Source: Marsupella aquatica (Eukaryota; Plantae; Marchantiophyta). Taken from it: a stretch of DNA of 64,000 nucleotides. Below, piece after piece: positions 1 through 64,000 of this stretch. The translations under genes and the position numbers were made by a program. The stretch covers positions 7,960,234 to 8,024,233 of the forward strand of contig OZ316894.1 of the NCBI GenBank assembly GCA_973895155.1. The letters are read 5' to 3'. How positions within the stretch are numbered: position 1 is the first letter of the stretch; the number at the start of each line of letters is the position of its first letter. Under the pieces are notes generated by a model. It worked only from the letters and a program-made list of their open reading frames with translations, did not search any database and was not told where the DNA came from.

Positions 1-79
1 GACATCTCAAAACTTGCAAGTAAAGTCTACTTCTATGCAACTACAACAACCCTAAAATGTCTTACAGAAATATCCTCAG

Positions 80-2957
80 CTAATCATCTCTTGTGTCCTC
101 AACACTTTCAACAACTCCTAAAGAGTCAAGTCCTATGATTTCCTCCTCTCCAACTCCTATCTCTGATATTGGTAGAATGGTCTCTTGAACATCAACATCT
201 AAATCCACCATGCCTTTGCCATCATCTTCCTCAATGTTGTCCACCAGGTTTAGAATTCTCCCTTTCAAGACACTGCTCTGGCGCTCATCAATTTCTACAG
301 CAACACAATGTCTTCCTTGTGCCAAAGAGGAAGACAATCATGTGCCTGACCCTGAACAAATATCTAGCACCCAGTCTCCAACCTGGCTAAAGTGGGTAAC
401 TTCCCAATCCAATAACACTCTTGGCTTCTGGTAAAAGTTCACCATCTTATTGTCCCCGTTGTATTTCAACTTATTGGTCACAGCTGGACACACAACCACA
501 TTATTTCGAGACTCATTAGTCTCAAAATTGAAATGCTCCAAAGACCGTTTCCCATCCTGACTATGAAAGCCAATGGTGAAACACTCAAAATTGTTGTTAA
601 GCCTTGCACCTCCTACATTCTTAACATTGTCTTTCACCCTACAAAAACCAAAACTTGCATTATGGATTTGTTTCAAAATCAACCATCATGAAATGATGAA
701 CACCAAAAAAACATATTCACCTTTTGAAATGTTTCTTACCAAATACAATTCTGGAAACCACCATTACACTCAGCTTTCAAGACAGTCTTGACAGCATCAT
801 ACTGACCGTCAATACTATGATGAATGATAATTCGCCAAAGATTTGCCTTGGTGACAACCTTGAAGGACTGAACCATCTTGGTCACCTCTTCCACACCCCA
901 TCCAACATTGTCTTTGTGAAGACAAGCAGTCATTCCAAACCCATAAGGAATATCTGCCAAAGCCAATGTGTAAGCTCATGATGGGATTACCTCGTGCAAC
1001 TGCTGAGCATCGTGTGTAAATATATCATAGTACACATCCCCAAACTGTGGATGCTCAAAAGCATTAGGATGAAGTTCACTTCCCTAGGTCTCTTGGCAAG
1101 ATTTCTTAATTGCCAACCAATTCTGTGCTTGTGCAATATGTGCATTGAACTTATCTGGGAAGGACTTCAACTTTTTGCTTTCTTCATTCTCTCCCTTCTT
1201 TTTCCGGGAGCTGCTGTCTTTCTGAGAAAAAAAAATTGGGTACATGAGATTCCTACATACTTAAGAATAAAACTGTAAAACAAATGCTCAGTCAATCTCA
1301 AATAAACTTACCCAAGTCTGGAAGACAGGAACAAAATTCTTCAGCACATTATCAGTGCAGTGTTCTGGGTACTTGGTTTTGAAATTCTTCCAACTCTCTT
1401 CGTGAAGACAGGTAAGAAATGCTTTTTGAACTTGCATTTGGAATTTGTGTCGTTGAAATTCCTGTCCCATCTCTTGAAGAGATAATTCCTTTGCCAAAAC
1501 CCTTTGTAGCACTGGACAGATCATGTCCGGATCTTTCAATGCTTGTATGTGTCTCCACTCAGTCAACTTCATATCCTCACATAGCATTTTAGCATCTCCA
1601 GACTTGGATATCTTTTTCTTGGTCTTATCTCCTTTCAGTCCTTTTATCTCACAATTCTCCCATCTGTCAAAGATTTGCCGTATGAAAGACCAAACAAGAT
1701 CCTTACGAAATGCCAATTGAAATAAATTATCATTGGCATTCAGAACCTCAGAATCTTTACGTACACCCCAGTCCTTTAGATTGATTTCAGTGGCACACTC
1801 CTTCTTGAAATCAACATTTGATGATGCTCCATTAGAACTCTACAAATCGCATGTGAATGTAATTCACTCTTTGGATGGTGCTCATTTGTTGACGAAATTC
1901 AGAGTCTATATTATGACTCCAAGCTAAGTTCCTTGCTTCCTGGATAGACAAGCCTGCAAAGATCCAAGATTGCACTCTCCTGTACGACTTGTTGTTGGGA
2001 AATTGTAATGCCAGGTCTGCCTTTGCACAAGCAGAATGATTTCCCCCCAATCACGTAATAGTGGTAATCATTCTTTTTTGAGAAATCAAAATCAGCTCGA
2101 GTTGGGCACTCCTTGGGATCAACCATTAGAACAAAAGGTGCTGCCAATGGACTAGCTCCAGCTGCTTTCATCCTTGTTGTCAACTGTGTAAGAAAGTAGG
2201 GTTGGATATGCCTTACTTGGTACACTGGCAACTCCAAAGATTTCTCTCGGACAGGTGGGTGAAGTTGTGCAATGTCAATTGTGATTGTCTCCTCTTGAAC
2301 TCCACACCTCATCAAAATCCCTTCCTAGTACACCACCCGAGCATCCATAGACATAGATTGAGCCTTCTACTCTAGATGAGTGGGGACTTTTTCCAACGTC
2401 TGCTTCTTGGATTTTGGTGGACTCGGACGAGATCCGGAAGGAGTAGAAGAAGGACCAGACTTTGGTGGACGGGTACTGGCACTCTTCTCTGCTGCTTTTG
2501 AAAGAATCTCCCTAGACTTTTGAATTGCACTCTTCAATGTGCTGGCATGATGTTCAAACACAAAACCAGCAATGAGCTCTGCAATCTCATCGTAGCTTTC
2601 TTCTGCAGACAGATTCTTCACCTTCTCAATAATCATCTCAATGTCATCAAGAAAGTAACAATGTGCAGCTCTTCCAGAAAATCTCTCACTGTCAACTGCA
2701 ATCAGTGTAGATGTCTCCGTTGTTGTGATAAGCATATTGAGGACATCAGCCCCTCGTCGAAAGACATCAATCCGGCCATAATTCACCCAACCAAGACCTC
2801 CAGAAGGCAAGGTCTTGTAGATGCACAACATCAAAAAAGGCTTCTTCCACGATTCTGTACCCAATGATATTGTCTAGGAAGAGTTTCCAAAATCTGTCAA
2901 AGGATGCTCAACGAAAATAGCGTCTAACACCTTCTCCTATGATTTTGGTTCAACCAT
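80..2957 (-). pseudogene. Intron-containing ParB/Srx-like domain + beta-class N6-adenine/N4-cytosine DNA methyltransferase, inactivated by stops and frameshifts
   Basis: Joined minus-strand frames give a ParB-like segment (VRHIQPYFLTQLTTRMKAAG..APFVLMVD..YYVIGG/NHSACAKADL..GLSIQEARNLAWSHN, ~2230-1900). Amino-MTase motifs follow in beta order: motif IV LALADIPYGF (~966-937), motif X NFYQKP (~440-425), motif I VLDICSGSGT then AQGRHCVAVEID (370-290). In-frame TGA at 340-338, several TAG stops, frameshifts near 2045 and 1835. GT donors near 1311 and 740. Confidence 0.85.
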
Positions 2958-3279
2958 TCTGACTTCCTGAAATCAAGTCCAACAATGCAAAGTTAGCTCT
3001 GTTTGTTTTTCAAGTTCAGTTGCAGAATTCAGGTTCATGATTTCATGAAGCAAGGTTCTTACCTTGATAGTGGAGTCGGAAGTTGAATTTGCAGCGCCTG
3101 TTGTTCCCGCTTAGAAGAGTGTCACTGGTATTTTTATCCCTGATTTTGGCTTAGCTTATCTCCTTCACCTCCCTGGCAGATGCCTAAGCTGATCGACCCC
3201 TCCCCACTTAATATCGTTTGCAATGTCCTCCCCAATTTGGACCTCGTCCCTTCGGCAATGGTCGATCCTCCCCAGGCCT

Positions 3280-3830
3280 TCGACTAAAACTCCCTCTCTC
3301 GGCCTTTGACTATTGCTCCCTCCCTCGCAGCGCCTCGACAATTTTCCTCCCCCCCGGCCTTAGCCAATTTCTTCCTCCCCCCGGCCTTCGCCAATTTCTT
3401 CCTCCCCTGGCGCTTCGACTATTTTCCTCCCCCTGGCCTCGACACTTTTTCCTCTCCCCAGCCTCCAAACGTTTTCCTCCCCCCGGCCTTGACAATTTTC
3501 TCCCCCCGGCCTCCACACGTTTTCCTCCCCCCGGCCTTGACACTTTTTCCTCCCCCCGGCCTCGACACTTTTTCCTCCCCCCGGCCTGCTCCTCGACACT
3601 ATTTCCTCCCCCAGGCCTTTGCCAATTTTTCCTCCCCTGGCCGGTGCTTCGAGTAATTCCCCTCCCTGAGGCCGGCGCTTCTTCCCCGCGCCCCCGGCTG
3701 CGCCTCGACAATTTTTCCTCCCCCCGGCCTTTGCCAATTTTGCATCCCTCCCCTGGCCTTCAAAAATTTCTCCTCCCTCCCATGAACTTTGCCAATTTCC
3801 TCTCCCCAGGCCTTCGACAATCCCTCCCCG
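3280..3830. repeat. C-rich minisatellite, ~27-30-bp unit (TTTTCCTCCCCCCGGCCTCGACAC-like), roughly 18-20 degenerate copies
   Basis: Directly visible reiteration of TTCCTCCCCCCGGCCT; explains the Pro- or Gly-rich spurious ORFs in several frames. Confidence 0.9.
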
Positions 3831-4479
3831 AAAACTCTCTCCTGAGCGCAAACTTGCACGACAGCTTTTGATCTTGCTGTCTCCTAACCAAATTTCTTCC
3901 ACTCCTTCCACGATTAATCCTCCATTCCACGACCGATCTGCGCCTCAACAGCCAGGAAATTACAGAGCTGCACCAGATGTTGGTCCGCCCCCGATTTTCA
4001 GTTCCAGTTTAGGGATTCAACCCAACTCCTATTCAGACCACACCAATCACTGAGGGAAGAGCTTTCCATAGCACCAAGCTTTAGCCCACCATATATAGCT
4101 CTTCGCCAAGCTTCCTTTCCGTTCGCGCTTTGCAGATGCACGCCCACACTCCAAGCACCTGACAGTCCAATTTGTCTCAAACTTAGCATTTTCTAATTTT
4201 TGGGGTCATGAATTCATGAAGCTTTCGCCACCTCCACTTCAGAAATCCAGGAAGGTCGTAACCCTTCATGAATTCATGAAAGGGAATCAAGTATCATTTT
4301 GAAAGAATCTAGTGAAAAGTCAAAATTTGGGCCAAAAATAACCAATACCATGGGTAATAGAAATACAAGAAAAACCAAGAAAACCCCTAAAAACAGGGGT
4401 CATCGAAAACATTTTTGGTTGCAATTGAATAGTCTCCCACTAGAAGAAAACAGGGCCCTTTATGACCAATCACCCAATG

Positions 4480-5400
4480 ACAGAGATGAATAAATGACCA
4501 AAAGTTTTAATGACACAAAAAGAATGACGGGGGAATGACTGTCCACAATGACCAATAGACTGAAATGACAAAATGTTAATTTTTTCGTCATTTTGTATAA
4601 TGTCTATAATGACTGATGCGACCAAAATGACCCAATTTCCCTAAATGGTCAATTTAGACACATGTCTTAAATGACACAATTAATAACAACAATGATAAAT
4701 CAGTGTTTAGCAACATTATAGTCACTCTGGACAATGACTGAAATGACCAAAAATCTATTTGCATCATTTTGGACAACGGTGATAAATGACAAAAAATGTA
4801 TTATCGTCATTTTAACCAACGGTGTTAAATGACAAAATTTAGGGTCAATCTGAAAATGAGAATATATCAGTGTTTACAACAACATATTGTCATTATGGAC
4901 TTCTGCCATAAATGACTAACTCTAGGGTCAATCTTGAAATTAGGACATATTAGTGTTTACAAGAACATACCGTCATTATGGACTTCTCTCATAAATGACA
5001 AAATTTAGGGTCAATCTGAAAATGAGAATATATCAGTGTTTACACAACATATTGTCATTATGGACTTCTGCCATAAATGACTAACTCTAGGGTCAATCTT
5101 GAAATTAGGACATATCAGTGTTTACAAGAACATACCGTCATTATGGACTTCTCTCATAAATGACTAACTCCACAGTCAATCTTGAAATTAGGATATATCG
5201 GTGTTTTCAACAACATACTGTCATTATGGACTTGTCGCATAAATGACTAAATATAGGGCAATCTAAAAATCAGGATATATCAATGTTTACAATAACATAC
5301 AGTCATTATGGACTTATTACATAAATGACTACTTATAGAGTCATTAAAGAACCCAAGAGATATGAAGATTAAAATACTCAATAGTCATTCCAGACACCTA
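4480..5400. repeat. CACTA left subterminal region: dense AATGAC/GTCATT motifs in both orientations, including an ~82-bp tandem array (~4825-5340, 6-7 copies)
   Basis: Unit TAAATGAC..TAGGGTCAATCT..AGTGTTTACAA..GTCATTATGGACTT is repeated. Typical location for TnpA-binding repeats. Confidence 0.88.
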
Positions 5401-5414
5401 TCATAATTGTAGAG

Positions 5415-8400
5415 TCATACACCTTTGGAGTGATTTTCCAGAAGTGTCATCATATATGGATGCGCGCATACTATCGTATCCATGGGGCAAATGAAACCTT
5501 TTTGTCTCTCCAAGAAGTAGGGCAATACCAATGGAAGGTTGTCATGCTTTGTTGTAATTGTGTCATGTTTGTGCCGGTGTTTGGACGGGGAATATTTTAA
5601 TTTGCAAATAAATGCATGCATACCATCACATCCAAAGGCAAATAAAAGTTGTTTTTTGGTTCTCCAAGAGGTAGTGCTGCCCCAATGGAATGGGCAGGGG
5701 AGTAATGCTTCTCAGTATGGTGTGGGTGCATTCTCAGTATGGTGTGGGTGCAGGTTTAGGGAAGAGGAATATTCCAACCTTGCAAGGAATCTAAAGCTAG
5801 CTCTCTTTGGAGGTACTAGGGCCTTTATTGGGTCATATGTGAGCAATGGCCCGTCATAAATGCCAATGACTAAAAGTAGGGTCATTAAAATTGTCATATG
5901 GAGAGTCATATCAGTCTAATGACTGGATTTGTGGTCATTTGAGGGGTCCCTTATGTAGTCATTAAGGAAAAGCACAAATGACCATTTTGGGGCTAGGGGC
6001 TTGAGGTGGGCCCTAGAGTGCCATGGGCCCCACATAGAGGTGAGAACCCCTCCACTAGGTGCGGGACACTATACTCATCATTGTCCAACCACTAGTTGCG
6101 ACATAAACACTTTGGGCACATGTTTTTGTGTTTCCTTAAGGCATGATGCACCTTTGGGGAAATCACTCCCAAGTCGTACGACTTTGGAGTGATTTGCCAA
6201 AAGTGCAACCATGGATGTATACCATCACATCCAAAGGCAAATAAAACCTGTTTTTTGGTTCTCCAAGAGGTAGTGCTGCACGAATGGAATGGGCAGGGGA
6301 GTCGTGCTTCTTAGCATGGTGTGGCTGCGGGATTAGGGTTTGGGAATATTCCAACCTTGCAAGGAATCTAAAGCTGGCTCTCTTTGGAGGTACTAGGGCC
6401 TTTATTGGGTCATATGTGAGCAATGGCCCGTCATAAATGCCAATTACTACAAGAAAGGTCATTAAAATGGTCACATTGGATGTCATATAAGTGGAATGAC
6501 CTGAATTATTGTCATTTGAGGGGTCCCTCATGCAGTCATTAAGGAAAAGCACAAATGACCATTTTGGGGCTAGGGGCTGGAGGTGCGCCCTAGAGTGCCA
6601 TGGGGCCCCACATAGAGGTGAGAACCCCTCCACGAGGTGCGGGACACTATACTCATCATTGTCCAACCACTAGTTGCGACATAAACACTTTGGACACATG
6701 TTTTTGTGTTTCCTTAAGGCATGATGCACCTTTGGGGAAATCACTCCCAAGTCATACGACTTTGGAGTGATTTTCCAAAAGTGTTGCCATGCATGCACAC
6801 CATCACATACAAAGGCAAATAAAAGTTGTTTTTGGGTTCTCCAAGAGGTAGTGCTGCCCAAATGGAATGGGCAGGGGAGTCATGCTTTTAGGGTATGGTG
6901 TGGGTGCAGATTTAGGGAAGAGGAATATTCCAACCTTGCAAGGAATCTAAAGCTGGCTCTCTTTGGAGATACTAGGGCCTTTATTGGGTCATATGTGAGC
7001 AATGGCCCGTCATAAATGCCAATGACTAAAAGTAGGGTCATTAAAATTGTCATATGGAGAGTCATATCAGTCTAATGACTGGATTTGTGGTCATTTGAGG
7101 GGTCCCTTATGTAGTCATTAAGGAAAAGCACAAATGACCATTTTGGGGCTAGGGGCTTGAGGTGGGCCCTAGAGTGCCATGGGCCCCACATAGAGGTGAG
7201 AACCCCTCCATTGCGTGCGGGACACTATACTCATCATTGTCCAACCACTAGTTGCGACATAAACACTTTGGACACAAGTTTTTGTGTTTCCTTAAGGCAT
7301 GATGCACCTTTGGGGAAATCACTCCCAAGTCGTACGACTTTGGAGTGATTTGCCAAAAGTGTTGCCATGCATGCACACCATCACATACAAAGGCAAATAA
7401 AAGTTGTTTTTGGGTTCTCCAAGAGGTGGTGCTGCACCAATGGAATGGGCAGGGGAGTCGTGCTTCCCTGTATGGTGTGGGTGCGGGTTTAGGGAAGAGG
7501 AATATTCCAACCTTGCAAGGAATCTAAAGCTGGCTCTCTTTGGAGGTACCAGGGCCTTTATTGGGTCATATGTGAGCAATGGACCGTCATAAATATCAAT
7601 GACTAAAAGCAGGGTCATTAAAACTGTCATATGGAAAGTCATATCAGTCTAATGACTGGATTTGTGGTCATTTGAGGGGTCCCTTATGCAGTCATTAAGG
7701 AAAAGCACAAATGACCAGTTTGGGGCTAGGGGCTGGAGGTGGGCCCTAGAGTGCCATGTGACCTCACATAGAGGTGAGAACCCCTCCACTGCGTGCGGGA
7801 CACTATACTCATCATTGTCCAACCACTAGTTGCAACATAAACACCTTGGACACATGTTTTTGCGTTTACTTAAGGCATGATGTACCTTTGGGGAAATCAC
7901 TCCCAAGTCGTATGACTTTGGAGTGATTTGCCAAAAGTGTTGCCATGCATGCACACCATCACATACAAAGGCAAATAAAAGTTGTTTTTGGGTTCTCCAA
8001 GAGGTGGTGCTGCACCAATGGAATGGGCAGGGGAGTCGTGCTTCCCTGTATGGTGTGGGTGCGGGTTTAGGGAAGAGGAATATTCCAACCTTGCAAGGAA
8101 TCTAAAGCGGGCTCTCTTTGGAGGTACCAGGGCCTTTATTGGGTCATATGTGAGCAATGGACCGTCATAAATATCAATGACTAAAAGCAGGGTCATTAAA
8201 ACTGTCATATGGAAAGTCATATCAGTCTAATGACTGGATTTGTGGTCATTTGAGGGGTCCCTTATGCAGTCATTAAGGAAAAGCACAAATGACCAGTTTG
8301 GGGCTAGGGGCTGGAGGTGGGCCCTAGAGTGCCATGTGACCCCACATAGAGGTGAGAACCCCTCCACTGCGTGCGGGACACTATACTCATCATTGTCCAA

Positions 8401-10580
8401 CCACTAGTTGCGACATAAACACCTTGGACACATGTTTTTGCGTTTACTTAAGGCATGATGCACCTTTGGGGAAATCACTCCCAAGTCGTATGACTTTGGA
8501 GTGATTTGCCAAAAGTGTCACCATGGATGCATACCACTATTCCAAACGCAAATGAAGCCCTTTTTTGTCTCTCCAAGAGGTAGCGCAACACCAATGGAAT
8601 GGGTGTGGTAGTGGTGCTTCCCTCTATGATGTGTCTGATGTTTAAAGGTATACGATTATTCCATTTTTGCAAGGAATGTAGAGCGGGCTCTCTCTGGCGG
8701 TGCTAGGACCTTCTTTGGGTCATTTTTTAACAGAGTCATGTCATAAGTGTCAATGACCACAAGTAGGGTCATTGAATTGGTCATATGGGATGTCATATAA
8801 TTCAAATGACTGGACTTGTTGTCATTTGAGGGGTCTCTAGTGCAGTCATTGAAGACAAGCATGAATGACCAATTTGGAGCTAAGGGCTGGAGGTGGGCCC
8901 TAGAGTGCCATGTGGCACCACATAGAGCTCGCAACCCCTCCACTAGGTGTCAAATACTATAATTACTATTCTCCAACCACTAGTTGCACCATTAGCAGTT
9001 TGGAGCCATATTTTTGTGTTTACTTAAGGGATGATATAATCTTGGGGAAATCACTCCCAAGTCGTACGACTTTGGAGTGATTTGCCAAAAGTGTCACCAT
9101 TGATGCATACCATCCTATCTAAAGGAAATGAAGCCATTTTTTTGGTCTCTGCAAGAAGTAGTGCAAGGCTGTTGTCGTTCCATGTAATTGTGTCATGTTT
9201 GTGCCGGTGTTTGGATGGGGAATATTCTATTTTGCAAATGAATAGTGATGGGGCACTCAAGAAGGTAGTGTAATCTTCATTGAGTCATTTCTGAAAAAAT
9301 TGGTGTCATAAATACCAATGACTACAAGTAGGGTCATTAAATCTGTCATATGGGCTGTCACATAAGTCAAATGACTGGATTTGTGGTCATTTGAGGGGTC
9401 CCTTGTGCAATCATTAAGCAGAAGCACAAATGACCAGTTTGGGGCTAGGGGCTGGAGGTGGGCCCTAGAGTGCCATGGGGCCCCACATAGAGGTGAGAAC
9501 CCCCTCCACTAGGTGCGGGACACTATACTCATCATCGTCCAACCACTAGTTGTGCCATGAACACTTTGGACACATGTTTTTGCATTTACTTAAGGCATGA
9601 TGCACCTTGGGGAAATCACTCCCAAGTCATACAACTTTGGAGTGATTTGCCAAAAGTGTCACCATGGATGCATACCACCGTATCCAAGCGCAAATGGAGC
9701 CATTTTTTGTCTCTCCAAGAAGTAGCGCAACACCAATGGAAGGTTGTCATCTTGTGATGTAATTGTGTCATGTTTGTGCCGGTGTTTGGATGGGGAATAC
9801 TCCATTTTGCATATGAATAGACTTAAGGCATTGTGAGTAGGTGTTGTAATCTTCATTGGGTCATTTTGGAGGAATAGTGTGTCATTAATGCCAAAGACTG
9901 CAGTGAGGGTCATTTTGGCAGTCCTTTTGGAAGTCATTTGTGCCAAATGACTCCATATGGGGTCATTATAGAGGTCCCTCATGGTGTCATTACGTACCAT
10001 CAGAAATGACCCTTTTGGGTCTAGGAGCTTAAGGTGGCCCTAGTGTGCCATGGGGCTCTACATGAAGGTGGCAACCTCTCCACAAGGTGCGGGGTACTAT
10101 ACCCACCGTACTATTCTCCAACCACTAGTTGCACCATGAGCACTTTGGAGCCATGTTTTTGCAATTACTTAAGGGATGATGCAACCTTGGGGAAATCACT
10201 CCCAAGTCATACAACTTTGGAGTGATTTGCCAAAAGTGTCACCATGCATGCATACCATCCTAAGGCATGCATACAAAAATTGTTTTTGTCTCTCCAAGAG
10301 GTATATAGTGCAATACTAGTGGAAGACTATGTCCTTCTATATAACTATGTCATGTTTGTGCCAATATTTGGATTTTGGATATATTCTATTAAATTCCAAA
10401 GGAATTGTAAAGGGGCACTCCGAGAGGTAGTATACTCTTCATTGGGTCATTTTCACATAATGTGTGTCATTAATGTCAATGACTACAATAAGGGTCATTT
10501 TGGTAGTCAGTTAGAGGTCATTTGGAGCAATTGACTGCATATGTGGTCATTAGAGAGGTCCCTCATGGTGTGTCATTAAT
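5415..10580. repeat. 578-bp tandem repeat array (~9 copies) inside the CACTA element
   Basis: AATCACTCCCAAGTC recurs near 6161, 6739, 7317, 7895, 8473, 9049, 9615 and 10194. Near-identical spurious ORFs are spaced 578 bp apart (7319/7897, 7404/7982). Central copies are almost identical; edge copies are diverged. Confidence 0.95.
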
Positions 10581-11159
10581 GGAAACACCTCAAATTAGGG
10601 TAATCTTGGTTGTCATACTAGAGGTCAGAAGTACCAAATGACTGGAAATGTGGTCTTTACAAAGGCTATTGGGGGGTTCTCTTTGGAGGTACAAGGGAGT
10701 TCATTGGGTCATTTGTGAATTAAATGGTGCTTCAATCTGAGGACTAAACGTGGGGTCACTCACGCTGTCATATTGGAAGCCATTAATGTTGGCATATTGG
10801 AGGTCATATAGTCATGGGAAGGCTCACTTATTAATGCTTTGGTGTAATGCTCTCAAAAACTCTTACACAACATAGCCTCATATGTAGTGGTCATGTAGCA
10901 TGTAAGGGACCCTATAATTGTGCTTGAGTCATGAATGAGGGTTTCTCTCAATTGAGTCAGGAGTGGAGAGCTATTAAATGCTAATATTTGGATGAGTATC
11001 ACTATCATATGGTGAGACAATAAGGTAGTCCAAAATGGTGTTCATGCATGCGGGTTATGGGTTTATATCGCGGGCATATATCGGACCTTTTATATCGCTA
11101 GCATCATTTTTTATATATAACATTGGTCCTTAACATTCTTGTTGGCACCTACACAAACA

Positions 11160-11350
11160 GCCATGACCTTATGGGGGGGGTCGTGACATTATGAGTTATT
11201 AACCTTGCCTTCCCTACTTAGGGCCTTATGGGGGCGTCCGGACCTTGTTATTAACCTCTATAGTTGGTATTTCCCTAGGGCCTTATGGGGGGGGGTTTAC
11301 ATTGTTATTAACCTAGTCTCAACTTCCCTAGGGCCTTATGGGGGGTCCAG
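11160..11350. repeat. ~55-60-bp degenerate tandem repeat (GGCCTTATGGGGGG..TTATTAACCT..TTCCCTA), ~4 copies
   Basis: CCTTATGGGGG visible near 11167, 11224, 11281 and 11334. Confidence 0.7.
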
Positions 11351-11918
11351 ACATGTGAGAGATATTGTCAGAATATAACCCTAATTAATGACCCACAATA
11401 TCCACCATCCCCATCCAACAGAATACCTTACCTTTACGGGGTTTAGGGGTCTAGCATTAGGTTTTTCCCGCTAAGTGTTCTTGCGTACCAACAGGAGCCC
11501 TTTTTCCTGAAAAAACATCGAGAGGGCAACGCTCGATGTGCTCATTTCTTGGCATGCCTTTGTGTGCACATTGCAAGGGCTTAGGGTTGCGCAGCGTTGT
11601 GCTCCATTCCACCAAGCTTCGACACCCTTCGAAGCGTTGGGCGAGGCATTGTTCGGGCAAGCATTGGGTGAGGCATTGTTTGAGTGAAGCGTTGGACGTG
11701 GCATTGTTTTAGTGACCATTTGCAAGGTTTAGAGGAGGAGCTCCGACCCGAAGCCATTCAGGCTACAATTGTTTTTGAGCTTGTTGCGCGCGGTCGGCGG
11801 AGCACCTCGGTAGGACTTGGGAGCTTCTTTGGAGGACCCTGCGCTTTGGAGGACATTCGGGCTTTGGAGTGCCCGATTGCAGGGTCAAGGCAATAGCTTC
11901 TTTACATTTGTCATTGTT

Positions 11919-12170
11919 GCGGGTGAGGAGCGGAGGATGAGCTGCAATCGGCGATAAGCTGCGGGTGAGGAGCGGAGGATGAGCTGCAATCGGCGATAAG
12001 CTGCGGGCGAGGAGCGGAGGACGACCTACAATCGGCGATAAGCTGCGGGCGAGGAGCGGAGGACGACCTACAATCGGCGATAAGCTGCGGGCGAGGAGCG
12101 GAGGACGACCTACAATCGGCGATAAGCTGCGGGTGAGGAGCGGAGGACGAGCTGCAAATCAGCGACGAGT
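11919..12170. repeat. 42-bp tandem repeat (GCGGGYGAGGAGCGGAGGAYGASCTRCAATCGGCGATAAGCT), ~6 copies
   Basis: Copies start at 11919, 11961, 12003, 12045, 12087 and 12129; a degenerate tail runs to ~12240. Confidence 0.93.
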
Positions 12171-14518
12171 TGCAATCAGCAGCAAGCTACAATCGGCAAG
12201 AAGCTGTGGGTGAGGAGTTGCAATCGGCGAGAACCTACAGGAGGTTCCATCAAGGAGCTGCGAGAACTTATATCTGTGGGAGCGAGTTTGGGCTGAGGTG
12301 CGAGAAGGTCAGTTGTGCAATTTTGCGCTTCTTCCCCTTCTGGCCATTTGTTCATTCTGCATTTTTGCTTTGCTTTTGCCAATGTGCTACCAATGTGCTG
12401 TCAGTCCATGAATCCAATGTTGCCTTCTTGTTCTGTTGCTTAGTGTCTGCTAGTATGCTTATGGCAATGACAGAGAAGCTCCGATTGCTAAGAGACTATT
12501 TGCTCTCTCTTTCTCGCTCTCTCTCTGTCCCTCTCTCTCTAAGTGCCTGAGTTTTGCACCAGTTTTTGAATGTCTACAATGTTGAGTTCCCTTTGCAGAG
12601 AAATGTGAATGCAGTTTTCGAATGTCTAGAATGTTGAGTTCCCTGACGTGATGCGATGGAGCATCCTGGACGCGCACTGATTGTAGCAGTTGTGCGTGTC
12701 GTCGGCACTGTCATGGATTGGAGAAGGAAATCCCATAGAACTAGCCATTGCACTTTCTCGCACAATGCCTGCATTTCCTTCCCTGTACCATGCTAGCTCC
12801 ACTGCGACCTTCCACTGCTATCTATGTTGATTCCTTCCACTGCTACAAAATTCTGCTTTGCAATGGCATCCCAATGCTCATATGTCCCAGTAAAATTCGG
12901 GTAGACATAAGTATTAGGCGCGGACTCTTCTCTCTCTGCCTGCCCAAGATCAGGGTTTACTGGTTCTAATTGCTAATTCAGTCCCCATTTAGAAAGACCT
13001 AAGAAATTTAACTATCTTCGAGCTTTATTGTTTGTTTTGGCAAAATCTTCCCTTGCGGCCAGCAGCTGAGGCCCAGCGTCCACGATGTCCGATACATTTT
13101 TCAAGACATAAGTAAGCTGGCTGGGAAATGCCTTTCTCCTCAATCTCAAGAGATGATTTTTCTGGAGTCTGCTCACGTATTGCTCTTGCTTGTCCAGAAC
13201 CTGAACAGCTATTTACCACAACTGAATCAAGTGCCCGAGTTCTGACCAAGTTGTCCTTTGTCTGTCTGCTGTTGATTTCTGATTGCTACTTGTTGGATTT
13301 GTCTGCTATGTTCAATTCAGTTTGTTGTCTTGTTGTCGTCTGACAATGTTTGTGGTGCAAGGTGAGCTTGATCTCTTATTATTACAATGTAGTCCTTAGT
13401 TTTCCATTGTATGATGTTTTCCTTAGTCTATCTATGTTCCTCAATGAATTGGTTTCCTTACTCTTCTTTTGACATCCCTCTGTATCATAGCCCTTTTCTT
13501 TTCTCTTTTTTTTACTGAAGAGAAGTGCAAGCATGTATGGTGAATCCTCACTTGATTCCAGCAGCGACTCTGTAGAATTTTGTCGCCAAAAAGTTTCAGA
13601 GTTTCGTGTGTGGTTTGCCAACTGCTGTGCCACCTCAGAGAATTCCTTAGTGGCTTTTGTACAAGCCTTGCTCTTCAACTATGGTAATTTACAGCTAACT
13701 GTCTGATGTTCACACAACATCCATACACAGCAATGAATACAACTCCATGAATACAGCCACATGATTTCCTTTGGTCTGCAAACTGGACAAAACTAAACTA
13801 AAATCAGCTTGGTCAATTTTAAATCCTTCGTAAGGGTCTCTGACAGCAGCCCGGTATAGTCATTTGTGCACGAAGATAGAGTACGGTGCAGCTTTTGAAA
13901 AAGTGGGTGGACCAGCAGCTTGTTGAGAGTAAAGCAACTTATGGTTCTGTAACAGATGTGTGCAGCAGCTTAAGATGTAGAAGGCACACAATAAAACTTG
14001 ATTTTTACAGATTTAAAAAAGGGCAGGGTGAGTGAGCACTGCATGTTGAACTCACAGGTCCGAATCTTGATTTGATTTCGCTGCTAAAATTCGTATCTCT
14101 TGCCTGAGTCCCAGTTTGCTGGAGTTTTGTTGCTCTCTGTGCTTTGTTGTGCACATTGTTGTGTTTGCTCTGTCCATTTTAAAACTTGAGAGCCAAATGA
14201 ATGCTTTGCTGAAACTCAATTGCTATTTGTTCTGTGTTGCCCTTACAGATTTTAAAAAGGCAGGGTGAGTGAGCACTGCTGTACAACAAGCAAAGGCATA
14301 CAGGTTGCAATATTTGTGATTGCTTCCAATCATCTAGGCCAAGGTTATTTGCGCTGCTCAGTCCTAAATGCTTTGCCATCTATAAAGCATTGGTTTATGT
14401 TGCACCCTTGTGGTTACATGTCATATTTTATGCTGCACCCTCATTCTTTTGTGTCATACTGCACCCTGTTATTCCTTCTTGTTTCACAATCTGATGTAGG
14501 GTCTGAGTGTGCAGGACC

Positions 14519-15178
14519 ATGGCTCGCAATAAGCAGAAGGCCATGAATCGTTGCAGAGGTGAATCCTCTCAAGCACCTCAATTGTCCTTATATTCAGACA
14601 TTGAGATTAACCAGAATAGTCCACATGTATGTGCGATTTGTGATGAGGGAGGGGATCTCATTGTTTGTGATGGGCCTTGCCACCGACATTTCCATAAGAA
14701 TGTTTCCTGTCCTTTGGGTCAGCAATGGCTATGCCCAACTATATCCCTCGCTGATGGCCATGTTGGAGAATGGCTTTGTGTTGATTGCAAGAATGAGGAA
14801 CATTCTTGCTTTAAGTGCCATGTGTCTAAAAAAATTGGTGAAGAGGTAAGAAAATGTCCAGACTCTCTCTGTGCCCGGTTTTACTGTCGGCAGTGTTTGG
14901 TTCCTGGCACAGCATCATGTGGACTCCATATTTGTCTTACTTGTGGACAGGGGCCCAATGATGGGGCTAATGGCTTTTTGGTTCAGTGCATGAGGTGTCC
15001 TAAGGCATGGCACAAAGACTGCCTGCTGTTTATCCAGCAGAGGGGATTTGCCCATGATCGAACAATTTGGGATCACTCAGCGCATGGGCAGCCCAAGAAG
15101 GGGATGTTTTACTGTCCTGACCATGACATTGATCCTACACTAGGCACTCCTGCTAGGAGCCACATATCTTGGATTTGA
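14519..15178 (+). CDS. Stand-alone EDM2/NSD-type composite PHD-finger protein (219 aa), CACTA cargo
   Basis: Uninterrupted ORF: CAICDEGGDLIVCDGPCHRHFH..WLCVDCKNEEHSCFKC..VRKCPDSLCARFYC..CGLHICLTC..LVQCMRCPKAWHKDCL..IWD..MFYCPDHDIDPTLGTPARSHI. Cys/His spacing and the C-terminal YC-x-x-H-x-ID-x-x-L-x-TP-x-R-x-H motif match my recollection of the plant EDM2 PHD region. Confidence 0.85.
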   Translation: MARNKQKAMNRCRGESSQAPQLSLYSDIEINQNSPHVCAICDEGGDLIVCDGPCHRHFHKNVSCPLGQQWLCPTISLADGHVGEWLCVDCKNEEHSCFKCHVSKKIGEEVRKCPDSLCARFYCRQCLVPGTASCGLHICLTCGQGPNDGANGFLVQCMRCPKAWHKDCLLFIQQRGFAHDRTIWDHSAHGQPKKGMFYCPDHDIDPTLGTPARSHISWI

Positions 15179-15775
15179 TTGAGGCTGGATCGAACACAAA
15201 CTTGAGATAGAGCTTTTTGATGGTTTCACGTGGACTTAAACAATTTTCAGAGTGCTAAAACATGTGGACTATTTATATGCAGTTTGATGAACTCCTCATG
15301 TATACACACTCTACGACAGTGCATTGCGGATTGAGGCAATTAATTTTGAGAAATCAACTTTATTATCTTTTCCAGGGTAGGATTCTGATTTTCAAGCATG
15401 TACTTTGAGTGTGACTTTCCTCCATATTGATGTCTAAACTTCACTTGTAAATTTGTCACTGGTGTCACAAACGTTACTTATTCCAGACCTGTCTGCTCAC
15501 ATTCCTAATAGGCAAACAAATACTGGAAATGATGAAGGCACAGAGATTTACGTTCATAGTATCATTCTGATGACACTGTATGTGATGCTCTATTTGTATG
15601 CAAGGAGAAGGTGCCCTACTACAGTGGATTTGAGAAACTGGGCTCTGTGGGTTTGAGCAATTGGACTGTGGTTGGCATCGGTTGTACAACTGTGACGGTA
15701 GGCCCAATTTTGTATGCATGTCACTCTGATTCAGTTTGAAAATCATAGTTTGAATACAATTTCAATCAAGCTAGC

Positions 15776-18700
15776 ATGGCACAATTGCCACAGAATACGT
15801 TAGGTGTGGGTAGAACTCCAAAGTTGCCGCTCTTCCATCCAGCTAGAGTACAACATCGTGATGATGCTTTGTGGGTTCGAGAACAGAAGGCCTGCCACAA
15901 GAGTGGGGACCATAAGATGTACTGCCCTTGTGTGAACTGCAAAGGGAATTATAGGACTAATCGGAATACTGCTAGACTGCACCTTATTAAACATGGTCGG
16001 TACCCTGCATGTCGAGTGTGGGTGGGAGAGGGACAGGACTCTTCTGATGAAGAGTGGGGTGCTGACTACATGTCACAACATGGCCCTGAGGCATTGAGGG
16101 TAGCAAACCTTCAGCAGGCAACCTGTGCACAACAGCCAACTGTAGATGTTGAAGAACATTTATTTGTAGATGTTCCAGAGTATCCAACTGTGGATGTTCC
16201 AGAGTATCCAACTGTGGATGTTCAAGAACATCCAACTATAGATGTCGAAGAACATATCAGGGCTCTACTGGAAGAAACGTTGCTGAGAACCAGTGAAGAA
16301 TCCCCTGAGCATGAGCTAGATGATCAGGACCGTTTTGACTTGGATTTTGTACTTGGGGATGATGAGAGTGAAGGAGGTGCCCATCCTGTAAACCCCCTTG
16401 AAACCTCCAAAACTCCTGTGGAGACTGATCCTGCACAGTTATCTTTAGATGCAGCAATGCAACCTTTGTTCCCAGGCAGCAAAATAGATGTTGTGTCATT
16501 CATGTTGCTTCTGCTGAACATCTGTCATGGCCATGGATTCTCAAACAAAGGAGTGAATGCATTGTTGTCTTTGATGGGGGAGCATGGTATGCCTACAAAG
16601 CATAATCTGCCCAAGAACTTATATGCTGCAAAGCAGCTATTGAGAAAGCTTGGCTTGGATTATGAGAGAATCCCTGTCTGTGAGAAAGGTTGTATGCTCT
16701 TTAGGGGTGAGAATGCCAAGTTAGAAAACTGTTCAGTGTGTCAGCAGCCCAAGATGAAGAGAGTGGGGAATTCATTACAGGCAAGGAAGGTAGTGCGGTA
16801 TTTCCCTATAATTCCCAGGTTGAAGAGATTGTATGCCACTGCTGGTACATCTAAACTCATGACTTGGCATCATGAGAATAGAAGCACAGACAACATGGTT
16901 CGGCACGCAGCAGATTCAAAGGCTTGGAAGCATGTGGATACAAATATTGATCGGGAATTTGCAGCTGAACCAAGGAATGTGCGATTTGGGTTGGCACTTG
17001 ATGGGGTGAATCCCTTTGGGAATAATTCCACAGCTTGGTCTACCTGGCCAATACTGTTGTTGAATTACAATTTACCTCCTTGGCTTACCACCAAGAAGTT
17101 CTTTGTCATGCTAGCTATGCTGATTCCAGGACCTGATTCAGTAACAGAGGAACAGCTAGACATAATATTGGGCCCATTCTATGAGGAGTTGGAGCTGTTG
17201 TGGAAGAAAGGAGTGCCCTGCTTTGACAAATTGCCACGCCCAGGATTGTCTCAACACTTCAACCTTAGGGCTGTGCTATTGTGGACAATCAATGATTACC
17301 CTGCATATGGTTTAATATCTGGACAACAACACTTTGGATACAAAGGATGTGTCATCTGTGGGCCAGAATGTATGGCACGTGGTTCTAAGCACTTGCAGAA
17401 ATTAGAGTACAGTGGCCACCGTCGATGGTTAGCAACAAGGCATCTTTTTCGTAGACCAGATAGTGCACAATACTTTGATGGTGCAATTGAGAGTCGACCT
17501 GCACCGTGTAGAATGACAAGCTCTGATAGAAAGAAGTGGGGAGACGAGACAACAGAATATTTGAAGAAGGGAGGAACCAAGGTTGAGGATGAGAAATGCC
17601 CCATAAAGGTGCATGGAGTGAAGAGGGCTACTGGTCTGTACAAGTTGCCCTATTGGAATGTAAGACTCCATACTACTACAATGAATTTCTGCAATCTCTT
17701 CATATGACTTTGAAATATATTCTCTTCATATACTTCCTGTAGCCCAGATTTTGTAATTGTTGTATTCAATGCACTAATTTCTGAATTGTGTCCACTGCAC
17801 AAACTACTGCCCAGTGATGCCAAAAGTTGTATTCAATGCCCTAATTTCTGAATTGTGTGTCCACTGCAGAAACTACTCATTAACCATTGTCTAGATCCCA
17901 TGCACTGTGAGAAGAATCTTGCACACAACATTGTGCACACTATCATTGGGACCAAGGACACTCCTTCTGTGAGAGAAGACATGAAGCTCTTACAGGTGCG
18001 CCAACACCTATGGCTTGTACCCAATCCAGCTCCCAAGCGTAAGGATGACAAATTGTTGATGCCCCCAGCCCCATATTGCCTGAGCAAGAAGGAAAGAACA
18101 AGGTTCTTGGAGGTTTTATTGACCTTGAAAGGGCCCACTGGTTTTTCAAGTTCTTTGGCAAAGTGTGTTACAAAATCCAAGAAACTCTCTGGGTTGAAAT
18201 CACATGATTTCCACCAACTCATGCAACAGATTCTCCCTCTGGCAACAATGGGATTACTTGATGAAGGGGTTCGCTTGGCCATAGCTGGGGTGAGCAATAT
18301 CTATCGCCAGATCTGTACGAAGGTGTGGGACCCTTCAATGTATGAGAATTTGATGATGGATGTTGCATTCACTCTCTGCATTTTGGAAATCCATTTTCCA
18401 CCAAGCTTCTTTGATGTCATGACCCATTTAATGATTCACCTAGTGGAGGAATTAGACTTGTGTGGCCCAGTTACAGGCAGATGGATGTACCCAATAGAGA
18501 GGAACCTGAAGGTATTGAAGGGTTATGTACGAAACAAGGCACGTCCAGAGGCTTCTATGGCTGAAGGCTATGTATTAGATGAGTCTTTGGGATTTCTTTC
18601 TGAATACATGATTGATGCAAAGGGAGAGGGAAAACGAACCTGGGAGTTGGAGGAGGATGCTGGCGTTGCAGGCATTGTTTTGGAAGGGGCTGCAAAGGCG

Positions 18701-19769
18701 ATAACTTTGGATTGGTCTGAAATGATGGCCATGCATCATTATATATTAGAGAATGAAGAGACAGTGGCTCCATGGTATAGGTACATAAACCCTAGAAACT
18801 CTCCTATCCTTAGGCATATGGATCATAATTATGTTTCCCCATTGTGTTTGTATATTCATGGTGGATCGTGCACTAATGTCTTCAGTGTTGTTGTTGCCAT
18901 GCAGGATATATGATGCTACCAATGAGACTGTTACCAAACGAAGAGTGGATTTCCGGAAGGAGTGGATGAGGAAGCCTGCCAATCGAAGAAAACCAGTGGA
19001 ATTTCCCGTAGACTGCCAAGAATTGCCACCTTTCAGGGAATGGTTTCAAACATTAGTCAATACCCATAATTTTGAGAAAGAGTCTGAGCGGTCATTACTA
19101 TCTGCATACTCCACACCACCTAGTTTGAAGGCACGACTGTATAGGGCATGTAGAGCCTATGGGCACCATTGGAGGACTATTCCATCCTTGGGGTGTTTGA
19201 GTGATTGTGATTCTGGTGCTTTCAGCACTTTTGATTCTGGGATGGCTTCTACATTCACTGAGAAGCGAGTGGACAGGTCTGGTGCAACCATAGAAGAATC
19301 TGTACAGTATGTAGGGGCCTTGACAGATATCTTGGTACTGAATTATGGCAGCTTGAGGAAAGAGGTGATTCTTTTCAAAGGGAAATGGGCAGATCCATCA
19401 TGGACTCCTAAATCCTCTGCCAGTATGAGGTATACCAAGTCTGGTCTTTGGCAGGTGAATTTCCATAGAGAACTGGGTGTGTCCAAGAAAATGGATTACG
19501 TTTTCCCAAAGCAAGTGGAGCAGGTTTTCTTCCACCCCAATGAGAAGGGGATAGCATGGAGAACAATCCTCCACAAAGAATCCAGGTCCACAAGGGTGTT
19601 AGGTGATTACACAGACGTTGATTTCCATGCTACAATGGAAAACAATGCCAAATTACACATCGAATTGGCTAAGGCCTGTAGGTCCAGAGAAAATCCAGGA
19701 CCAAGTACTGGTCCCAAACGAGGCAGAGATGCAGAGGGATCTGCAAGAAAGGGCAGGCCTAAGCAGTGA
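15776..19769 (+). CDS. CACTA TnpD/Tnp2-type transposase (Transposase_21 and associated domains), 3 exons, ~1219 aa, apparently intact
   Basis: Exons 15776-17659, 17870-18780 and 18905-19769 with GT-AG introns total 3660 nt, in frame. Motifs: CPCVNC, RYFPIIPRLKRLY, FGLALDGVNPF, NLPPW, TINDYPAYG, LPYW/LDPMHCEKN, GLKSHDFH, WMYPIER, VFPKQVEQVFF. Confidence 0.95.
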
Positions 19770-19867
19770 ATAGGTTTTAGCTAGGTGTGTGAAGTCCATA
19801 GATGGACTACATGTATGGACTATTTATGAAATCAGACTAATGGTTTACCCATTTGTGCAGTTGGTGA

Positions 19868-22800
19868 ATGCAGCCTGTGAAAGGAAGATTGCAAGGGTTG
19901 TCACATTCTGTGAATCCTTATGAGGAGGCCCGAAATCGGAACATAGAGCATAATGTCAGAATTATGCGTGATCTAGGACTGGGGCCAGACTGCAAGCTGA
20001 TGTGTGTGTTGATATGTCTATTGCAAATTTGATTCAGTAGATGGAGTTGTCAGGTTCATGTTCTGTTTTCATATTCCAGATTGGTCTCATACTAGTATGG
20101 ATCCTGTACATAAGTACTAGTGTTATGGTGTTGTAGATTCATTTTGCATGTATGTTTGATCTGCATTGGTGTATGTTGATGATTGCTTTGTTCCTTAGAG
20201 GCCCAACCACACATGTACAACGAGAGAGAGGAAAGCCTGCTTTGGTGAAAGGTACTTCAACTGAAACATTGCCAAAGAGGAGGAGCTCTAGACTATCAGA
20301 AGTTACCAAGGTGAACATGGCAGAGTTTGGTGATGATGGCTATGGTTCTCCTTCTGAGTATGACACTGAGGATTCTGACATTGGAGGGTCAGAACCAGAG
20401 AGTGCACAACAGGTAATGCTTGAACTTCATCATCCTAATAGGAAGGGATCCTTGTCCCTTTTTCAAATTATATGTTGATATGCTTACGTTGTCCATGATG
20501 TAGGTACAGAAACAAAATCGTGGTCCTAAGAAGACTGGGCCTGGTGGAGGTGGGCTAGTGAGATGTTGGAAAGACCCAGACACTGGACTCTTATATGAAA
20601 GTGAGTGGATTGTACTGTTCTACTTTTCAGGTGTGTTTGGAAGTTGATATTCTACTTGGAAATGAAATTAATTGAAGTGCTTTGGTGTTGTGTGTTTGTT
20701 TAGTGGTTCCATCAGCATCTGAAGGCAGATCAGGTCAATCTGATGTACTACATTCCAGAGGATCTTCAGGTAATACACAATCTGCTCGTGTTGCATATGC
20801 AAGTACATTTGCTCAACTTTTCAATCATGTACATATTTTTTGATTGAATGCATGTGTGTGCATTGCAGGAGGGGCCTCTGAGATGCGCAGGGAACGAAGG
20901 CATGCTAAGAAGCAGTTTGATAATACTGCCAAACAACGAAGGGATTGCGGAGAGGTGCCCAAACACATTAAAGTGAGTATTGTACTTGTTTGTAGATTTA
21001 GACAAATCTGATCCTCTCTGTTGTTGTGTGTATAAAACCTGGACTCTGCATAAATTCCAGAGTTATGATCTGACATTGTCTGTGAAATGCAGATTTATGA
21101 CAATGATATTGATGATTCTGATGGCAACAAACAATACTGGCTGGAGGAACTTCGTGGCAACGTACTCAGAGTCTTTGATGTATCAAAGCCAAAATGGACT
21201 GATCATCCACAAGTTCATACAACCACAGTGTGGAATAACATGGCAGCTGAGTGGGAGTATGTGGGTGGGGAATTTATTAACACCAAATTCCAGAGTCATT
21301 GTCGTGGCATATTGAAGAGAGAGCGCCATAAAATGCATGTTTATTGGAAGAAAGTTTGCAATGAGGATCCAACCAAACTTGGGCCATCTGGTGTTGATCC
21401 AAAGAAATGGGCAGCTTTGGTATCTCATTTTACCAGTCCAGCATTGATATCTTTGAGTAAACAGATGACTGATAAAAGAGCACGAGTGCAAGATACCTCT
21501 CACTTTGGAAGGGGAGGGCATGCTGCAGCAGCAAAGAGAATGGTAAATTGTCTATCATTTTCACTATCAATTCTGTCTTGTTTGTGAATCTTGATGAAAA
21601 CAAACTCTGTGATTTCTCATTCATTGTGTGTTTGAACAGAAGCAGAAGAGAGGATCAAGCCCAGGTATATCTGACCTGAAAGAAAACCATGGTAGTCAGG
21701 GTTCATTGCCAAAGGTGACAATGAGCCCATCATTGGCAAGTGCAGAAGGTCAGACTGGTAGTTTTGTGGGAGCAAAGGTGAGCCCATCATTGGCAAGTGG
21801 GGAGGGTAAAAGTGCTAGCTTACTGGGGCAAGGAAACAGACATGGATCAGCTGTGAGTATTGTCATACCAATTTGATTTGTACATCATTCTCCATTTGAC
21901 AGAGCCAGTGTTGTGTCGTTTGTAAGTTTGACAGTGAGACTGTTGTGTTGGTTTGTGGTTCATTTACAGACCCCACATTCAAAAGAAGAGATCACTGCCA
22001 TTGGGGCTGTGAAATTGGATGTCGCTGAGTTGAAAGGCACTGTGAGGGAGTTGACAAACATGATGACTACATGGATGGCACATCACCCCAGTAATGCACA
22101 AGTTCCAACAGTTGTGCCTAGTCACAGTAAGTTGACTACAACTACCAAACAAGGTAGTAGAAAGCGATCTCTTACTTTTTCAGGCGATAATGAAGGTAAA
22201 ATTCTCTATCATGTATACACTGTCCATTCAATGTAATTATTGTGATGTGTATATGTCATTGCATGTTTATAATGTTCTTGCATGTTTTTAGTGTGATTAT
22301 ATGTTGCTGGTGTATACATGTTTGTTTATGCATTTCTTTTGTGTGTGTTTTATGACAGCATCTTTAGGGGAGCCTCCTGTGTCGCAGGGAAGACCAACTG
22401 ACACAGCTAACAGTACTCTAAAGCAAACTGAATTGGAAGTGAACCTTTTGCCATCTAAGTTGCCCAAAGAAGCCATTTCAGATGTCTTTCAGTTGCCAGA
22501 GGATAAGTCGACTCAGTTGACACCAGATGTAACCCCAGAATCATCTGAGTTGCCAAAAGAAACTCCCATTCCAAGTGAACAGGATGACACTCCATCAACT
22601 AGAAAGGGAAAGAAGAAAAGGAAGAAAGGATCCTCAGCAAATGCATCACCTGCACAGAAGAAACCAATGCAGTCTCCTAACCCCGTTGCAAAGGTAAATG
22701 TGTGTTTGATTTGAGTGTTCTTCTATCTTTCAATTTCTGTTTATTGCATTTTTAACAAAATGTGTTGTTCACAGTTTGCAAGAGGAGATTTGGTGAAGAT

Positions 22801-23035
22801 GAAGAGCGTTGTGGACAATTCCATGATAGTGGCAGAAGGTGAGGTGACAGGGCTGCCAGGAGAAGATAAGTTTCATTGTGCAGATTTTGAAAGCCCTTTC
22901 TTGCGAGTGCGTGTGATTGAAGTGTTTGTAGATGTGGCATTGCCATTTGCCAATTCAGGGGAGAACCAGTCTAAATTATCTGATGTGAAAGGGATGAATG
23001 CCCTATGGAACTCTAGATTGCTTAAGAAGCAATAG
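19868..23035 (+). CDS. CACTA TnpA/Ptta-like multi-exon gene (exon boundaries only partly resolved)
   Basis: N-terminal YEEARNRNIEHNVRIMRDLGL motif (19868-19985). Ptta-like WAALVSHFTS..KRARVQDTSHFGRGGH (21405-21525). C-terminal Tnp1-type VAEGEV..FH..VRVIEVFVDVALPF..ALWN (22774-23035). Multiple GT-AG introns; canonical position downstream of TnpD. Confidence 0.75.
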
Positions 23036-23379
23036 AAATAGCACTCTATCAAGAAACAATAGACATGATAGAATGACAACTCTGTTTTTCTATAAACATG
23101 CAGAGTGATTGGTATGTCAGGTTGTAACAATTGACAATCTAATATTATTGATGTCAATGTAATTTTGTTTCATAAATTTGCATTGAGTTCAATATTTACC
23201 GTGAGACTTATGAAGGTATCTTGTATGAATATCAATTGGATTTGTGATATATATCGAATGTTTCTTTAAGTTTTCATTTAGCAACTCTATTGAATGGCTT
23301 TGTAATATATGATTTTTGATTGACATCAAGTTTTATCTATCATGATCACTTAAATTTGAATTTCTCCAAATCATTGAAT

Positions 23380-24100
23380 ACTTCGTCTGAATGACTGGCT
23401 TGAATGACTAAATGACTGGCTAGAATGACTGATGTAATGGTCATTATTCACAACTATCTTTGTGACCAATATGACTCAACTCTGGTCATTAAAGACATAG
23501 ACTAAATGATTCAAAGAATGACATATACAATGACCTTTCTCATGGTCATTATAAACAAGTCCACTATGACTCACTTTATGTCATTCAAGACATGTCATTA
23601 ATGACTAATGTGTATCTTTACGTGTCTTCTCCCAATTGAACCACGTGTCTCAATATGACTTGTTTATACTGTAGTCATTTTGGACACGTCCAAAATGACC
23701 CAAATATATTGCCAAATGGTGAATCCTCTTTGAACCACGTGTCACTATTTGATTTGTTATATAATGTACGTCATTTTGGACAAGTCCAAAATGACCAATG
23801 TTATTAGTTTTTTTATTGCCACGTGTCGTTGTGTGATTGGGTACGGGGACCATCGACGGTCAACGGCAATTGACCGTCGATGGTGATTTGTGTCGTCATT
23901 TTGGACCGTTCAACATTTATGACCATATCATAAAAACGGTCATTTAGGATAGTATGAAATGACCACATGTTTTTAGCGTCATTTGTCCAAAAGGACCGTG
24001 ACCAAAATGTCCGTTGTGACGTGTCTGGAAAGACGAGAACAATTGCGTCATTGTTTTGTTAAAAAGACCTGATTAATAGTCATTGTTTTGGTCATAAAAT
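23380..24100. repeat. CACTA right subterminal region with AATGAC/GTCATT motifs and a perfect 15-bp hairpin (23849-23884)
   Basis: Many AATGAC/GTCATT copies; ACCATCGACGGTCAA-cggcaa-TTGACCGTCGATGGT. Confidence 0.85.
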
Positions 24101-24566
24101 ACATTGTTTTCTACTAGTGTCCAAAAACCTCAAAGAAAACATGGGGTAAAAATGACCAATGCATTACTGATACACTATCTTAAGAGTTTGGCATGAAAAC
24201 ATATGCTAAAAGTAAAAAATAAAATTATGAGAAGACTCACAATATTTCAGGAGAAGACTTCACAGGAATGAATTAACCAAGTCTGCAAGAACTCTAATGA
24301 GTATTAGAAACCTGAAAACATAAGTAAACCTGTGAGATTTGGAGAAGTAATAAACTATTTGTTCATGAAAGATTTCTTTCCTTGCCACTAATTCCTAATG
24401 AAGGGCGTGGCCCTTTTTCTTATTTTATTGCTAATTAAGTTTTTGAGTTATTTCCAAAATCTATAAAAGGGGCTTCGTATTCATGACTCTATCTCATTTC
24501 TATTTTTCAGTTTGAGTTCATTTGGTGTTCTAGGTGTTCCCTTGTGAGTTTTGTGCAATTTTTGAA

Positions 24567-26980
24567 ATGGCAGCCTCAGATTATGAGTCAGACGATTATT
24601 CGGATGGTATTTCGGATGATGTTTCCTTCCCGGATTGTCCTTGTCCTATTACTTCTCCAGATGCTCCTAGTAAAACCACTATTTTGGAGATGCTTCCCCC
24701 AACTCCAATGAGTAAGTTGAAAGGAAAGGCTCTAAGTGTACCAAATATTCAGCAAAAAGTATTTGGTCCTTGTCTTAGTGAGCACTCTGACTCTTCGGAC
24801 TCATCTGAGAGTACAAGTCCCCCTGGCCGTCAAGTATTATTGAATCCTTCTCAAAGGGGGGTTAACTTGGGTGTGCGTTCTGTAGGCCCTCAACATAGTG
24901 GAGAGCTGAAAAAGAGGACTCATGAATTCATGAAGGCCAGATCTGGAGATGTGCCAAAAATGCCCAGTGAAAGCCCAAAAGTGAATTTTTGTGCACTCCA
25001 GGAAAGTTGTGGTGTGCAACATGCAACAATGAAAGAGAGTGAGTATTCTCGTCCTACATCTTTCAGATTTCAAGAAGGAGTGAGAGCGGAAACAAGGAGG
25101 CCGCTTGGAACTGAGACTAATTCAAACAAGGAGAGGATCAATTTGAGAAGATCTCCAGGGAACTTTGATCGTTTGGCTGAGGTTGGAAGCGGATCTAAGT
25201 CGATATACAACAAGGGCAAGAAGAAGGTCTTTGAGGAGATTCCAAACAAGAGGCCAAGAGAGTCAACCGAAGGTGGTTTCTTTGGGAATTCAGATCAAAA
25301 TCGATCAAACTCACTCCTTTTGAGAGTGAAGGGAGAGCCATTGAGTCCTCAAGGGCCTGCTCGAGGGCGGGTGAGGAGGGGTTTGTCTGCATACCAACTT
25401 GATAAACTTGTGGATATATCTTCTTCAATCGAAGAATCTTCTTCTGAGAGTGATGGAGAGCTTGCAGAGAGAGTTATGATGGCTAATAAACGACCGTCAA
25501 ATCTCAGCTTGTGTGAAACAAAGATGACAGAGGAGGATATCAAGAAGACAAATCGTAAGTACTGTTGTCAACGTCATTGTCTCCTGAGTCTTTCACCAAA
25601 ACAAATTTGTGAAGCACGCTCCAAGTTTTTGAGGCAAATATCTCAGGATCGATCTTTATCTTTGCACTGGCTCGTCAAGCAAGACGGAAATGAAGCTCAG
25701 GGGAGGTCCAATGTCACATACATGATTGGACAAAGAGATGTGTGTAGGAAAGCTTTCAAGATGGTCTTTTGTGTAGGAAATGAGAGATTGAATAGGATCA
25801 AGAAGCTAGGCAATCAAGATCTTGCTTATCCTAGACCGGCTGGTCGACCTCCATCTGTGAGAACATTGGTATTGAGTTCTTGGTTGAAGTTTTTTTTGAG
25901 ACTTGTGTGGAGACTCTACCAAATAAAGATGTTTCACATTTGCCTGATAATTATTCCAAACTAGAAGTTTGGAAAATATATGATTCAAGCTATGTGATCA
26001 CTGATGAGTCATCCAAAATATCATATCGACAATTTTTGAAAGTATGGTCACAAGACTTTGGGCATGTGAAGATTCCTCCTGTGAATCGTTTTAGTGCTTG
26101 TGCGGACTGTGAAGAATTCAAAACAATTCGAGACAAAGGAGTCTCGGAAACTGAAAAACGTAAGTCATTTTCATTTTTGTTGTTTTGAACATGTCTTTGT
26201 ATTAGATTTGTCAGGAAATCAATTGAGTAATGGGTAAACATTAGGAATGAATTTCAAGTTAACAACTTTGCTCTACCATTTTTCGATTGATTGCAGGTAG
26301 AGGAGAAATAATGTTACAAAAACATCGAGAACAACAATCGAAAGAGCGGGAAAAACTAGCAAAGCATCAAAAGAAATGTTTCACAAACCCAGAAAAATAT
26401 TTGGGAGTTGTGATTGATGGAATGGATCAAAAAAAGACTAGATTACCCCATTGGCCACGTCCTCCAAAATCCGTTGATGAGTCCTGTTTAATCCAAATGC
26501 ATGTGGTTGGTTGTCTTCTTTTCCACGGAGCACTATTTTCTAGGGTGTTCCTTAATTATCCAGTTCTCCATAATGATGGAAATCTTACCATTACTATTTT
26601 ACAAAGAGTATTCCTAGAATATCAAGAGAAGTATGGGGCCTTCCACCAGTTTTTTACCTTCAGCTTGACAATACAAGTAGGGAAAACAAAAACAATTTAC
26701 TTCACAATATCTTCACATGCTGGTACAAAAAAAGGTATTTCGAAAAATCAAACTTGGATTCCTCTTAGTTGGACACACCCATGATCAAATAGATCAAATG
26801 TTTAGTAGGTTCTCAAAAAGGCTTGGAAGATTTAAGGCCTTTACCTATGATAGTTTATGTAAGATTATTCAAGAATCTTACCAACCCCAACCTGAAATTA
26901 CCCTTTTAAATGAGACATATGATTTTTGAAAATTTTCTTTCTCAGAGCCTGCTTTGATCAGAGAAAGGATACAAAATGTT
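24567..26980 (+). pseudogene. Sola1-like DDD transposase, frameshifted and 3'-truncated
   Basis: CCQRHC..YMIGQRDVCRKAFKMVF; FSACADCEEF; VVIDGMDQKKTRLPH; (frame-corrected) LPPVFYLQLDNTSRENKN; LGFLLVGHTHDQIDQMFSRFS. Frameshifts at the poly-T near 25890 and near 26640 and 26705; intron ~26160-26297; stop at 26929. Confidence 0.75.
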
Positions 26981-27876
26981 GGTGGCAAACCATAAATGTT
27001 GTGAATGATGAATTCATGAATCATATTGAAAGAAGTTTGACATTTTGAGAATGTCCATCGTGTGGGCAGTCTTGTTTGAGAAATTCAGAAAACAAAATAT
27101 TAACTAAAAGAGGTACCTTCTAGAATCCCATATATATTTGAAAGCTTTTAATATACTCGTCATTCCCTTTGTGTGAATGATGGTTTTTCTTGGTAAATGA
27201 ACCCTAGGATCCTACAAACTGCAAAATAATTCGGAAATCTTGACCCTCTTTTGAAAACTTTACATATTTGGGATGTCAATGAACTTTAGGGTGGTATTTC
27301 AAGGGTGAATGTGTTATTGAGCCGATTGAATGTGTGCTAGTAATAAATTGTAATATTGAAATATGTGATATTTGCTTATTAAATGTTTTCCACAACCAGT
27401 TTTGTGATTTTGAGTAGTCAAAATGATGCCCTATTTTGTGTTGTTTTGCAAGTTTTGAATTCTTGCCAAAAAAAGAGCTTGTTTTTAGATGCATTTTTTG
27501 GCTTTTTCCATATTTTCAAGGTTTTTTATCATTAGTTCTTATACATTGGGCTTATTACCCATGTTTTAAGGCTTCGTGTTAAATGAGACATGGCTGGAAG
27601 TGTAGGCGAACACTTGAGCCCCCAAGACAAATTCATATTTCTTCAAATGCCTGCTATTGATCCTGTCCCTCAAAGTAATCTGAACGGTGCCAGTATTGTT
27701 TAGCCACAAATTAGGACAACACACTCCTTAAGTCATATGAACTTAAAAACACGAAAGTAGATCCTACCCGGTTGAAAACTTGTGGACTGACTATTAAGAC
27801 AAACTTTCCACATAGTATCTTGTGTTGCTTGCTTTTCCCTCTGCGCCAAATTTTGGAAAGTATACACAGGTGATCA

Positions 27877-28388
27877 TTATTCCTCAATTAAACATGTCTG
27901 GTGAAGTTGGTCTTGCCATAAATTCTCGACAATTATAGATAAATCCATGCGCCCAGCAGTTTCCCTTTTCAAAATGCTGGAATCATAGCGAATAGAGAGG
28001 ATTTGGGACTTGCGGTACTCTTCAGAAAGCCACTTTTGTGGCCAACAAACACTAGGCTCACTTCTCGACATCCATGACCGGACGTGTGGCCGTTCCTCCT
28101 TACTCCAATGCATATCATGAAAAAAAATTATTACCATCTCGGGATCAGGTTGATGATCATGAAATGCTTAAACGGAACTGTTGCACTGCAAAATACACGT
28201 TGGGATCACAATTACGAAAGCAGTGTATCATGAGTGTAACAGAAACACTGATTGTAAGGCAAGATAGTTACAAGCACAACCACCGAATCTCGACATGATT
28301 TGAAATGAAAGCAATCAGCACTCTACCACTCACTCTTTTTGGCTCCGAGATTGTACTTTTGGAATTGGACGAGGAGGCCATCCAGCAT
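27877..28388 (-). pseudogene. 3'-truncated paralog of the hydrolase-only gene at 60096-61509
   Basis: MVIIFFHDMHWSKEERPHVRSWMSRSEPSVCWPQKWLSEEYRKSQILSIRYD closely matches the 61.2-kb gene. It has the same first exon (ATG CTG GAT GGC..) and a donor at the same position. It ends before the nucleophile-elbow motif. Confidence 0.8.
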
Positions 28389-29665
28389 GATAAACTTTCC
28401 ACCAAAATCTAATAAAGAGTCGTTCGATCTTTCGAAAGGCATTGACGTTGGATTTCCTGCACAAACCGAGCACAAGCTCAATATAATTATAACTCAACCT
28501 TGAGGGTGAGTCCAGCAGACCTGAATGCCATCAGGCATTTTCACTCTCCCGGAAAGAAATATGTCGTTACTCTCAAATCTTCCACCAACGACAACTGTGA
28601 AGGTTCAGTTTTCATTCTGCACCGTATTGGAGTCGACGCGGCCAACAAATTAATGATTCAGCTCAGTCCAAATTTATTTAAAAACCAATCGGACTTCTTC
28701 AGATCGATCTAGCGGTTCCACGAAACTATACAAGATCTGCTCTTATTTCTCAGTGCAAGATTGTTCCTCTAATAAAATAGCCAGCTCTGGATCTATGGCA
28801 ACACACTAACCAGTAATCTGGTACTACTCTTTGCGCTCAATAACGTCCCTCCTACCTAGAGTGACACTTAAATAGGAAGCTCTTATCTCATATGAATTGT
28901 CCTTTTTATTGAAGCTCTGGATCTGCTTAATTCACTACTTCTTCATTCATATTTTGATTGTTCCGTTGTAATAAGACACCTCTATGGCTTACCGTGATGA
29001 CCTTCTCGCCCTGAATGTGCAAAGTCCACCTCTCCGTCGCTTCAAAACCTAAGTAATATGGTGATGCTCCTCTTGACGACTTCAAAGTTCCCTCAGTCTG
29101 CTCTCAAGGGCCATTTTATAATGCAGAGCAGAGCTCATGATTCCCTGATGTAGAAGATACCTCCTTGACTTGGGCCACATGTTGCTAAGGGTCTCCAATC
29201 CGCACATCCACCACTCATATGGGCGACTTCAATTTGGCAGACCAACCATGGGGCTTCTCGTCTTGTTGGCCCTCATATGGCTCTCTTCTCAGGCTCCTTC
29301 CATCCTAACCGACTACTCCATGAAGGATGAGCGACTACAGTGCCCCAGCCATCTTGAGCACAAGAACAACAACAGAGCACATGCGAAATGATAACCGCTC
29401 ACCGCTCGTGGATCTCATCTACGACTCGTCCAGGAAGTCCTTCATAGAAACGTTACTTTCACGGCTGGCGTCGTTCGGTCACAAGGCAGGAACGTTTTCG
29501 AGCTTCCAACGTACCTCCTACCCTTCATTGTATATCCCCCGTGCTTAATGCCACTCTAGCCGAAATTAATCGGCGAGTCATTTTACGAATCTAACAGACC
29601 GTGGGTTCGCCAGCCGGTCCAGCTGCTCATGTGGCATCATTCAATCATCCTCTCGGATCAAAGGC
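27880..29665. repeat. Diverged segmental duplicate of ~60960-62835 (gene 5' part plus upstream region)
   Basis: Shared blocks in the same orientation: CAGCATGATAAACTTTCC (28383/61504), ACGACTTC.AAGT.CC (29076/62207), GCGACTTCAATT (29223/62348), CATATGGCTCTC (29274/62399), CCTCTCGGATCAAAG (29649/62819). Confidence 0.8.
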
Positions 29666-30908
29666 TCCTCCTATTCTGATGTACAACTCGATGTGAAATG
29701 AGCAACGTCGTTATAGCAGCACTCCAGCACTCCATCACTCCAAGTAGAAAACTTTAAGACAACTGCAGTACGTACAGACATCAATGACAGCCCTGAGCCC
29801 TGACTGGCTGACTCCAAGAAGAAACTCCTGAAAATTGCGGTACGTACAATCAGTGGACAGTCACAGAGACAGTACGTCATCACTATTGCCGAGAAGTGGT
29901 ATCTATCAACGTGAGTGAGCCTGCGTCAGAAGGTCTCGCTTGACCACCGATCATTTTTATCTCGGACGGTATATTTTTACAAAGAAAACTCAGAAAGCGT
30001 GCGAAAGCACCAGGCTTATCACACTTGGGAGTCTGATCATTAGGGTCTCATTCTTTGTACTTCTTGTTAGTAGTCAGGGCTACTGACTGCCAAAAATCAT
30101 GGCCGAAACTATTTTGACTACGAGGACCCTCCAGTATAGTCTCCACTTGGCTGCCAGCAGGGCTGCACCCCTGTTTCTTTTTCTGTTTAATATTTGTCTC
30201 CACTTGGTGCTAGCAGCACCTTGGTCTGTCCGCTGCCCGCGGATGATTGTTCCATGTTGATTATATGTCCCAATTTGATGAACCTTAACTCAGGTTATGG
30301 TCACAAAAGTTAAAAGGATTATGAAATTTGTAGTACATGTCATTAGCATAAAGGCTAGTGATAGAAAAAACAAAAAAAAACTTTTACACGAATCTGTGAA
30401 AAGTTATAACCATTCCATTTGCCATCATAAGCTTAGAGACTGTGAAAAAGTTATAACCATTCCGTTTTGCCGTCATAAGCTTAGAGACGCCCTATTATCA
30501 GGCAAACCTTGAGAAACAGATCTGCGCACTGCTTCAGATGTTCCATCTCTTGTATACTCTGTCTTGTACGGCTGCGATTTGTGTGTGTAGTAGATTCACA
30601 AACGTTTCCTCTATTGATCTCTGGATTGAAGATCGTCATTTGCTCTCCCGACACTGTAGATTAGATTCTAATAAAAAAAGACAGATGCACTTGACATTCC
30701 ACTCCAGGCGAGCTACAGACAGACGGGAGTAGCAGGAGAGAAACGATGCAAATCACTACGTACTTCTGAGATTACAAGGTTTGGGCACAGCAACTGTGAG
30801 TATTATTAATAGTTCTTTAGGTTAAATGTGTCGTCGTGGTTTCCCAGTATTCATGAAGAGACCTCAACCGGATGCAACCCACCTTCCAACTGACATAACC
30901 TACGGGCG

Positions 30909-31188
30909 ACCCTGGGTTAAATCAACACCGCATTAATGCGCTCCAAGTTTAGCGGCACACCGTACGCTGCCCGTCACGAAATCCAATGCCGCCTGCCCGT
31001 TCCCCGACGCGGCCTAGGTTTATGTTCTACCATTTCTCCTTTGACTGCCTAAACTGTGTTTCTGTCCGTCGTCCGTCCGTTTTGAAATCGGGCGGGAGCG
31101 CGAACCGACTCCCCGACCCTGCCAACGCTACCCTCCCCTGCCCTGTCTCGACAGTCGACTGCTGTCGAACCCTGCGATCCCACTCAAG
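30909..31188 (+). repeat. MULE left terminal inverted repeat
   Basis: Reverse complement of 41738-42017; the ORF track shows the same spurious peptide MPPARSPTRPRF.. on opposite strands. Confidence 0.96.
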
Positions 31189-33030
31189 CACGCTGCACAC
31201 GACCATTGTTTAGGTTCTATCACATTTCGCCTTCGACCAATTTCAAAACTCAAGCCCGACAACTCACTCGGACATCCTGCTCAAGTAAGCAACTCATTCA
31301 GATGATCGTTGCTGCATGTCAGACGAGTACTTTGTCTCTGGTGTTACCAATTAAATGGATTGTTTCAATGTCGCTCCCAACTCTTGCTTCAGATTCACAG
31401 TTTATGTTCTACTCAGCGTTGCTTTGGTACTGTCATGCAGGGAATGGCACCATCTCGGCAATGTGCCGTAGGGCCTAGGAAGGGGAAGCCTCCTGTTCCA
31501 CCAGAGTCAGAATGGGAGAAGTTCCCAATAGCCAAGATGAACGAACATTGGATGCGAGCTAAAAATCCATCCCACAGAAGAACATTAGGGTCAGGATTTC
31601 TTTGCAAAATCATGACGGATGACTCATGTCAGCACTTTGTGAAGAAGCAGTCTTTTCTGGATCACATGCGATCAGTACATCGCATGAATCCAGAACCGTG
31701 TCCGGTTGGTCGTCCCAAAACGGCAGCACGGCAGAGGTTCGACCATTTTGCGTTCATTCCACACACGAGTACTAGTTCATGTTCTGGTATGGATTGATTT
31801 CATTACTCCTGGTTTATGTTTTGCTATTCAGAGAATGCTTTGGTTTGTGTGTGCCTAAAGGAATCCACTGAGTACGGCAGCCACAATTCACAACAAAGAG
31901 TTGACTTCGGGTTCCTACCCTGCACGAGTGTGGAAACTCAAGCGACAGCAAATGTCGTGGTTGCTACGATGGGCGAATAACCTCAAGTTAGCTCATGAAG
32001 GGGATGAGGATGAGACAACATGGGTTCTGAGTAAGGCCACAGAGCGACCGGTACAATGCGTGGAGAAAATCTAAGCGCTTCACCAGCTTGCTCAACGCTG
32101 TGAAATCAAACGTTGAAGATTTCTGGAAAAAGCATAGACGCCAAATTGATCCAGAGGAGATGCGAACTAGGGTATGTGCAATGTAGTTGATGTTTTGTCG
32201 GTATGAGGTAAGTTCATTGTAGTTTATGTTCTGTTGGGTGCCAGGTATGTGCAATGTAGTTGATGTTCTGTCGGTATGAGGTAAATTCATTGAGTTTATG
32301 TTCTGTTGGTACCGGGAACGTGAAATGTAGTTATGTTTTGTCGAGAAGGGTATGTGAATTTTACTTTATGTTGTATTGCTATATTAATGCGGTAGTGATG
32401 TTTGACATATGAAATGCATCATTGTCATAGGCAATGCTTCCAGAAGATGTGGTCGAATGGAGCAGTGACGATGGGATGCCCCAACTGGATCTTTCCCGCT
32501 CTGATTTGGACGCTGACAACATTGTATATAAGAAGCGTGTCCTTGTTGAGAAGGACCCACCTCCGAACACTAGAGCGAAGGGTAAGGGTAAGGGTAAGGG
32601 TAAGGCCCCATGTAAGAAGCCTGCTAAGAATTCTGAAACACAAGGACAGAGACAAGGCTTGAGGTCTAGGGCCAAGGCCACACCGGGAAGGAACACCTCC
32701 ATCGACAGCCAGGTTAGGCACATTCATATGCTATCTATTCAGGACATTAATGTTCCAAGCAAATTCATGTTCTTTCCTTTGTATTATGGAATGCGACTCT
32801 TTGTACTTGTGTGCACGAAAAAACTGTAGGTCCTAACAGATCGTCTACACGGAAGAGAAGGCCAAGAACAGCCAAGAACAGCCAAGAACCAACTCAGAAG
32901 AAGCTAAAAAACATCAACAACACTCTCCATGTACCTCACATTGTCTTTGCCTTTATTCCAAGACCTCCTATCCTATCGCAATTTTGTATGATGTGTTTCC
33001 CTATGCCATTCATACTAGGCATGTCTCCTA

Positions 33031-33210
33031 GTTTATGTTCTGCTTCTGGTATATGTTTTGCTTCTGGTTCATGTTCTGCGCCTGGTTTATGTTCTGCTCT
33101 GGTTCATGTTCTGCTTCTGGTTTATGTTCCGCTCTGGTTCATGTTCTGCTTCTGGTTTATGTTCCGCTCTGGTTCATGTTCTACTTGTGGCTTTTGGTTT
33201 ATGTTCTGCT
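33031..33210. repeat. 17-18-bp tandem repeat GTT(T/C)ATGTTCTGCT(T)CTG, ~10 copies, probably intronic
   Basis: Directly visible; source of the spurious FWFMFC-rich ORFs. Confidence 0.9.
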
Positions 33211-34497
33211 GAAGATGTTTGTCACGGGTTCCAGACAGTTGACAACACAGATGATGAAGTTGAAAAAGAAAGGGGTGGAGGCAGGAAAGACATTGATGGG
33301 GTCACACAAGATGGGGCAGAGGACGCCACTAGTGAGCATGCTTCACAAGAACAGGCCGGAGAGGATGATGATGATGGGGCCATAGAAGATGGGGCAGAGG
33401 ATGCCACTAGTGAGCATGCTTCACAAGAAAAGGATGGAGAGGATGATGATGCCACAAAAGATGGGGCAAAGGATGCCACTACTGAGCATGCTTCACAAGA
33501 ACAGGCTGGAGAGGATGATGATGATGGGGCCACAGAAGACAAGGCAAATTCTGATGGGGAGACAGAAGATGGGGAGACAGAAGATGGGGCCCAAGATGAC
33601 GACAAGGCAGAGTATGATCTTGCCATAGAAGATGGGGAGACAAAAGATGGGGCCCAACATGATGGGGAGACAGAAGATGGGGCTGAAGATGATGGGGCCA
33701 CAGAAGACGGGCCCGAGGATGATGGTGTCCCAGGAGATGGGCCCCCAGAAGATGGGGCCCAACAAGAAGCTTCACAACAAGACAGCCAAGAAGCGACGGA
33801 AGAGAGTAAATTTGCAGAGGAACAGGAAGGAGATGGAGGAGAACCTACAGATGAAACTCGTCTGAAGGCATATGAGAAACGCTTGTCGGAAATTAAGGTG
33901 AGGCTACAATCTGTGTTCTTTCCTGTTCTATGCCATTTGCTGTTGTTATATTCCCTAATTCATTGAATGTCATGCCTGATGTTCTTGCACGGAAGGGAAA
34001 AGCAACAACACATTAGCAGGAAAAAGGTGCCTGGTCACAAAAAACAGGCAAAGAAGACAAAGAAGGTGTCTTTCCTCAATGAAGAACACACCAGTGCGCC
34101 CCTACCTGGTCTAGAATCATGGACTAAGATGAGATGGACCCAAGAATTGGGCAACATCATAACACATCACCTTGAAAACCTGACCAAAATTATTCCTCCC
34201 TATTCAGACTTAGTTGTGGATGGGGTTAGTATTCCATTCATCGACACCTATAATGTTGGAGGCAAATACAGTAGGAACACCTGGTTGCCTTTACATGCTG
34301 CGAGGCGCAAGACCTTCAGCAACATTCAAATTTGGCACTGGGTTTATCACACAAGGTAATCACCCTTTACTCGTAACAATCTGCTCAACACTTGATTCAT
34401 GTTTTGCATATGTCCTAGCCGTATGTGTAATGGTTTATGTTTTGTGGCGCAGGAAAATTGTTGTGCCTTTTCGACCTATTCATGCAGATCATTCATG

Positions 34498-34793
34498 CCC
34501 TGGGGAATCACTCGTTGGATTATTAGAACGGGGTGCGAACAAATGAAGGGTCTTTTTAATCTTGTTGGTGTATTAATTATAATCAAAAATTTGTACTAAA
34601 GGCGTTTAAAAATCCAATTTTGGTAAAAATATTAGTTTTTATATTTAGCAAGGTATTTAAAAATTTGTCAAAGCCATATAATCAAGGGTACAAGGGTATT
34701 TTTAATTGAATCTATTTTTTATTTTATTTTTTCAAATTTCATTGGTTTGTTCTCACGTGTTTTAGGGGTTTTACTCTAAGTGATTCCCCAGGG
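34498..34793. mobile_element. 296-bp AT-rich MITE, 15-bp TIR CCCTGGGGAATCACT, 8-bp TSD
   Basis: TIRs at 34498-34512 and 34779-34793. Flanks are CATTCATG (34490-34497) and CATCCATG (34794-34801, one mismatch). Removal restores the reading frame. Confidence 0.88.
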
Positions 34794-35298
34794 CATCCAT
34801 GGCCGGGGTACCTTTTTGTGTGGGTGGGCCCGGATGGCATCCCAATTCTACCAAGGCATGTCGACTACCTACTTGCAAATCGCCGTACCCTCATCAATCT
34901 TCAAATTCAGAAAGCCTCGGGACAGACTTGTCCAAGCATTGGGCCTCTAGATGACGTTTGCAAGTTCCCTCTCCTGAAATGTGATCTTGTGTCCAAGGTA
35001 GCCTTCGTGTAAGTGTTTCCTATGTAAAGTGAACTGCCTGTTGGCAACTCTCAATACAATGAATTTTCCATATAATGGTGTAATGGTTGATTGTCCCCTC
35101 CCATAGTTTGACACAATGGTGTTTCACCCTTTTTATGCTATGGGGTATGAATGGTAGCCTAAATTGTGTGTTCGCCGACGCACTTGTCATGCCAAGACCA
35201 ATAATAAAGTCAACCTATCTTGAACAATAGCTGTATCCTGAGTTATGTTTTCACACGCATTGATATGCGACTGACATCTCCATCCGCGTGCAAGTAAT

Positions 35299-35960
35299 GG
35301 TTTCTGTTCTGTCATCAACATGTACATCATAGTTGATGTTCTGTCATCAAAATGAACATCGTAGTTTATGTTCTGTCATCAACATACTTGGGTTTCTGTT
35401 TTGTCATCAACATGTACATCATAGTTGATGTTCTGTCATCAAAATGAACATCGTAGTTTATGTTCTGTCATCAACATACTTGGGTTTCTGTTTTGTCATC
35501 AACATGTACATCATAGTTGATGTTCTGTCATCAAAATGAACATCGTAGTTTATGTTCTGTCATCAACATACTTGGGTTTATGTTTTGTCATCAACATGTA
35601 CATCATAGTTGATGTTCTGTCATCAAAATGAACATCGTAGTTTATGTTCTGTCATCAACATACTTGGGTTTCTGTTTTGTCATCAACATGTACATCATAG
35701 TTGATGTTCTGTCATCAAAATGAACATCGTAGTTTATGTTCTGTCATCAACATACTTGGGTTTCTGTTTTGTCATCAACATGTACATCATAGTTGATGTT
35801 CTGTCATCAAAATGAACATCGTAGTTTATGTTCTGTCATCAACATACTTGGGTTTCTGTTTTGTCATCAACATGTACATCATAGTTGATGTTCTGTCATC
35901 AAAATGAACATCGTAGTTTATGTTTTGTCATCAACATGTGCATAGTAGTTTATGTTCTGT
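35299..35960. repeat. 92-bp tandem repeat (~7 copies) built from three GTT.ATGTTCTGTCATCAA subunits, between the convergent MULE genes
   Basis: ACTTGGGTTT recurs with a 92-bp period (35390, 35482, ...). Confidence 0.93.
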
Positions 35961-36733
35961 CATGAGTTTTGTGTACTTTTGACCGAGTTATGGTTCATGT
36001 TTTGCATTCACTTGCATATTATGTGTATCACAAGATTCATTGTCAATGTTTTGCCGCACACATATACAAGGGTTACAACAAAGGGGTATTTTCTGTTATT
36101 ATTCATCATTTTCCAAGAGAGGTACAACATTCAGATCGATATTGACATTCATGTCAATATCTCTACCACCCCCTCCAAGATGAATAACACGGTTTGGAAC
36201 TACTGGCAAGGACGAATTAGCAGTCCTTCGCCGCCGCTTGCCTTCCTGATATTGTAGTCCTATCCTACATAGATGCTGTCTGTTAGATTCCCTAGTTACT
36301 TTACACTTTGAAGGCAGTGCACATGGCATCGGGCGTTCATCACATTGTATAGATGGTGAGTGAGTTCGCTGCCCTCTCTTGCCCCCATGGTAAATTTTTT
36401 TATCTATAACCCCCAAGTGACGCTTAGATGTCAGCCCTATAGGCCTTACAAATGCATCTGCAGGACCTATATTGGCCTTCCCAAGCACTTTCATTTGTTG
36501 TTGAGCTTTGAGTTTGGTGAGTGTGACTTGTGATGCCAAGAATGCTTGTTCTGTGAGGTAGTCATCTCCTTCAACAATAGCCAATTGCTGATCAAAAATG
36601 TGGATTAAGTTCGCCCTCATATTTGGCTCTCTATTCTGAACAGCTACAGTAGAGTGTTGTAAAATCTGAATCACAGACAATTACAGTAAGATGCTGCTAA
36701 CAAACATTGGCAGAACATATTAAACAAAGGTGC

Positions 36734-36870
36734 AGAACATAAACTTAAACTTACGCCGTCAACATGAACATGTGTAGAACATAAACCTCAACAAACGCCG
36801 TCAACATGAACATGTGTAGAACATAAACCGCAACAAACGCCGTCAACATGAACATGTGTAGAACATAAAC
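36734..36870. repeat. 42-bp tandem repeat x3 in a transposase intron (AGAACATAAAC..CGCCGTCAACATGAACATGTGT)
   Basis: AGAACATAAAC at 36734, 36776, 36818 and 36860. Confidence 0.85.
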
Positions 36871-38180
36871 TTAAAATAAACTCTGTAAACTTAAAGCCTG
36901 AGAGATTTGCAGAACATGAACCTGTTCAGGTTGTTGGGTGATGTCTATGTCCTCATGGACTCCGGTTGGTTGTCCTCCTTCCGGCTCTGTTTCTTCGTGT
37001 TGAAGCAGTTCCAAATGGTCAATGCCACCCATTTGAGTACCAAACCTGGACCCTAATTGTTGTACTAGAACACCTCCATCGAAGCCTCTAAATAAGAGAG
37101 CCTTAATCTGATGTTTACACATATTTCCCTCATCCGCCCATTTACAATCACAAGAAGGAAAGTTCGAGAATATATTTCGAACAATGTGCTCCTTCCCATC
37201 AGGCTTGGCACTTCTTACTATTGCCTGGTTGGGCAGGCTCGGATCAGGAAAATAGACTTTGTGGAATTTAATGGCATGCATGGCCTTGTGGAGGCTATTG
37301 AGGACAACCTCTTCCTTTTTGCAATTGATGACTCTCCCCCTTGCTTTGCACCGAAGCTGGTACCAAAAGAAAGGAAGCATAACCTGGAACAAAGAAGTGA
37401 CAACCCTGTCTAGACGCAGAGCTCCAATGGACCCAATATTCCTCTTGATCATCTTCTTCAATGTTAAATGCCAAGCTTCAATTGCACCATTTGTATTCTG
37501 GTTGGCTCGAGGCATGTCTCGAACAGCCCTCATCCACTTTGCTGTGATTCCACAAATGCATAAAAACAATAATTAGGTGTAATCATGAGAAAACTGCCAA
37601 GAAATATGCTTGACTCATCGCAAGGAAAAATGAGTAGGAGGTCGGGCAGAACATGAACCTGTTCTGTGCATCCAAGTGTCTTCAAAATAAGCTAGGAATC
37701 GTTGTTCCATGTGGTACTTTGCTTGGAAGGATCGCCACTTAACTTGTGCATGTCTTCCTCAGTATTGGCATACATGAGATCCCCCAGATCATCGTTCATA
37801 TCTAGAAGCTTGGTTCTATTTGGTACAGTCTTGATCAAATTCTCCCTCCAAGCTCTGTATACACAAACACGTAAGTGGGTTGGGCAGAACATGAACTTCA
37901 TAGGTCGAGTTACAAATGTGGTAACATTACTTGCAACACAAAATTTTTGACATGTGGAAGAACATACCGTCGAACATGCCAACTGCAAAAATAAATGGGG
38001 ATATCGGGAAAGACAACTTTCAATGTGCTGACTTCAGCCTGAGCACAGTCAATAATGAAGCAGCTAGGACTCCAATCAGGTTTGTGCGCCAAGGCTGTAT
38101 CCTTTACTGCCTTCAAAAAAGTAGCGATGTGCTCAGCTGATTCAGACTACTGGATGCACCATGCTATGGGTAATCCCATC

Positions 38181-39718
38181 CCCTGGGCCCCCAGCCTTTG
38201 TATTGGTAAGGGGTATACGTGCGTACAGCCCCTTATCACATACCCCTTATTATTTTTGGTCACCGATAGATTTATCTCTTGTTATTCTTAAAAACTTAAT
38301 TTTAGAGAATTTATTTACCCCTTGCAAAAATTATAAATCTACCATTAATCAAATTTAAAAAGGTCTTAAAATATTATAAATTTTTGAAAAATATTAAAAA
38401 ATATACAAAACTCATTAAAGGTATACCATAGAAAAATAGGTATCTATATAAAAAAAATTGTGTTGGAATGGAGAAGAAGACTCAACTTTAGCACATATAA
38501 CAATGAATCACTCTGTTCTAGCACATGTAATAGTGCTTTAACTTTAACAGTGTTTCTAGCACATATAAGAGTGCTTCATTATGATTTAGCACATGAAGCA
38601 GTGCTTACAAATCTACCTATTGTCTATAAAGGGCATATATGTAAAAGTACTTATACAACTATTTTCTAATAATCTTATAAAAGCACTATTTCTAGAAAAC
38701 ATTTTGCTATAAACATGTAAGAGTGTTTGCAAAAGTTCTGAACTAAGAGGCCGGGCACACATTTAGGGTTTAGTGCATACAGAACTTCTATCTGAACTAA
38801 GAGAACACTCTTGCAAAATTCTCAACTTATATGTCCTCCTCTTGTCTTCCACGTTTAGGGGTAAGGAAAGTTACCCCTAAACAAAACTCCAAAAAAGGTG
38901 TGCCTCCCACAGTCGGTCCCGCCAGTGCACGCCTCCCAGCCTTGCAACGTCCTGCTTTGCGTCAAACGCCACTTTCGCAAGCATCAAGTGTCGGCCTCCA
39001 CCCGCAACATTTCATTTAGGCCCCATAGCTTCCTTCATCCAAGGTCCGTAGCCAACCTGCAAGCTCCACTTCCCTCAGCCTAAACCGAACCTCTCGACTT
39101 GGTAGCACTATGTGAAATCCGGCGGCTTGAAGCTGAGCCCTAATTCCCTTCGACCCCGACTTTGACACTCCCTTGGACTCACTTTGACCCCGGGCCTTCG
39201 ACTCGTTCCCTTGGGGATTGAGTATTCCCGGCCCCTGCCCCGGGCCTTCGACTCATTCCCTTGGGGATTGTTTACTCCCCCTGCCCCGGACCTTTGACTC
39301 ATTCCAGGGCTCATTCCCTTGGGATTGAGTACTCCCCCTGAACTTTTGCCCTGCAAACACCCAAAACCCCCTAGAAATGTACCCCCAAAAACCTTTCACC
39401 CTAAACCCTCAAAACTCCAAATACTTTCATAACTCATCCTATTCACCACAAGTATTTGTTACACTAAACTCCACTCAGGGCGTGCCACGTGGACCAATCT
39501 CATCATGACGTGTGTCATGCCATATTACTGGCCCCCTTCAAGCAAATTATTTTGGCCGGCATTTTGGATGCCTTGGAATAGTTATAAAGAGATTGTCATA
39601 TAAAATATGGTCTTGTTGGTTATAAGTCGATTATAAAAATTAATCTGGAATTGATTTAAATGTACCCTTCGGCCGTTCGCACGTCCGGTCCATTATTAAT
39701 AACGTTGGGGGCCCAGGG
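38181..39718. mobile_element. 1538-bp non-autonomous TIR element, 13-bp TIR CCCTGGGCCCCCA, 8-bp TSD, inserted in a transposase exon
   Basis: TSD ATCCCATC at 38173-38180 and 39719-39726. Removal restores HQHQMGLPIAWCI on the minus strand. Internal ACTCATTCCCTTGGGGATTG repeats ~39150-39340; no credible ORF. Confidence 0.92.
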
Positions 39719-41737
39719 ATCCCATCTGGTGTTGATGAAAAGCAACGAGCGTGAAGAAAGGGAACTGCAACTGCACTGGGGTTAGAAAGGCAGAACATGA
39801 ACTAGAAGACAAATAATGAACTCAAGTACATTGTGTAGTGACATGGCAGAACATGAACTACAAGACATCAAATGAAATAGGTCACATGGCAGAACATGAA
39901 CTATAATACTAGAAACAAAATATATGAAGAGCAGAACATGAACTATAACAGAAGGGATAGACACAACAAAACATATGAAGATGGCAGAACATGAACTTCA
40001 ACAAAGATACAAAATGAAGTCGCATGGTCAAATAGGTGTGATGGGCAGAACATGAACCATAATTGAAGGAACAGACACAAGAAAACATATGAAGATGGCA
40101 AAACATGAACTAGAAGACATGGAATGCAATGAAATGGAGATCTTGAGGAGATGAAATGCTAATTACATACCCCATATTTATTAGTTGCAAAGGTCTATCT
40201 AACGCCAAAACTGATCCATGAGATAGGGTGATCATCTACGCTCTTTGCCAAGGTGACTACAATGAAAGTATGAATTCCTGCTCTGGTGGGCCCGCCATGT
40301 ACTCCTGTGAAAGAAGCACTCTCTCAGGATACATCCCCATCCATTTGCGCATCGATGCCTGGTCATTATCAGACCATAGCCAGGTCTCCTTGTCAACTTT
40401 TCGTTTGAGGTTTCGAAGATCTTGTTTAGAAACCAGGTCGTCTCTCCCATCGAAAGTTAGTGACACACCAGGATCAGTGGTATTGTGTCCACGATCATGA
40501 CCATCTCTTTCAAACTGCGATTGACAATGGAGGTCATAAATATCAAGGACGGACCATCCTGCCCTCAATAAGTCCTCAAGGTGCTTCCGGATCTCTTTGG
40601 TCAACCATGGAGCAATGCTGCATTTTGGTCCCCAAGAGGGCGGCCCCAATTGTGGATCCCAATCGCCATGCACAATGTCCCCTCTTTGATTACAATGCTT
40701 TCTGCAATTGGAACCGAGACAGAACATAAACCATTGCATACAAAATAAGATGGTAGACAGTAAAAACAACTATGTGCACAAAATTAGGCAAAACCTAAAC
40801 TGCAGCACATAAATTCATGTCAACGTGGACCTTGCAACGGACTTGGAGTATGCATAATTAGACAGAATGCATCCTTGCCTGTTTATGTAGGAGAGCTGAA
40901 CAGCATCAGGGTTGGCTTTCATCCTCTTCGCAATGAAATGACACTGACATCCTCGCTTGGCATGGTTGTTGAATGCATTCTTCCGTAATCTAGGTCTAAG
41001 TCTCCCAACTCCTGATGTTGGTTTTGTTCTAGGCAGTGGAGGAATAGCTACGCTACGCATGTCTTCCTCTTGTGGGCCATAGGAACACCAGAAGATGGCA
41101 TATTCTATCCAATCAGTGTTATTTGAATTAGATTTTCTTGAGGTTCTAATATGAAATGAGCTCTCAAATTTTGGATCCTTTCTGCCTTCGCCATCTTTGA
41201 AATCAGTGAGATGGTTCCATGGAATGAGAGCTTGGTCATTTGGGCTCCAAACAATCTGTAGTGACGAAAATTTCCCAGCCGGTGGAATCTGTATGTACTC
41301 CCATGTTTCATGACTCATTGGATTATGCAAAGGCTCCCAACAATTATCCTGCCACGGCGTTGGTAGAACATAAACTACAAGACGAATATTTCTGGTACAG
41401 AACTCACACCGCGCGATCGGGTGCATTTGCATTGCAAGGGCAATTGAAATTGAACTGCGATGTGTTTGCAAAGTAGTACCACGAACGCAAAGACAAAGAG
41501 CATGTGAACTGAAAAATACCAGAAACATTTAGGGGGAAAGCCAACCGGTGGAAATGAACAGCGGCATAACATGATATCAGGTGGCAATGGCAGAATCACA
41601 CGCACCCTTTGCTTGCAATGACAATCACGTTCAAAGTAGTGCCATCACAATCCTGACACTTCAGAATGAAAATCAATCTGCCATCATTCTACCGTGAGCT
41701 CGTGTGTAGGCGGTCCGGAAACGCGCTTGAGTGGACC

Positions 41738-42017
41738 CTTGAGTGGGATCGCAGGGTTCGACAGCAGTCGACTGTCGAGACAGGGCAAGGGAGGGTAGCG
41801 TTGGCAGGGTCGGGGAGTCGGTTCGCGCTCCCGCCCGATTTCAAAACGGACGGACGACGGACGGAAACGCAGTTTAGGCAGTCGAAGGAGAAATGGTAGA
41901 ACATAAACCTAGGCCGCGTCGGGGAACGGGCAGGCGGCATTGGATTTCGTGACGGGCAGCGTACGGGGTGCCGCTAAACTTGGAGCGCATTAACGCGGTG
42001 TTGATTTAACCCAGGGT
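41738..42017 (-). repeat. MULE right terminal inverted repeat
   Basis: Reverse complement of 30909-31188; followed by TSD CTACGGGCG. Confidence 0.96.
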
Positions 42018-43814
42018 CTACGGGCGTGGTTCATGTTGTAGACGTCAACAGGGCTTATTGAAATGACGAATCAAATGTAGAAAGAAAAATAATTTTAAAC
42101 AATCCCACACCGATCGGGTCACACCAATTTGCATTGGGATTCACCCTCACGCATGTCCATTTCTTACGGCAACACGAGGGAAGATTACCTCACACGTAGG
42201 AGGGAGCTACAGAGAAACGACCAATAGCCGCAGGGTCGGGAACAACCACGGAACCACCCATCTCCTCGGTAGCTGCACATCAAAATATGACCGGGAATAT
42301 GACATAGTAAAAATATGACATATACTATGTACGCCCTTGCATACCGTGATAATAATAGTTTTTTTTCTTTCAATCAATGAATACAGCCACATTTATTTAG
42401 AATTTTTTTTCTTTCAATCAATAAATACAGCCACATTTTATTTTGATGTGTGATTACCAGGGCCCATTTCAATCAATGAATACAGGCACATCAAATTACC
42501 AGCAGGGCCCATCTCCTGCAGACGAGGACAGCCTCATAAGTAGGAAAACCAAAACAGGAACCCGACAGAAGCAGACTTGGTTGCCCTCTCAATCAAGCAA
42601 CGGGATGTGGACATACAGCAACCACTGACACAGGTCGACGCTTCCAAAAACTTAGTTCAGAGGTTGGCAAATAAGTCTAAACAGGTTCGAAAGAGGCAGC
42701 GCGCAGTGACACTAGCGCATGTCTACCGGCCACCAGGAAAGTTGATATTATCCTGGGCTGCGAAAGATACACCTTGGATGGGCAATTTTCATCAGAGAAG
42801 CCACTGTTTCAAGTACTCAAGTAGAACTCTTAGACATCATCTTTGCATGACAATTACATCATCATAGTAGAATCCCATAGATAATTGTATTATTTACATG
42901 TTGTATGGCATTCGTTGACAACACTAAATCAAACCACAGCCGGCCTGCAGGTCTGGTGGATTATTCCTGCGTTTCATGGGCATTTACATCGCGAGCTGCC
43001 ATCAGCAGAGAAACAAGATTTATTTTTGCAAGGATGACGATGCAGCTCGCGATGCAGCTGATCGACACTCTTCTCATACGTACTGCAAGCTCTTCAAAGT
43101 ACCGTATTGCGAGTTCCCTATAGCGCCATGTCGGTGATCATCAGGAAGGCCTCAAACGGACATCTCCTTCACCCGGGGCCGACACTGACCATGATGCTGG
43201 CTGAAGGTTCTTGATGTTGATCGACATCCTGTTGCAAGTTGATGACTTGGATGAACGTTGTTCGAAAGCGGCGTTATGGTGGCAGTTTTCGAATAATTTC
43301 GGAACCCAGTCGATTGGATTCCAAATCCGATTTCCGAAGTATCATGGTGCTCCAAGACTGTTGTCATGGCATGGCGGCTTATATATGTCGCGCTTGGAGG
43401 AGATTTCCTACGATTTAATTGAGCAAGCAAAGCTGAAACTTGAGAGTTGATTGAGACAGTGCTGCAGTCATCAACCTCCGGAGATCACACATTTTATCCA
43501 TCTTACGAATTTTCAAATGGACACAATGTCGAGTTCGGTGAGAGATCCACAACCTTCCAATCCACAACCTTCCAGGAGACTCAGCGACCAACTTGCTGGA
43601 CAGGTGATCCAGAATCTCGACCCTTAATTTGACCTCGTTGAAATCTATATCATTCATTAGACTAGCTCGATAAGTACTGTTAGTAGGTAGCTGGAGACTG
43701 GACCTTAATTTGGCCGAATAGAATGCTGGTTTCGCTCTTTCGATAAGTAGGGAGCAAGAAGCTCAGCGAGATAAGATCAAATTGATTGTGTTCCCACAGT
43801 CATTCTCTGTTCTA

Positions 43815-46800
43815 ATGGCTCCGGAGACCGAACTTTTCTCCTATCATCAGGATACCATCGTGACTAGTCCAGATGATGAAGGTCGAAGTGAATATTGTTA
43901 TTAATAACGACGGTCCCATTTGCCTGTGTGATCAGTTTCATCAGGTGAAGAATTCAGTGTACGAGTTGTACAGACCGGCGGGCTCTCCTACGATAAAAAT
44001 ATTGTTCTTCCCTGGTTTCTTTTGAGGACAACTCTGACGCAATGTGGTCAACTTGGCTAAGTGAAGATGGGTCTTGCATTTGGCCCCATACTTGGTTGGC
44101 TGAGGAGTTTCCCGATGCTCATGTTTTGGCAGTTTCCTATAACTATGGAAGAATTCTAGCGTCACGCGGAGACCTAAATTCAACTAAGATTTTAGAAAAC
44201 AAGTCTGGAATATTAATGCAAGCGCCAGCTGAAGCCCGGGGTCACGCGTTTAAATTTATCATTGAAGAAACCATCATGTCAGATGTACTTGGGGTACTAG
44301 GCAGTGGACGGGTTCCTAATTGTCCTATCGTATTGGTTGGACATTCCCTTGGGGGCATGGTGATCAAGTCATTATGCAACCTGGCCCATGAGCGGTGCGT
44401 TCTATACGTGGGGAAGCACGACATAAAACATTCCTTGACAACTTAAGGGGAATATTCTACTATGCTAGCCCCCAGCATGGGAGCTCCGCTATGGCAAACA
44501 TGTATATTGAAAGTTCCCACCTGAGTCCAATAATGCAGTACTTTAAAGTACTAGACAACGGAGCAGAACGACTAAATGCAGACTTTGAACATTTATCCAG
44601 ACAGTATGAGTGGAAAGTTGCTGGACTTGGAGAAGTTGCTCCAACAAATTTGGTATTTACTCGATGAACTCTTGCCTTTAAGTCATTTCATTGTTTAGAC
44701 TCAATGTATGAGGAACTGGTAATTAGTGGGATTATGTACTTGAGTTCCCGAGACTGGTGCTTGTGGTGCGTGTTCTTTAGTATGGAAAACAATCATAGTA
44801 CATAAAACTTTCAATCTAAAGCTACTCTTCAGGGGACGGTCTAGACTGAAGCCTCTGTACTGTGACTTGGGGTGTAACTGAAATTAGGGGTGTGTAGACT
44901 GAAGCCCCTTGACTGTGGCTGTAGGGTGTAACTGAAATTAGGGCTGTGAGTGGAAAACAAGGATTGGGGGCAACTTGATATCTCTAAAAAGTACGCAGTG
45001 GGCTTGGATGTAGTCACCACTATTTTGTGGTTGATCTCTCTGATATGGGAAACAATGCTCCAATAACATCTGCGGTTGTCTAGCTCAACCTGGAATGTAC
45101 ACACAACACAGTCTAGAAAAACTGTACATAGTATTATGGGAGCACATCCAATATTTGTTGAGATTTCATCATGGTTGTGTAAGTTTATCTGAACATTCCA
45201 ACGAACCTCTGATGCTGTAGCTATCAGGGGTTTAATTTCGTTCTTTATCCGAGTGTGATTCCATATGTCTAGGGTATGTTGGAGCCGTACTTTAGGTATA
45301 ATACTGTCTGATCGATCTGAGTCTTTAATACGACAGAATCTTTTCGAGTACACTGGACCATTTGAAGTTGTTAACCTTCAGTAGTGTTGAAAGACCTTAA
45401 ATGGGTCTGGGTTTGCAGTTCAGGAGATATGGGCAACGTTAAGGAAAAGTGATGATGATCTATCTTATCCTGAGCAACAAATGTTTCTTGATGCTGCAAC
45501 TTTCTTTAATATTAATGAAGATTGGACTTTGGGTAAAGCTAAAGCAGTATGGAAGAAAGCTTATCATACAGATGAAGTTTCACTGCTTTGGCAAACTTTG
45601 GTGGACCGGTTACTGGTCGACGACGTGGAAGAGGATGACTCTGTAAAACTCCATGAACTACTACGAACTTTGGGGCAGAGAATTGCCACCGAGAATCAAG
45701 GCAAGCGCAGGAGTGCTACTGAGTGGCTGGGGATACTACGCGGAGCAGGTGACTTTGATGAACAGGTGAGTTGAACGAATCAACGTTCGAAATCGTTGAT
45801 CTAAACTTTGAGGCATTCGCAGGAAATCTAAGTCTTAGTGACGAATCCAGACAGGATGCGTAATTAACTCTCCTTAGCTTAAAAATTCCATGATGATCTG
45901 GATACCTGAATGGTAGTGTGGTATTTGATTAATCGCAGGACATTGATGCACCATGGCTGACTGCTGAGGGTGGTGATAGCAAGGATACTTCACACACAAG
46001 TACCCGGCTTCGTGGACTCAACAACAAGCAAGACAACTTGAGAGTCTCCATCCCCATAACAATTGATGGAGCGAGGGGCGGCCTGGAGGACTTGTCAGCC
46101 TTAGGTGGCATCAATGCGCCATGGGTGCCTGCTGACGGCGACGAAAGCGAGGATAGCAAGCATTCTAGTCCAAACACAAGTACGACGCATCATCGACTCT
46201 ACCAGAAGCAAGACTTGGAAGTCTCCATCCCGGTAACAATTGATGAAGCGAAGAGCCTGGAGGACTTCTCAGACTTAGCTCCACTTAACACTACGAAACA
46301 CCTTTTGATAACCAAGTTTCCTGGCTCTTCGCTCCCGGGAGATATCGGGCAGCTTGTTGCGTTACAGCAGTTGCAAATTCAAGATTGCGCGCATGTCGAC
46401 GAGCTTCCTGACTCCTTCGGGCAACTCATAGATCTGAAACGCCTAGTTATATTGAATTGTCCTAGTTTATCAGGGATTAAAGAGAGTCTTGGTAGTCTCA
46501 AAACTCTACGGAACCTGCGAATTCAAGATTGTGATGGATTGAAGGACCTTCCAGGAACTTTGGGGCGTCTCTGTGGTCTGGAACAACTCATTATATGGAA
46601 CTGCTCTGGTTTAACAGCGATTCCCAACACTATCGGGCAACTTGGGGCTCTCCGGCACCTGCTAATTCATGGTTGCGAGGGTTTGACCGGCCTTCCACAA
46701 TCCTTCAGCCAGCTAGAAGGTCTGGAACACCTGATTGTATCGAGTTGTCCACGTTTGACGGAGATCCCGTTACAAATCGGGCAGCTCTGGTCTTTAAAAC

Positions 46801-48544
46801 ACCTGCGAATCCAAGATTGCGAGAGTCTGAATATCCTTCCTGAAACCTTAAAGCAAGTTGGAGCTCTCGAACATGTGACGATATCTAACTGTTCGAATGT
46901 ATCTACGTTCCTGAGAGCTTATGGTGATGAGTTCCTTGAAGCGAGAGCTCCTGCCAGGCATGCTGAGCAAATGTCGACCACAAGCATGATAGCTTTTATA
47001 GCAGCACTAGAAACGGGAGGCCGACATAGCTATCTCTTAAGTACGCAGTGGCTATTAAATTTACAAGACCATGAAAAGGAGATGTTAGGATCAATTTGTA
47101 TGAAAACAGGATACAAGGTAACCTATCAAACTACCTCAAACACTTATTATGAGGGAAGTAACGACCATGTACAGAATATAGGCCCCATCAGGGATGGTGG
47201 TAGAGCTGTTGATAATGCAACATCGTCTGGAGTATGCGAAACAACTGAAAACTCACTTCCCAAGCACCTTCAAAGATTGCAGATTGACGATGGGTTTGAT
47301 ATGATTTGTTCATCTGGTGGATTGAGCGTAACACAATCAGGTGAGTTGGATTTTCCCTCTCATGTTATTTTCAGTATTCATCCGATGAGTTAGGTCCAAC
47401 GGAAGCACAAGTGCTCTTTTAGTTTGCTGAAAGATTTGAGCTTTCCAGGCATCAATCCGGGCGGAGAAGCCGATGATGGTCGACGCGTTGATAAGGCAAT
47501 ATGGTCTGTATCGCAAACAAGTGGTGACCTCGGTGGTGACAAACACCTTCACAGGTGCTGTACAGTTGATCGGGTTGGTATAAGTGGCGTTTCGAGCGTA
47601 TCCGTCGCAACAGAAACACGTGAGTTGGATGTACCCTACGCTGTTATTTGCATTCTTCATCCGATGAGTTTAGTGCAAATGGCAGCAAAACGTTCTCTCT
47701 TTGTCTTTTCTTATAGTTTTGAGCTTTCCAGGCAAGGAACGGGTGGACACTCGGACATGTGCCCCAAAACTTCTGCGAGTGAATTGCTGTGGTTCAAACT
47801 ACGCAACGGAGCCATCAGAAGTTTATTTCGGCAGACATCACATTGTAAAGCACTTTGGTGCTTGTTTAGTAACCCTTCCACGGCACGAAGATTTCGCAAT
47901 CTCAACAGTAGTTGAGCAGACCATAATTCTACCTACTTATCAATGGCGGGCCAGTGGGTTAGTAGAGGAGCATGTTAGTTTGAGAATTTTTGTAGAAACC
48001 ACTGTAAGCTGTTGCTTGAGGAGTGAAGATAACCCAAAGAAAGTACATGTGGAGATTTCAAAAATTCGAGGGGAGATCAAATATGTGAACATAGCAGACC
48101 CAAGAAATCATGACACATTCCTACAGTCTGCTCGTACCAATGTGTGGGGTCGTATTGATCATGGTGGTCTTTCGGAGATTGTCCCTTTCGAGTTTGTGGG
48201 AGGTGCAAATTTGGGCACTTTCAGGACACAGTCCTGAGGGCAGTGCACCTGGATCTACGACTGTGGAGTTACAAGGTCATGTTGAAAGGAGCAGACAAAT
48301 TCGTGGGAACCAAGCTCTTCTTTACCAGGATCGAAATTTCCCTGCAACACTGGAGGGAAAAATACAAAGATCTCTTACTCCTGAATCTGTCTTAGAATTA
48401 GAAATCAGGTATCAACTTGGACTTGAAAGTGATGAGCCTTGTGGATCCATGCCCAAAGAGGATGAACCATTTTGTGTGATTACCTCCAAACCTCATGTGG
48501 CTGATTTTGGTTGTCTTATAGAAATTCTCTTGTCCTCGTTTTGA
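43815..48544 (+). pseudogene. HNL-type NLR paralog 1 (alpha/beta-hydrolase - mostly deleted NB-ARC - LRR - C-terminal domain)
   Basis: IWPHTWLAEEFPDAHVL, LVGHSLGGMVIK, FYYASPQHGS. Only the NB-ARC tail remains (MFLDAATFF..LHELLRTLG). LxxLxIxxCxxLxxLP LRRs 46290-46910. Stop at 44024-44026 and frameshifts (~44410, ~48235). Confidence 0.85.
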
Positions 48545-50599
48545 AGCACTGCTCCAGAGATCTATACAATCTATCCATCGTTGGCATATCTTCAAAGGAT
48601 CACTCAGTTCTTGCGCCACTTCTCATGTTGAGTATTTAGAAAGTAAATTCGCGGTCACCCAGGTTCTCTCCATTCGGGGGCCTAGGAGAGAGACTATGTG
48701 GATTGACACGAGGCACATTCTTGCTAGTGGATGGCGGCACCTTTTCTGGTGATGGTGGTGATCTACCCTCCATTGGGTAGATTATAAAAAGTCTAATAAA
48801 GTATGCCGGAAATACAGCCGAACTTCGGAATTCAGATTACAAGTCGGTACTACAATCATGATTCAACCTTGACATATATCAACCTCGCCAATGATCCGGG
48901 CAATGAGTGATTTACACTTAAGATTTATAGTTCAGTTTCTTAATCGATGATTTTTCGAGTATTAGAAGATCAGAGCAGCTACAGAGTCAATCCCCTCCAG
49001 CATCATGTTGGACAGGATAGCAGCTGTGGTGATCTCTCACAGTGCATTCCTTGGTTAAGCCCCTTTGAAGCTCTGGGCACGAGTAGGGCGCGAGAATTAA
49101 AGCCATGGACCTTCTGATTGGGGCCAGGTTCGTTGGATGATTGACACTTTGACCTCCTTGTGCTTGTGATCCAAATTGTCTGCGTTGAAACATTCTGAGT
49201 GGTATACAATCAATCAAACTTAACCACGTTCTTGTTCTAAACAGAACTAGACAATATTTTATAAATAAGTTTCTTGCATGCCTGAAGTGAATTGTGAAGT
49301 CCTATTTCGTGCATCTTTCTTTATCCATCATTAATAGCTGAGTATTTCCAACACTTGCCAACTGGTTTTCCTTGGAAGAAACTCTGAAGCTATCTTCACA
49401 TGGGTAAACCAGTACTGGCAACGGCTATAGCAGTCAGACAACAGAAAGGCCAGGGCATAAGGCCTGACGGTTACATCAGACTCTTCTTGAACTCACTGAA
49501 TTGACTGCGAGGGGTTTGCTTGTTAGGTGATATTGCTCTTCTTGAACTCACTTGAATTGACTGCGAGGGGTTTTCTTGTTAGGTGATATTGCGTTCATTT
49601 CTTGAGCAATGAAATAAACTAGTTTAAAACGCTGCTATCATTTTAGTCTTTGGGCTTACAAGTGTTCTAGACTCTTTGGCCCTAGACTCTTTGGGCAAGT
49701 CTTTGGGCTTACAAGTAAAGGATGGAAAACAAAGGAAAACCAGTGAACATCATAGAGCCAAAAAGCCCTAGGGCCAAAGAGTTAGAGGGTCCCCAACAAC
49801 GGCAGGACTTCTACCTGGGAAGTGCTTATGATGCAAGGACAGGTAACTGTTGGTGAGGGAATTCTCCAGTGTCCAGGAACTCTACTGTAGTGGGCATCTA
49901 CTGCACTCATTCTCATTGGTTCCTTTTAGTGTTTTTTTAGAATCATCGTCAATTGGTTCAGAATTGATGTCAACTACTCTGCTCCCAGGAATTTTAGTTT
50001 ACAGAAAATGCATGAAACGATTCGTGGGAGTACCCAATCCATGTAGAGAATTACTAGCTTTCAACAAAGGTAACTCAGGAAGGAAGGTTTCATGTAGGCT
50101 AAACTGCTCACTGACCCGCCTGAGTATATACGTGACCTTTCATCGAATTGTACGAAAAGCAGATGATCATGTTGCCACGGTTTGAGATACCTTTCTCCGC
50201 TGCCTTGTGAGCAACGAGCTGAGATCATGGCTGACAGGTTTGAGAGGATATCCATCGTCGGTAGTTCAAGTAGACTCTGTAGCACAGACTACTACTTGAA
50301 GGAAGGGAAACGAGTACAGTTATTATAGTTGTCTGTGCCCTCTAGGGTACGTGGCCCACCGCGGAGGATAGACTCGATCCCTACAGTAGTTGTTCCTCAA
50401 GCTTTTTGGTTGGAAATTAGTATTTTATATCAGAGTAAGACGTGTGCTGGGTAGATAGATATTAAGAAGTAGAACTGGACAGCTCACAAGGAGCCTGGCC
50501 AAGACCAAGACGCATTCCAGAATAGTTCGAAGAGCACCTGTAATGCAGTAATGGCCATCCATGGATCTCCCAGGATCCATGGACCCATCTCACCACACA

Positions 50600-50700
50600 T
50601 ATACACTCCACACCTCTCTTGTGTGCAGGGGGATTGAACCTAGGACCAGGGTCATCCCCTAGCCAAGTGACCTTAAGTCAGTCGGTTATTACACATATTT
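50600..50700 (-). other. Possible degenerate tRNA-derived SINE head
   Basis: Minus strand has a B-box-like GGTTCAATCCC preceded ~45 nt upstream by a weak A-box-like TAACCGACTGA. No cloverleaf, tail or TSD confirmed. Confidence 0.25.
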
Positions 50701-52557
50701 TCTATACTTGGATCTCTGAGTTTGTGCTACAAGAAATAGCGCCGATAATTTTGATTTTTCCAAATATTTGCTACAATGTAACGTTTGCCGTTCAAGATTC
50801 TCAAAACGAACGGCGTTGGCCTCAAGTTAGTGTGGGGGACTGGATACAATGTATCGATGTACTGCCCTCTGCTCCATATCCCCATAAGTTGTAATTCTGA
50901 GAACTATACTTCGAAGTACGAGACTCGCCACTCGGATGACAGTCCGTTAATAAATCTTTATGATCTCTGGGGGTGGAGCTCTGGCATACCGCAGAGGTCA
51001 GCTATCTGGTCATAGTTTAATAACTACTGTAGTTCTGTGGTCATCAGGTCAACAGGGTTGGCTATCTGGTCATCGATTGACTAGTTTTATGGTCATGAGG
51101 AAGGGTTGGACGATAATCTGAGCAGGCGGCACGAACGGACGCTCGAAAAGACCTAAGATTTTTGGTTGTTCTATTTCAGAAAACCCATCAATCCCATATC
51201 TCTTGCCTTGGAGAGCCCCCAGTCGATTTGTTCATTGTCACTGCCTGGCCCAGCAATCGATGCCGGCTTGAGCTCACCAGAGCAGACGAGTGAGTCCGCC
51301 AATCAAATTTTGTAATCCGACCAGGGGACCATCCGCCCAAGAGGCATGTTGCGATGGTATGTGGATTTAAGCTCCTGCGATGGCCTTTGCGCTACTGGCT
51401 TGGGCTCAGGGGTAGACAGAATTACCTCTCCACTCTACAGTAATCACGGTTGATTTCTGTATTCATTTCGAATGTCAGAAACTCGGAGTTTACGGTTAGT
51501 TGGAGGCTTGAGCTTCCATGCCACTAGCGCGAGAGCTCCTCTAATGGCCGCCGCTCTTAGGCACCCGCCATGGAAGGTTTGTCCAAAACACACTCCACAG
51601 ATTCTCTCTTTTTCGTGAGTTGGTCCTGTGTACTGTGTGATGTTGTCGTCGTTCTTGAGGAACGCGTGTCTTTGGTAGACAGAGCTGGAGGAAAAATAAC
51701 TCATCAGCTCCTGTAGTTGCGACATGGAGGCCGACTTGGTTTGTAGACCATCAAGTTGACAATCGAGCACTGGCATAGTAGAGTAAGTTTTCGCAAGGAT
51801 GTCGATGCAGCTGACACTCTTCTCATACTGGAAGCTCTTCAAGTTACCGTTTCGCGAGTTCCCTGTAGGGTGGTGATGTCGGTGACCGTCAAGAAGGCGA
51901 GTTCCTTCCGTCACCCTGGCCGACGCTGATAATGACGTTGGCCAAAGGTTTTTGATGTTGATCGACGTCCTGTTGCAAGTTGATGTCCTGGATGAAGCGT
52001 GGTGAGGAAGTGGCGTTATCGTGGCATTTTTCAGATAATTTTGGAACCCTGTCTATTGGTTTCAAAATCCGATTTTCAAAGTATCATAACGCTCCAAGAC
52101 TGTTCTTATGGCGGCTAATGTTGCACTTGAAGGAGATTTCCTACGATTCAACTGAGCGAGCAAAAACTGAAACTTGAGATCGAGTTGATTGAGAGAGTGC
52201 TGCAGTCAACTTCTGGAGATCACACATTTTATCCGTCTTACGAATTTTCAATTACCTGCAAGACACAATGTCGAGTTGGTCGAGAAGGTGGGGCTTGAGG
52301 AGAAGTCCACAAGCTTCCACAATTCGGAGCGACCTAGTTTTTGGACGGGTAATACGGAGTCTCGACCCTTTATTTGGCCGCATCGAAATCTGTGTCATTC
52401 ATTAGACTACTTGAGTACTGTTAGTAGGTATCTAGAGACCCGACCCTTAATTTGGCCGAATAGAAATCTGGGTCACTCATTCTAGATAAGTAGTGAAGTT
52501 GACAGACCCAGCGACTAAGATGAAATATATTGTGTCCCACAGTGATTCTTTGTTTGA

Positions 52558-55500
52558 ATGGCTCTGGAGATGAAACTTTACTGTCTCCTGTCATCTACCA
52601 TCGTGACTTAGGTGCGAGTTGTTCTTTCGTGCTGCTTGTCTAGTCCAGATAATGAAGGCGAAGTCATTATTGTTATAAATACTGACGGTCCCATTTGTCT
52701 GTGTGAACAGACCATTTTTGAATCGAAAGTGTTGGTGCATGAGTTGTACAGACCAGCGCGTTCTCCTGCCATGCAAAGATTGTTCTTCCCTGGTTTCCCA
52801 TTTGAGAACAACTCGGCTTTGTCAAATTTACAAAGTGAAGATGGGTCTTGTTTTTGGCCCCAGGCTTGGTTGCCTGAGGAGTTTCCCGATGCTCATATTT
52901 TGGCAATTACTTCGTCAGCTGGAGCCCTGGATACATTTGACATTGCAAAAAACATCATATCAGACGTACTTCACGAATACGCTGGACAGGTTCCTGGTTG
53001 TCCTCTCGTCTTGGTTGGACAATCCTTTGGGGGTCTGATGATCAAGTCGTTATGCAGCCTGGCCCATGAACAAGTCCATTCTATACAAGACTCCGAGCTC
53101 GAGGTCGCACTATGTAAAACTTTCCTCCACAACTTAAGGGGAATATTTTACTACGCTACCCCCCATCATGGGAGCTCCGCCATTGCAAACTTGTATATGA
53201 AAAATTCCATCCCGAGTCCAACGATGCAGTACTGCAAAATACTAAACGACGGAGCAGAACTGCTAAATGCACAGTTTGAAATGTTATCCAGTCAGTATGA
53301 GTGGCAAGTTGCTGCATATAGTTTGCCTTGCCAAATTTGGTATTTACTCGATGAACTCTTGCCTTCAGTAATTTCACTAGCCTTAGACGCAATGATGTAT
53401 GAATGACTCACAATTCGTGGCATTCTAACTATCTGTTATGTATTTGAATTGTCTCCACTGGTGCTTGTTCTTTAATATGGAAAGCAATGTTCCAGTGACA
53501 TCCACGACTTACGTTTGTATTCTTTAATATGGAAAACAATTTTCCATCAGTATCTAAGGTTGTCTAGCTCAACCAGGAACGTACAGGAAACACAGTCTGG
53601 AGCACATATCATTTGAATTTGGATGAGAATTCACTGTGGTTTTGAACATTTGTCTGAGCATTCCAACGAACCTCTGATGCTATAGGTACCAAGGCTTTAA
53701 TGTCCTTCTTTAGCTCTGCTTCTCTTTTTCTAGGGAATGCCAGAGTCTTCGTTTGGATATCATGTATGAATGATCTGAAAATTTACTGTGACAGAATCTT
53801 TCGGAATACACTGAACCATTTCAAGTTGTTAACCTTTGATACATCAAAGTACTAGTTTCCTCCAATATTGGTAGTTGGTATAATTTGTTGTAATTGGACA
53901 GGATTTCTACAACGATATTTTGTACCAGAGGGGTCAGTGAGGACGGGGGAAAGTCACGCAATTGTGGCTGGAGCGGACCACTCCTCGATTATTCGACCAA
54001 AATCGAAAATGTCCAGAAGCTTTACTGAGTTGACACAGTTCCTTCACATTATTCAAGTAGGATAACTCTGAGTATCATTTTGTGATGTCGTTATTTGGCC
54101 TGTTAAATGTTGCAACGTCAGCCAATTGACCATGAGGTGCATGTTGTCATTACTGTCTGTAACAAATTTCTAATTGAAATGCAGGACGAAAATAGTGATT
54201 GGGAATCAAGGGCAACTTCCGTTATTAGAAGAAATGACAACTTTCAACTTTTGCCGAGGAACATAGTCAACATCGGTTCGCAATTGCACGAGATTTCAAG
54301 GAAGTTGGAGGCCAGTAACATAGTTGGTTTGGTGGGTATGGGAGGATCGGGCAAGACTACCTTGGCCAAGGCAGTCTTCAATGAAATGTGCCCCAAATTC
54401 GAGTATAGTTGCTTTGTACATGATATGAAGATGCCCGTCACTACAATGGAGGAAGCGTGGAAACACATGCATTACCATGGCAGGAAGGTCAGCAAGGGGG
54501 CAACCTGGTTTGAATTGAGAAGAAAAACACTGCTGCTTGTTTTGGATGGTATATCCGATGAATGTGAAAAGCAAGTTGTACCGTGGCTAGTGAAATTGTC
54601 AAGTTCAAAGAGTCGATTCATTGTGACATCTCGAGATGCAGCCCTTGTGCGACACCTTGGCGCAGACGTATACAAGGTTCCCCTCCTCGACGACGAGAAT
54701 GCTCGACAACTGTTTGCGAGCCATGCATTTTTAGATCCGAATACAATACCCTTGAGATTGGGCCCTTCTGTGGACGCCTTTGTGAAGAAGTGCCAGGGCC
54801 TTGCTCTCGCGCTTAAAGTTTGCGGAAGGCACTTGAGGGGGAAGGAAAGTGAGCAGATGTGGGAGCAAACTTTACTAGCCTTAAATGGGCTCGCTGGGTC
54901 GGGGTTGGACGAGATATGGGCAACGTTAAGGATAAGTTATGATAATCTATCTTATCCTAGCCAACGAAGATTTCTTGATGCTGCAACTTTCTTCACTGTT
55001 CATGGAAGTTGGACTTTGGGTAAAGCTAAAGAAGTATGGAAGAAAGCTTATCATACTGATGCGTCACTGGTTTGGCAACATCTGGTGGACCGGTCACTGG
55101 TGGACGACGTGGAAGAGGATGATCATGTAAAGGTCCATGAACTATTGCGAAGTTTGGGGAAAAGAATTTCCGACGAGCCTGGAAATAAAGGCTCGCGCTG
55201 AGATGCTAATAAACAGTTGAGGCTACTAGGAAGTGCAGATGACTTGGATGATCAGGTGAGTTGAACATTGATCAATGCTGGAAAACTGTGTGCGCTAATC
55301 TTTGAAGTCTTGGAGAAGAATCCAAGTAGGATGCGTAGTTGGCCTTGTCTAACTTAAAACTTCGCTGAATTCAACTGAATAAACCTGATTGGTGGTGTGG
55401 TATTTAATTAATCGCAGTACATTAGTGCGCCCCGGCTGCACTACATTAGTGCCCCAATTGCGTACATAAGTGCGCCACGGCTGACTGCTGAGGGCGATGA

Positions 55501-57933
55501 TAGGAAGGATTCACCACACACAAGTACGACGCTTCATCGACTCAACAAGAAGCAAGACTTGGAAGTCTCCATTCCCGTAACAATTCATGGAGCGAAGGGC
55601 CTGGAGGACTTTTCGGACGTAGAGGAGTTAGTAGACTTTGCAGACTTGGGTGGCCTCAATGTGTTTTCAGACAGCTCAGGTGGCCTCGATGAGCCAGCGT
55701 CGCCTGCTGAGAGCGACGATAGCAAGGATAGCAAGGATACTACTTCACGCACAAGTACAACGCTTCATCGACGCAACAAGAAGGAAGACTTGGAAGTCTC
55801 CGTCCTCGTAACACTTGATGGAGCTAACGGCCTGGAGGACTTTTCAGACTTTGGTCGCCTTAACACTGCGAAACGCCTATTGATAACCAAGTTTCCTGGC
55901 TCCTCGCTCCTGGGCGATACCCGGCAACTTGTTGCGTTACAACAGTTGCAAATTCAAGATTGTTCGCATGTCAAAGAGCTTCCTGAGTCCATCGGGAAAC
56001 TCATAAATCTGAAACGCCTTGTCATATTGAATTGTCCTAGCTTATCAATGGTTCCAGAGACTCTTGGTAGTCTCACAGCTCTATGGCACCTGCGAATTCA
56101 AGATTGTGAGGGATTGAAGGACCTTCCAGGAACGTTGGGGCGTCTCTGTGGCCTGGAGGAACTCATTATATGGAACTGTTCTGGTTTAACAAAGATTCCT
56201 GATACTATCGGGCAACTTGGGGCGCTGCGGCACCTGCTCGTTCACGGTTGCAAGGGTTTGGAGGGTCTTCCACAATCCTTGGGCCAACTAGAAAGTCTAG
56301 AACACCTGGTTGTATCAAATAATCCGCGTCTGACGGAGCTCCGGCTCCCAATCGGGCAGCTTTGGTGTTTGAAACACCTGCAAATACAAGATTGCGAAAG
56401 TTTGGAAATTCTACCCGAAACCTTAAAGCAAGTTGAAGCTCTCGAATATGTGACGATATCGAACTGTTCGAATGTATCTACGTTTCTGACAGCTTATGGT
56501 GATGAACTCCTGGAAGCGAGAGTTCCTGCCAGTCATGGTCGTCTAACGCGTAGTCCTGCTGCTGCGCAACTATCCACAAGCGTGAAATCTTTTATAGCAG
56601 CACTAGAAACGGAAGGCCGAGATACCTATCTCGTAAGCACGGAGTGGCTACTAGGTTTACAAGACTACGAACAGGAGATTTTAGCATCAATATGTGTGAA
56701 AACAGGATATAGATTAACCTATCGAACTACGTCGAACACATATTATCAGAGGTACAGAACTGACGAACATGTACAGAATATAAACACTGGCAATGATGTA
56801 TCAACCACGGACGTGACAGATAAGTTTAGTAGACCTGGTGATGATGCAACGTCGTCTGGAGTATCTCAATTATGGTGACTTACTTACCGACGACCTTCAA
56901 TCCTTGCACATAGATGAAAGGGTTGATATCAGTGGTTCATCTGGTGTATTGAATTCAACTGAAGAAGGTGCGTTGGATCTATCCTACACTGCAACTTGTA
57001 GTAATGCATGATTCATTGTGATTAGTGCAATGGAAGCTGCACGAAGTTCTCTGATTGTGTGCTCCGGGTGTGTGCTAATAGATTTTATCCTAATTTTCAG
57101 GCATGAAATCTGAGGACATTCAAACATGTGATCCAAAATATCTGCAAGTGGATTGCTCTGCGTCAGAAGATTTCTCGGAGACATTGCTATCAGAGGTTTC
57201 TGCCCGCAGGCCGTTCGTTACAAAAGAGGTTGGTGACTGTTCTGTCACATTTCCAGATCACGTAGACCTTCCAATTTCAACAGTAGTTGAGAAGAATATA
57301 AGGATGCCATTTTATAAATTTAGCGCCACAAAGCAGATAGTAAAGGAGTTTCTCTGAGTTTTTGTAGAAACCACAGTTAGCTGTTGCTTGAGAAATGATG
57401 ATAATCCAAAGAAAGTACACGTGGAGATTTCAAGAATTAGAGGGGAGATCAAGTATGTGGACACAGCGGAGCCAAGGAACCATGACCTGTTTTTACAGTG
57501 CGTGCGTACCAACGTGAGGGCTGGTATAGATCACGGTGATCGCTATGAGTAGATCCGTCTGCGTTTTCGTGAGGTGGTGGGAGCTACAACGTTGTCTCGT
57601 TCAGGAATAAATCCTAAGATGAGTCGACCTGGATCAACAACTGTGGAGTTACAATGCCCGGTTGAAAGGACCCGAGAAATTCGTGGAGACCAGGGTTTTC
57701 TGTTTGACGATGAAGATCACCCTGCAATATTGGAGGGAGCTGTTAGAACATCTCTTAGTCAAGAATCGGTCTTAGAAGTGGACATCAGGTATCAGCTTGG
57801 ACTTACAACCGATGAGCCTTGCGAACCCATGCCAACAAGGGATCGACCTTTCTGTGGGATTATCTCCACATTTCCTGTCATTGATTTTGGTTGCATCATA
57901 AAAACTAAAACAAGAGATCTCCTTGTGTCCTGA
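52558..57933 (+). pseudogene. HNL-type NLR paralog 2 (alpha/beta-hydrolase - NB-ARC - LRR - C-terminal domain) with premature stops
   Basis: FWPQAWLPEEFP, LVGQSFGGLMIK, YATPHHGS; P-loop GMGGSGKTTLAK, kinase-2 LLVLDGI, RNBS-B FIVTSRD, GLPL-like CQGLALALKV, MHD-like VHELL; LRR 55860-56490. In-frame stops at 52609, 55199 and 57355; the last two are sense codons in paralog 1. Confidence 0.85.
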
Positions 57934-60095
57934 AGCACAGCATTAGAGATCTGTATACGGGTACAGTACCAAAGCAAAGGGAGTACGTCAGTCCTTTATT
58001 GGTTCTCAATGACTGACCGGCCTTCCTTTTTCTCCGCCTCCAAGGGAATCCCCCACCCAGGACGTATTTTTGTAGATAGATATTACATTCATTTCAATTG
58101 AGTTGAGTTGAGCTGGACCGTGAGTTGAGCTGAACCGAGCACTCACAACCCTTTTTGAAAAAGAGACTTTCCTGCCCTCCCTTCCCAGTCATTTCCCTGT
58201 TACTACTGTACCCAGAAGAGCATATTTCGTCCCAACTGTTGTACAGGAGGGCGGACTCTCCGTTTGGAAGCCTAGTGCATGCTTGTCAATGGACAGTTAC
58301 TTGTCCTGGTGGTGATTCCGGCATGGGCTAGTTCATCACAATTGCAACCTTTGCTGGAAATTCAACCGCAATTAATATTTCAGTTGGCACATCAAGCGGT
58401 ATTACGATCACTTCACCTTGACAATTGGCAACTGTCAGCATCTCACGACATATGAAATGATAACTTAGATCTCTCCCTAGATGTTTTCATTGTACTTCGC
58501 AGTTTTCTGGTGTAAGACGTGTGAATGTCCTGGGCAGGTCTTTAGTTACCAAATATCTCAAAAGTTAGAAAATCCGAGTTGGGTTCCAAGCACCCGAAAC
58601 CCCTTTCACGAGGGCAATGTCCTCTGAAAAGCACCTCGGGCTTTATCCAAGACAATGCCCTCATGAGAGAGCTTTACGATACAGATGAATATCATGAATG
58701 AGCAGTCCGTGGTAGACACGGAACGCAAATCGTCTTAGTTGATCCGGGAGTAAAGTAGACTATACATGACTTAGGTTTGCGTGATCACCTAGCTACCGGG
58801 TGTGATTCCGATAGACCTCTAACTCGACAGTGTATTAGTGTAACCCCTAGCTCATTAACCAGATGGTCTTCATTAACCTAAATTTGAGAGGAACGCAGTC
58901 GCCTAGAAGCAAACTAACGGTGAGAAGCCAGCAGCAGCCGTGTCTACTTCGTGTTTTGTGGTTCTCATTCACTACTAAGAAGGGGACAAAATACAACTTT
59001 GTCAGAACGAAGCATTTGAACTGAATCGCAACGTCACCCAGACAAAGGAAGAGTACAACGGGAAACGACCAAAGATGTTGCAGTAATCGAAAGCTCTATT
59101 ACAGACCAACACGGTGACCATCGCATATGCTTTCAATTGCCGAATGGGAGTCTTTTGCTTTCCAATTATGGTTACTTAGGTTCCAATTAATGAATGGAGC
59201 ATGAAGCAAGGTGACGGACCATGGTCCACTCTTGCCAAACTCTTGGCCTGCAAGCATCCAAGATATATAGTGCGATCGGTTGTGATTTGGCCAAGCGCCG
59301 TGGAAGAGACTTTGACCGTTGTAGAACCTAAATTGATTGCAATGCAACAACCAGTCTACGCATAAGTGTTATTCAATCAACTAAACCACGCTACATGGAA
59401 CGACGTTGTTGCAGTTTAATGCCTGAAAGACAATTATCATGAAGTCCTATCTTAAAATTACTTGTCAATCATCGTCGAGACTTTCATGACACTCGACAAC
59501 CAAACTTCCATAAAAAAATTGTTTGCAAGCTATATTTGCGTAATCCGTGGTTCCACGCCAGTCTTCTAGATCGTGTGGTCATACGGCAAAATGAGAACTA
59601 TGAACTTATCCGTGTGCGCTATGCCAGGGAGACTCCTATACAAAGCAACCATGCCACTCGCAGACTTGGATAATTGAACCAGCTTTCTTAGATGATCTCC
59701 ACAGGGATATATCGATCTTTGCCTAGATGCTCCTGTGAGCACTTCTACTAGACCGAACGAGACGGAAAGCATTGAGTAAGAAACAGCAACGAAAGCATCC
59801 TACAGCTCACCAAGCTGCCCCACTACTTCGGAAAGAATTACAGGTGGTCAGAGCCCGACTTCAATGGTTCTGACACTGCTGTCCCTGTATCATTGATCAA
59901 TTCAGCTGGGAACGGACTAGCAATCAATTCATGAAATTTATCCATTAGAGACCAAATCTTAAACCATCTTCATAGCACTATATATACATAAAATTGTTTA
60001 TTTATCAAAGGAATGGCAAGGGTTTTGGCAAATCCGTGGGCTGCATTTCTATCCTCAATGATGGTGCTGCGCAGTCATGTTCGCCTTCATAGAAA

Positions 60096-61509
60096 TTATG
60101 CACTTACTCGCCTCCACTTGTATTTAGTACCATCGACATATGCAAACTCTAAACCAGCTCTCTGTAGACCGTTTGCCAAACTGTCCCAAACCTCAGGGAA
60201 TCCTTCAATCTGTATTGCATCCTCCCTTTCTAGCCACAACCCCTGTCTCAGGTCACATCCATTCAAAATGTCTGCAACAAGTTTCCTGCAAGCAGTCTCA
60301 GCACTGTCCTCGATCGGAGGAGGTACTTTTGAGATTGTTGGCATTTCCTCCTTCATTGATAGTGGCTTCACGTCTTGAGAAATGAAGTCAACTAGTTTTT
60401 GAAAGCTGCTATGGTTTTTACAGTTCGGCTTACAAGCATTAAAATGGTCGCTTTCAACAGTATAGAAGGTATCTGAATCGGAGCGGGCCGATGCTTCTGT
60501 TACAATATGGGTATACCAACACAAAGCCTGCGCACATGTGAGATCAATCTTAGCATTACCAACAAACAAATTGAATTGTCAAGCAATCCAAAATTTAGTA
60601 ATTGAGAACTAAACGTACCACTCGCGTAAGGCCGGCTGCGAAAATAGTTGTTGTTCTGCAATTTGTGCCTTTCCGCCACAGTGCAAACAAAAAATTAAGT
60701 CTGCAAGCTTGTATGCTCAACACTTGTAGAGGATCCAATAAGGGGCCCAACAAACATGGGGGTAAGCATGTCATACAGCTTGCTAAATTTAAGCCATGAT
60801 GGGGTGTGGAATAATACAAAATACCCTTAAGATCACTCAAGAAAGCTTTGGCACGTTTGTTTTTGTCATTCCATGTTTGTTCTCTCATTGCTAGGATTAG
60901 TGCCTTGATGACCAGTCCTCCTGCACCATGTCCAACCAAGAAAATGGGACAATTCATTGCATATTCTGGAAGAATATCTTGCCATAAATTCTCTCCTATT
61001 TGAAATAAATCCATATGACCAGCACTTTCTGTCTTCAAGACGCTACAATCGTACAGAATAGATAAGATTTGGGACTTGGGATACTTTTCAGGAAGCCATT
61101 TTTGTGGCCAGCAAACACTAGGCTCAGTTCTGGACATCCACGATTGGACGTGTGGTTGCTCCTCCTTACTCCAATGCAGATCATGGAAGAAAATAAGTAC
61201 CATCCGGGGATCAGGTTGATGATTATGAAGTACATACACGGAACTATTTCGCTGTGAATCAATAGTGTCCTGTACATGATCAAGATTACGAAAAGACGTG
61301 AATCCTTCGGCTAAAAGAATTACACTGACACGGTCAAACCAAACACAAAGCACAGACAACAGAATTGAGGGGCAAGACGGTGTGTACAAACATATAAAAC
61401 CACCAACTCTAGAAGTGATTTGACATGCAAGTTTATGAGCACTCGAGAACTTACATTTTCTAGCAGCGGGATTGAACTGTCGGAAGTGGACGTGGAGGCC
61501 ATTCAGCAT
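60096..61509 (-). CDS. Stand-alone SERAC1/HNL-type alpha/beta-hydrolase-fold protein (~392 aa) lacking the nucleophile Ser
   Basis: Predicted exons 61509-61455, 61310-60619 and 60527-60096 (1179 nt, in frame, GT-AG). Motifs CWPQKWLPEKYP, FLVGHGAGGLVIK, YYSTPHHG, IVTEASAR..DHFNACKP. Confidence 0.8.
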
Positions 61510-64000
61510 GATAAACTTTCCAGAGAAATCCAATTATATTATGATTCTTCCGCTGAAGCGCGATCACGATAACTTGCGTTCCTAGAAAGAGTATCAACAG
61601 CTCTTATTCCATACTTTCAACAGCAAGAAGTTGGTGACAGTAAGGATGAGATCAAGCATACACGTATAATAACATGGGTCCATCGATCAGGTCACCTGAA
61701 TCCCATCAAGCAGCCTCGAGCACTCTCACGAAAACACGTATCTACAAAGACAGGTCAACTTTTCATTGTATAGCACATTGGAGACGCCATCAAGTTTGTG
61801 ATTCGTCTCATGTTTCGTCTCGACGAACTTCTTTGCTTCTGCTGGCCAAATTCATTTTAGACATTTTGAGGCAACCTTCTTTCAATCCAGCGACCTCACC
61901 CAACTGAAAAGATCACCTCGCAAAGTGTTCCCTATTCTGGTCGGTCTGGAGCTATCCCAACACTCGAACCAGAAACCTTCTACTCTTTGCGCTCCACTAA
62001 TTACCCATATAACTGTGACATTGAAACAGGAAGCTCTTATCTCCGCAACAATTGGTCCCTTTAATTCGCGCCAGCTATTCATTGAGCTCTGGGTCAGCTC
62101 CAACCATCCTAGCTTACCTTGATGACTTTCTCACTCCTGATTCCCCAAAGTCCACCTCTGTAACGAGCCGTTTCAACGTATCAGCACGTTGGTATTCTCC
62201 TTGTGAACGACTTCGAAGTGCCCGCTGCTCTCAAGCGCCTTTCCTACTATATAATGCAGGGCTCATCATTCCCTCAAGTAGAAGATATCTTGACTTGGGC
62301 CCGACCTTGCTCCGGCTCTCTAATCCGCAAATCCACCACTCCAATGAGCGACTTCAATTGGCAGACCAACTACGGGGCCTTCTCCTCTTATAGGGCTTCA
62401 TATGGCTCTCCTCTTCTCAGGCTCCTTCAAATTCTAACCCACAACTCCATGAAGGATCTTCATATGGCTCTCCTCTTCTCAGGCTCCTTCAATTCTAACC
62501 CACAACTCCATGAAGGATGAGCAACTCAGGTGCAGCAGCCCGTCCAACCTTGACCCAAGAAGAACAACAGAGCACAAACTTGGATTAGGTAGAATACACG
62601 ACTCGTCCAGGTTATTCAAAGAATAACTCGATTCACGGCTGGGGTCGTGCGGCCACAAGGCAGGAACTATTCCGAGCTTCCAACCATCTATCTTTCGTTA
62701 CATATACATCACTCGAATGTGTCAAAGGACAGCGCCGACATGAACTGCAGATGCGTGATGCCACTGTTCATCTGGGAGTCCTATTGCGAATTTAACGACA
62801 CTCCAGCCATTCAATCTACCTCTCGGATCAAAGCCTCTCTCTTTATGTTCCACTCCAGCCTTGACTTCACGATCAAAACTCGAGAGAAAATACAGGAAAA
62901 TTAAATGAGAAATGACGGGACTCTTATTGACAGTGCGACGCATGAAATGGGGACCAAAGCCTTAAGTTTGCCAAAGGGATGGTAGCAGTCCTACTGACAT
63001 TACATTATCACCGGTGCCAAGAATTGGTGCGTTGATGGTTCCTGTCCGAATATTTTGCCTAGGCCGAGAAAGGCGGTCGGAAGGTCTCGCGAGATCGACA
63101 TAAGCTGTCAGGGACCTCAGCCACTCTGCCCGTTGGCGCCACTAGTCAAGCGTGGCCCACTCTGCCACGGGTCTTGTGGGGGTGGGCCATGCATGGCAGA
63201 AGATAATACTGTTGGCTCAGGCTCGTGTATTGCCCCCAAAATCGTTTAGAGGGTGCCAATGTCTGTACATGAACAGCCCAGGCATCATTCTGTTCTAAGG
63301 GAACCCACGCCAACAACACAAATCCAACAACAAGTGATTATGGCACGTTAAATCGCCGTACATCCAGGATATAAACCAAGACACCTAGAGTTCAAATCTC
63401 TACTATAGGTTTTCTGGTGTAAGGAGCGCATTGTTTACGTACATTTAACGCACAGTCTAGCCACTCACCAAAAGAGACAAATCATATATGTCCCGAACTT
63501 ATGTCCGAAGACTGTACCAATCGAGGTGTTTAGTTCAAGTCAGGGTGGCATGTTTGCGCTGACAAGTAGGAGCAACTCGATTCAGAGAACGTTAAGGTTG
63601 GCAAACAGAAGTGGCGCGCACGCAGGTAATCTATTTCCGCGAGTATGTCCTGAATTAGCAGATATAATTCTCTGATTATTGATTAGTTCCATGGCCTGAG
63701 TTGGCATCCATGCACGTGGTTTCAAATTGAAGTTAAAGAACATCAAAGGAGTTTACAGGATCAGCACTGCAAGTTTTTTCCTCTTCAATCGTTACCTCGA
63801 CACGTTGCAAGAGCGACCTCTGCGTCTCTCGATCTCTCTTCGTGACCCACTCTATCGTGAACACAGGCGCAGCTTGGGACAGATTCAGGAAAAGTTTCTC
63901 CTTACCTATGCGAACGGGAAAGAGTAATTGCACTTTACATAAAATGGCATTGTTTACGTGTAGGCAAGGGATCGTATAGACAGTGTCAACTCTCGGGATA

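Follow-up and report, generated by a model that had tools for sequence, protein, structure and literature searches.

The closest described counterpart of the locus analysed here is Sola1-1_Ec32, a Sola-1 element of the brown alga Ectocarpus. According to the paragraph printed on it, this element contains, on the strand opposite the transposase, a gene whose product combines a ParB-like part with an N4C/N6A methyltransferase, and self-modification was proposed; its termini are AACCG-CGGTT, its 4-bp target site duplication (TSD) is biased to end in A, and its best blastp match is Sola1-1_PPa_tp (PMC12477816). For the Plavaka (EnSpm-like) elements of Bostrychia, accessory genes, PAG2 and PAG3, have been described in which a ParB-like domain and an N6-adenine methylating enzyme occur, and self-binding has been proposed (bioRxiv 10.1101/2025.02.11.637652). 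ParB-methylase fusions have also been described in phages, at ParB-terminase loci, with eukaryotic clades derived from them; in the relevant part of that survey the chlorophyte and chytrid ParB-HTH family belongs to group 2 (M.EcoKI/M.TaqI-like) and not to the beta class (PMC4738411). For Marchantia DN4MT1a/b, the account on which we draw gives a TSPPY motif, 4mC as the product and a tandem host gene pair (10.1101/2021.02.12.428880).

We analysed a stretch of 64,000 nucleotides of the liverwort Marsupella aquatica (contig OZ316894.1, positions 7,960,234 to 8,024,233), hereafter the window. It contains a dead copy, interrupted by a CACTA insertion, of a Sola1-like cut-and-paste family that is present in multiple copies. 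As in Sola1-1_Ec32, a ParB-like plus amino-methylase gene lies opposite the transposase, both in the window and at 13 of 19 long-flank loci, the proteins being likened by description. AAC...GTT termini are common to both (AACAC...GTGTT in the relatives and ...CATGTT at 27565, versus AACCG-CGGTT), and the one matching TSD among three complete relatives, AACA in L122, fits the reported bias towards a final A and does not fit the AWWT of insect Sola1. As printed, the algal element is 21.5 kb long with 282-bp imperfect terminal inverted repeats (TIRs), whereas the plant relatives measure 7.6-8.6 kb with TIR cores of about 30-35 bp. It comes from a brown alga rather than from the plant lineage, and it is one family treated in one paragraph, whereas the co-divergence, selection and array analyses come from the plant elements; the comparative evidence from the latter is stronger than that of the printed algal paragraph. 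From what is described of the Bostrychia elements, tandem arrays of inverted repeats likewise adjoin the ParB gene, but they belong to another superfamily, and two separate genes are involved, one joining ParB to a 2OG oxygenase, the other joining the methylase to a SET domain. The phage fusions, as summarized, share the ParB-type domain with an amino-methylase, whereas the plant genes are spliced, nuclear, located inside TIRs and endowed with a long helical linker and a DxPY motif. DN4MT1 and bdelloid N4CMT (PDB 8s9n) are, like the window family, eukaryotic beta-class amino-methylases of bacterial type. In contrast to DN4MT1, described as TSPPY host genes, the family of the window shows D-x-P-Y, includes a ParB-like domain and is transposon cargo; no link between the two was found, SPPY being present in 0 of 151 family proteins screened.

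Organization of the locus

The original prediction of an intron-containing ParB-like and beta-class methylase gene was borne out by three exons, GT-AG introns and the motifs DIPY, QKP, DICSGSGT and VEID (Table 1). An extra exon upstream of 2957 is possible. Exon 3 matched protein P0001 of Calypogeia fissa at 63%, and the long exon aligned with P0039 (tblastn) at 61-72% in the ParB-like domain and linker. Four stops and both frameshifts of the gene were found in the long exon; with those of the other exons, the stops number 7. The transposase pieces matched DUF7869 (E 1e-25, Pfam) and contain the DDD triad motifs listed in Table 1, which tentatively link them to Sola1 transposases. This gene has accumulated 3 frameshifts and 1 stop and lacks about 340 C-terminal residues, so that both genes are broken, as anticipated for a dead copy.

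The insert between the genes shows CACTA termini, a 3-bp TSD (TCC on both sides, as predicted) and a Transposase_21 match (E 1e-65). It is a later insertion and lies outside the methylase-transposase module. Once its 19.7 kb were excised in silico, the two ATGs stood head-to-head about 1.9 kb apart, in agreement with the expected 2 kb. The extent first proposed for the element, 80..26980, had to be revised: sequencing depth steps at 27562/27563 in two runs and is at single-copy level beyond about 27565, which places the predicted right end there, followed by TTAA at 27566-27569. The left end is not contained in the window; an AACA[CT] terminus is predicted 500-850 bp beyond position 1. When the sequence without the CACTA insert was compared with itself, no TIR pair emerged within the window. 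The idea that the transposase alone makes up a separate 3.5-kb element beginning near 4349 was considered and dropped, since depth is continuous at this position and no TIR pair was present.

In run X1, depth was about 120-190 over both genes versus 20 in the unique flank, indicating a multi-copy state. The majority read letters reopened at least 5 of the 7 methylase stops, both methylase frameshifts and all four transposase breaks, and C-to-T changes accounted for four of the five resolved methylase stops. The window copy has decayed despite its cargo methylase, largely by C-to-T changes.

Table 1. Coordinates of the features in the window.
Feature	Position	Strand	Remarks
Methylase exon 3	80..638	-	motifs X, I, II (QKP 430-422, DICSGSGT 364-341, then VEID); premature TGA 340-338; acidic tail
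Methylase intron 2	639..739	-	101 nt, GT-AG, phase 2
Methylase exon 2	740..1221	-	motif IV DIPY at 954-943; two premature stops
Methylase intron 1	1222..1311	-	90 nt, GT-AG
Methylase long exon	1312..2957	-	N-terminal domain 2873-2514; ParB/Srx-like domain ~2315-1838 (GGNHS); helical linker
TCATGAWWTCATGA palindromes and C-rich tandem repeats	3035..4279	.	palindromes at 3035, 4206, 4266; repeats 3212-3900; candidate binding sites
Left CACTA TSD	4435..4437	+	TCC
CACTA/EnSpm insert	4438..24119	+	19,682 bp; PHD-finger ORF, Transposase_21/DUF4218/DUF4216 ORFs, tandem arrays
Right CACTA TSD	24120..24122	+	TCC
Transposase exon 1	24567..26159	+	low-complexity N-terminus, Cys-rich region; frameshift near 25890
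Transposase intron	26160..26296	+	137 nt, GT-AG
Transposase exon 2	26297..26977	+	DDD core IDGMDQ / QLDN / GHTHDQID; one stop and two frameshifts, followed by C-terminal deletion
3' subterminal stretch with predicted right terminus	26978..27565	+	ends ...ACCCATGTT; depth step; matches ...[AG]TGTT of relatives

Linkage of the two genes in related elements

Of 19 related loci for which 3.5 kb or more of upstream sequence was present, 13 showed a head-to-head methylase, representing 11 families (clusters at 90% nucleotide identity); 12 of these 13 loci come from one accession series, probably one host lineage. One further head-to-head locus (L152) lies beyond the 13, and two weak matches (L133 and L146) were left out of the counts. 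The methylase was not seen at five of the 19 loci; these five represent a single family at three different sites, two of which show degradation by stops or frameshifts. At L113 the two genes are tail-to-tail, so orientation is not fixed in the family. L116, with a methylase on the same strand, was rejected as a counter-example, its left terminus adjoining a cut transposase.

Both genes were enclosed by TIRs ending AACAC...GTGTT, as expected of Sola1, in four relatives: L110 (7.6 kb, 33-bp perfect TIR), L093 (8.6 kb, truncated on the right by the contig edge), L122 and L149; the window shows the right end only. Divergent linkage within common TIRs thus recurred as predicted, and of the 4-bp TSDs expected with it, a matching one (AACA, in L122) was present in one of three complete elements. 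A 6-bp reading of the L122 duplication gained no support from other flanks.

The two genes diverged together across 10 families (Mantel r 0.63, p 0.003); the methylase and transposase trees have few supported branches. For the DIPY exon, dN was 0.11-0.43 in 10 of 10 pairs with dS saturated or 3.1, indicating purifying selection on the methylase. Since the linkage is recurrent, lies inside shared TIRs and is accompanied by co-divergence and purifying selection, it is not due to chance. The methylase is very probably cargo of one mobile unit with the transposase, and the notion of a transposon module pairing both genes has held up. Three findings named beforehand as speaking against it, a host-gene status of the methylase, a linkage unique to this locus and unsupported folds, were not encountered.

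Domain structure of the methylase

Exon 3, translated through its stop, matched Pfam N6_N4_Mtase (31.5 bits, cut-off 26.7). The ParB half of the predicted fusion gave no Pfam match and was recovered in homolog models. With the model of the L122 ParB-like domain (pLDDT 89.5), the top six Foldseek matches were ParB/Noc (E 7e-5 to 7e-4), and the P0031 model matched PadC (Z 8.4, rmsd 3.0, 98 aligned). The window region aligns to homologs whose predicted folds are ParB-like, and these models point to an N-terminal ParB/Srx fold. ParB CTPase clamps carry an arginine patch, GxRRxxA (GxRR); the family has GG[NSG]H[ST]xxA at this position and thus lacks the patch.

The beta class is indicated by the motif order IV-X-I-II in the window and by the fold of homologs: the P0031 model matched M.BceJIV (Z 22.6, rmsd 3.8, 215 aligned) and CcrM (Z 22.0), with 4mC enzymes scoring close to these top matches (N4CMT Z 19.3, PvuII Z 18.6). 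The DIPY of the window departs from the canonical motif IV, (D/N/S)PP(Y/F/W). Among the 151 family proteins, DIPY, DVPY, DFPY and DAPY dominate, with DPPY in three; a literature search found no DIPY/DLPY enzymes. Motifs X and I are conserved throughout the family. The predicted methylase is likely to be an active enzyme; its predicted mark is probably 6mA, 4mC being a less likely product.

Palindrome arrays between the genes

The TCATGAWWTCATGA palindrome has four matches in the window, the fourth at 24920, versus none in 100 shuffles, and palindromes of the same motif class were found in L151. In nine of nine elements, the intergenic region exceeded both genes in palindrome density and in CpG observed/expected; the CpG excess may be no more than a by-product of selection acting on the palindromes. 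In 6 of 10 relatives examined, the arrays occupy the methylase first intron, with a short first exon on one side and the long exon on the other.

Proposed function

We favour, as the best overall explanation, a Sola1-like transposon with a self-marking ParB-like/beta-class methylase, probably acting at adenine. Of the two divergent genes on the transposon, one encodes the DDD transposase and the other the predicted DNA amino-methyltransferase of ParB-like/beta-class type. ParB loads at parS, from which we infer that the ParB-like domain recognises the spaced palindromes between the genes, inside the methylase first intron in relatives. Array loading would confine the methylase to its own element, and the enzyme would methylate that element, probably at adenine (6mA); the mark would keep the shared promoter and the ends usable against host 5mC silencing. 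Self-targeting through these candidate arrays has, by analogy, a slightly better than even chance of being correct. A broader scenario is doubtful: throughout the evolution of plants, an old Sola1 lineage may have kept a partition system of bacterial type, its ParB-like clamp at parS-like palindromes dragging a 6mA writer along the transposon and so setting a locus-specific adenine mark that counters 5mC silencing in land plants, with near-identical siblings in the Marsupella aquatica genome perhaps still active.

Alternatively, the methylase could time transposition, symmetrically methylated palindromic sites being left hemimethylated by replication and then switching on transposase expression or end use. 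Dam acts as such a replication-linked switch for IS10/Tn10, and a cut-and-paste element increases in number when it moves after replication. The palindromic nature of the sites suits this reading, as does TCGA, the 4-mer most enriched between the genes; however, it is the arrays that produce this enrichment, which is weak in L110 (1.2x) and in the window (1.6x), whose palindrome differs, and the arrays were seen between the genes rather than at the TIRs. We regard timing as unlikely. A KorB-like autoregulator, binding arrays in its own intron and damping both genes, with a methylase domain that serves chiefly to bind or flip DNA, or that produces repressive 4mC, would agree with the intronic arrays, with KorB among the fold matches and with the non-canonical DIPY. 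Yet all nine loci at which motif IV was located have an intact DIPY, purifying selection acts on the exon that contains it, the family has retained motifs X and I, and DLPY, DFPY and DVPY also occur in viral methylases, which makes such a repressor quite unlikely. That the methylase is a host gene or separate element, an accidental neighbour or a Pack-type capture that does nothing for the transposon is improbable and already largely refuted by recurrent orientation, shared TIRs, co-divergence, purifying selection, similar depth across both genes and the same pairing in a brown alga, even though the left end lies outside the window, the CACTA-free junction was obtained by in-silico excision, one related family has no methylase, and the Chara, Riccia, Adiantum and Ginkgo members are known as proteins.

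The pairing favoured here is not unprecedented, since the Ectocarpus element shows it and prompted the same hypothesis; no land-plant report was found in the openly searchable literature. Few enzymatic writers of 6mA or 4mC are known for plant DNA. If true, a transposon that sets an amino-methyl mark on itself would have a means of counter-silencing or of timing that differs from the known anti-silencing proteins of plants, and might offer bacterial-type methylases a path for spreading in eukaryotes. Self-marking is directly testable because the multi-copy family includes compact members whose reading frames are open (L110, L122 and L149) and named candidate sites.

Spread of the family and viral relatives

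Homologs were found in Chara, two liverworts (Riccia and Calypogeia fissa), the fern Adiantum and Ginkgo, so that the family is not confined to bryophytes. Viral scans revealed no relatives of the transposase; with methylase patterns they returned distant phage-type enzymes only, 69 of 97 with DPPY in a set selected by the search patterns. The methylase family matched PHROG 67 (E 2e-17), and Atlas leads pointed to viral ParB_N + N6_N4_Mtase clusters (0.87-0.88).

Anatomy of the disrupted copy

In the window copy, the methylase gene carries the beta-class motifs DIPY, QKP, DICSGSGT and VEID in this order, and its exon 3, with the stop read through, scored 31.5 bits against Pfam N6_N4_Mtase (cut-off 26.7); the original observation of an intron-containing methyltransferase gene was upheld. 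The CACTA element is inserted between the methylase and the transposase. After its removal the methylase ATG and the plus-strand transposase ATG lie head-to-head, about 1.9 kb apart, in agreement with the predicted TCC-flanked insertion and spacing of about 2 kb. The transposase contains the core motifs IDGMDQ, QLDN and GHTHDQID and matches DUF7869; judged by its transposase motifs, the element likely belongs to Sola1. Both genes are disrupted, and relative to homologs (57-87% identity) the transposase has lost about 340 residues at its C-terminus, so that the copy is dead, as proposed; C-to-T changes were the main course of decay.

Features of the window
Feature	Position	Strand	Remarks
Methylase gene, three exons	~2957-1312, 1221-740, 638-80	minus	GT-AG introns, 90 and 101 nt
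CACTA element	4438-24119		TCC at both flanks
Long subterminal tandem arrays in CACTA element	4500-10700		units of ~580 nt with imperfect palindrome
ORF with several NSD-like PHD fingers in CACTA insert	14507-15178		upstream of its transposase
Mutator-like element, 11.1 kb	30908-42018		281-bp TIRs (98%), TACGGGC on both flanks, SWIM-finger ORF fragments
Alpha/beta-hydrolase, NB-ARC and LRR ORF cluster	27877-28413, 43997-47393, 52612-56878, 60595-61533

Sibling copies in sequencing runs

Part of the methylase region was found in six runs from three coded organisms. Run X1 may be the source of the window and is not independent of it, since one of its contigs (3,457 nt, depth 20) is identical to the right flank. 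Depth in X1 was about 120-190 over the transposase region and fell to 20 at 27562/27563; the same step appeared in X4, a run from a different study (2071 to 154). Over the methylase region X1 depth was similar to that of the transposase region, and still high at position 1. The depth ratio suggests several near-identical copies of the element, contig depth itself not being a copy number. Majority letters reopened at least five of the seven methylase stops (the five that fell among the rows listed), both methylase frameshifts and all four transposase breaks. The sole contig covering position 27007 has a depth of 179, and ahead of 26978 one contig differs from the window in its letters; we infer that siblings retain the transposase C-terminus and that its deletion is private to the window copy. 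No contig crossing the CACTA-free junction was present among those listed. At 1307-1812 and 25608, X1 also revealed a second, more abundant subfamily, about 80% similar, with a depth of about 540-620 over both genes.

Linkage of the two genes and element ends

A DNA pattern of the transposase motif matched 83 stretches of metagenome contigs, 80 of which were taken as loci. Recurrent divergent linkage was observed: 19 loci had 3.5 kb or more of upstream sequence, and 13 of them carried the methylase head-to-head (11 clusters at 90% nucleotide identity, mostly 65-77% identical to one another); one (L116) had a nested or chimeric join and five showed no methylase. These five represent three sites of one related family, with stops or frameshifts at two sites. 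One accession series supplied 12 of the 13 head-to-head loci. The other, L151, is the locus closest to the window (63% to protein P0158) and shares its exon layout and TCATGA-type palindromes. At a locus of a sister transposase clade (L113:1-2982), the methylase lies tail-to-tail to the transposase, whose stop is about 480 bp away. Pairwise distances of methylase and transposase were correlated across 10 families (r 0.63, p 0.003), the trees being poorly resolved, and the DIPY exon gave dN of 0.11-0.43 with saturated synonymous sites in all ten pairs. Linkage, correlated distances and exon conservation together argue that the methylase is a long-kept, selected cargo.

Similarity among related copies ends at AACAC... 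on the left and ...[AG]TGTT on the right. Of the common inverted repeats and 4-bp duplications expected around both genes, shared termini were found at both ends in L110, L122 and L149, and nearly so in L093, while a 4-bp TSD was seen in L122 only. The putative right terminus of the window copy, ...ACCCATGTT at 27565, agrees with that of its relatives and lies three bases past the depth step.

Methylase family and predicted chemistry

Among named proteins, the closest to the window methylase comes from a liverwort, Calypogeia fissa (63%), so that the host of the window is probably a liverwort or another bryophyte. A phmmer search gave 410 clusters (E ≤0.001). Thirty proteins were examined, six being transposase-side or counted apart; the named hosts among the remaining 24 methylase matches were Chara braunii (4), Riccia sorocarpa (2), Adiantum nelumboides (2) and Ginkgo biloba (1). 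The model of P0031, a full-length homolog, matched the beta-class enzymes M.BceJIV (Z 22.6), CcrM (22.0), N4CMT (19.3) and PvuII (18.6). The claimed ParB fold was recovered by structure, the N-terminus of this model matching ParB/Srx proteins (PadC, Z 8.4) and the isolated domain of locus L122 giving ParB and Noc as its top six Foldseek matches; a Pfam search detected no ParB domain. By its motifs, the window methylase would not be of the DN4MT1 type. Since motif IV of the family almost always begins with D, and SPPY was absent among the 151 family proteins screened, the usual rule predicts 6mA as the probable product; this preference stays measured because 4mC enzymes with a D-type motif exist, and 4mC is the distinctly less probable outcome. 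In Chara braunii, one gene model (P0005, GBG86584.1) combines a tandem pair of ParB-methylase units, which may stem from the merging of two neighbouring elements. The top viral match to the family profile was L003, a 440-kb viral contig with at least four beta-class methylase ORFs near each other.

Palindrome arrays and a possible role

The intergenic region contains up to 14 copies of spaced palindromes of the TCGATRC-N3/4-GYATCGA type; other types are a CCGATGCA variant and TCATGAWWTCATGA, the latter in the window and L151. In nine of nine elements, the intergenic region exceeded either gene both in palindrome density and in CpG o/e. A short first exon beyond the array, found in six of 10 relatives, places the array within the methylase first intron. 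A conserved GTCCGTACA lies beside the array, about 35-70 nt from the short-first-exon donor, in L093, L100, L101, L122, L130, L145, L149 and L156.

Beyond the observed anatomy, linkage, selection and arrays, the ParB-like domain may bind the palindromes; such binding would confine the methylase to its own element, where it would likely keep the shared promoter open against 5mC. CTP-driven sliding of this domain is uncertain, as the ParB arginine patch is altered. Competing explanations are that the methylase provides replication-coupled timing via hemimethylation, or that the protein is a KorB-like autoregulator.

The combination of a transposon with a ParB-like/methylase gene is already known. 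One report describes, for Sola1-1_Ec32, a ParB-like/N4C-or-N6A methylase gene on the strand opposite the transposase, as in the elements here, and proposes self-modification (PMC12477816); its supplement gives termini AACCG-CGGTT, together with a 4-bp TSD whose last base is A. In a second source, a ParB gene adjoins inverted-repeat arrays in Bostrychia Plavaka elements (bioRxiv 10.1101/2025.02.11.637652), resembling the palindrome arrays near the ParB-type gene here. Our literature search, which did not extend to Repbase reports and subscription papers, found no land-plant description. The value of this family lies in comparative evidence and in intact relatives open to testing.

Other features of the window

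The PHD-finger ORF is predicted to be a chromatin-reader cargo of the CACTA insert. The window transposons are situated within the hydrolase/NB-ARC/LRR cluster, which we take to resemble bryophyte hydrolase-NLR genes, and the segment 27911-29510 is a paralog of 60977-62684 (71-76%).

Follow-up and report, generated by a model that had tools for sequence, protein, structure and literature searches.

The element and its genes

The window analysed here, a 64,000-nucleotide stretch of Marsupella aquatica contig OZ316894.1, carries a 19.7-kb transposable element, within which lies a gene for a stand-alone EDM2-type triple-PHD protein of 219 amino acids (P0001; 14519-15178, + strand). As an earlier note on this DNA had claimed, the gene is one intact open frame of 219 codons, from ATG 14519 to TGA 15178, and it sits just upstream of the transposase gene TnpD on the same strand, its stop being 597 bp from the TnpD start codon at 15776. 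It is also CACTA-encoded, as proposed there, since it lies between terminal inverted repeats (TIRs) at 4438-4469 (+ strand, beginning CACTAG) and 24088-24119, which match at 26 of 32 positions and are flanked by TCC target-site duplications at 4435-4437 and 24120-24122. TnpD (15776-19769, + strand; exons 15776-17659, 17870-18780 and 18905-19769) is open over 1,219 aa once two GT-AG introns are removed, and its Pfam domains (Transposase_21, DUF4218, DUF4216), the CACTA-type TIRs and the 3-bp duplication identify a CACTA (En/Spm) element. A nine-exon open frame follows at 20199-23035 (+ strand; 607-655 aa by splice choice, the first exon not being fixed), which is named TnpA-like by position only and has no Pfam support. 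With its TIRs, its duplications and open TnpD and TnpA-like frames the element is complete and coding-intact, and of its three genes, all on one strand, the PHD gene comes first.

Both element ends are crowded with the words ATGAC/GTCAT, at 33-36 per kb vs about 2.5 per kb elsewhere. The 5' subterminal region at 4438-5450 has 33 per kb, the 3' TIR arm lies within an ATGAC-rich subterminal region at 23380-24119, and the words are likely candidate binding sites of a TnpA-like protein. Farther in, the 5' part of the element holds a tandem array of about eight copies of a 578-bp unit (5612-10680), each with a 52-bp near-palindrome, and 42-bp GC-rich tandem repeats (11876-12199, + strand) that are likely to belong to its 5' leader region. 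Two duplicated micro-exon-like segments (14011-14027 and 14249-14264, + strand), each bounded by TTACAG before and GTGAGT after, are likely 5' UTR exons. A consensus 3' splice site (TGCAG/G, 14510-14515, + strand) ends 4 nt 5' of the start codon of the PHD gene, and a second candidate acceptor AG, at 14499, follows a T-rich tract. Splicing of the leader to the PHD gene is suggested by the acceptor 4 nt before the ATG together with the two segments upstream, so that the gene, previously described as intronless, is intronless in its coding part and probably has a spliced 5' UTR. In the copies of organisms B and C (see below) positions 14366-14480 are swapped for 29 other bases and the 40 bases before the ATG are kept, which is how an intron whose acceptor is conserved should behave. 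The predicted introns found no match among the 15 contig joints listed out of 52.

The element is inserted into other repeat-like DNA, with frames at 338-4053 (- strand) and 24534-26784 (+ strand) around it, a DUF7869-like piece among the downstream frames (26263-26784, E=5e-5) and a C-rich tract of 25-bp repeats upstream (3212-3944). At 30908-42018, 281-bp inverted repeats (98%) lying 10.5 kb apart enclose SWIM-finger-like and other broken frames (- strand) and probably delimit a MULE-type element. An NB-ARC/LRR gene cluster occupies 45933-57933 (+ strand) and 60096-61533 (- strand); its frames resemble the HNL class of liverworts, with hydrolase-like N-terminal frames at 52612-53406 and 60595-61533 (DUF676 at only E=0.03), and an NLR class with a hydrolase-like N-terminal part has been described from Marchantia (PMC3645687), pointing to a probable bryophyte, possibly liverwort, host.

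The stretch, or part of it, was recovered from eight sequencing runs of six studies (X1 to X8), none of which is on record as RNA, so that they have no bearing on expression. Coverage reaches every one of the 30 bins of 10500-24500 in X1 and X2 (organism A), X3 (organism B) and X5 (organism C), and every one of the 30 bins of 14440-15860 in X5 as well as in X6 (organism B); X7 and X8 cover 13/30 and 7/30 bins, their gaps being uninformative. The PHD frame is thus covered along its full length in organisms A, B and C, in four studies. In X1, possibly the source sample, the whole frame lies on a single 1,204-bp contig with seven differences and a depth of 701, next to 800 for TnpD pieces and 750 for TnpA-like pieces; depth is not copy number, and these values suggest a multi-copy element family that carries the PHD gene throughout.

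The PHD gene is under purifying selection. Fourteen differences fall in its frame (among the 40 listed of 81), ten of them synonymous and four, in three codons, non-synonymous, which gives a pN/pS of 0.11-0.15 (binomial P 7e-5 to 7e-4 under three transition weightings), and two of the three changed codons yield residues that are often seen in family members (G104, P116). None of the eight indels listed touches the frame; the spacer holds seven of them and TnpD the eighth, which is 6 bases long. Neutral evolution, on which the earlier idea of a functional gene could have foundered, is therefore excluded. Two loose ends in X6 (15102 and 15147) give HHTAHDQGR and AAHDHISWL when translated in frame, sequences near those of a subfamily represented by P0157 and P0160, and a shared variant at 15133 has depths of 506 in X6 and 207 in X7, where other pieces have 3-8; this hints that a second, diverged, P0157/P0160-like subfamily is also repetitive.

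The PHD cassette and its family

On P0001 Pfam recognises PHD families only (PHD_NSD, E=2e-7; PHDvar_NSD, 2e-7; PHD, 2e-4; PHD-1st_NSD, 3e-4). The cassette comprises finger 1 (C38-C90; 14630-14788, + strand), finger 2 (C97-H137; 14807-14929, + strand) and finger 3 (C139-H202; 14933-15124, + strand), the last being followed by an EDM2-type terminal motif. The zinc ligands, earlier described as largely kept, are in fact complete, P0001 having C or H wherever the host cassette has one of its 24 ligands; when 21 short family proteins are aligned with 48 others, these positions are held in 17-21/21 family rows and 46-48/48 host or other rows. Finger 2 has diverged family-wide, having lost an insert of about 19 residues and replaced H by C at position 123 (C in 20/21 family rows vs H in 46/48 host rows). 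The shortening of linkers reported before is mainly confined to C126-C134 (8 residues in P0001 vs a host median of 27) and C100-C113 (13 vs 17), the remaining three measured spacings being within 1-2 residues of the hosts. A third mark of the family, besides C123 and the shortened finger 2, lies before finger 1, where an acidic stretch is replaced by ExxQx[SA][PA]H (Q in 22/22, H in 21/22 family proteins, the latter two residues before C38); 116 other proteins mostly have D or E in that stretch. This replacement may weaken H3 binding, and because it is family-wide the H3K9me2 preference of EDM2 is not simply transferable to P0001.

PHD fingers of the AIRE/CHD4 type read unmodified H3, as is also stated in PDB titles. 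The first finger of P0001 retains their CxxCxxGG[DE]LxxCD pattern, and its nearest solved fingers are those of AIRE, CHD4, ATRX, PHF21A and TRIM24/33, with weak E values (0.001-0.3). Along its entire cassette, the C-terminal YC..H.I.P.L.TP.R.HI tail included, P0001 is 31-33% identical to named host EDM2-like proteins, which bears out its description as EDM2-like. Its best solved sequence match is to NSD2/NSD3 (E 8e-10), covering query residues 36-167. Given that the pairwise alignments with Marchantia and Rhododendron proteins both extend to residue 218 and the NSD2/3 match stops at 167, the cassette is of the EDM2 type. P0001 consists of this cassette only, with none of the RFD, PGR, ELP and methyltransferase-like parts of EDM2.

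The AlphaFold model built from 57 sequences (pLDDT 87.6, pTM 0.83), which superseded an earlier 12-sequence fold (pLDDT 67.9), has residues 23-219 as one compact unit and residues 1-22 disordered and undocked, with pLDDT under 50 in this monomer model. Fold searches with the model returned PHD-type matches only, with modest scores, among them the PHDvC5HCH module of NSD (a middling Z of 5.5; rmsd 2.6 over 75 residues), and the ESM Atlas returned PHD_NSD-type clusters only (best 0.90). The top Foldseek matches, the PZP modules of JADE1 and BRPF1, were discarded as sharing common PHD knuckles only (TM 0.2, rmsd 13-14). Sequence and fold searches against solved structures found no structure of an EDM2 cassette.

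A profile made from the first four relatives matched 496 of 1.84 billion representatives at E values up to 0.001. Among the best 150 of these, the top five are short proteins of 166-245 aa and the remainder are mostly long proteins of plants that share the cassette, several of them also having an RFD at the N-terminus. The family set comprises 32 short proteins including P0001, seven of them extra members of 90% clusters. Several relatives are truncated or lose the pattern midway, as expected of decaying transposon copies (P0017, P0019, P0088, P0091 and P0134 look truncated or frameshifted). Identity to P0001 runs from 32 to 84%, which argues that the family is old, and the ligands are conserved over this range; conservation among diverged copies with dN/dS below 1 was a check proposed in the earlier note. 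Linkage to a transposase is seen in this element family alone. A metagenome scan yielded 20 loci with 25-47% best-segment identity, none of them a family-like member and none with a TnpD match by tblastn.

The 21 short proteins placed in a tree all fall on one side of a branch with an SH-aLRT of 99, and in a more careful tree all 11 included group together at 100/100; short grass PHD proteins are placed outside the family in both trees. For outgroup we chose five divergent rows that carry no taxon labels and that we took for algal or NSD-like. On this rooting the sister group of the family consists of seven Marchantia-type paralogues, which likewise stop where the cassette ends or shortly beyond it (92/79, long stem of 1.38), a node below strong support, and placement with seed-plant-type EDM2 is not rejected by the AU test (p-AU 0.114). 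A search for long forms gave nine matches from 2,329 candidates, two from Marchantia (33% and 31%) and seven from wheat or Rhododendron, four of the seven being EDM2-like in name; none of the nine shows a transposase domain, which is weak evidence against fused forms. We infer from the tree that the gene was captured from a bryophyte EDM2-like paralogue. The alternative that this is a single copy near-identical to a host exon is excluded by the identity of 31-33% to named host proteins. Seven further proteins (P0026, P0041, P0073, P0096, P0098, P0119, P0125; 270-390 aa) form separate short groups with EDM2-type PHD fingers and without RFD. The P0026-type proteins, some starting MARKK or MARMK, are independent stand-alone forms, probably from grasses.

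An H3-like N-terminal tail

Residues 2-10 of P0001 (14522-14548, + strand), predicted to be disordered, resemble the first nine residues of histone H3. P0001 starts MARNKQKAMN and is identical to H3(1-9) at 5/9 positions after the Met; its closest relative, P0002 (82-84% identity), starts MARTKQKAYK and is identical at 7/9. We compared 25 of the 32 short proteins (seven near-duplicates or proteins without an N-terminus being omitted) with 136 other fetched proteins as controls. Within the first 35 residues, [AST]RxK occurs in 18/25 family proteins vs 3/136 controls, and [AST]RxKxx[AS] in 15/25 vs 0/136; these 15-18 carriers are not independent, the motif coming from one ancestor. The summed best tail score is 378, against a mean of 209 and a maximum of 267 in 2,000 shuffles. 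When these nine letters are permuted in all 22,680 ways, the order found in H3 scores within the top 5 with 23 proteins and within the top 13 with 14 subgroup representatives. The tail thus appears to match H3 beyond composition, its order fitting better than 99.9% of same-letter reorderings; as the motif was noticed after the fact and H3 was the one histone tail tried, we estimate a corrected P nearer 0.01.

The 17 carriers compared position by position all have R2 and K4, by definition of the motif, and 15 of them have A or S at position 7. Lysine stands at position 6 in 8/17 and at position 9 in 6/17 (N in P0001). At position 3, T is found in 3/17 only, P (6/17), K, E and others being commoner. 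The motif directly follows a Met in 8/17 carriers and is absent from 7/25 family members. The tail is rich in K and R, and a basic tail of this kind could be a nuclear-import signal. A MAR start is also found in 13/136 controls, seven of those with Ala at position 7; A1-R2 and A7 may accordingly have been inherited from a host N-terminus, K4 being the new element. Nine long EDM2-like proteins outside the seed-plant group (P0012-P0016, P0020, P0033, P0067, P0082) start MAR[TVA], mostly with Ala at position 7; these host proteins themselves open in an H3-like way. The seed-plant-type EDM2 start is MASSDDE, not MAR.

Candidate roles and related systems

It is very probable that the PHD gene is functional for the element. 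The gene is genuine and under selection, seems not to have been described before, and belongs with the accessory chromatin proteins that transposons have taken from their hosts. Our best explanation, which we hold tentatively and put somewhat below an even chance, is that this conserved third CACTA gene encodes an EDM2-derived triple-PHD protein, a predicted H3 binder with an H3-like decoy tail, that acts in anti-silencing. Its fullest version, a bryophyte CACTA histone mimic in which a captured EDM2-type reader and an H3 tail titrate host H3K4/H3K9 readers and enzymes, is possible and on balance doubtful. A CACTA element would have captured an EDM2-like paralogue of bryophyte origin; its protein, made from a transcript spliced from the element's leader, would enter the nucleus, where PHD1 would bind H3 tails. 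Removal of the Met would expose Ala1 of the tail, which would be offered as a decoy to host H3K4/K9 readers or enzymes, and host silencing readers and enzymes would be kept off the chromatin of the element, leaving its transposase genes expressible. In Arabidopsis, H3K9me persists on TnpA-activated Spm elements (10.64898/2026.08.24.746577), which gives a CACTA element cause to cope with H3K9me. A decoy was one of three options in the earlier note, and the H3-like tail, missed there, moves weight toward it.

The same selection and conservation would equally fit a chromatin-targeting adaptor, which binds a histone state together with TnpD or TnpA and guides insertion or transpososome assembly, its tail serving for import only, as the K/R-rich composition and K at position 6 in 8/17 carriers would allow. 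Transposons often recruit PHD or chromo readers, with targeting as a proposed role (10.1101/2021.11.30.470311). Known targeting readers are, however, fused to integrase or transposase, and no fused form is among the nine long matches (weak evidence); the order of the tail, moreover, fits H3(1-9) better than do 99.9% of same-letter reorderings, and we regard the adaptor as unlikely. Use of the host RNA-processing machinery, the option that the earlier note had built on ASI1 and AIPP1, we consider improbable. EDM2 binds H3K9me2 through its PHD fingers and joins ASI1 via AIPP1 (PMC7472560; PMC7529245), and P0001, with its clear EDM2-type cassette, might stand in for it in an ASI1-AIPP1-type complex, securing full-length transcription through the heterochromatic introns of an element whose genes are long, repeat-rich, intron-bearing and CG-depleted (o/e about 0.25), in keeping with the published biology of the ASI1-AIPP1-EDM2 (AAE) complex (PMC7472560; PMC7529245). 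The other domains of EDM2, an RFD-like N-terminal part and C-terminal PGR/ELP parts (PMC7529245; Pfam), are however absent, as is the methyltransferase-like part, which leaves co-option of the complex unsupported and makes it less likely than a decoy. The acidic patch before PHD1 is lost as well, and the nearest host group is the Marchantia-type paralogues that end with the cassette (92/79, with p-AU 0.114 for seed-plant placement).

Improbable to much the same degree is an auto-inhibitory switch, in which the tail docks into its own PHD1 and is released by a host modification, making the protein a regulated reader or a self-limiting factor. Tail and reader do share one chain, with about 15-25 flexible residues between them, and R2/K4 in all 17 carriers (by definition of the motif) and A/S at 7 in 15 would suit such docking; the monomer model nonetheless leaves residues 1-22 undocked at pLDDT under 50. 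Proline at position 3, present in 6/17 carriers, would also be unfavourable for the usual strand-pairing mode. Passive cargo, in which a fragment captured from the host would spread along with the element under neutrality, is largely refuted and most improbable. CACTA elements do capture gene fragments (PMC13317346), and the five relatives named above look truncated or frameshifted; against this stand the pN/pS of 0.11-0.15, a frame free of all eight listed indels, ligands kept across 32-84% identity and only 31-33% identity to named host proteins. Pack-CACTA capture was likewise rejected, the element being coding-intact, its PHD gene not near-identical to named host proteins and its evolution non-neutral.

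The PHD protein is VANC-like in its position in the element and EDM2-like in fold, and a member of neither family. With Arabidopsis EDM2 and EDM2-like proteins (AAE complex) and with the Marchantia proteins Mapa_015239 and MPTK2_3g02940 it shares a three-finger atypical PHD cassette and terminal motif (31-33%), and Marchantia-type paralogues likewise end 3-4 residues (some 45-47) after the cassette. Unlike EDM2, it is stand-alone and transposon-borne, has lost the PHD2 insert, has C for H at 123 and a replaced acidic patch, and has gained an H3-like tail; unlike PHD1-3 of NSD2/NSD3, it comes without SET or PWWP, and its match to them ends at 167 rather than 218. Like the PHD gene, which is host-derived and selected and sits in a coding-intact element, VANC of VANDAL (MuDR) elements is a separate accessory gene carried by a plant DNA transposon, and its probable source is the host chromatin regulator MAIN (PMC13547354; PMC6719617). 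VANC belongs to another superfamily (MuDR vs CACTA) and fold, no VANC/MAIN-related domain being present in P0001, and it recognises DNA motifs and is a proven anti-silencer, whereas P0001 is a candidate anti-silencer with predicted histone recognition. Counter-silencing encoded by CACTA elements has precedents in Spm TnpA and the rice CACTA-borne miR820 (10.64898/2026.08.24.746577; PMC6719617), but miR820 is an RNA and TnpA an HTH protein that binds DNA and derives from a transposase, while the PHD gene is host-derived and additional to the TnpA-like frame. It also differs, as a free gene of the EDM2 class, from PHD and chromo fusions to transposase or integrase domains; 823 candidate transposon fusions with readers, mostly PHD and Chromo, have been reported (10.1101/2021.11.30.470311).

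Anti-silencing factors encoded by transposons are so far few: three, all from flowering plants, are named in a 2019 review (PMC6719617), and those reviewed act via DNA motifs or small RNAs. The main text of a preprint surveying 962 Spm proteins does not contain the words 'PHD', 'zinc', 'Marchantia' or 'moss' (10.64898/2026.08.24.746577). Our literature search, whose scope left out most subscription journals and Repbase, found no transposon-borne EDM2-type PHD gene and no plant-transposon H3 mimic. Viral histone mimics include influenza NS1 and coronavirus ORF8. The present case differs in that a plant DNA transposon takes the place of the virus and in that the motif stands at the N-terminus of a protein with a histone-reader fold. 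As a general concept, short histone-like motifs in parasite proteins have been proposed to disturb host chromatin (PMC11738798). A free-standing histone reader that is kept by selection and carries an H3-like tail would amount to counter-defence at the level of histones and, if the mimic reading is true, to a virus-style chromatin counter-defence by a plant transposon. P0001 would also show which function of EDM2 mattered in early land plants, and it provides a natural minimal form of the EDM2 cassette; it is small and readily testable in Marchantia or Physcomitrium.

A separate observation concerns a short frame that is open at 19868-20029 (+ strand), after TnpD and before the TnpA-like exons; it has no Pfam match and bears the pattern YEE.R..NI..N...M..LGL. 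The pattern resembles the CDCA7 helix that binds the remodeller HELLS/DDM1, and the TnpA-like gene could begin with this frame as an exon, which could also supply a further module that interferes with chromatin.

Follow-up and report, generated by a model that had tools for sequence, protein, structure and literature searches.

Sequence-specific anti-silencing by transposons has been called rare in plants (PMC12973397) and is described for Arabidopsis VANDAL elements, Spm and AtMu1 (PMC5735166; bioRxiv 10.64898/2026.08.24.746577); statements on these and the other cited papers refer to the portions of each that are drawn on here. The closest described systems are VANDAL21 with VANC21 and VANDAL6 with VANC6 in Arabidopsis, in which a Mutator-like element (MULE) carries an accessory gene (PMC5735166, PMC10398659). 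VANC21 binds a 9-base motif that occurs in single-orientation arrays in introns, intergenic and terminal regions, motif density decides its binding, and VANC proteins carry tandem peptide repeats (PMC5735166). The element analyzed here is likewise a MULE with an accessory gene. It contains a short family-specific motif in same-orientation clusters in introns, intergenic and terminal DNA, the motif is gained and lost with tandem repeats, and the accessory protein has tandem peptide repeats. It differs in motif length (14 bases vs. 8-9), in having two convergent genes and long terminal inverted repeats (TIRs), in its liverwort host, in being known from sequence alone, and in its accessory protein, which has a likely C2H2 finger instead of DUF1985 or DUF287 (neither was matched in four homologues or in the accessory exon pieces, which were scanned separately and hence less sensitively). 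The original prediction of an independent equivalent of VANC is consistent with this mismatch and with the pattern of VANC targets (PMC5735166). We regard the element as analogous to VANDAL/VANC but as standing outside that group.

Spm TnpA and the AtMu1 transposase also act through dense clusters of family-specific motifs, as is proposed here for a protein of the liverwort element, and for AtMu1 the transposase by itself suffices to bind and activate the family (bioRxiv 10.64898/2026.08.24.746577). In both systems the bound sites are restricted to the ends of the element; TnpA is a protein of the CACTA superfamily, and AtMu1 lacks an accessory gene (bioRxiv 10.64898/2026.08.24.746577). The transposase of Muta1 from Aedes binds 12-bp subterminal repeats, and binding and excision rise with repeat number (PMC5499845). 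Muta1 and our element share target site duplications (TSDs) of 8-9 bp, a palindromic terminal motif and a short word inverted between the arms, whereas the Muta1 repeats lie inside its 145-bp TIRs and here each TIR holds one copy and 50 copies are internal (PMC5499845). No tandem repeats, as in the foldback-type structure of Muta1, were found in either TIR here. The mudrA and mudrB genes of maize MuDR are convergent. Like the element here, MuDR is a TIR MULE that has another gene besides the transposase gene; it differs in that MURB binds MURA and aids insertion, and internal motif arrays are unmentioned in the portion of the source used (PMC12973397). A literature search judged at listing level returned no liverwort or bryophyte case of such a system, which is weak evidence of absence.

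We delimited the element by TIR and TSD analysis within a 64-kb window (the whole stretch of DNA analyzed). It spans 11.1 kb (Table 1). A transposase domain, long TIRs (arms of 281 nt, 98% complementary) and a 9-bp TSD place it in the MULE superfamily, in which TSDs span 8-11 bp (PMC6446971). The left TIR opens with a 9-bp near-palindrome. Contigs of runs X3 and X4 contained the empty site, with 30899 joined directly to 42018. Hundreds to thousands of contigs mapped to the element (depth does not equal copy number here), and since many of them carry other letters, they indicate a multicopy family. Two nested insertions are missing from other copies, as seen from joints at 34489-34794 for a MITE (with loose ends at 34498 and 34793) and at 38172-39719 for a 1.5-kb element. 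The midpoint of the MULE is at 36463 as found and at 35843 once the insertions are taken out.

Table 1. Coordinates of the element and its features in the window.
Feature	Position	Strand	Remark
Mutator-like element	30909-42017		11.1 kb
Left TSD, 9 bp	30900-30908		same letters as 42018-42026
Right TSD, 9 bp	42018-42026		same letters as 30900-30908
Left TIR	30909-31188	+	motif copy at 31018-31029
Right TIR	41738-42017	-	motif copy at 41897-41908
Accessory gene, inferred, ~8 exons	31444-35220	+	from translations and phase checks; 3' end uncertain
Accessory exon 1	31444-31736	+	likely C2H2 finger, then basic GRPK stretch
Acidic repetitive exon	33235-33897	+	38% D+E
Conserved C-terminal domain, unclassified	34063-34997	+	two exons, MITE in between
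Nested MITE	34498-34793		CCCTGGG ends, 8-bp TSD (one mismatch), motif-free
MULE transposase gene, 6 exons	36099-41318	-	PF10551, SWIM, homology to P0001
Nested 1.5-kb element	38181-39718		in transposase exon 3; CCCTGGG ends, 8-bp TSD, motif-free
Transposase intron 2	39765-40170	-	7 motif copies
Accessory-intron motif copies	31400-34444	+	17 relaxed, in 5 of 8 introns
Intergenic array	35299-36004	+	17 relaxed copies including tail
Transposase-intron and upstream-of-start motif copies	36733-41375	-	16 relaxed, in 5 of 5 introns
Motif copy as 5' splice donor of intron 4	37647-37658	-	junction from P0001 comparison
Motif copy as 5' splice donor of intron 5	36910-36921	-	junction from P0001 comparison

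As predicted, the MULE carries two convergent genes, a PF10551 transposase gene on the minus strand (stop at 36099) and an accessory gene on the plus strand. The PF10551 match scored 29.5 bits (cut-off 27.6; E 1e-6) and the SWIM match, with an E of 8e-4, fell slightly below the cut-off. The transposase is 66% identical to Calypogeia fissa protein P0001 over 80% of the query, the sole match among 690 candidates, and its exon junctions were set by comparison with P0001. This homology points to a liverwort host or to a near relative among the bryophytes. Both genes are broken. The transposase gene has stops, frame changes and the 1.5-kb insertion; the accessory gene is interrupted by the MITE and changes frame near 32045. 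The copy analyzed is dead, and any activity would stem from intact members of the family.

The accessory gene is real. A search of 1.84 billion representatives with its C-terminal domain gave four homologues (E 1e-17 to 8e-5, 30-44% identity), all unnamed or hypothetical; two of them stop at the residue where the window exon stops, and the alignment has 11 invariant columns. This domain gave no Pfam family at the cut-off, no Foldseek match at E ≤ 0.001, no PDB sequence match with an E below 0.24, no homologue among 59 word-index candidates and no usable match in the atlas. Exon 1 contains the pattern C-x7-C-x11-H-x4-H, and that it encodes a C2H2 finger is likely, if weakly supported. AlphaFold models of the protein were weak (mean pLDDT 62 and 45); the model with a mean of 45 has a strand-strand-helix arrangement in the finger region (pLDDT ∼60), and the atlas lead was zf-C2H2 at 0.88, from 16% of members. 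The finger exon had no Pfam match and no Foldseek match at E ≤ 0.001, and 0/14 word-index candidates were homologous. A search for accessory homologues with flanking DNA returned none.

To describe the motif we counted two forms of it against Markov models of orders 1-4 trained on the window outside the element, so that the background is that of the 64-kb window only. The strict form, GTT[TCG]ATGTT[CT]TG, has 30 plus-strand copies (31775-35993) and 12 minus-strand copies (36733-40720), and one more copy lies outside the element, at 20054. The relaxed form, GTT[TCG]ATGTT[CT][TC][GA], has 52 copies inside the element (35 plus and 17 minus) and one in the remaining 52,891 bases, for which ∼0.3 would be expected. 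Expected counts per 11.1 kb are 0.02 (strict) and 0.06 (relaxed), which bears out the enrichment originally predicted. The copies assigned to the two TIRs, to 31400 and to about 41365 (found at 41364) end in TA and belong to the relaxed form only; those listed at 34395 and 35300 are near-copies, each with one mismatch. With a single copy in 52.9 kb outside the element, a generic intron word is ruled out within the window. A related locus, L001 (61% identity, 1,404 bases), has no exact word on either strand of these bases, two introns included, and neither an accessory gene nor a motif of its own was seen in this 1.4-kb stretch.

Two flanking positions that were left free in the search proved constrained: all 52 copies have a purine at -1, and 51 of the 52 have a pyrimidine at +12. 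The full word is thus 14 bases long, RGTTHATGTTYTRY (also written RGTTYATGTTCTGY), with 52 copies in the element, and not 12 bases as first described. The copies fall into at least 14 unrelated flank families (a lower bound, as the single-linkage clustering was crude), with the purine present in all 14 and the pyrimidine in 13. The word therefore has many separate origins. It is the top dispersed 9-mer of the element, and four other segments of the window contained no comparable 9-mer. Most copies are located in tandem arrays, and their amplification by unrelated repeats was confirmed, with periods of 36, 18/35, 92, 42 and 43. The distances between motifs gave no sign of helical phasing (Rayleigh p 0.6-0.7 for 17 spacings picked by hand).

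The 52 relaxed copies lie in 4,254 non-coding bases, with none in 1,834 bases of the two nested insertions and none in 5,021 exon bases, with exon limits set by homology and phase rather than by RNA. Avoidance of exons, expected to hold for most copies, is complete. The exon-base table used accessory donor 31769; the alternative donor 31737 gives an open frame and shifts no motif copy. Each TIR has a single site, set back ∼110 bases from the terminus, and the other 50 of the 52 copies lie internally, as deep as ∼5 kb. Of the 13 inferred introns, 10 contain sites, and so does the intergenic gap. The intergenic array consists of ∼7 units of 92 bp, each with two full motifs, one degenerate motif and inverted half-sites (GTTHATG; 17 plus and 14 minus in the array), and is shorter in other family copies, as judged from contig joints.

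We then compared family copies in transposase intron 2, using contigs of four runs. None of the 29 substitution sites fell in the 84 motif bases, where six were expected (P = 0.0009; the sites are not independent events, and contig alignment may favor conserved seeds). Leaving out five sites from one badly aligned contig gave 0/24 (P = 0.003). When the motif mask was slid from -60 to +60, 5 of the 121 shifts gave zero matches, and four of these 5 lay within -2 to +1. The word is thus spared by substitutions among family copies in this one intron. Indel rows of the intron were examined for 12 of 29, and one family variant carries a 3-base insertion, at 40054, within the motif copy 40046-40057. 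Tandem gain and loss was evident, in that other copies skip 123-276 bases in the arrays and 46-166 bases in intron 2. Slippage and gene conversion inside the element could have produced the word as a neutral by-product, and the location of the majority of copies in tandem arrays would fit; we consider this very improbable, given that at least 14 unrelated flank families have only the word in common, that substitutions spare it and that exons hold none. The motif pattern is real and very likely functional.

The predicted flip in motif orientation was observed, with all 35 plus copies (at or before 35993) to the left of all 17 minus copies (36733 or beyond). The proposal that orientation follows the sense strand of each gene fits, but it is inseparable from a nearer-TIR rule: the genes converge near the element midpoint, and gene sense and nearer TIR therefore predict the same orientation. 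The only region that discriminates between them is the intergenic array, where copies remain plus to within 95 bases of the transposase stop. Motif-masked introns contain 38% T and 23% A, and this composition alone favors the sense form over its complement 10-18:1 per origin. The complement also holds CAG, a potential splice acceptor. With T-rich introns and a mirrored layout, polarity needs neither strand-specific nor RNA-level recognition. The flip, being confounded with arm symmetry and largely expected from intron composition, lends no support to the suggested binding of nascent RNA. It is real, yet the least informative feature of the motif pattern.

Mirroring between arms is the usual geometry of transposase sites, and the flip coincides with the midpoint at 35843 and the word stands in both TIRs. 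The word could accordingly be the binding site of the N-terminal DNA-binding region of the transposase, with the arrays raising loading, end-pairing or family activation; Muta1 binding and excision scale with the 12-bp repeats (PMC5499845), and the AtMu1 transposase needs no partner to bind and activate its family (bioRxiv 10.64898/2026.08.24.746577). We consider this a serious alternative, though somewhat unlikely. The transposase sites in the cited portions of these papers sit in TIRs (PMC5499845; bioRxiv 10.64898/2026.08.24.746577), whereas here a TIR has just one copy, set back from the end, and nearly all sites are internal. The nested elements have similar ends and lack the word.

Two motif copies serve as 5' splice donors of transposase introns, both at an offset of 1 from the splice site, and the L001 donor near the position of the 36921 intron is an ordinary one without the word. 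Of the 10 introns with motifs, 7 have 8-37 bases between the end of their last copy and the acceptor. The loose form of the branch-point consensus is YUNAY, and the motif core TTHAT matches it. Together with the sense orientation of all intronic copies, these features may suggest that the word acts in RNA, as a splicing enhancer, branch point or site of an RNA-binding protein, or that it recruits a host transcription factor. Such a role is improbable: the word also occurs in the TIRs and in the 17-copy intergenic array, a branch point is shorter than its 14 constrained bases, the window outside the element and the two L001 introns contain next to none of it, and the sense bias is predicted by composition alone.

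The accessory protein is favored over the transposase as the binder for three reasons: sites lie deep inside the element, nested elements whose ends are similar contain no motif, and a second gene has been kept. We propose that the word is a docking site in double-stranded DNA for the accessory zinc-finger protein that the element encodes, a reading that we hold to be evenly poised. Docking would keep the family transcribed or clear of silencing marks, as VANC does. Recognition of the word would fall to the finger and adjoining basic segments, and host activators may be recruited by the acidic tract or the C-terminal domain. Selection would reward site density, and new sites would emerge wherever coding permits, even in splice donors, to be multiplied by slippage. 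The strand flip would be a by-product of inverted TIRs, convergent genes and T-rich intron strands, and not a sign of RNA binding. A single zinc finger normally does not read 14 bases, and that the finger is known from a residue pattern and weak leads counts against docking. The sites, up to ∼5 kb from the ends with one per TIR, are placed like VANC targets (PMC5735166) and unlike the Muta1 and AtMu1 sites, which counts in favor of docking.

By analogy with VANC, bryophyte MULEs may have evolved a VANC-independent form of anti-silencing, with a new zinc-finger family that has an unclassified C-terminal domain and with a 14-base target particular to each family, mirrored and filling the non-coding space as far as splice donors. 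This is a tentative proposal, possible but less than probable. If true, a non-homologous liverwort version would point to convergent evolution of anti-silencing in early-diverging land plants and would provide a new protein-motif pair with which activation could be targeted. The motif has been resolved to 14 bases, and the element encodes just two candidate binders.

We also examined the CpG content of the element. The CpG observed/expected ratio is 0.44 in motif-rich introns and 0.44 in exons; local protection of CpG near motifs was not seen in this comparison, and the equal ratios leave no trace of local shielding from methylation. This equality and the 3-base insertion at 40054 both count against the docking reading. 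In the left and right TIRs the ratios are 1.22 and 1.34, respectively, and the difference from the 0.44 of the body fits a methylated body.

Contigs from four sequencing runs (X1 to X4) were aligned to the window. Summed contig depth in the bin containing the MITE nested in the 11.1-kb MULE far exceeded the remainder, reaching 124,170 in X3 and 45,188 in X4 vs. 2,469 in X1 and 788 in X2. These depths hint that this MITE is a member of a very large family, one differing between the two organism labels. A second high-depth repeat, located directly to the right of the MULE and showing loose contig ends at ∼42310 and ∼42394, is probably another small transposon.

The main MULE (9-bp TSD) is opened by a 9-bp near-palindrome, and the inner part of this sequence, CCCTGGG, opens both nested elements, which have 8-bp TSDs. 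The Aedes MULE Muta1 likewise has a palindromic terminus and TSDs of 8-9 bp (PMC5499845). The GTT[TCG]ATGTT[CT]TG motif has a sole copy in the window outside the MULE, located immediately after CAG within the CACTA-like region. In some family copies of the MULE a 3-base insertion makes one motif a palindrome around CATG. Intron 1 of the transposase gene appears to use a GC donor. In the host flank, a motif copy with one mismatch starts 3 bases past the right TSD, a single case reflecting either chance or target preference.

Positions of the features in the window

Feature	Position
C-rich array 1	3267-3819
Tandem array	5612-10571
CACTA-like region	14507-21587
CACTA-like ORFs	15749-19769
Motif copy outside the MULE	20054
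Near-palindrome	30909-30917
Bin with nested MITE	34237-34803
Nested MITE	34498-34793
1.5-kb nested element	38181-39718
C-rich array 2	39188-39340
3-base insertion	40054
Intron 1 donor	40878
Flank motif copy	42029-42040
Second high-depth repeat	42175-42741
Duplicated cluster	43050-48513; 51803-57893; also 60595-61533

The two C-rich arrays, built of 25/50-base units, look similar in wording, and BLAST found no link between them. The tandem array has a period of ∼580 bases, with offsets 79-89% identical and inverted matches inside. We take the ORFs of the CACTA-like region to resemble a CACTA transposase, with a presumably PHD-like ORF upstream. The ORFs of the duplicated cluster are presumably NB-ARC-like, LRR-like and alpha/beta-hydrolase-like, a set that we assume to be similar to bryophyte hydrolase-type NLR genes.
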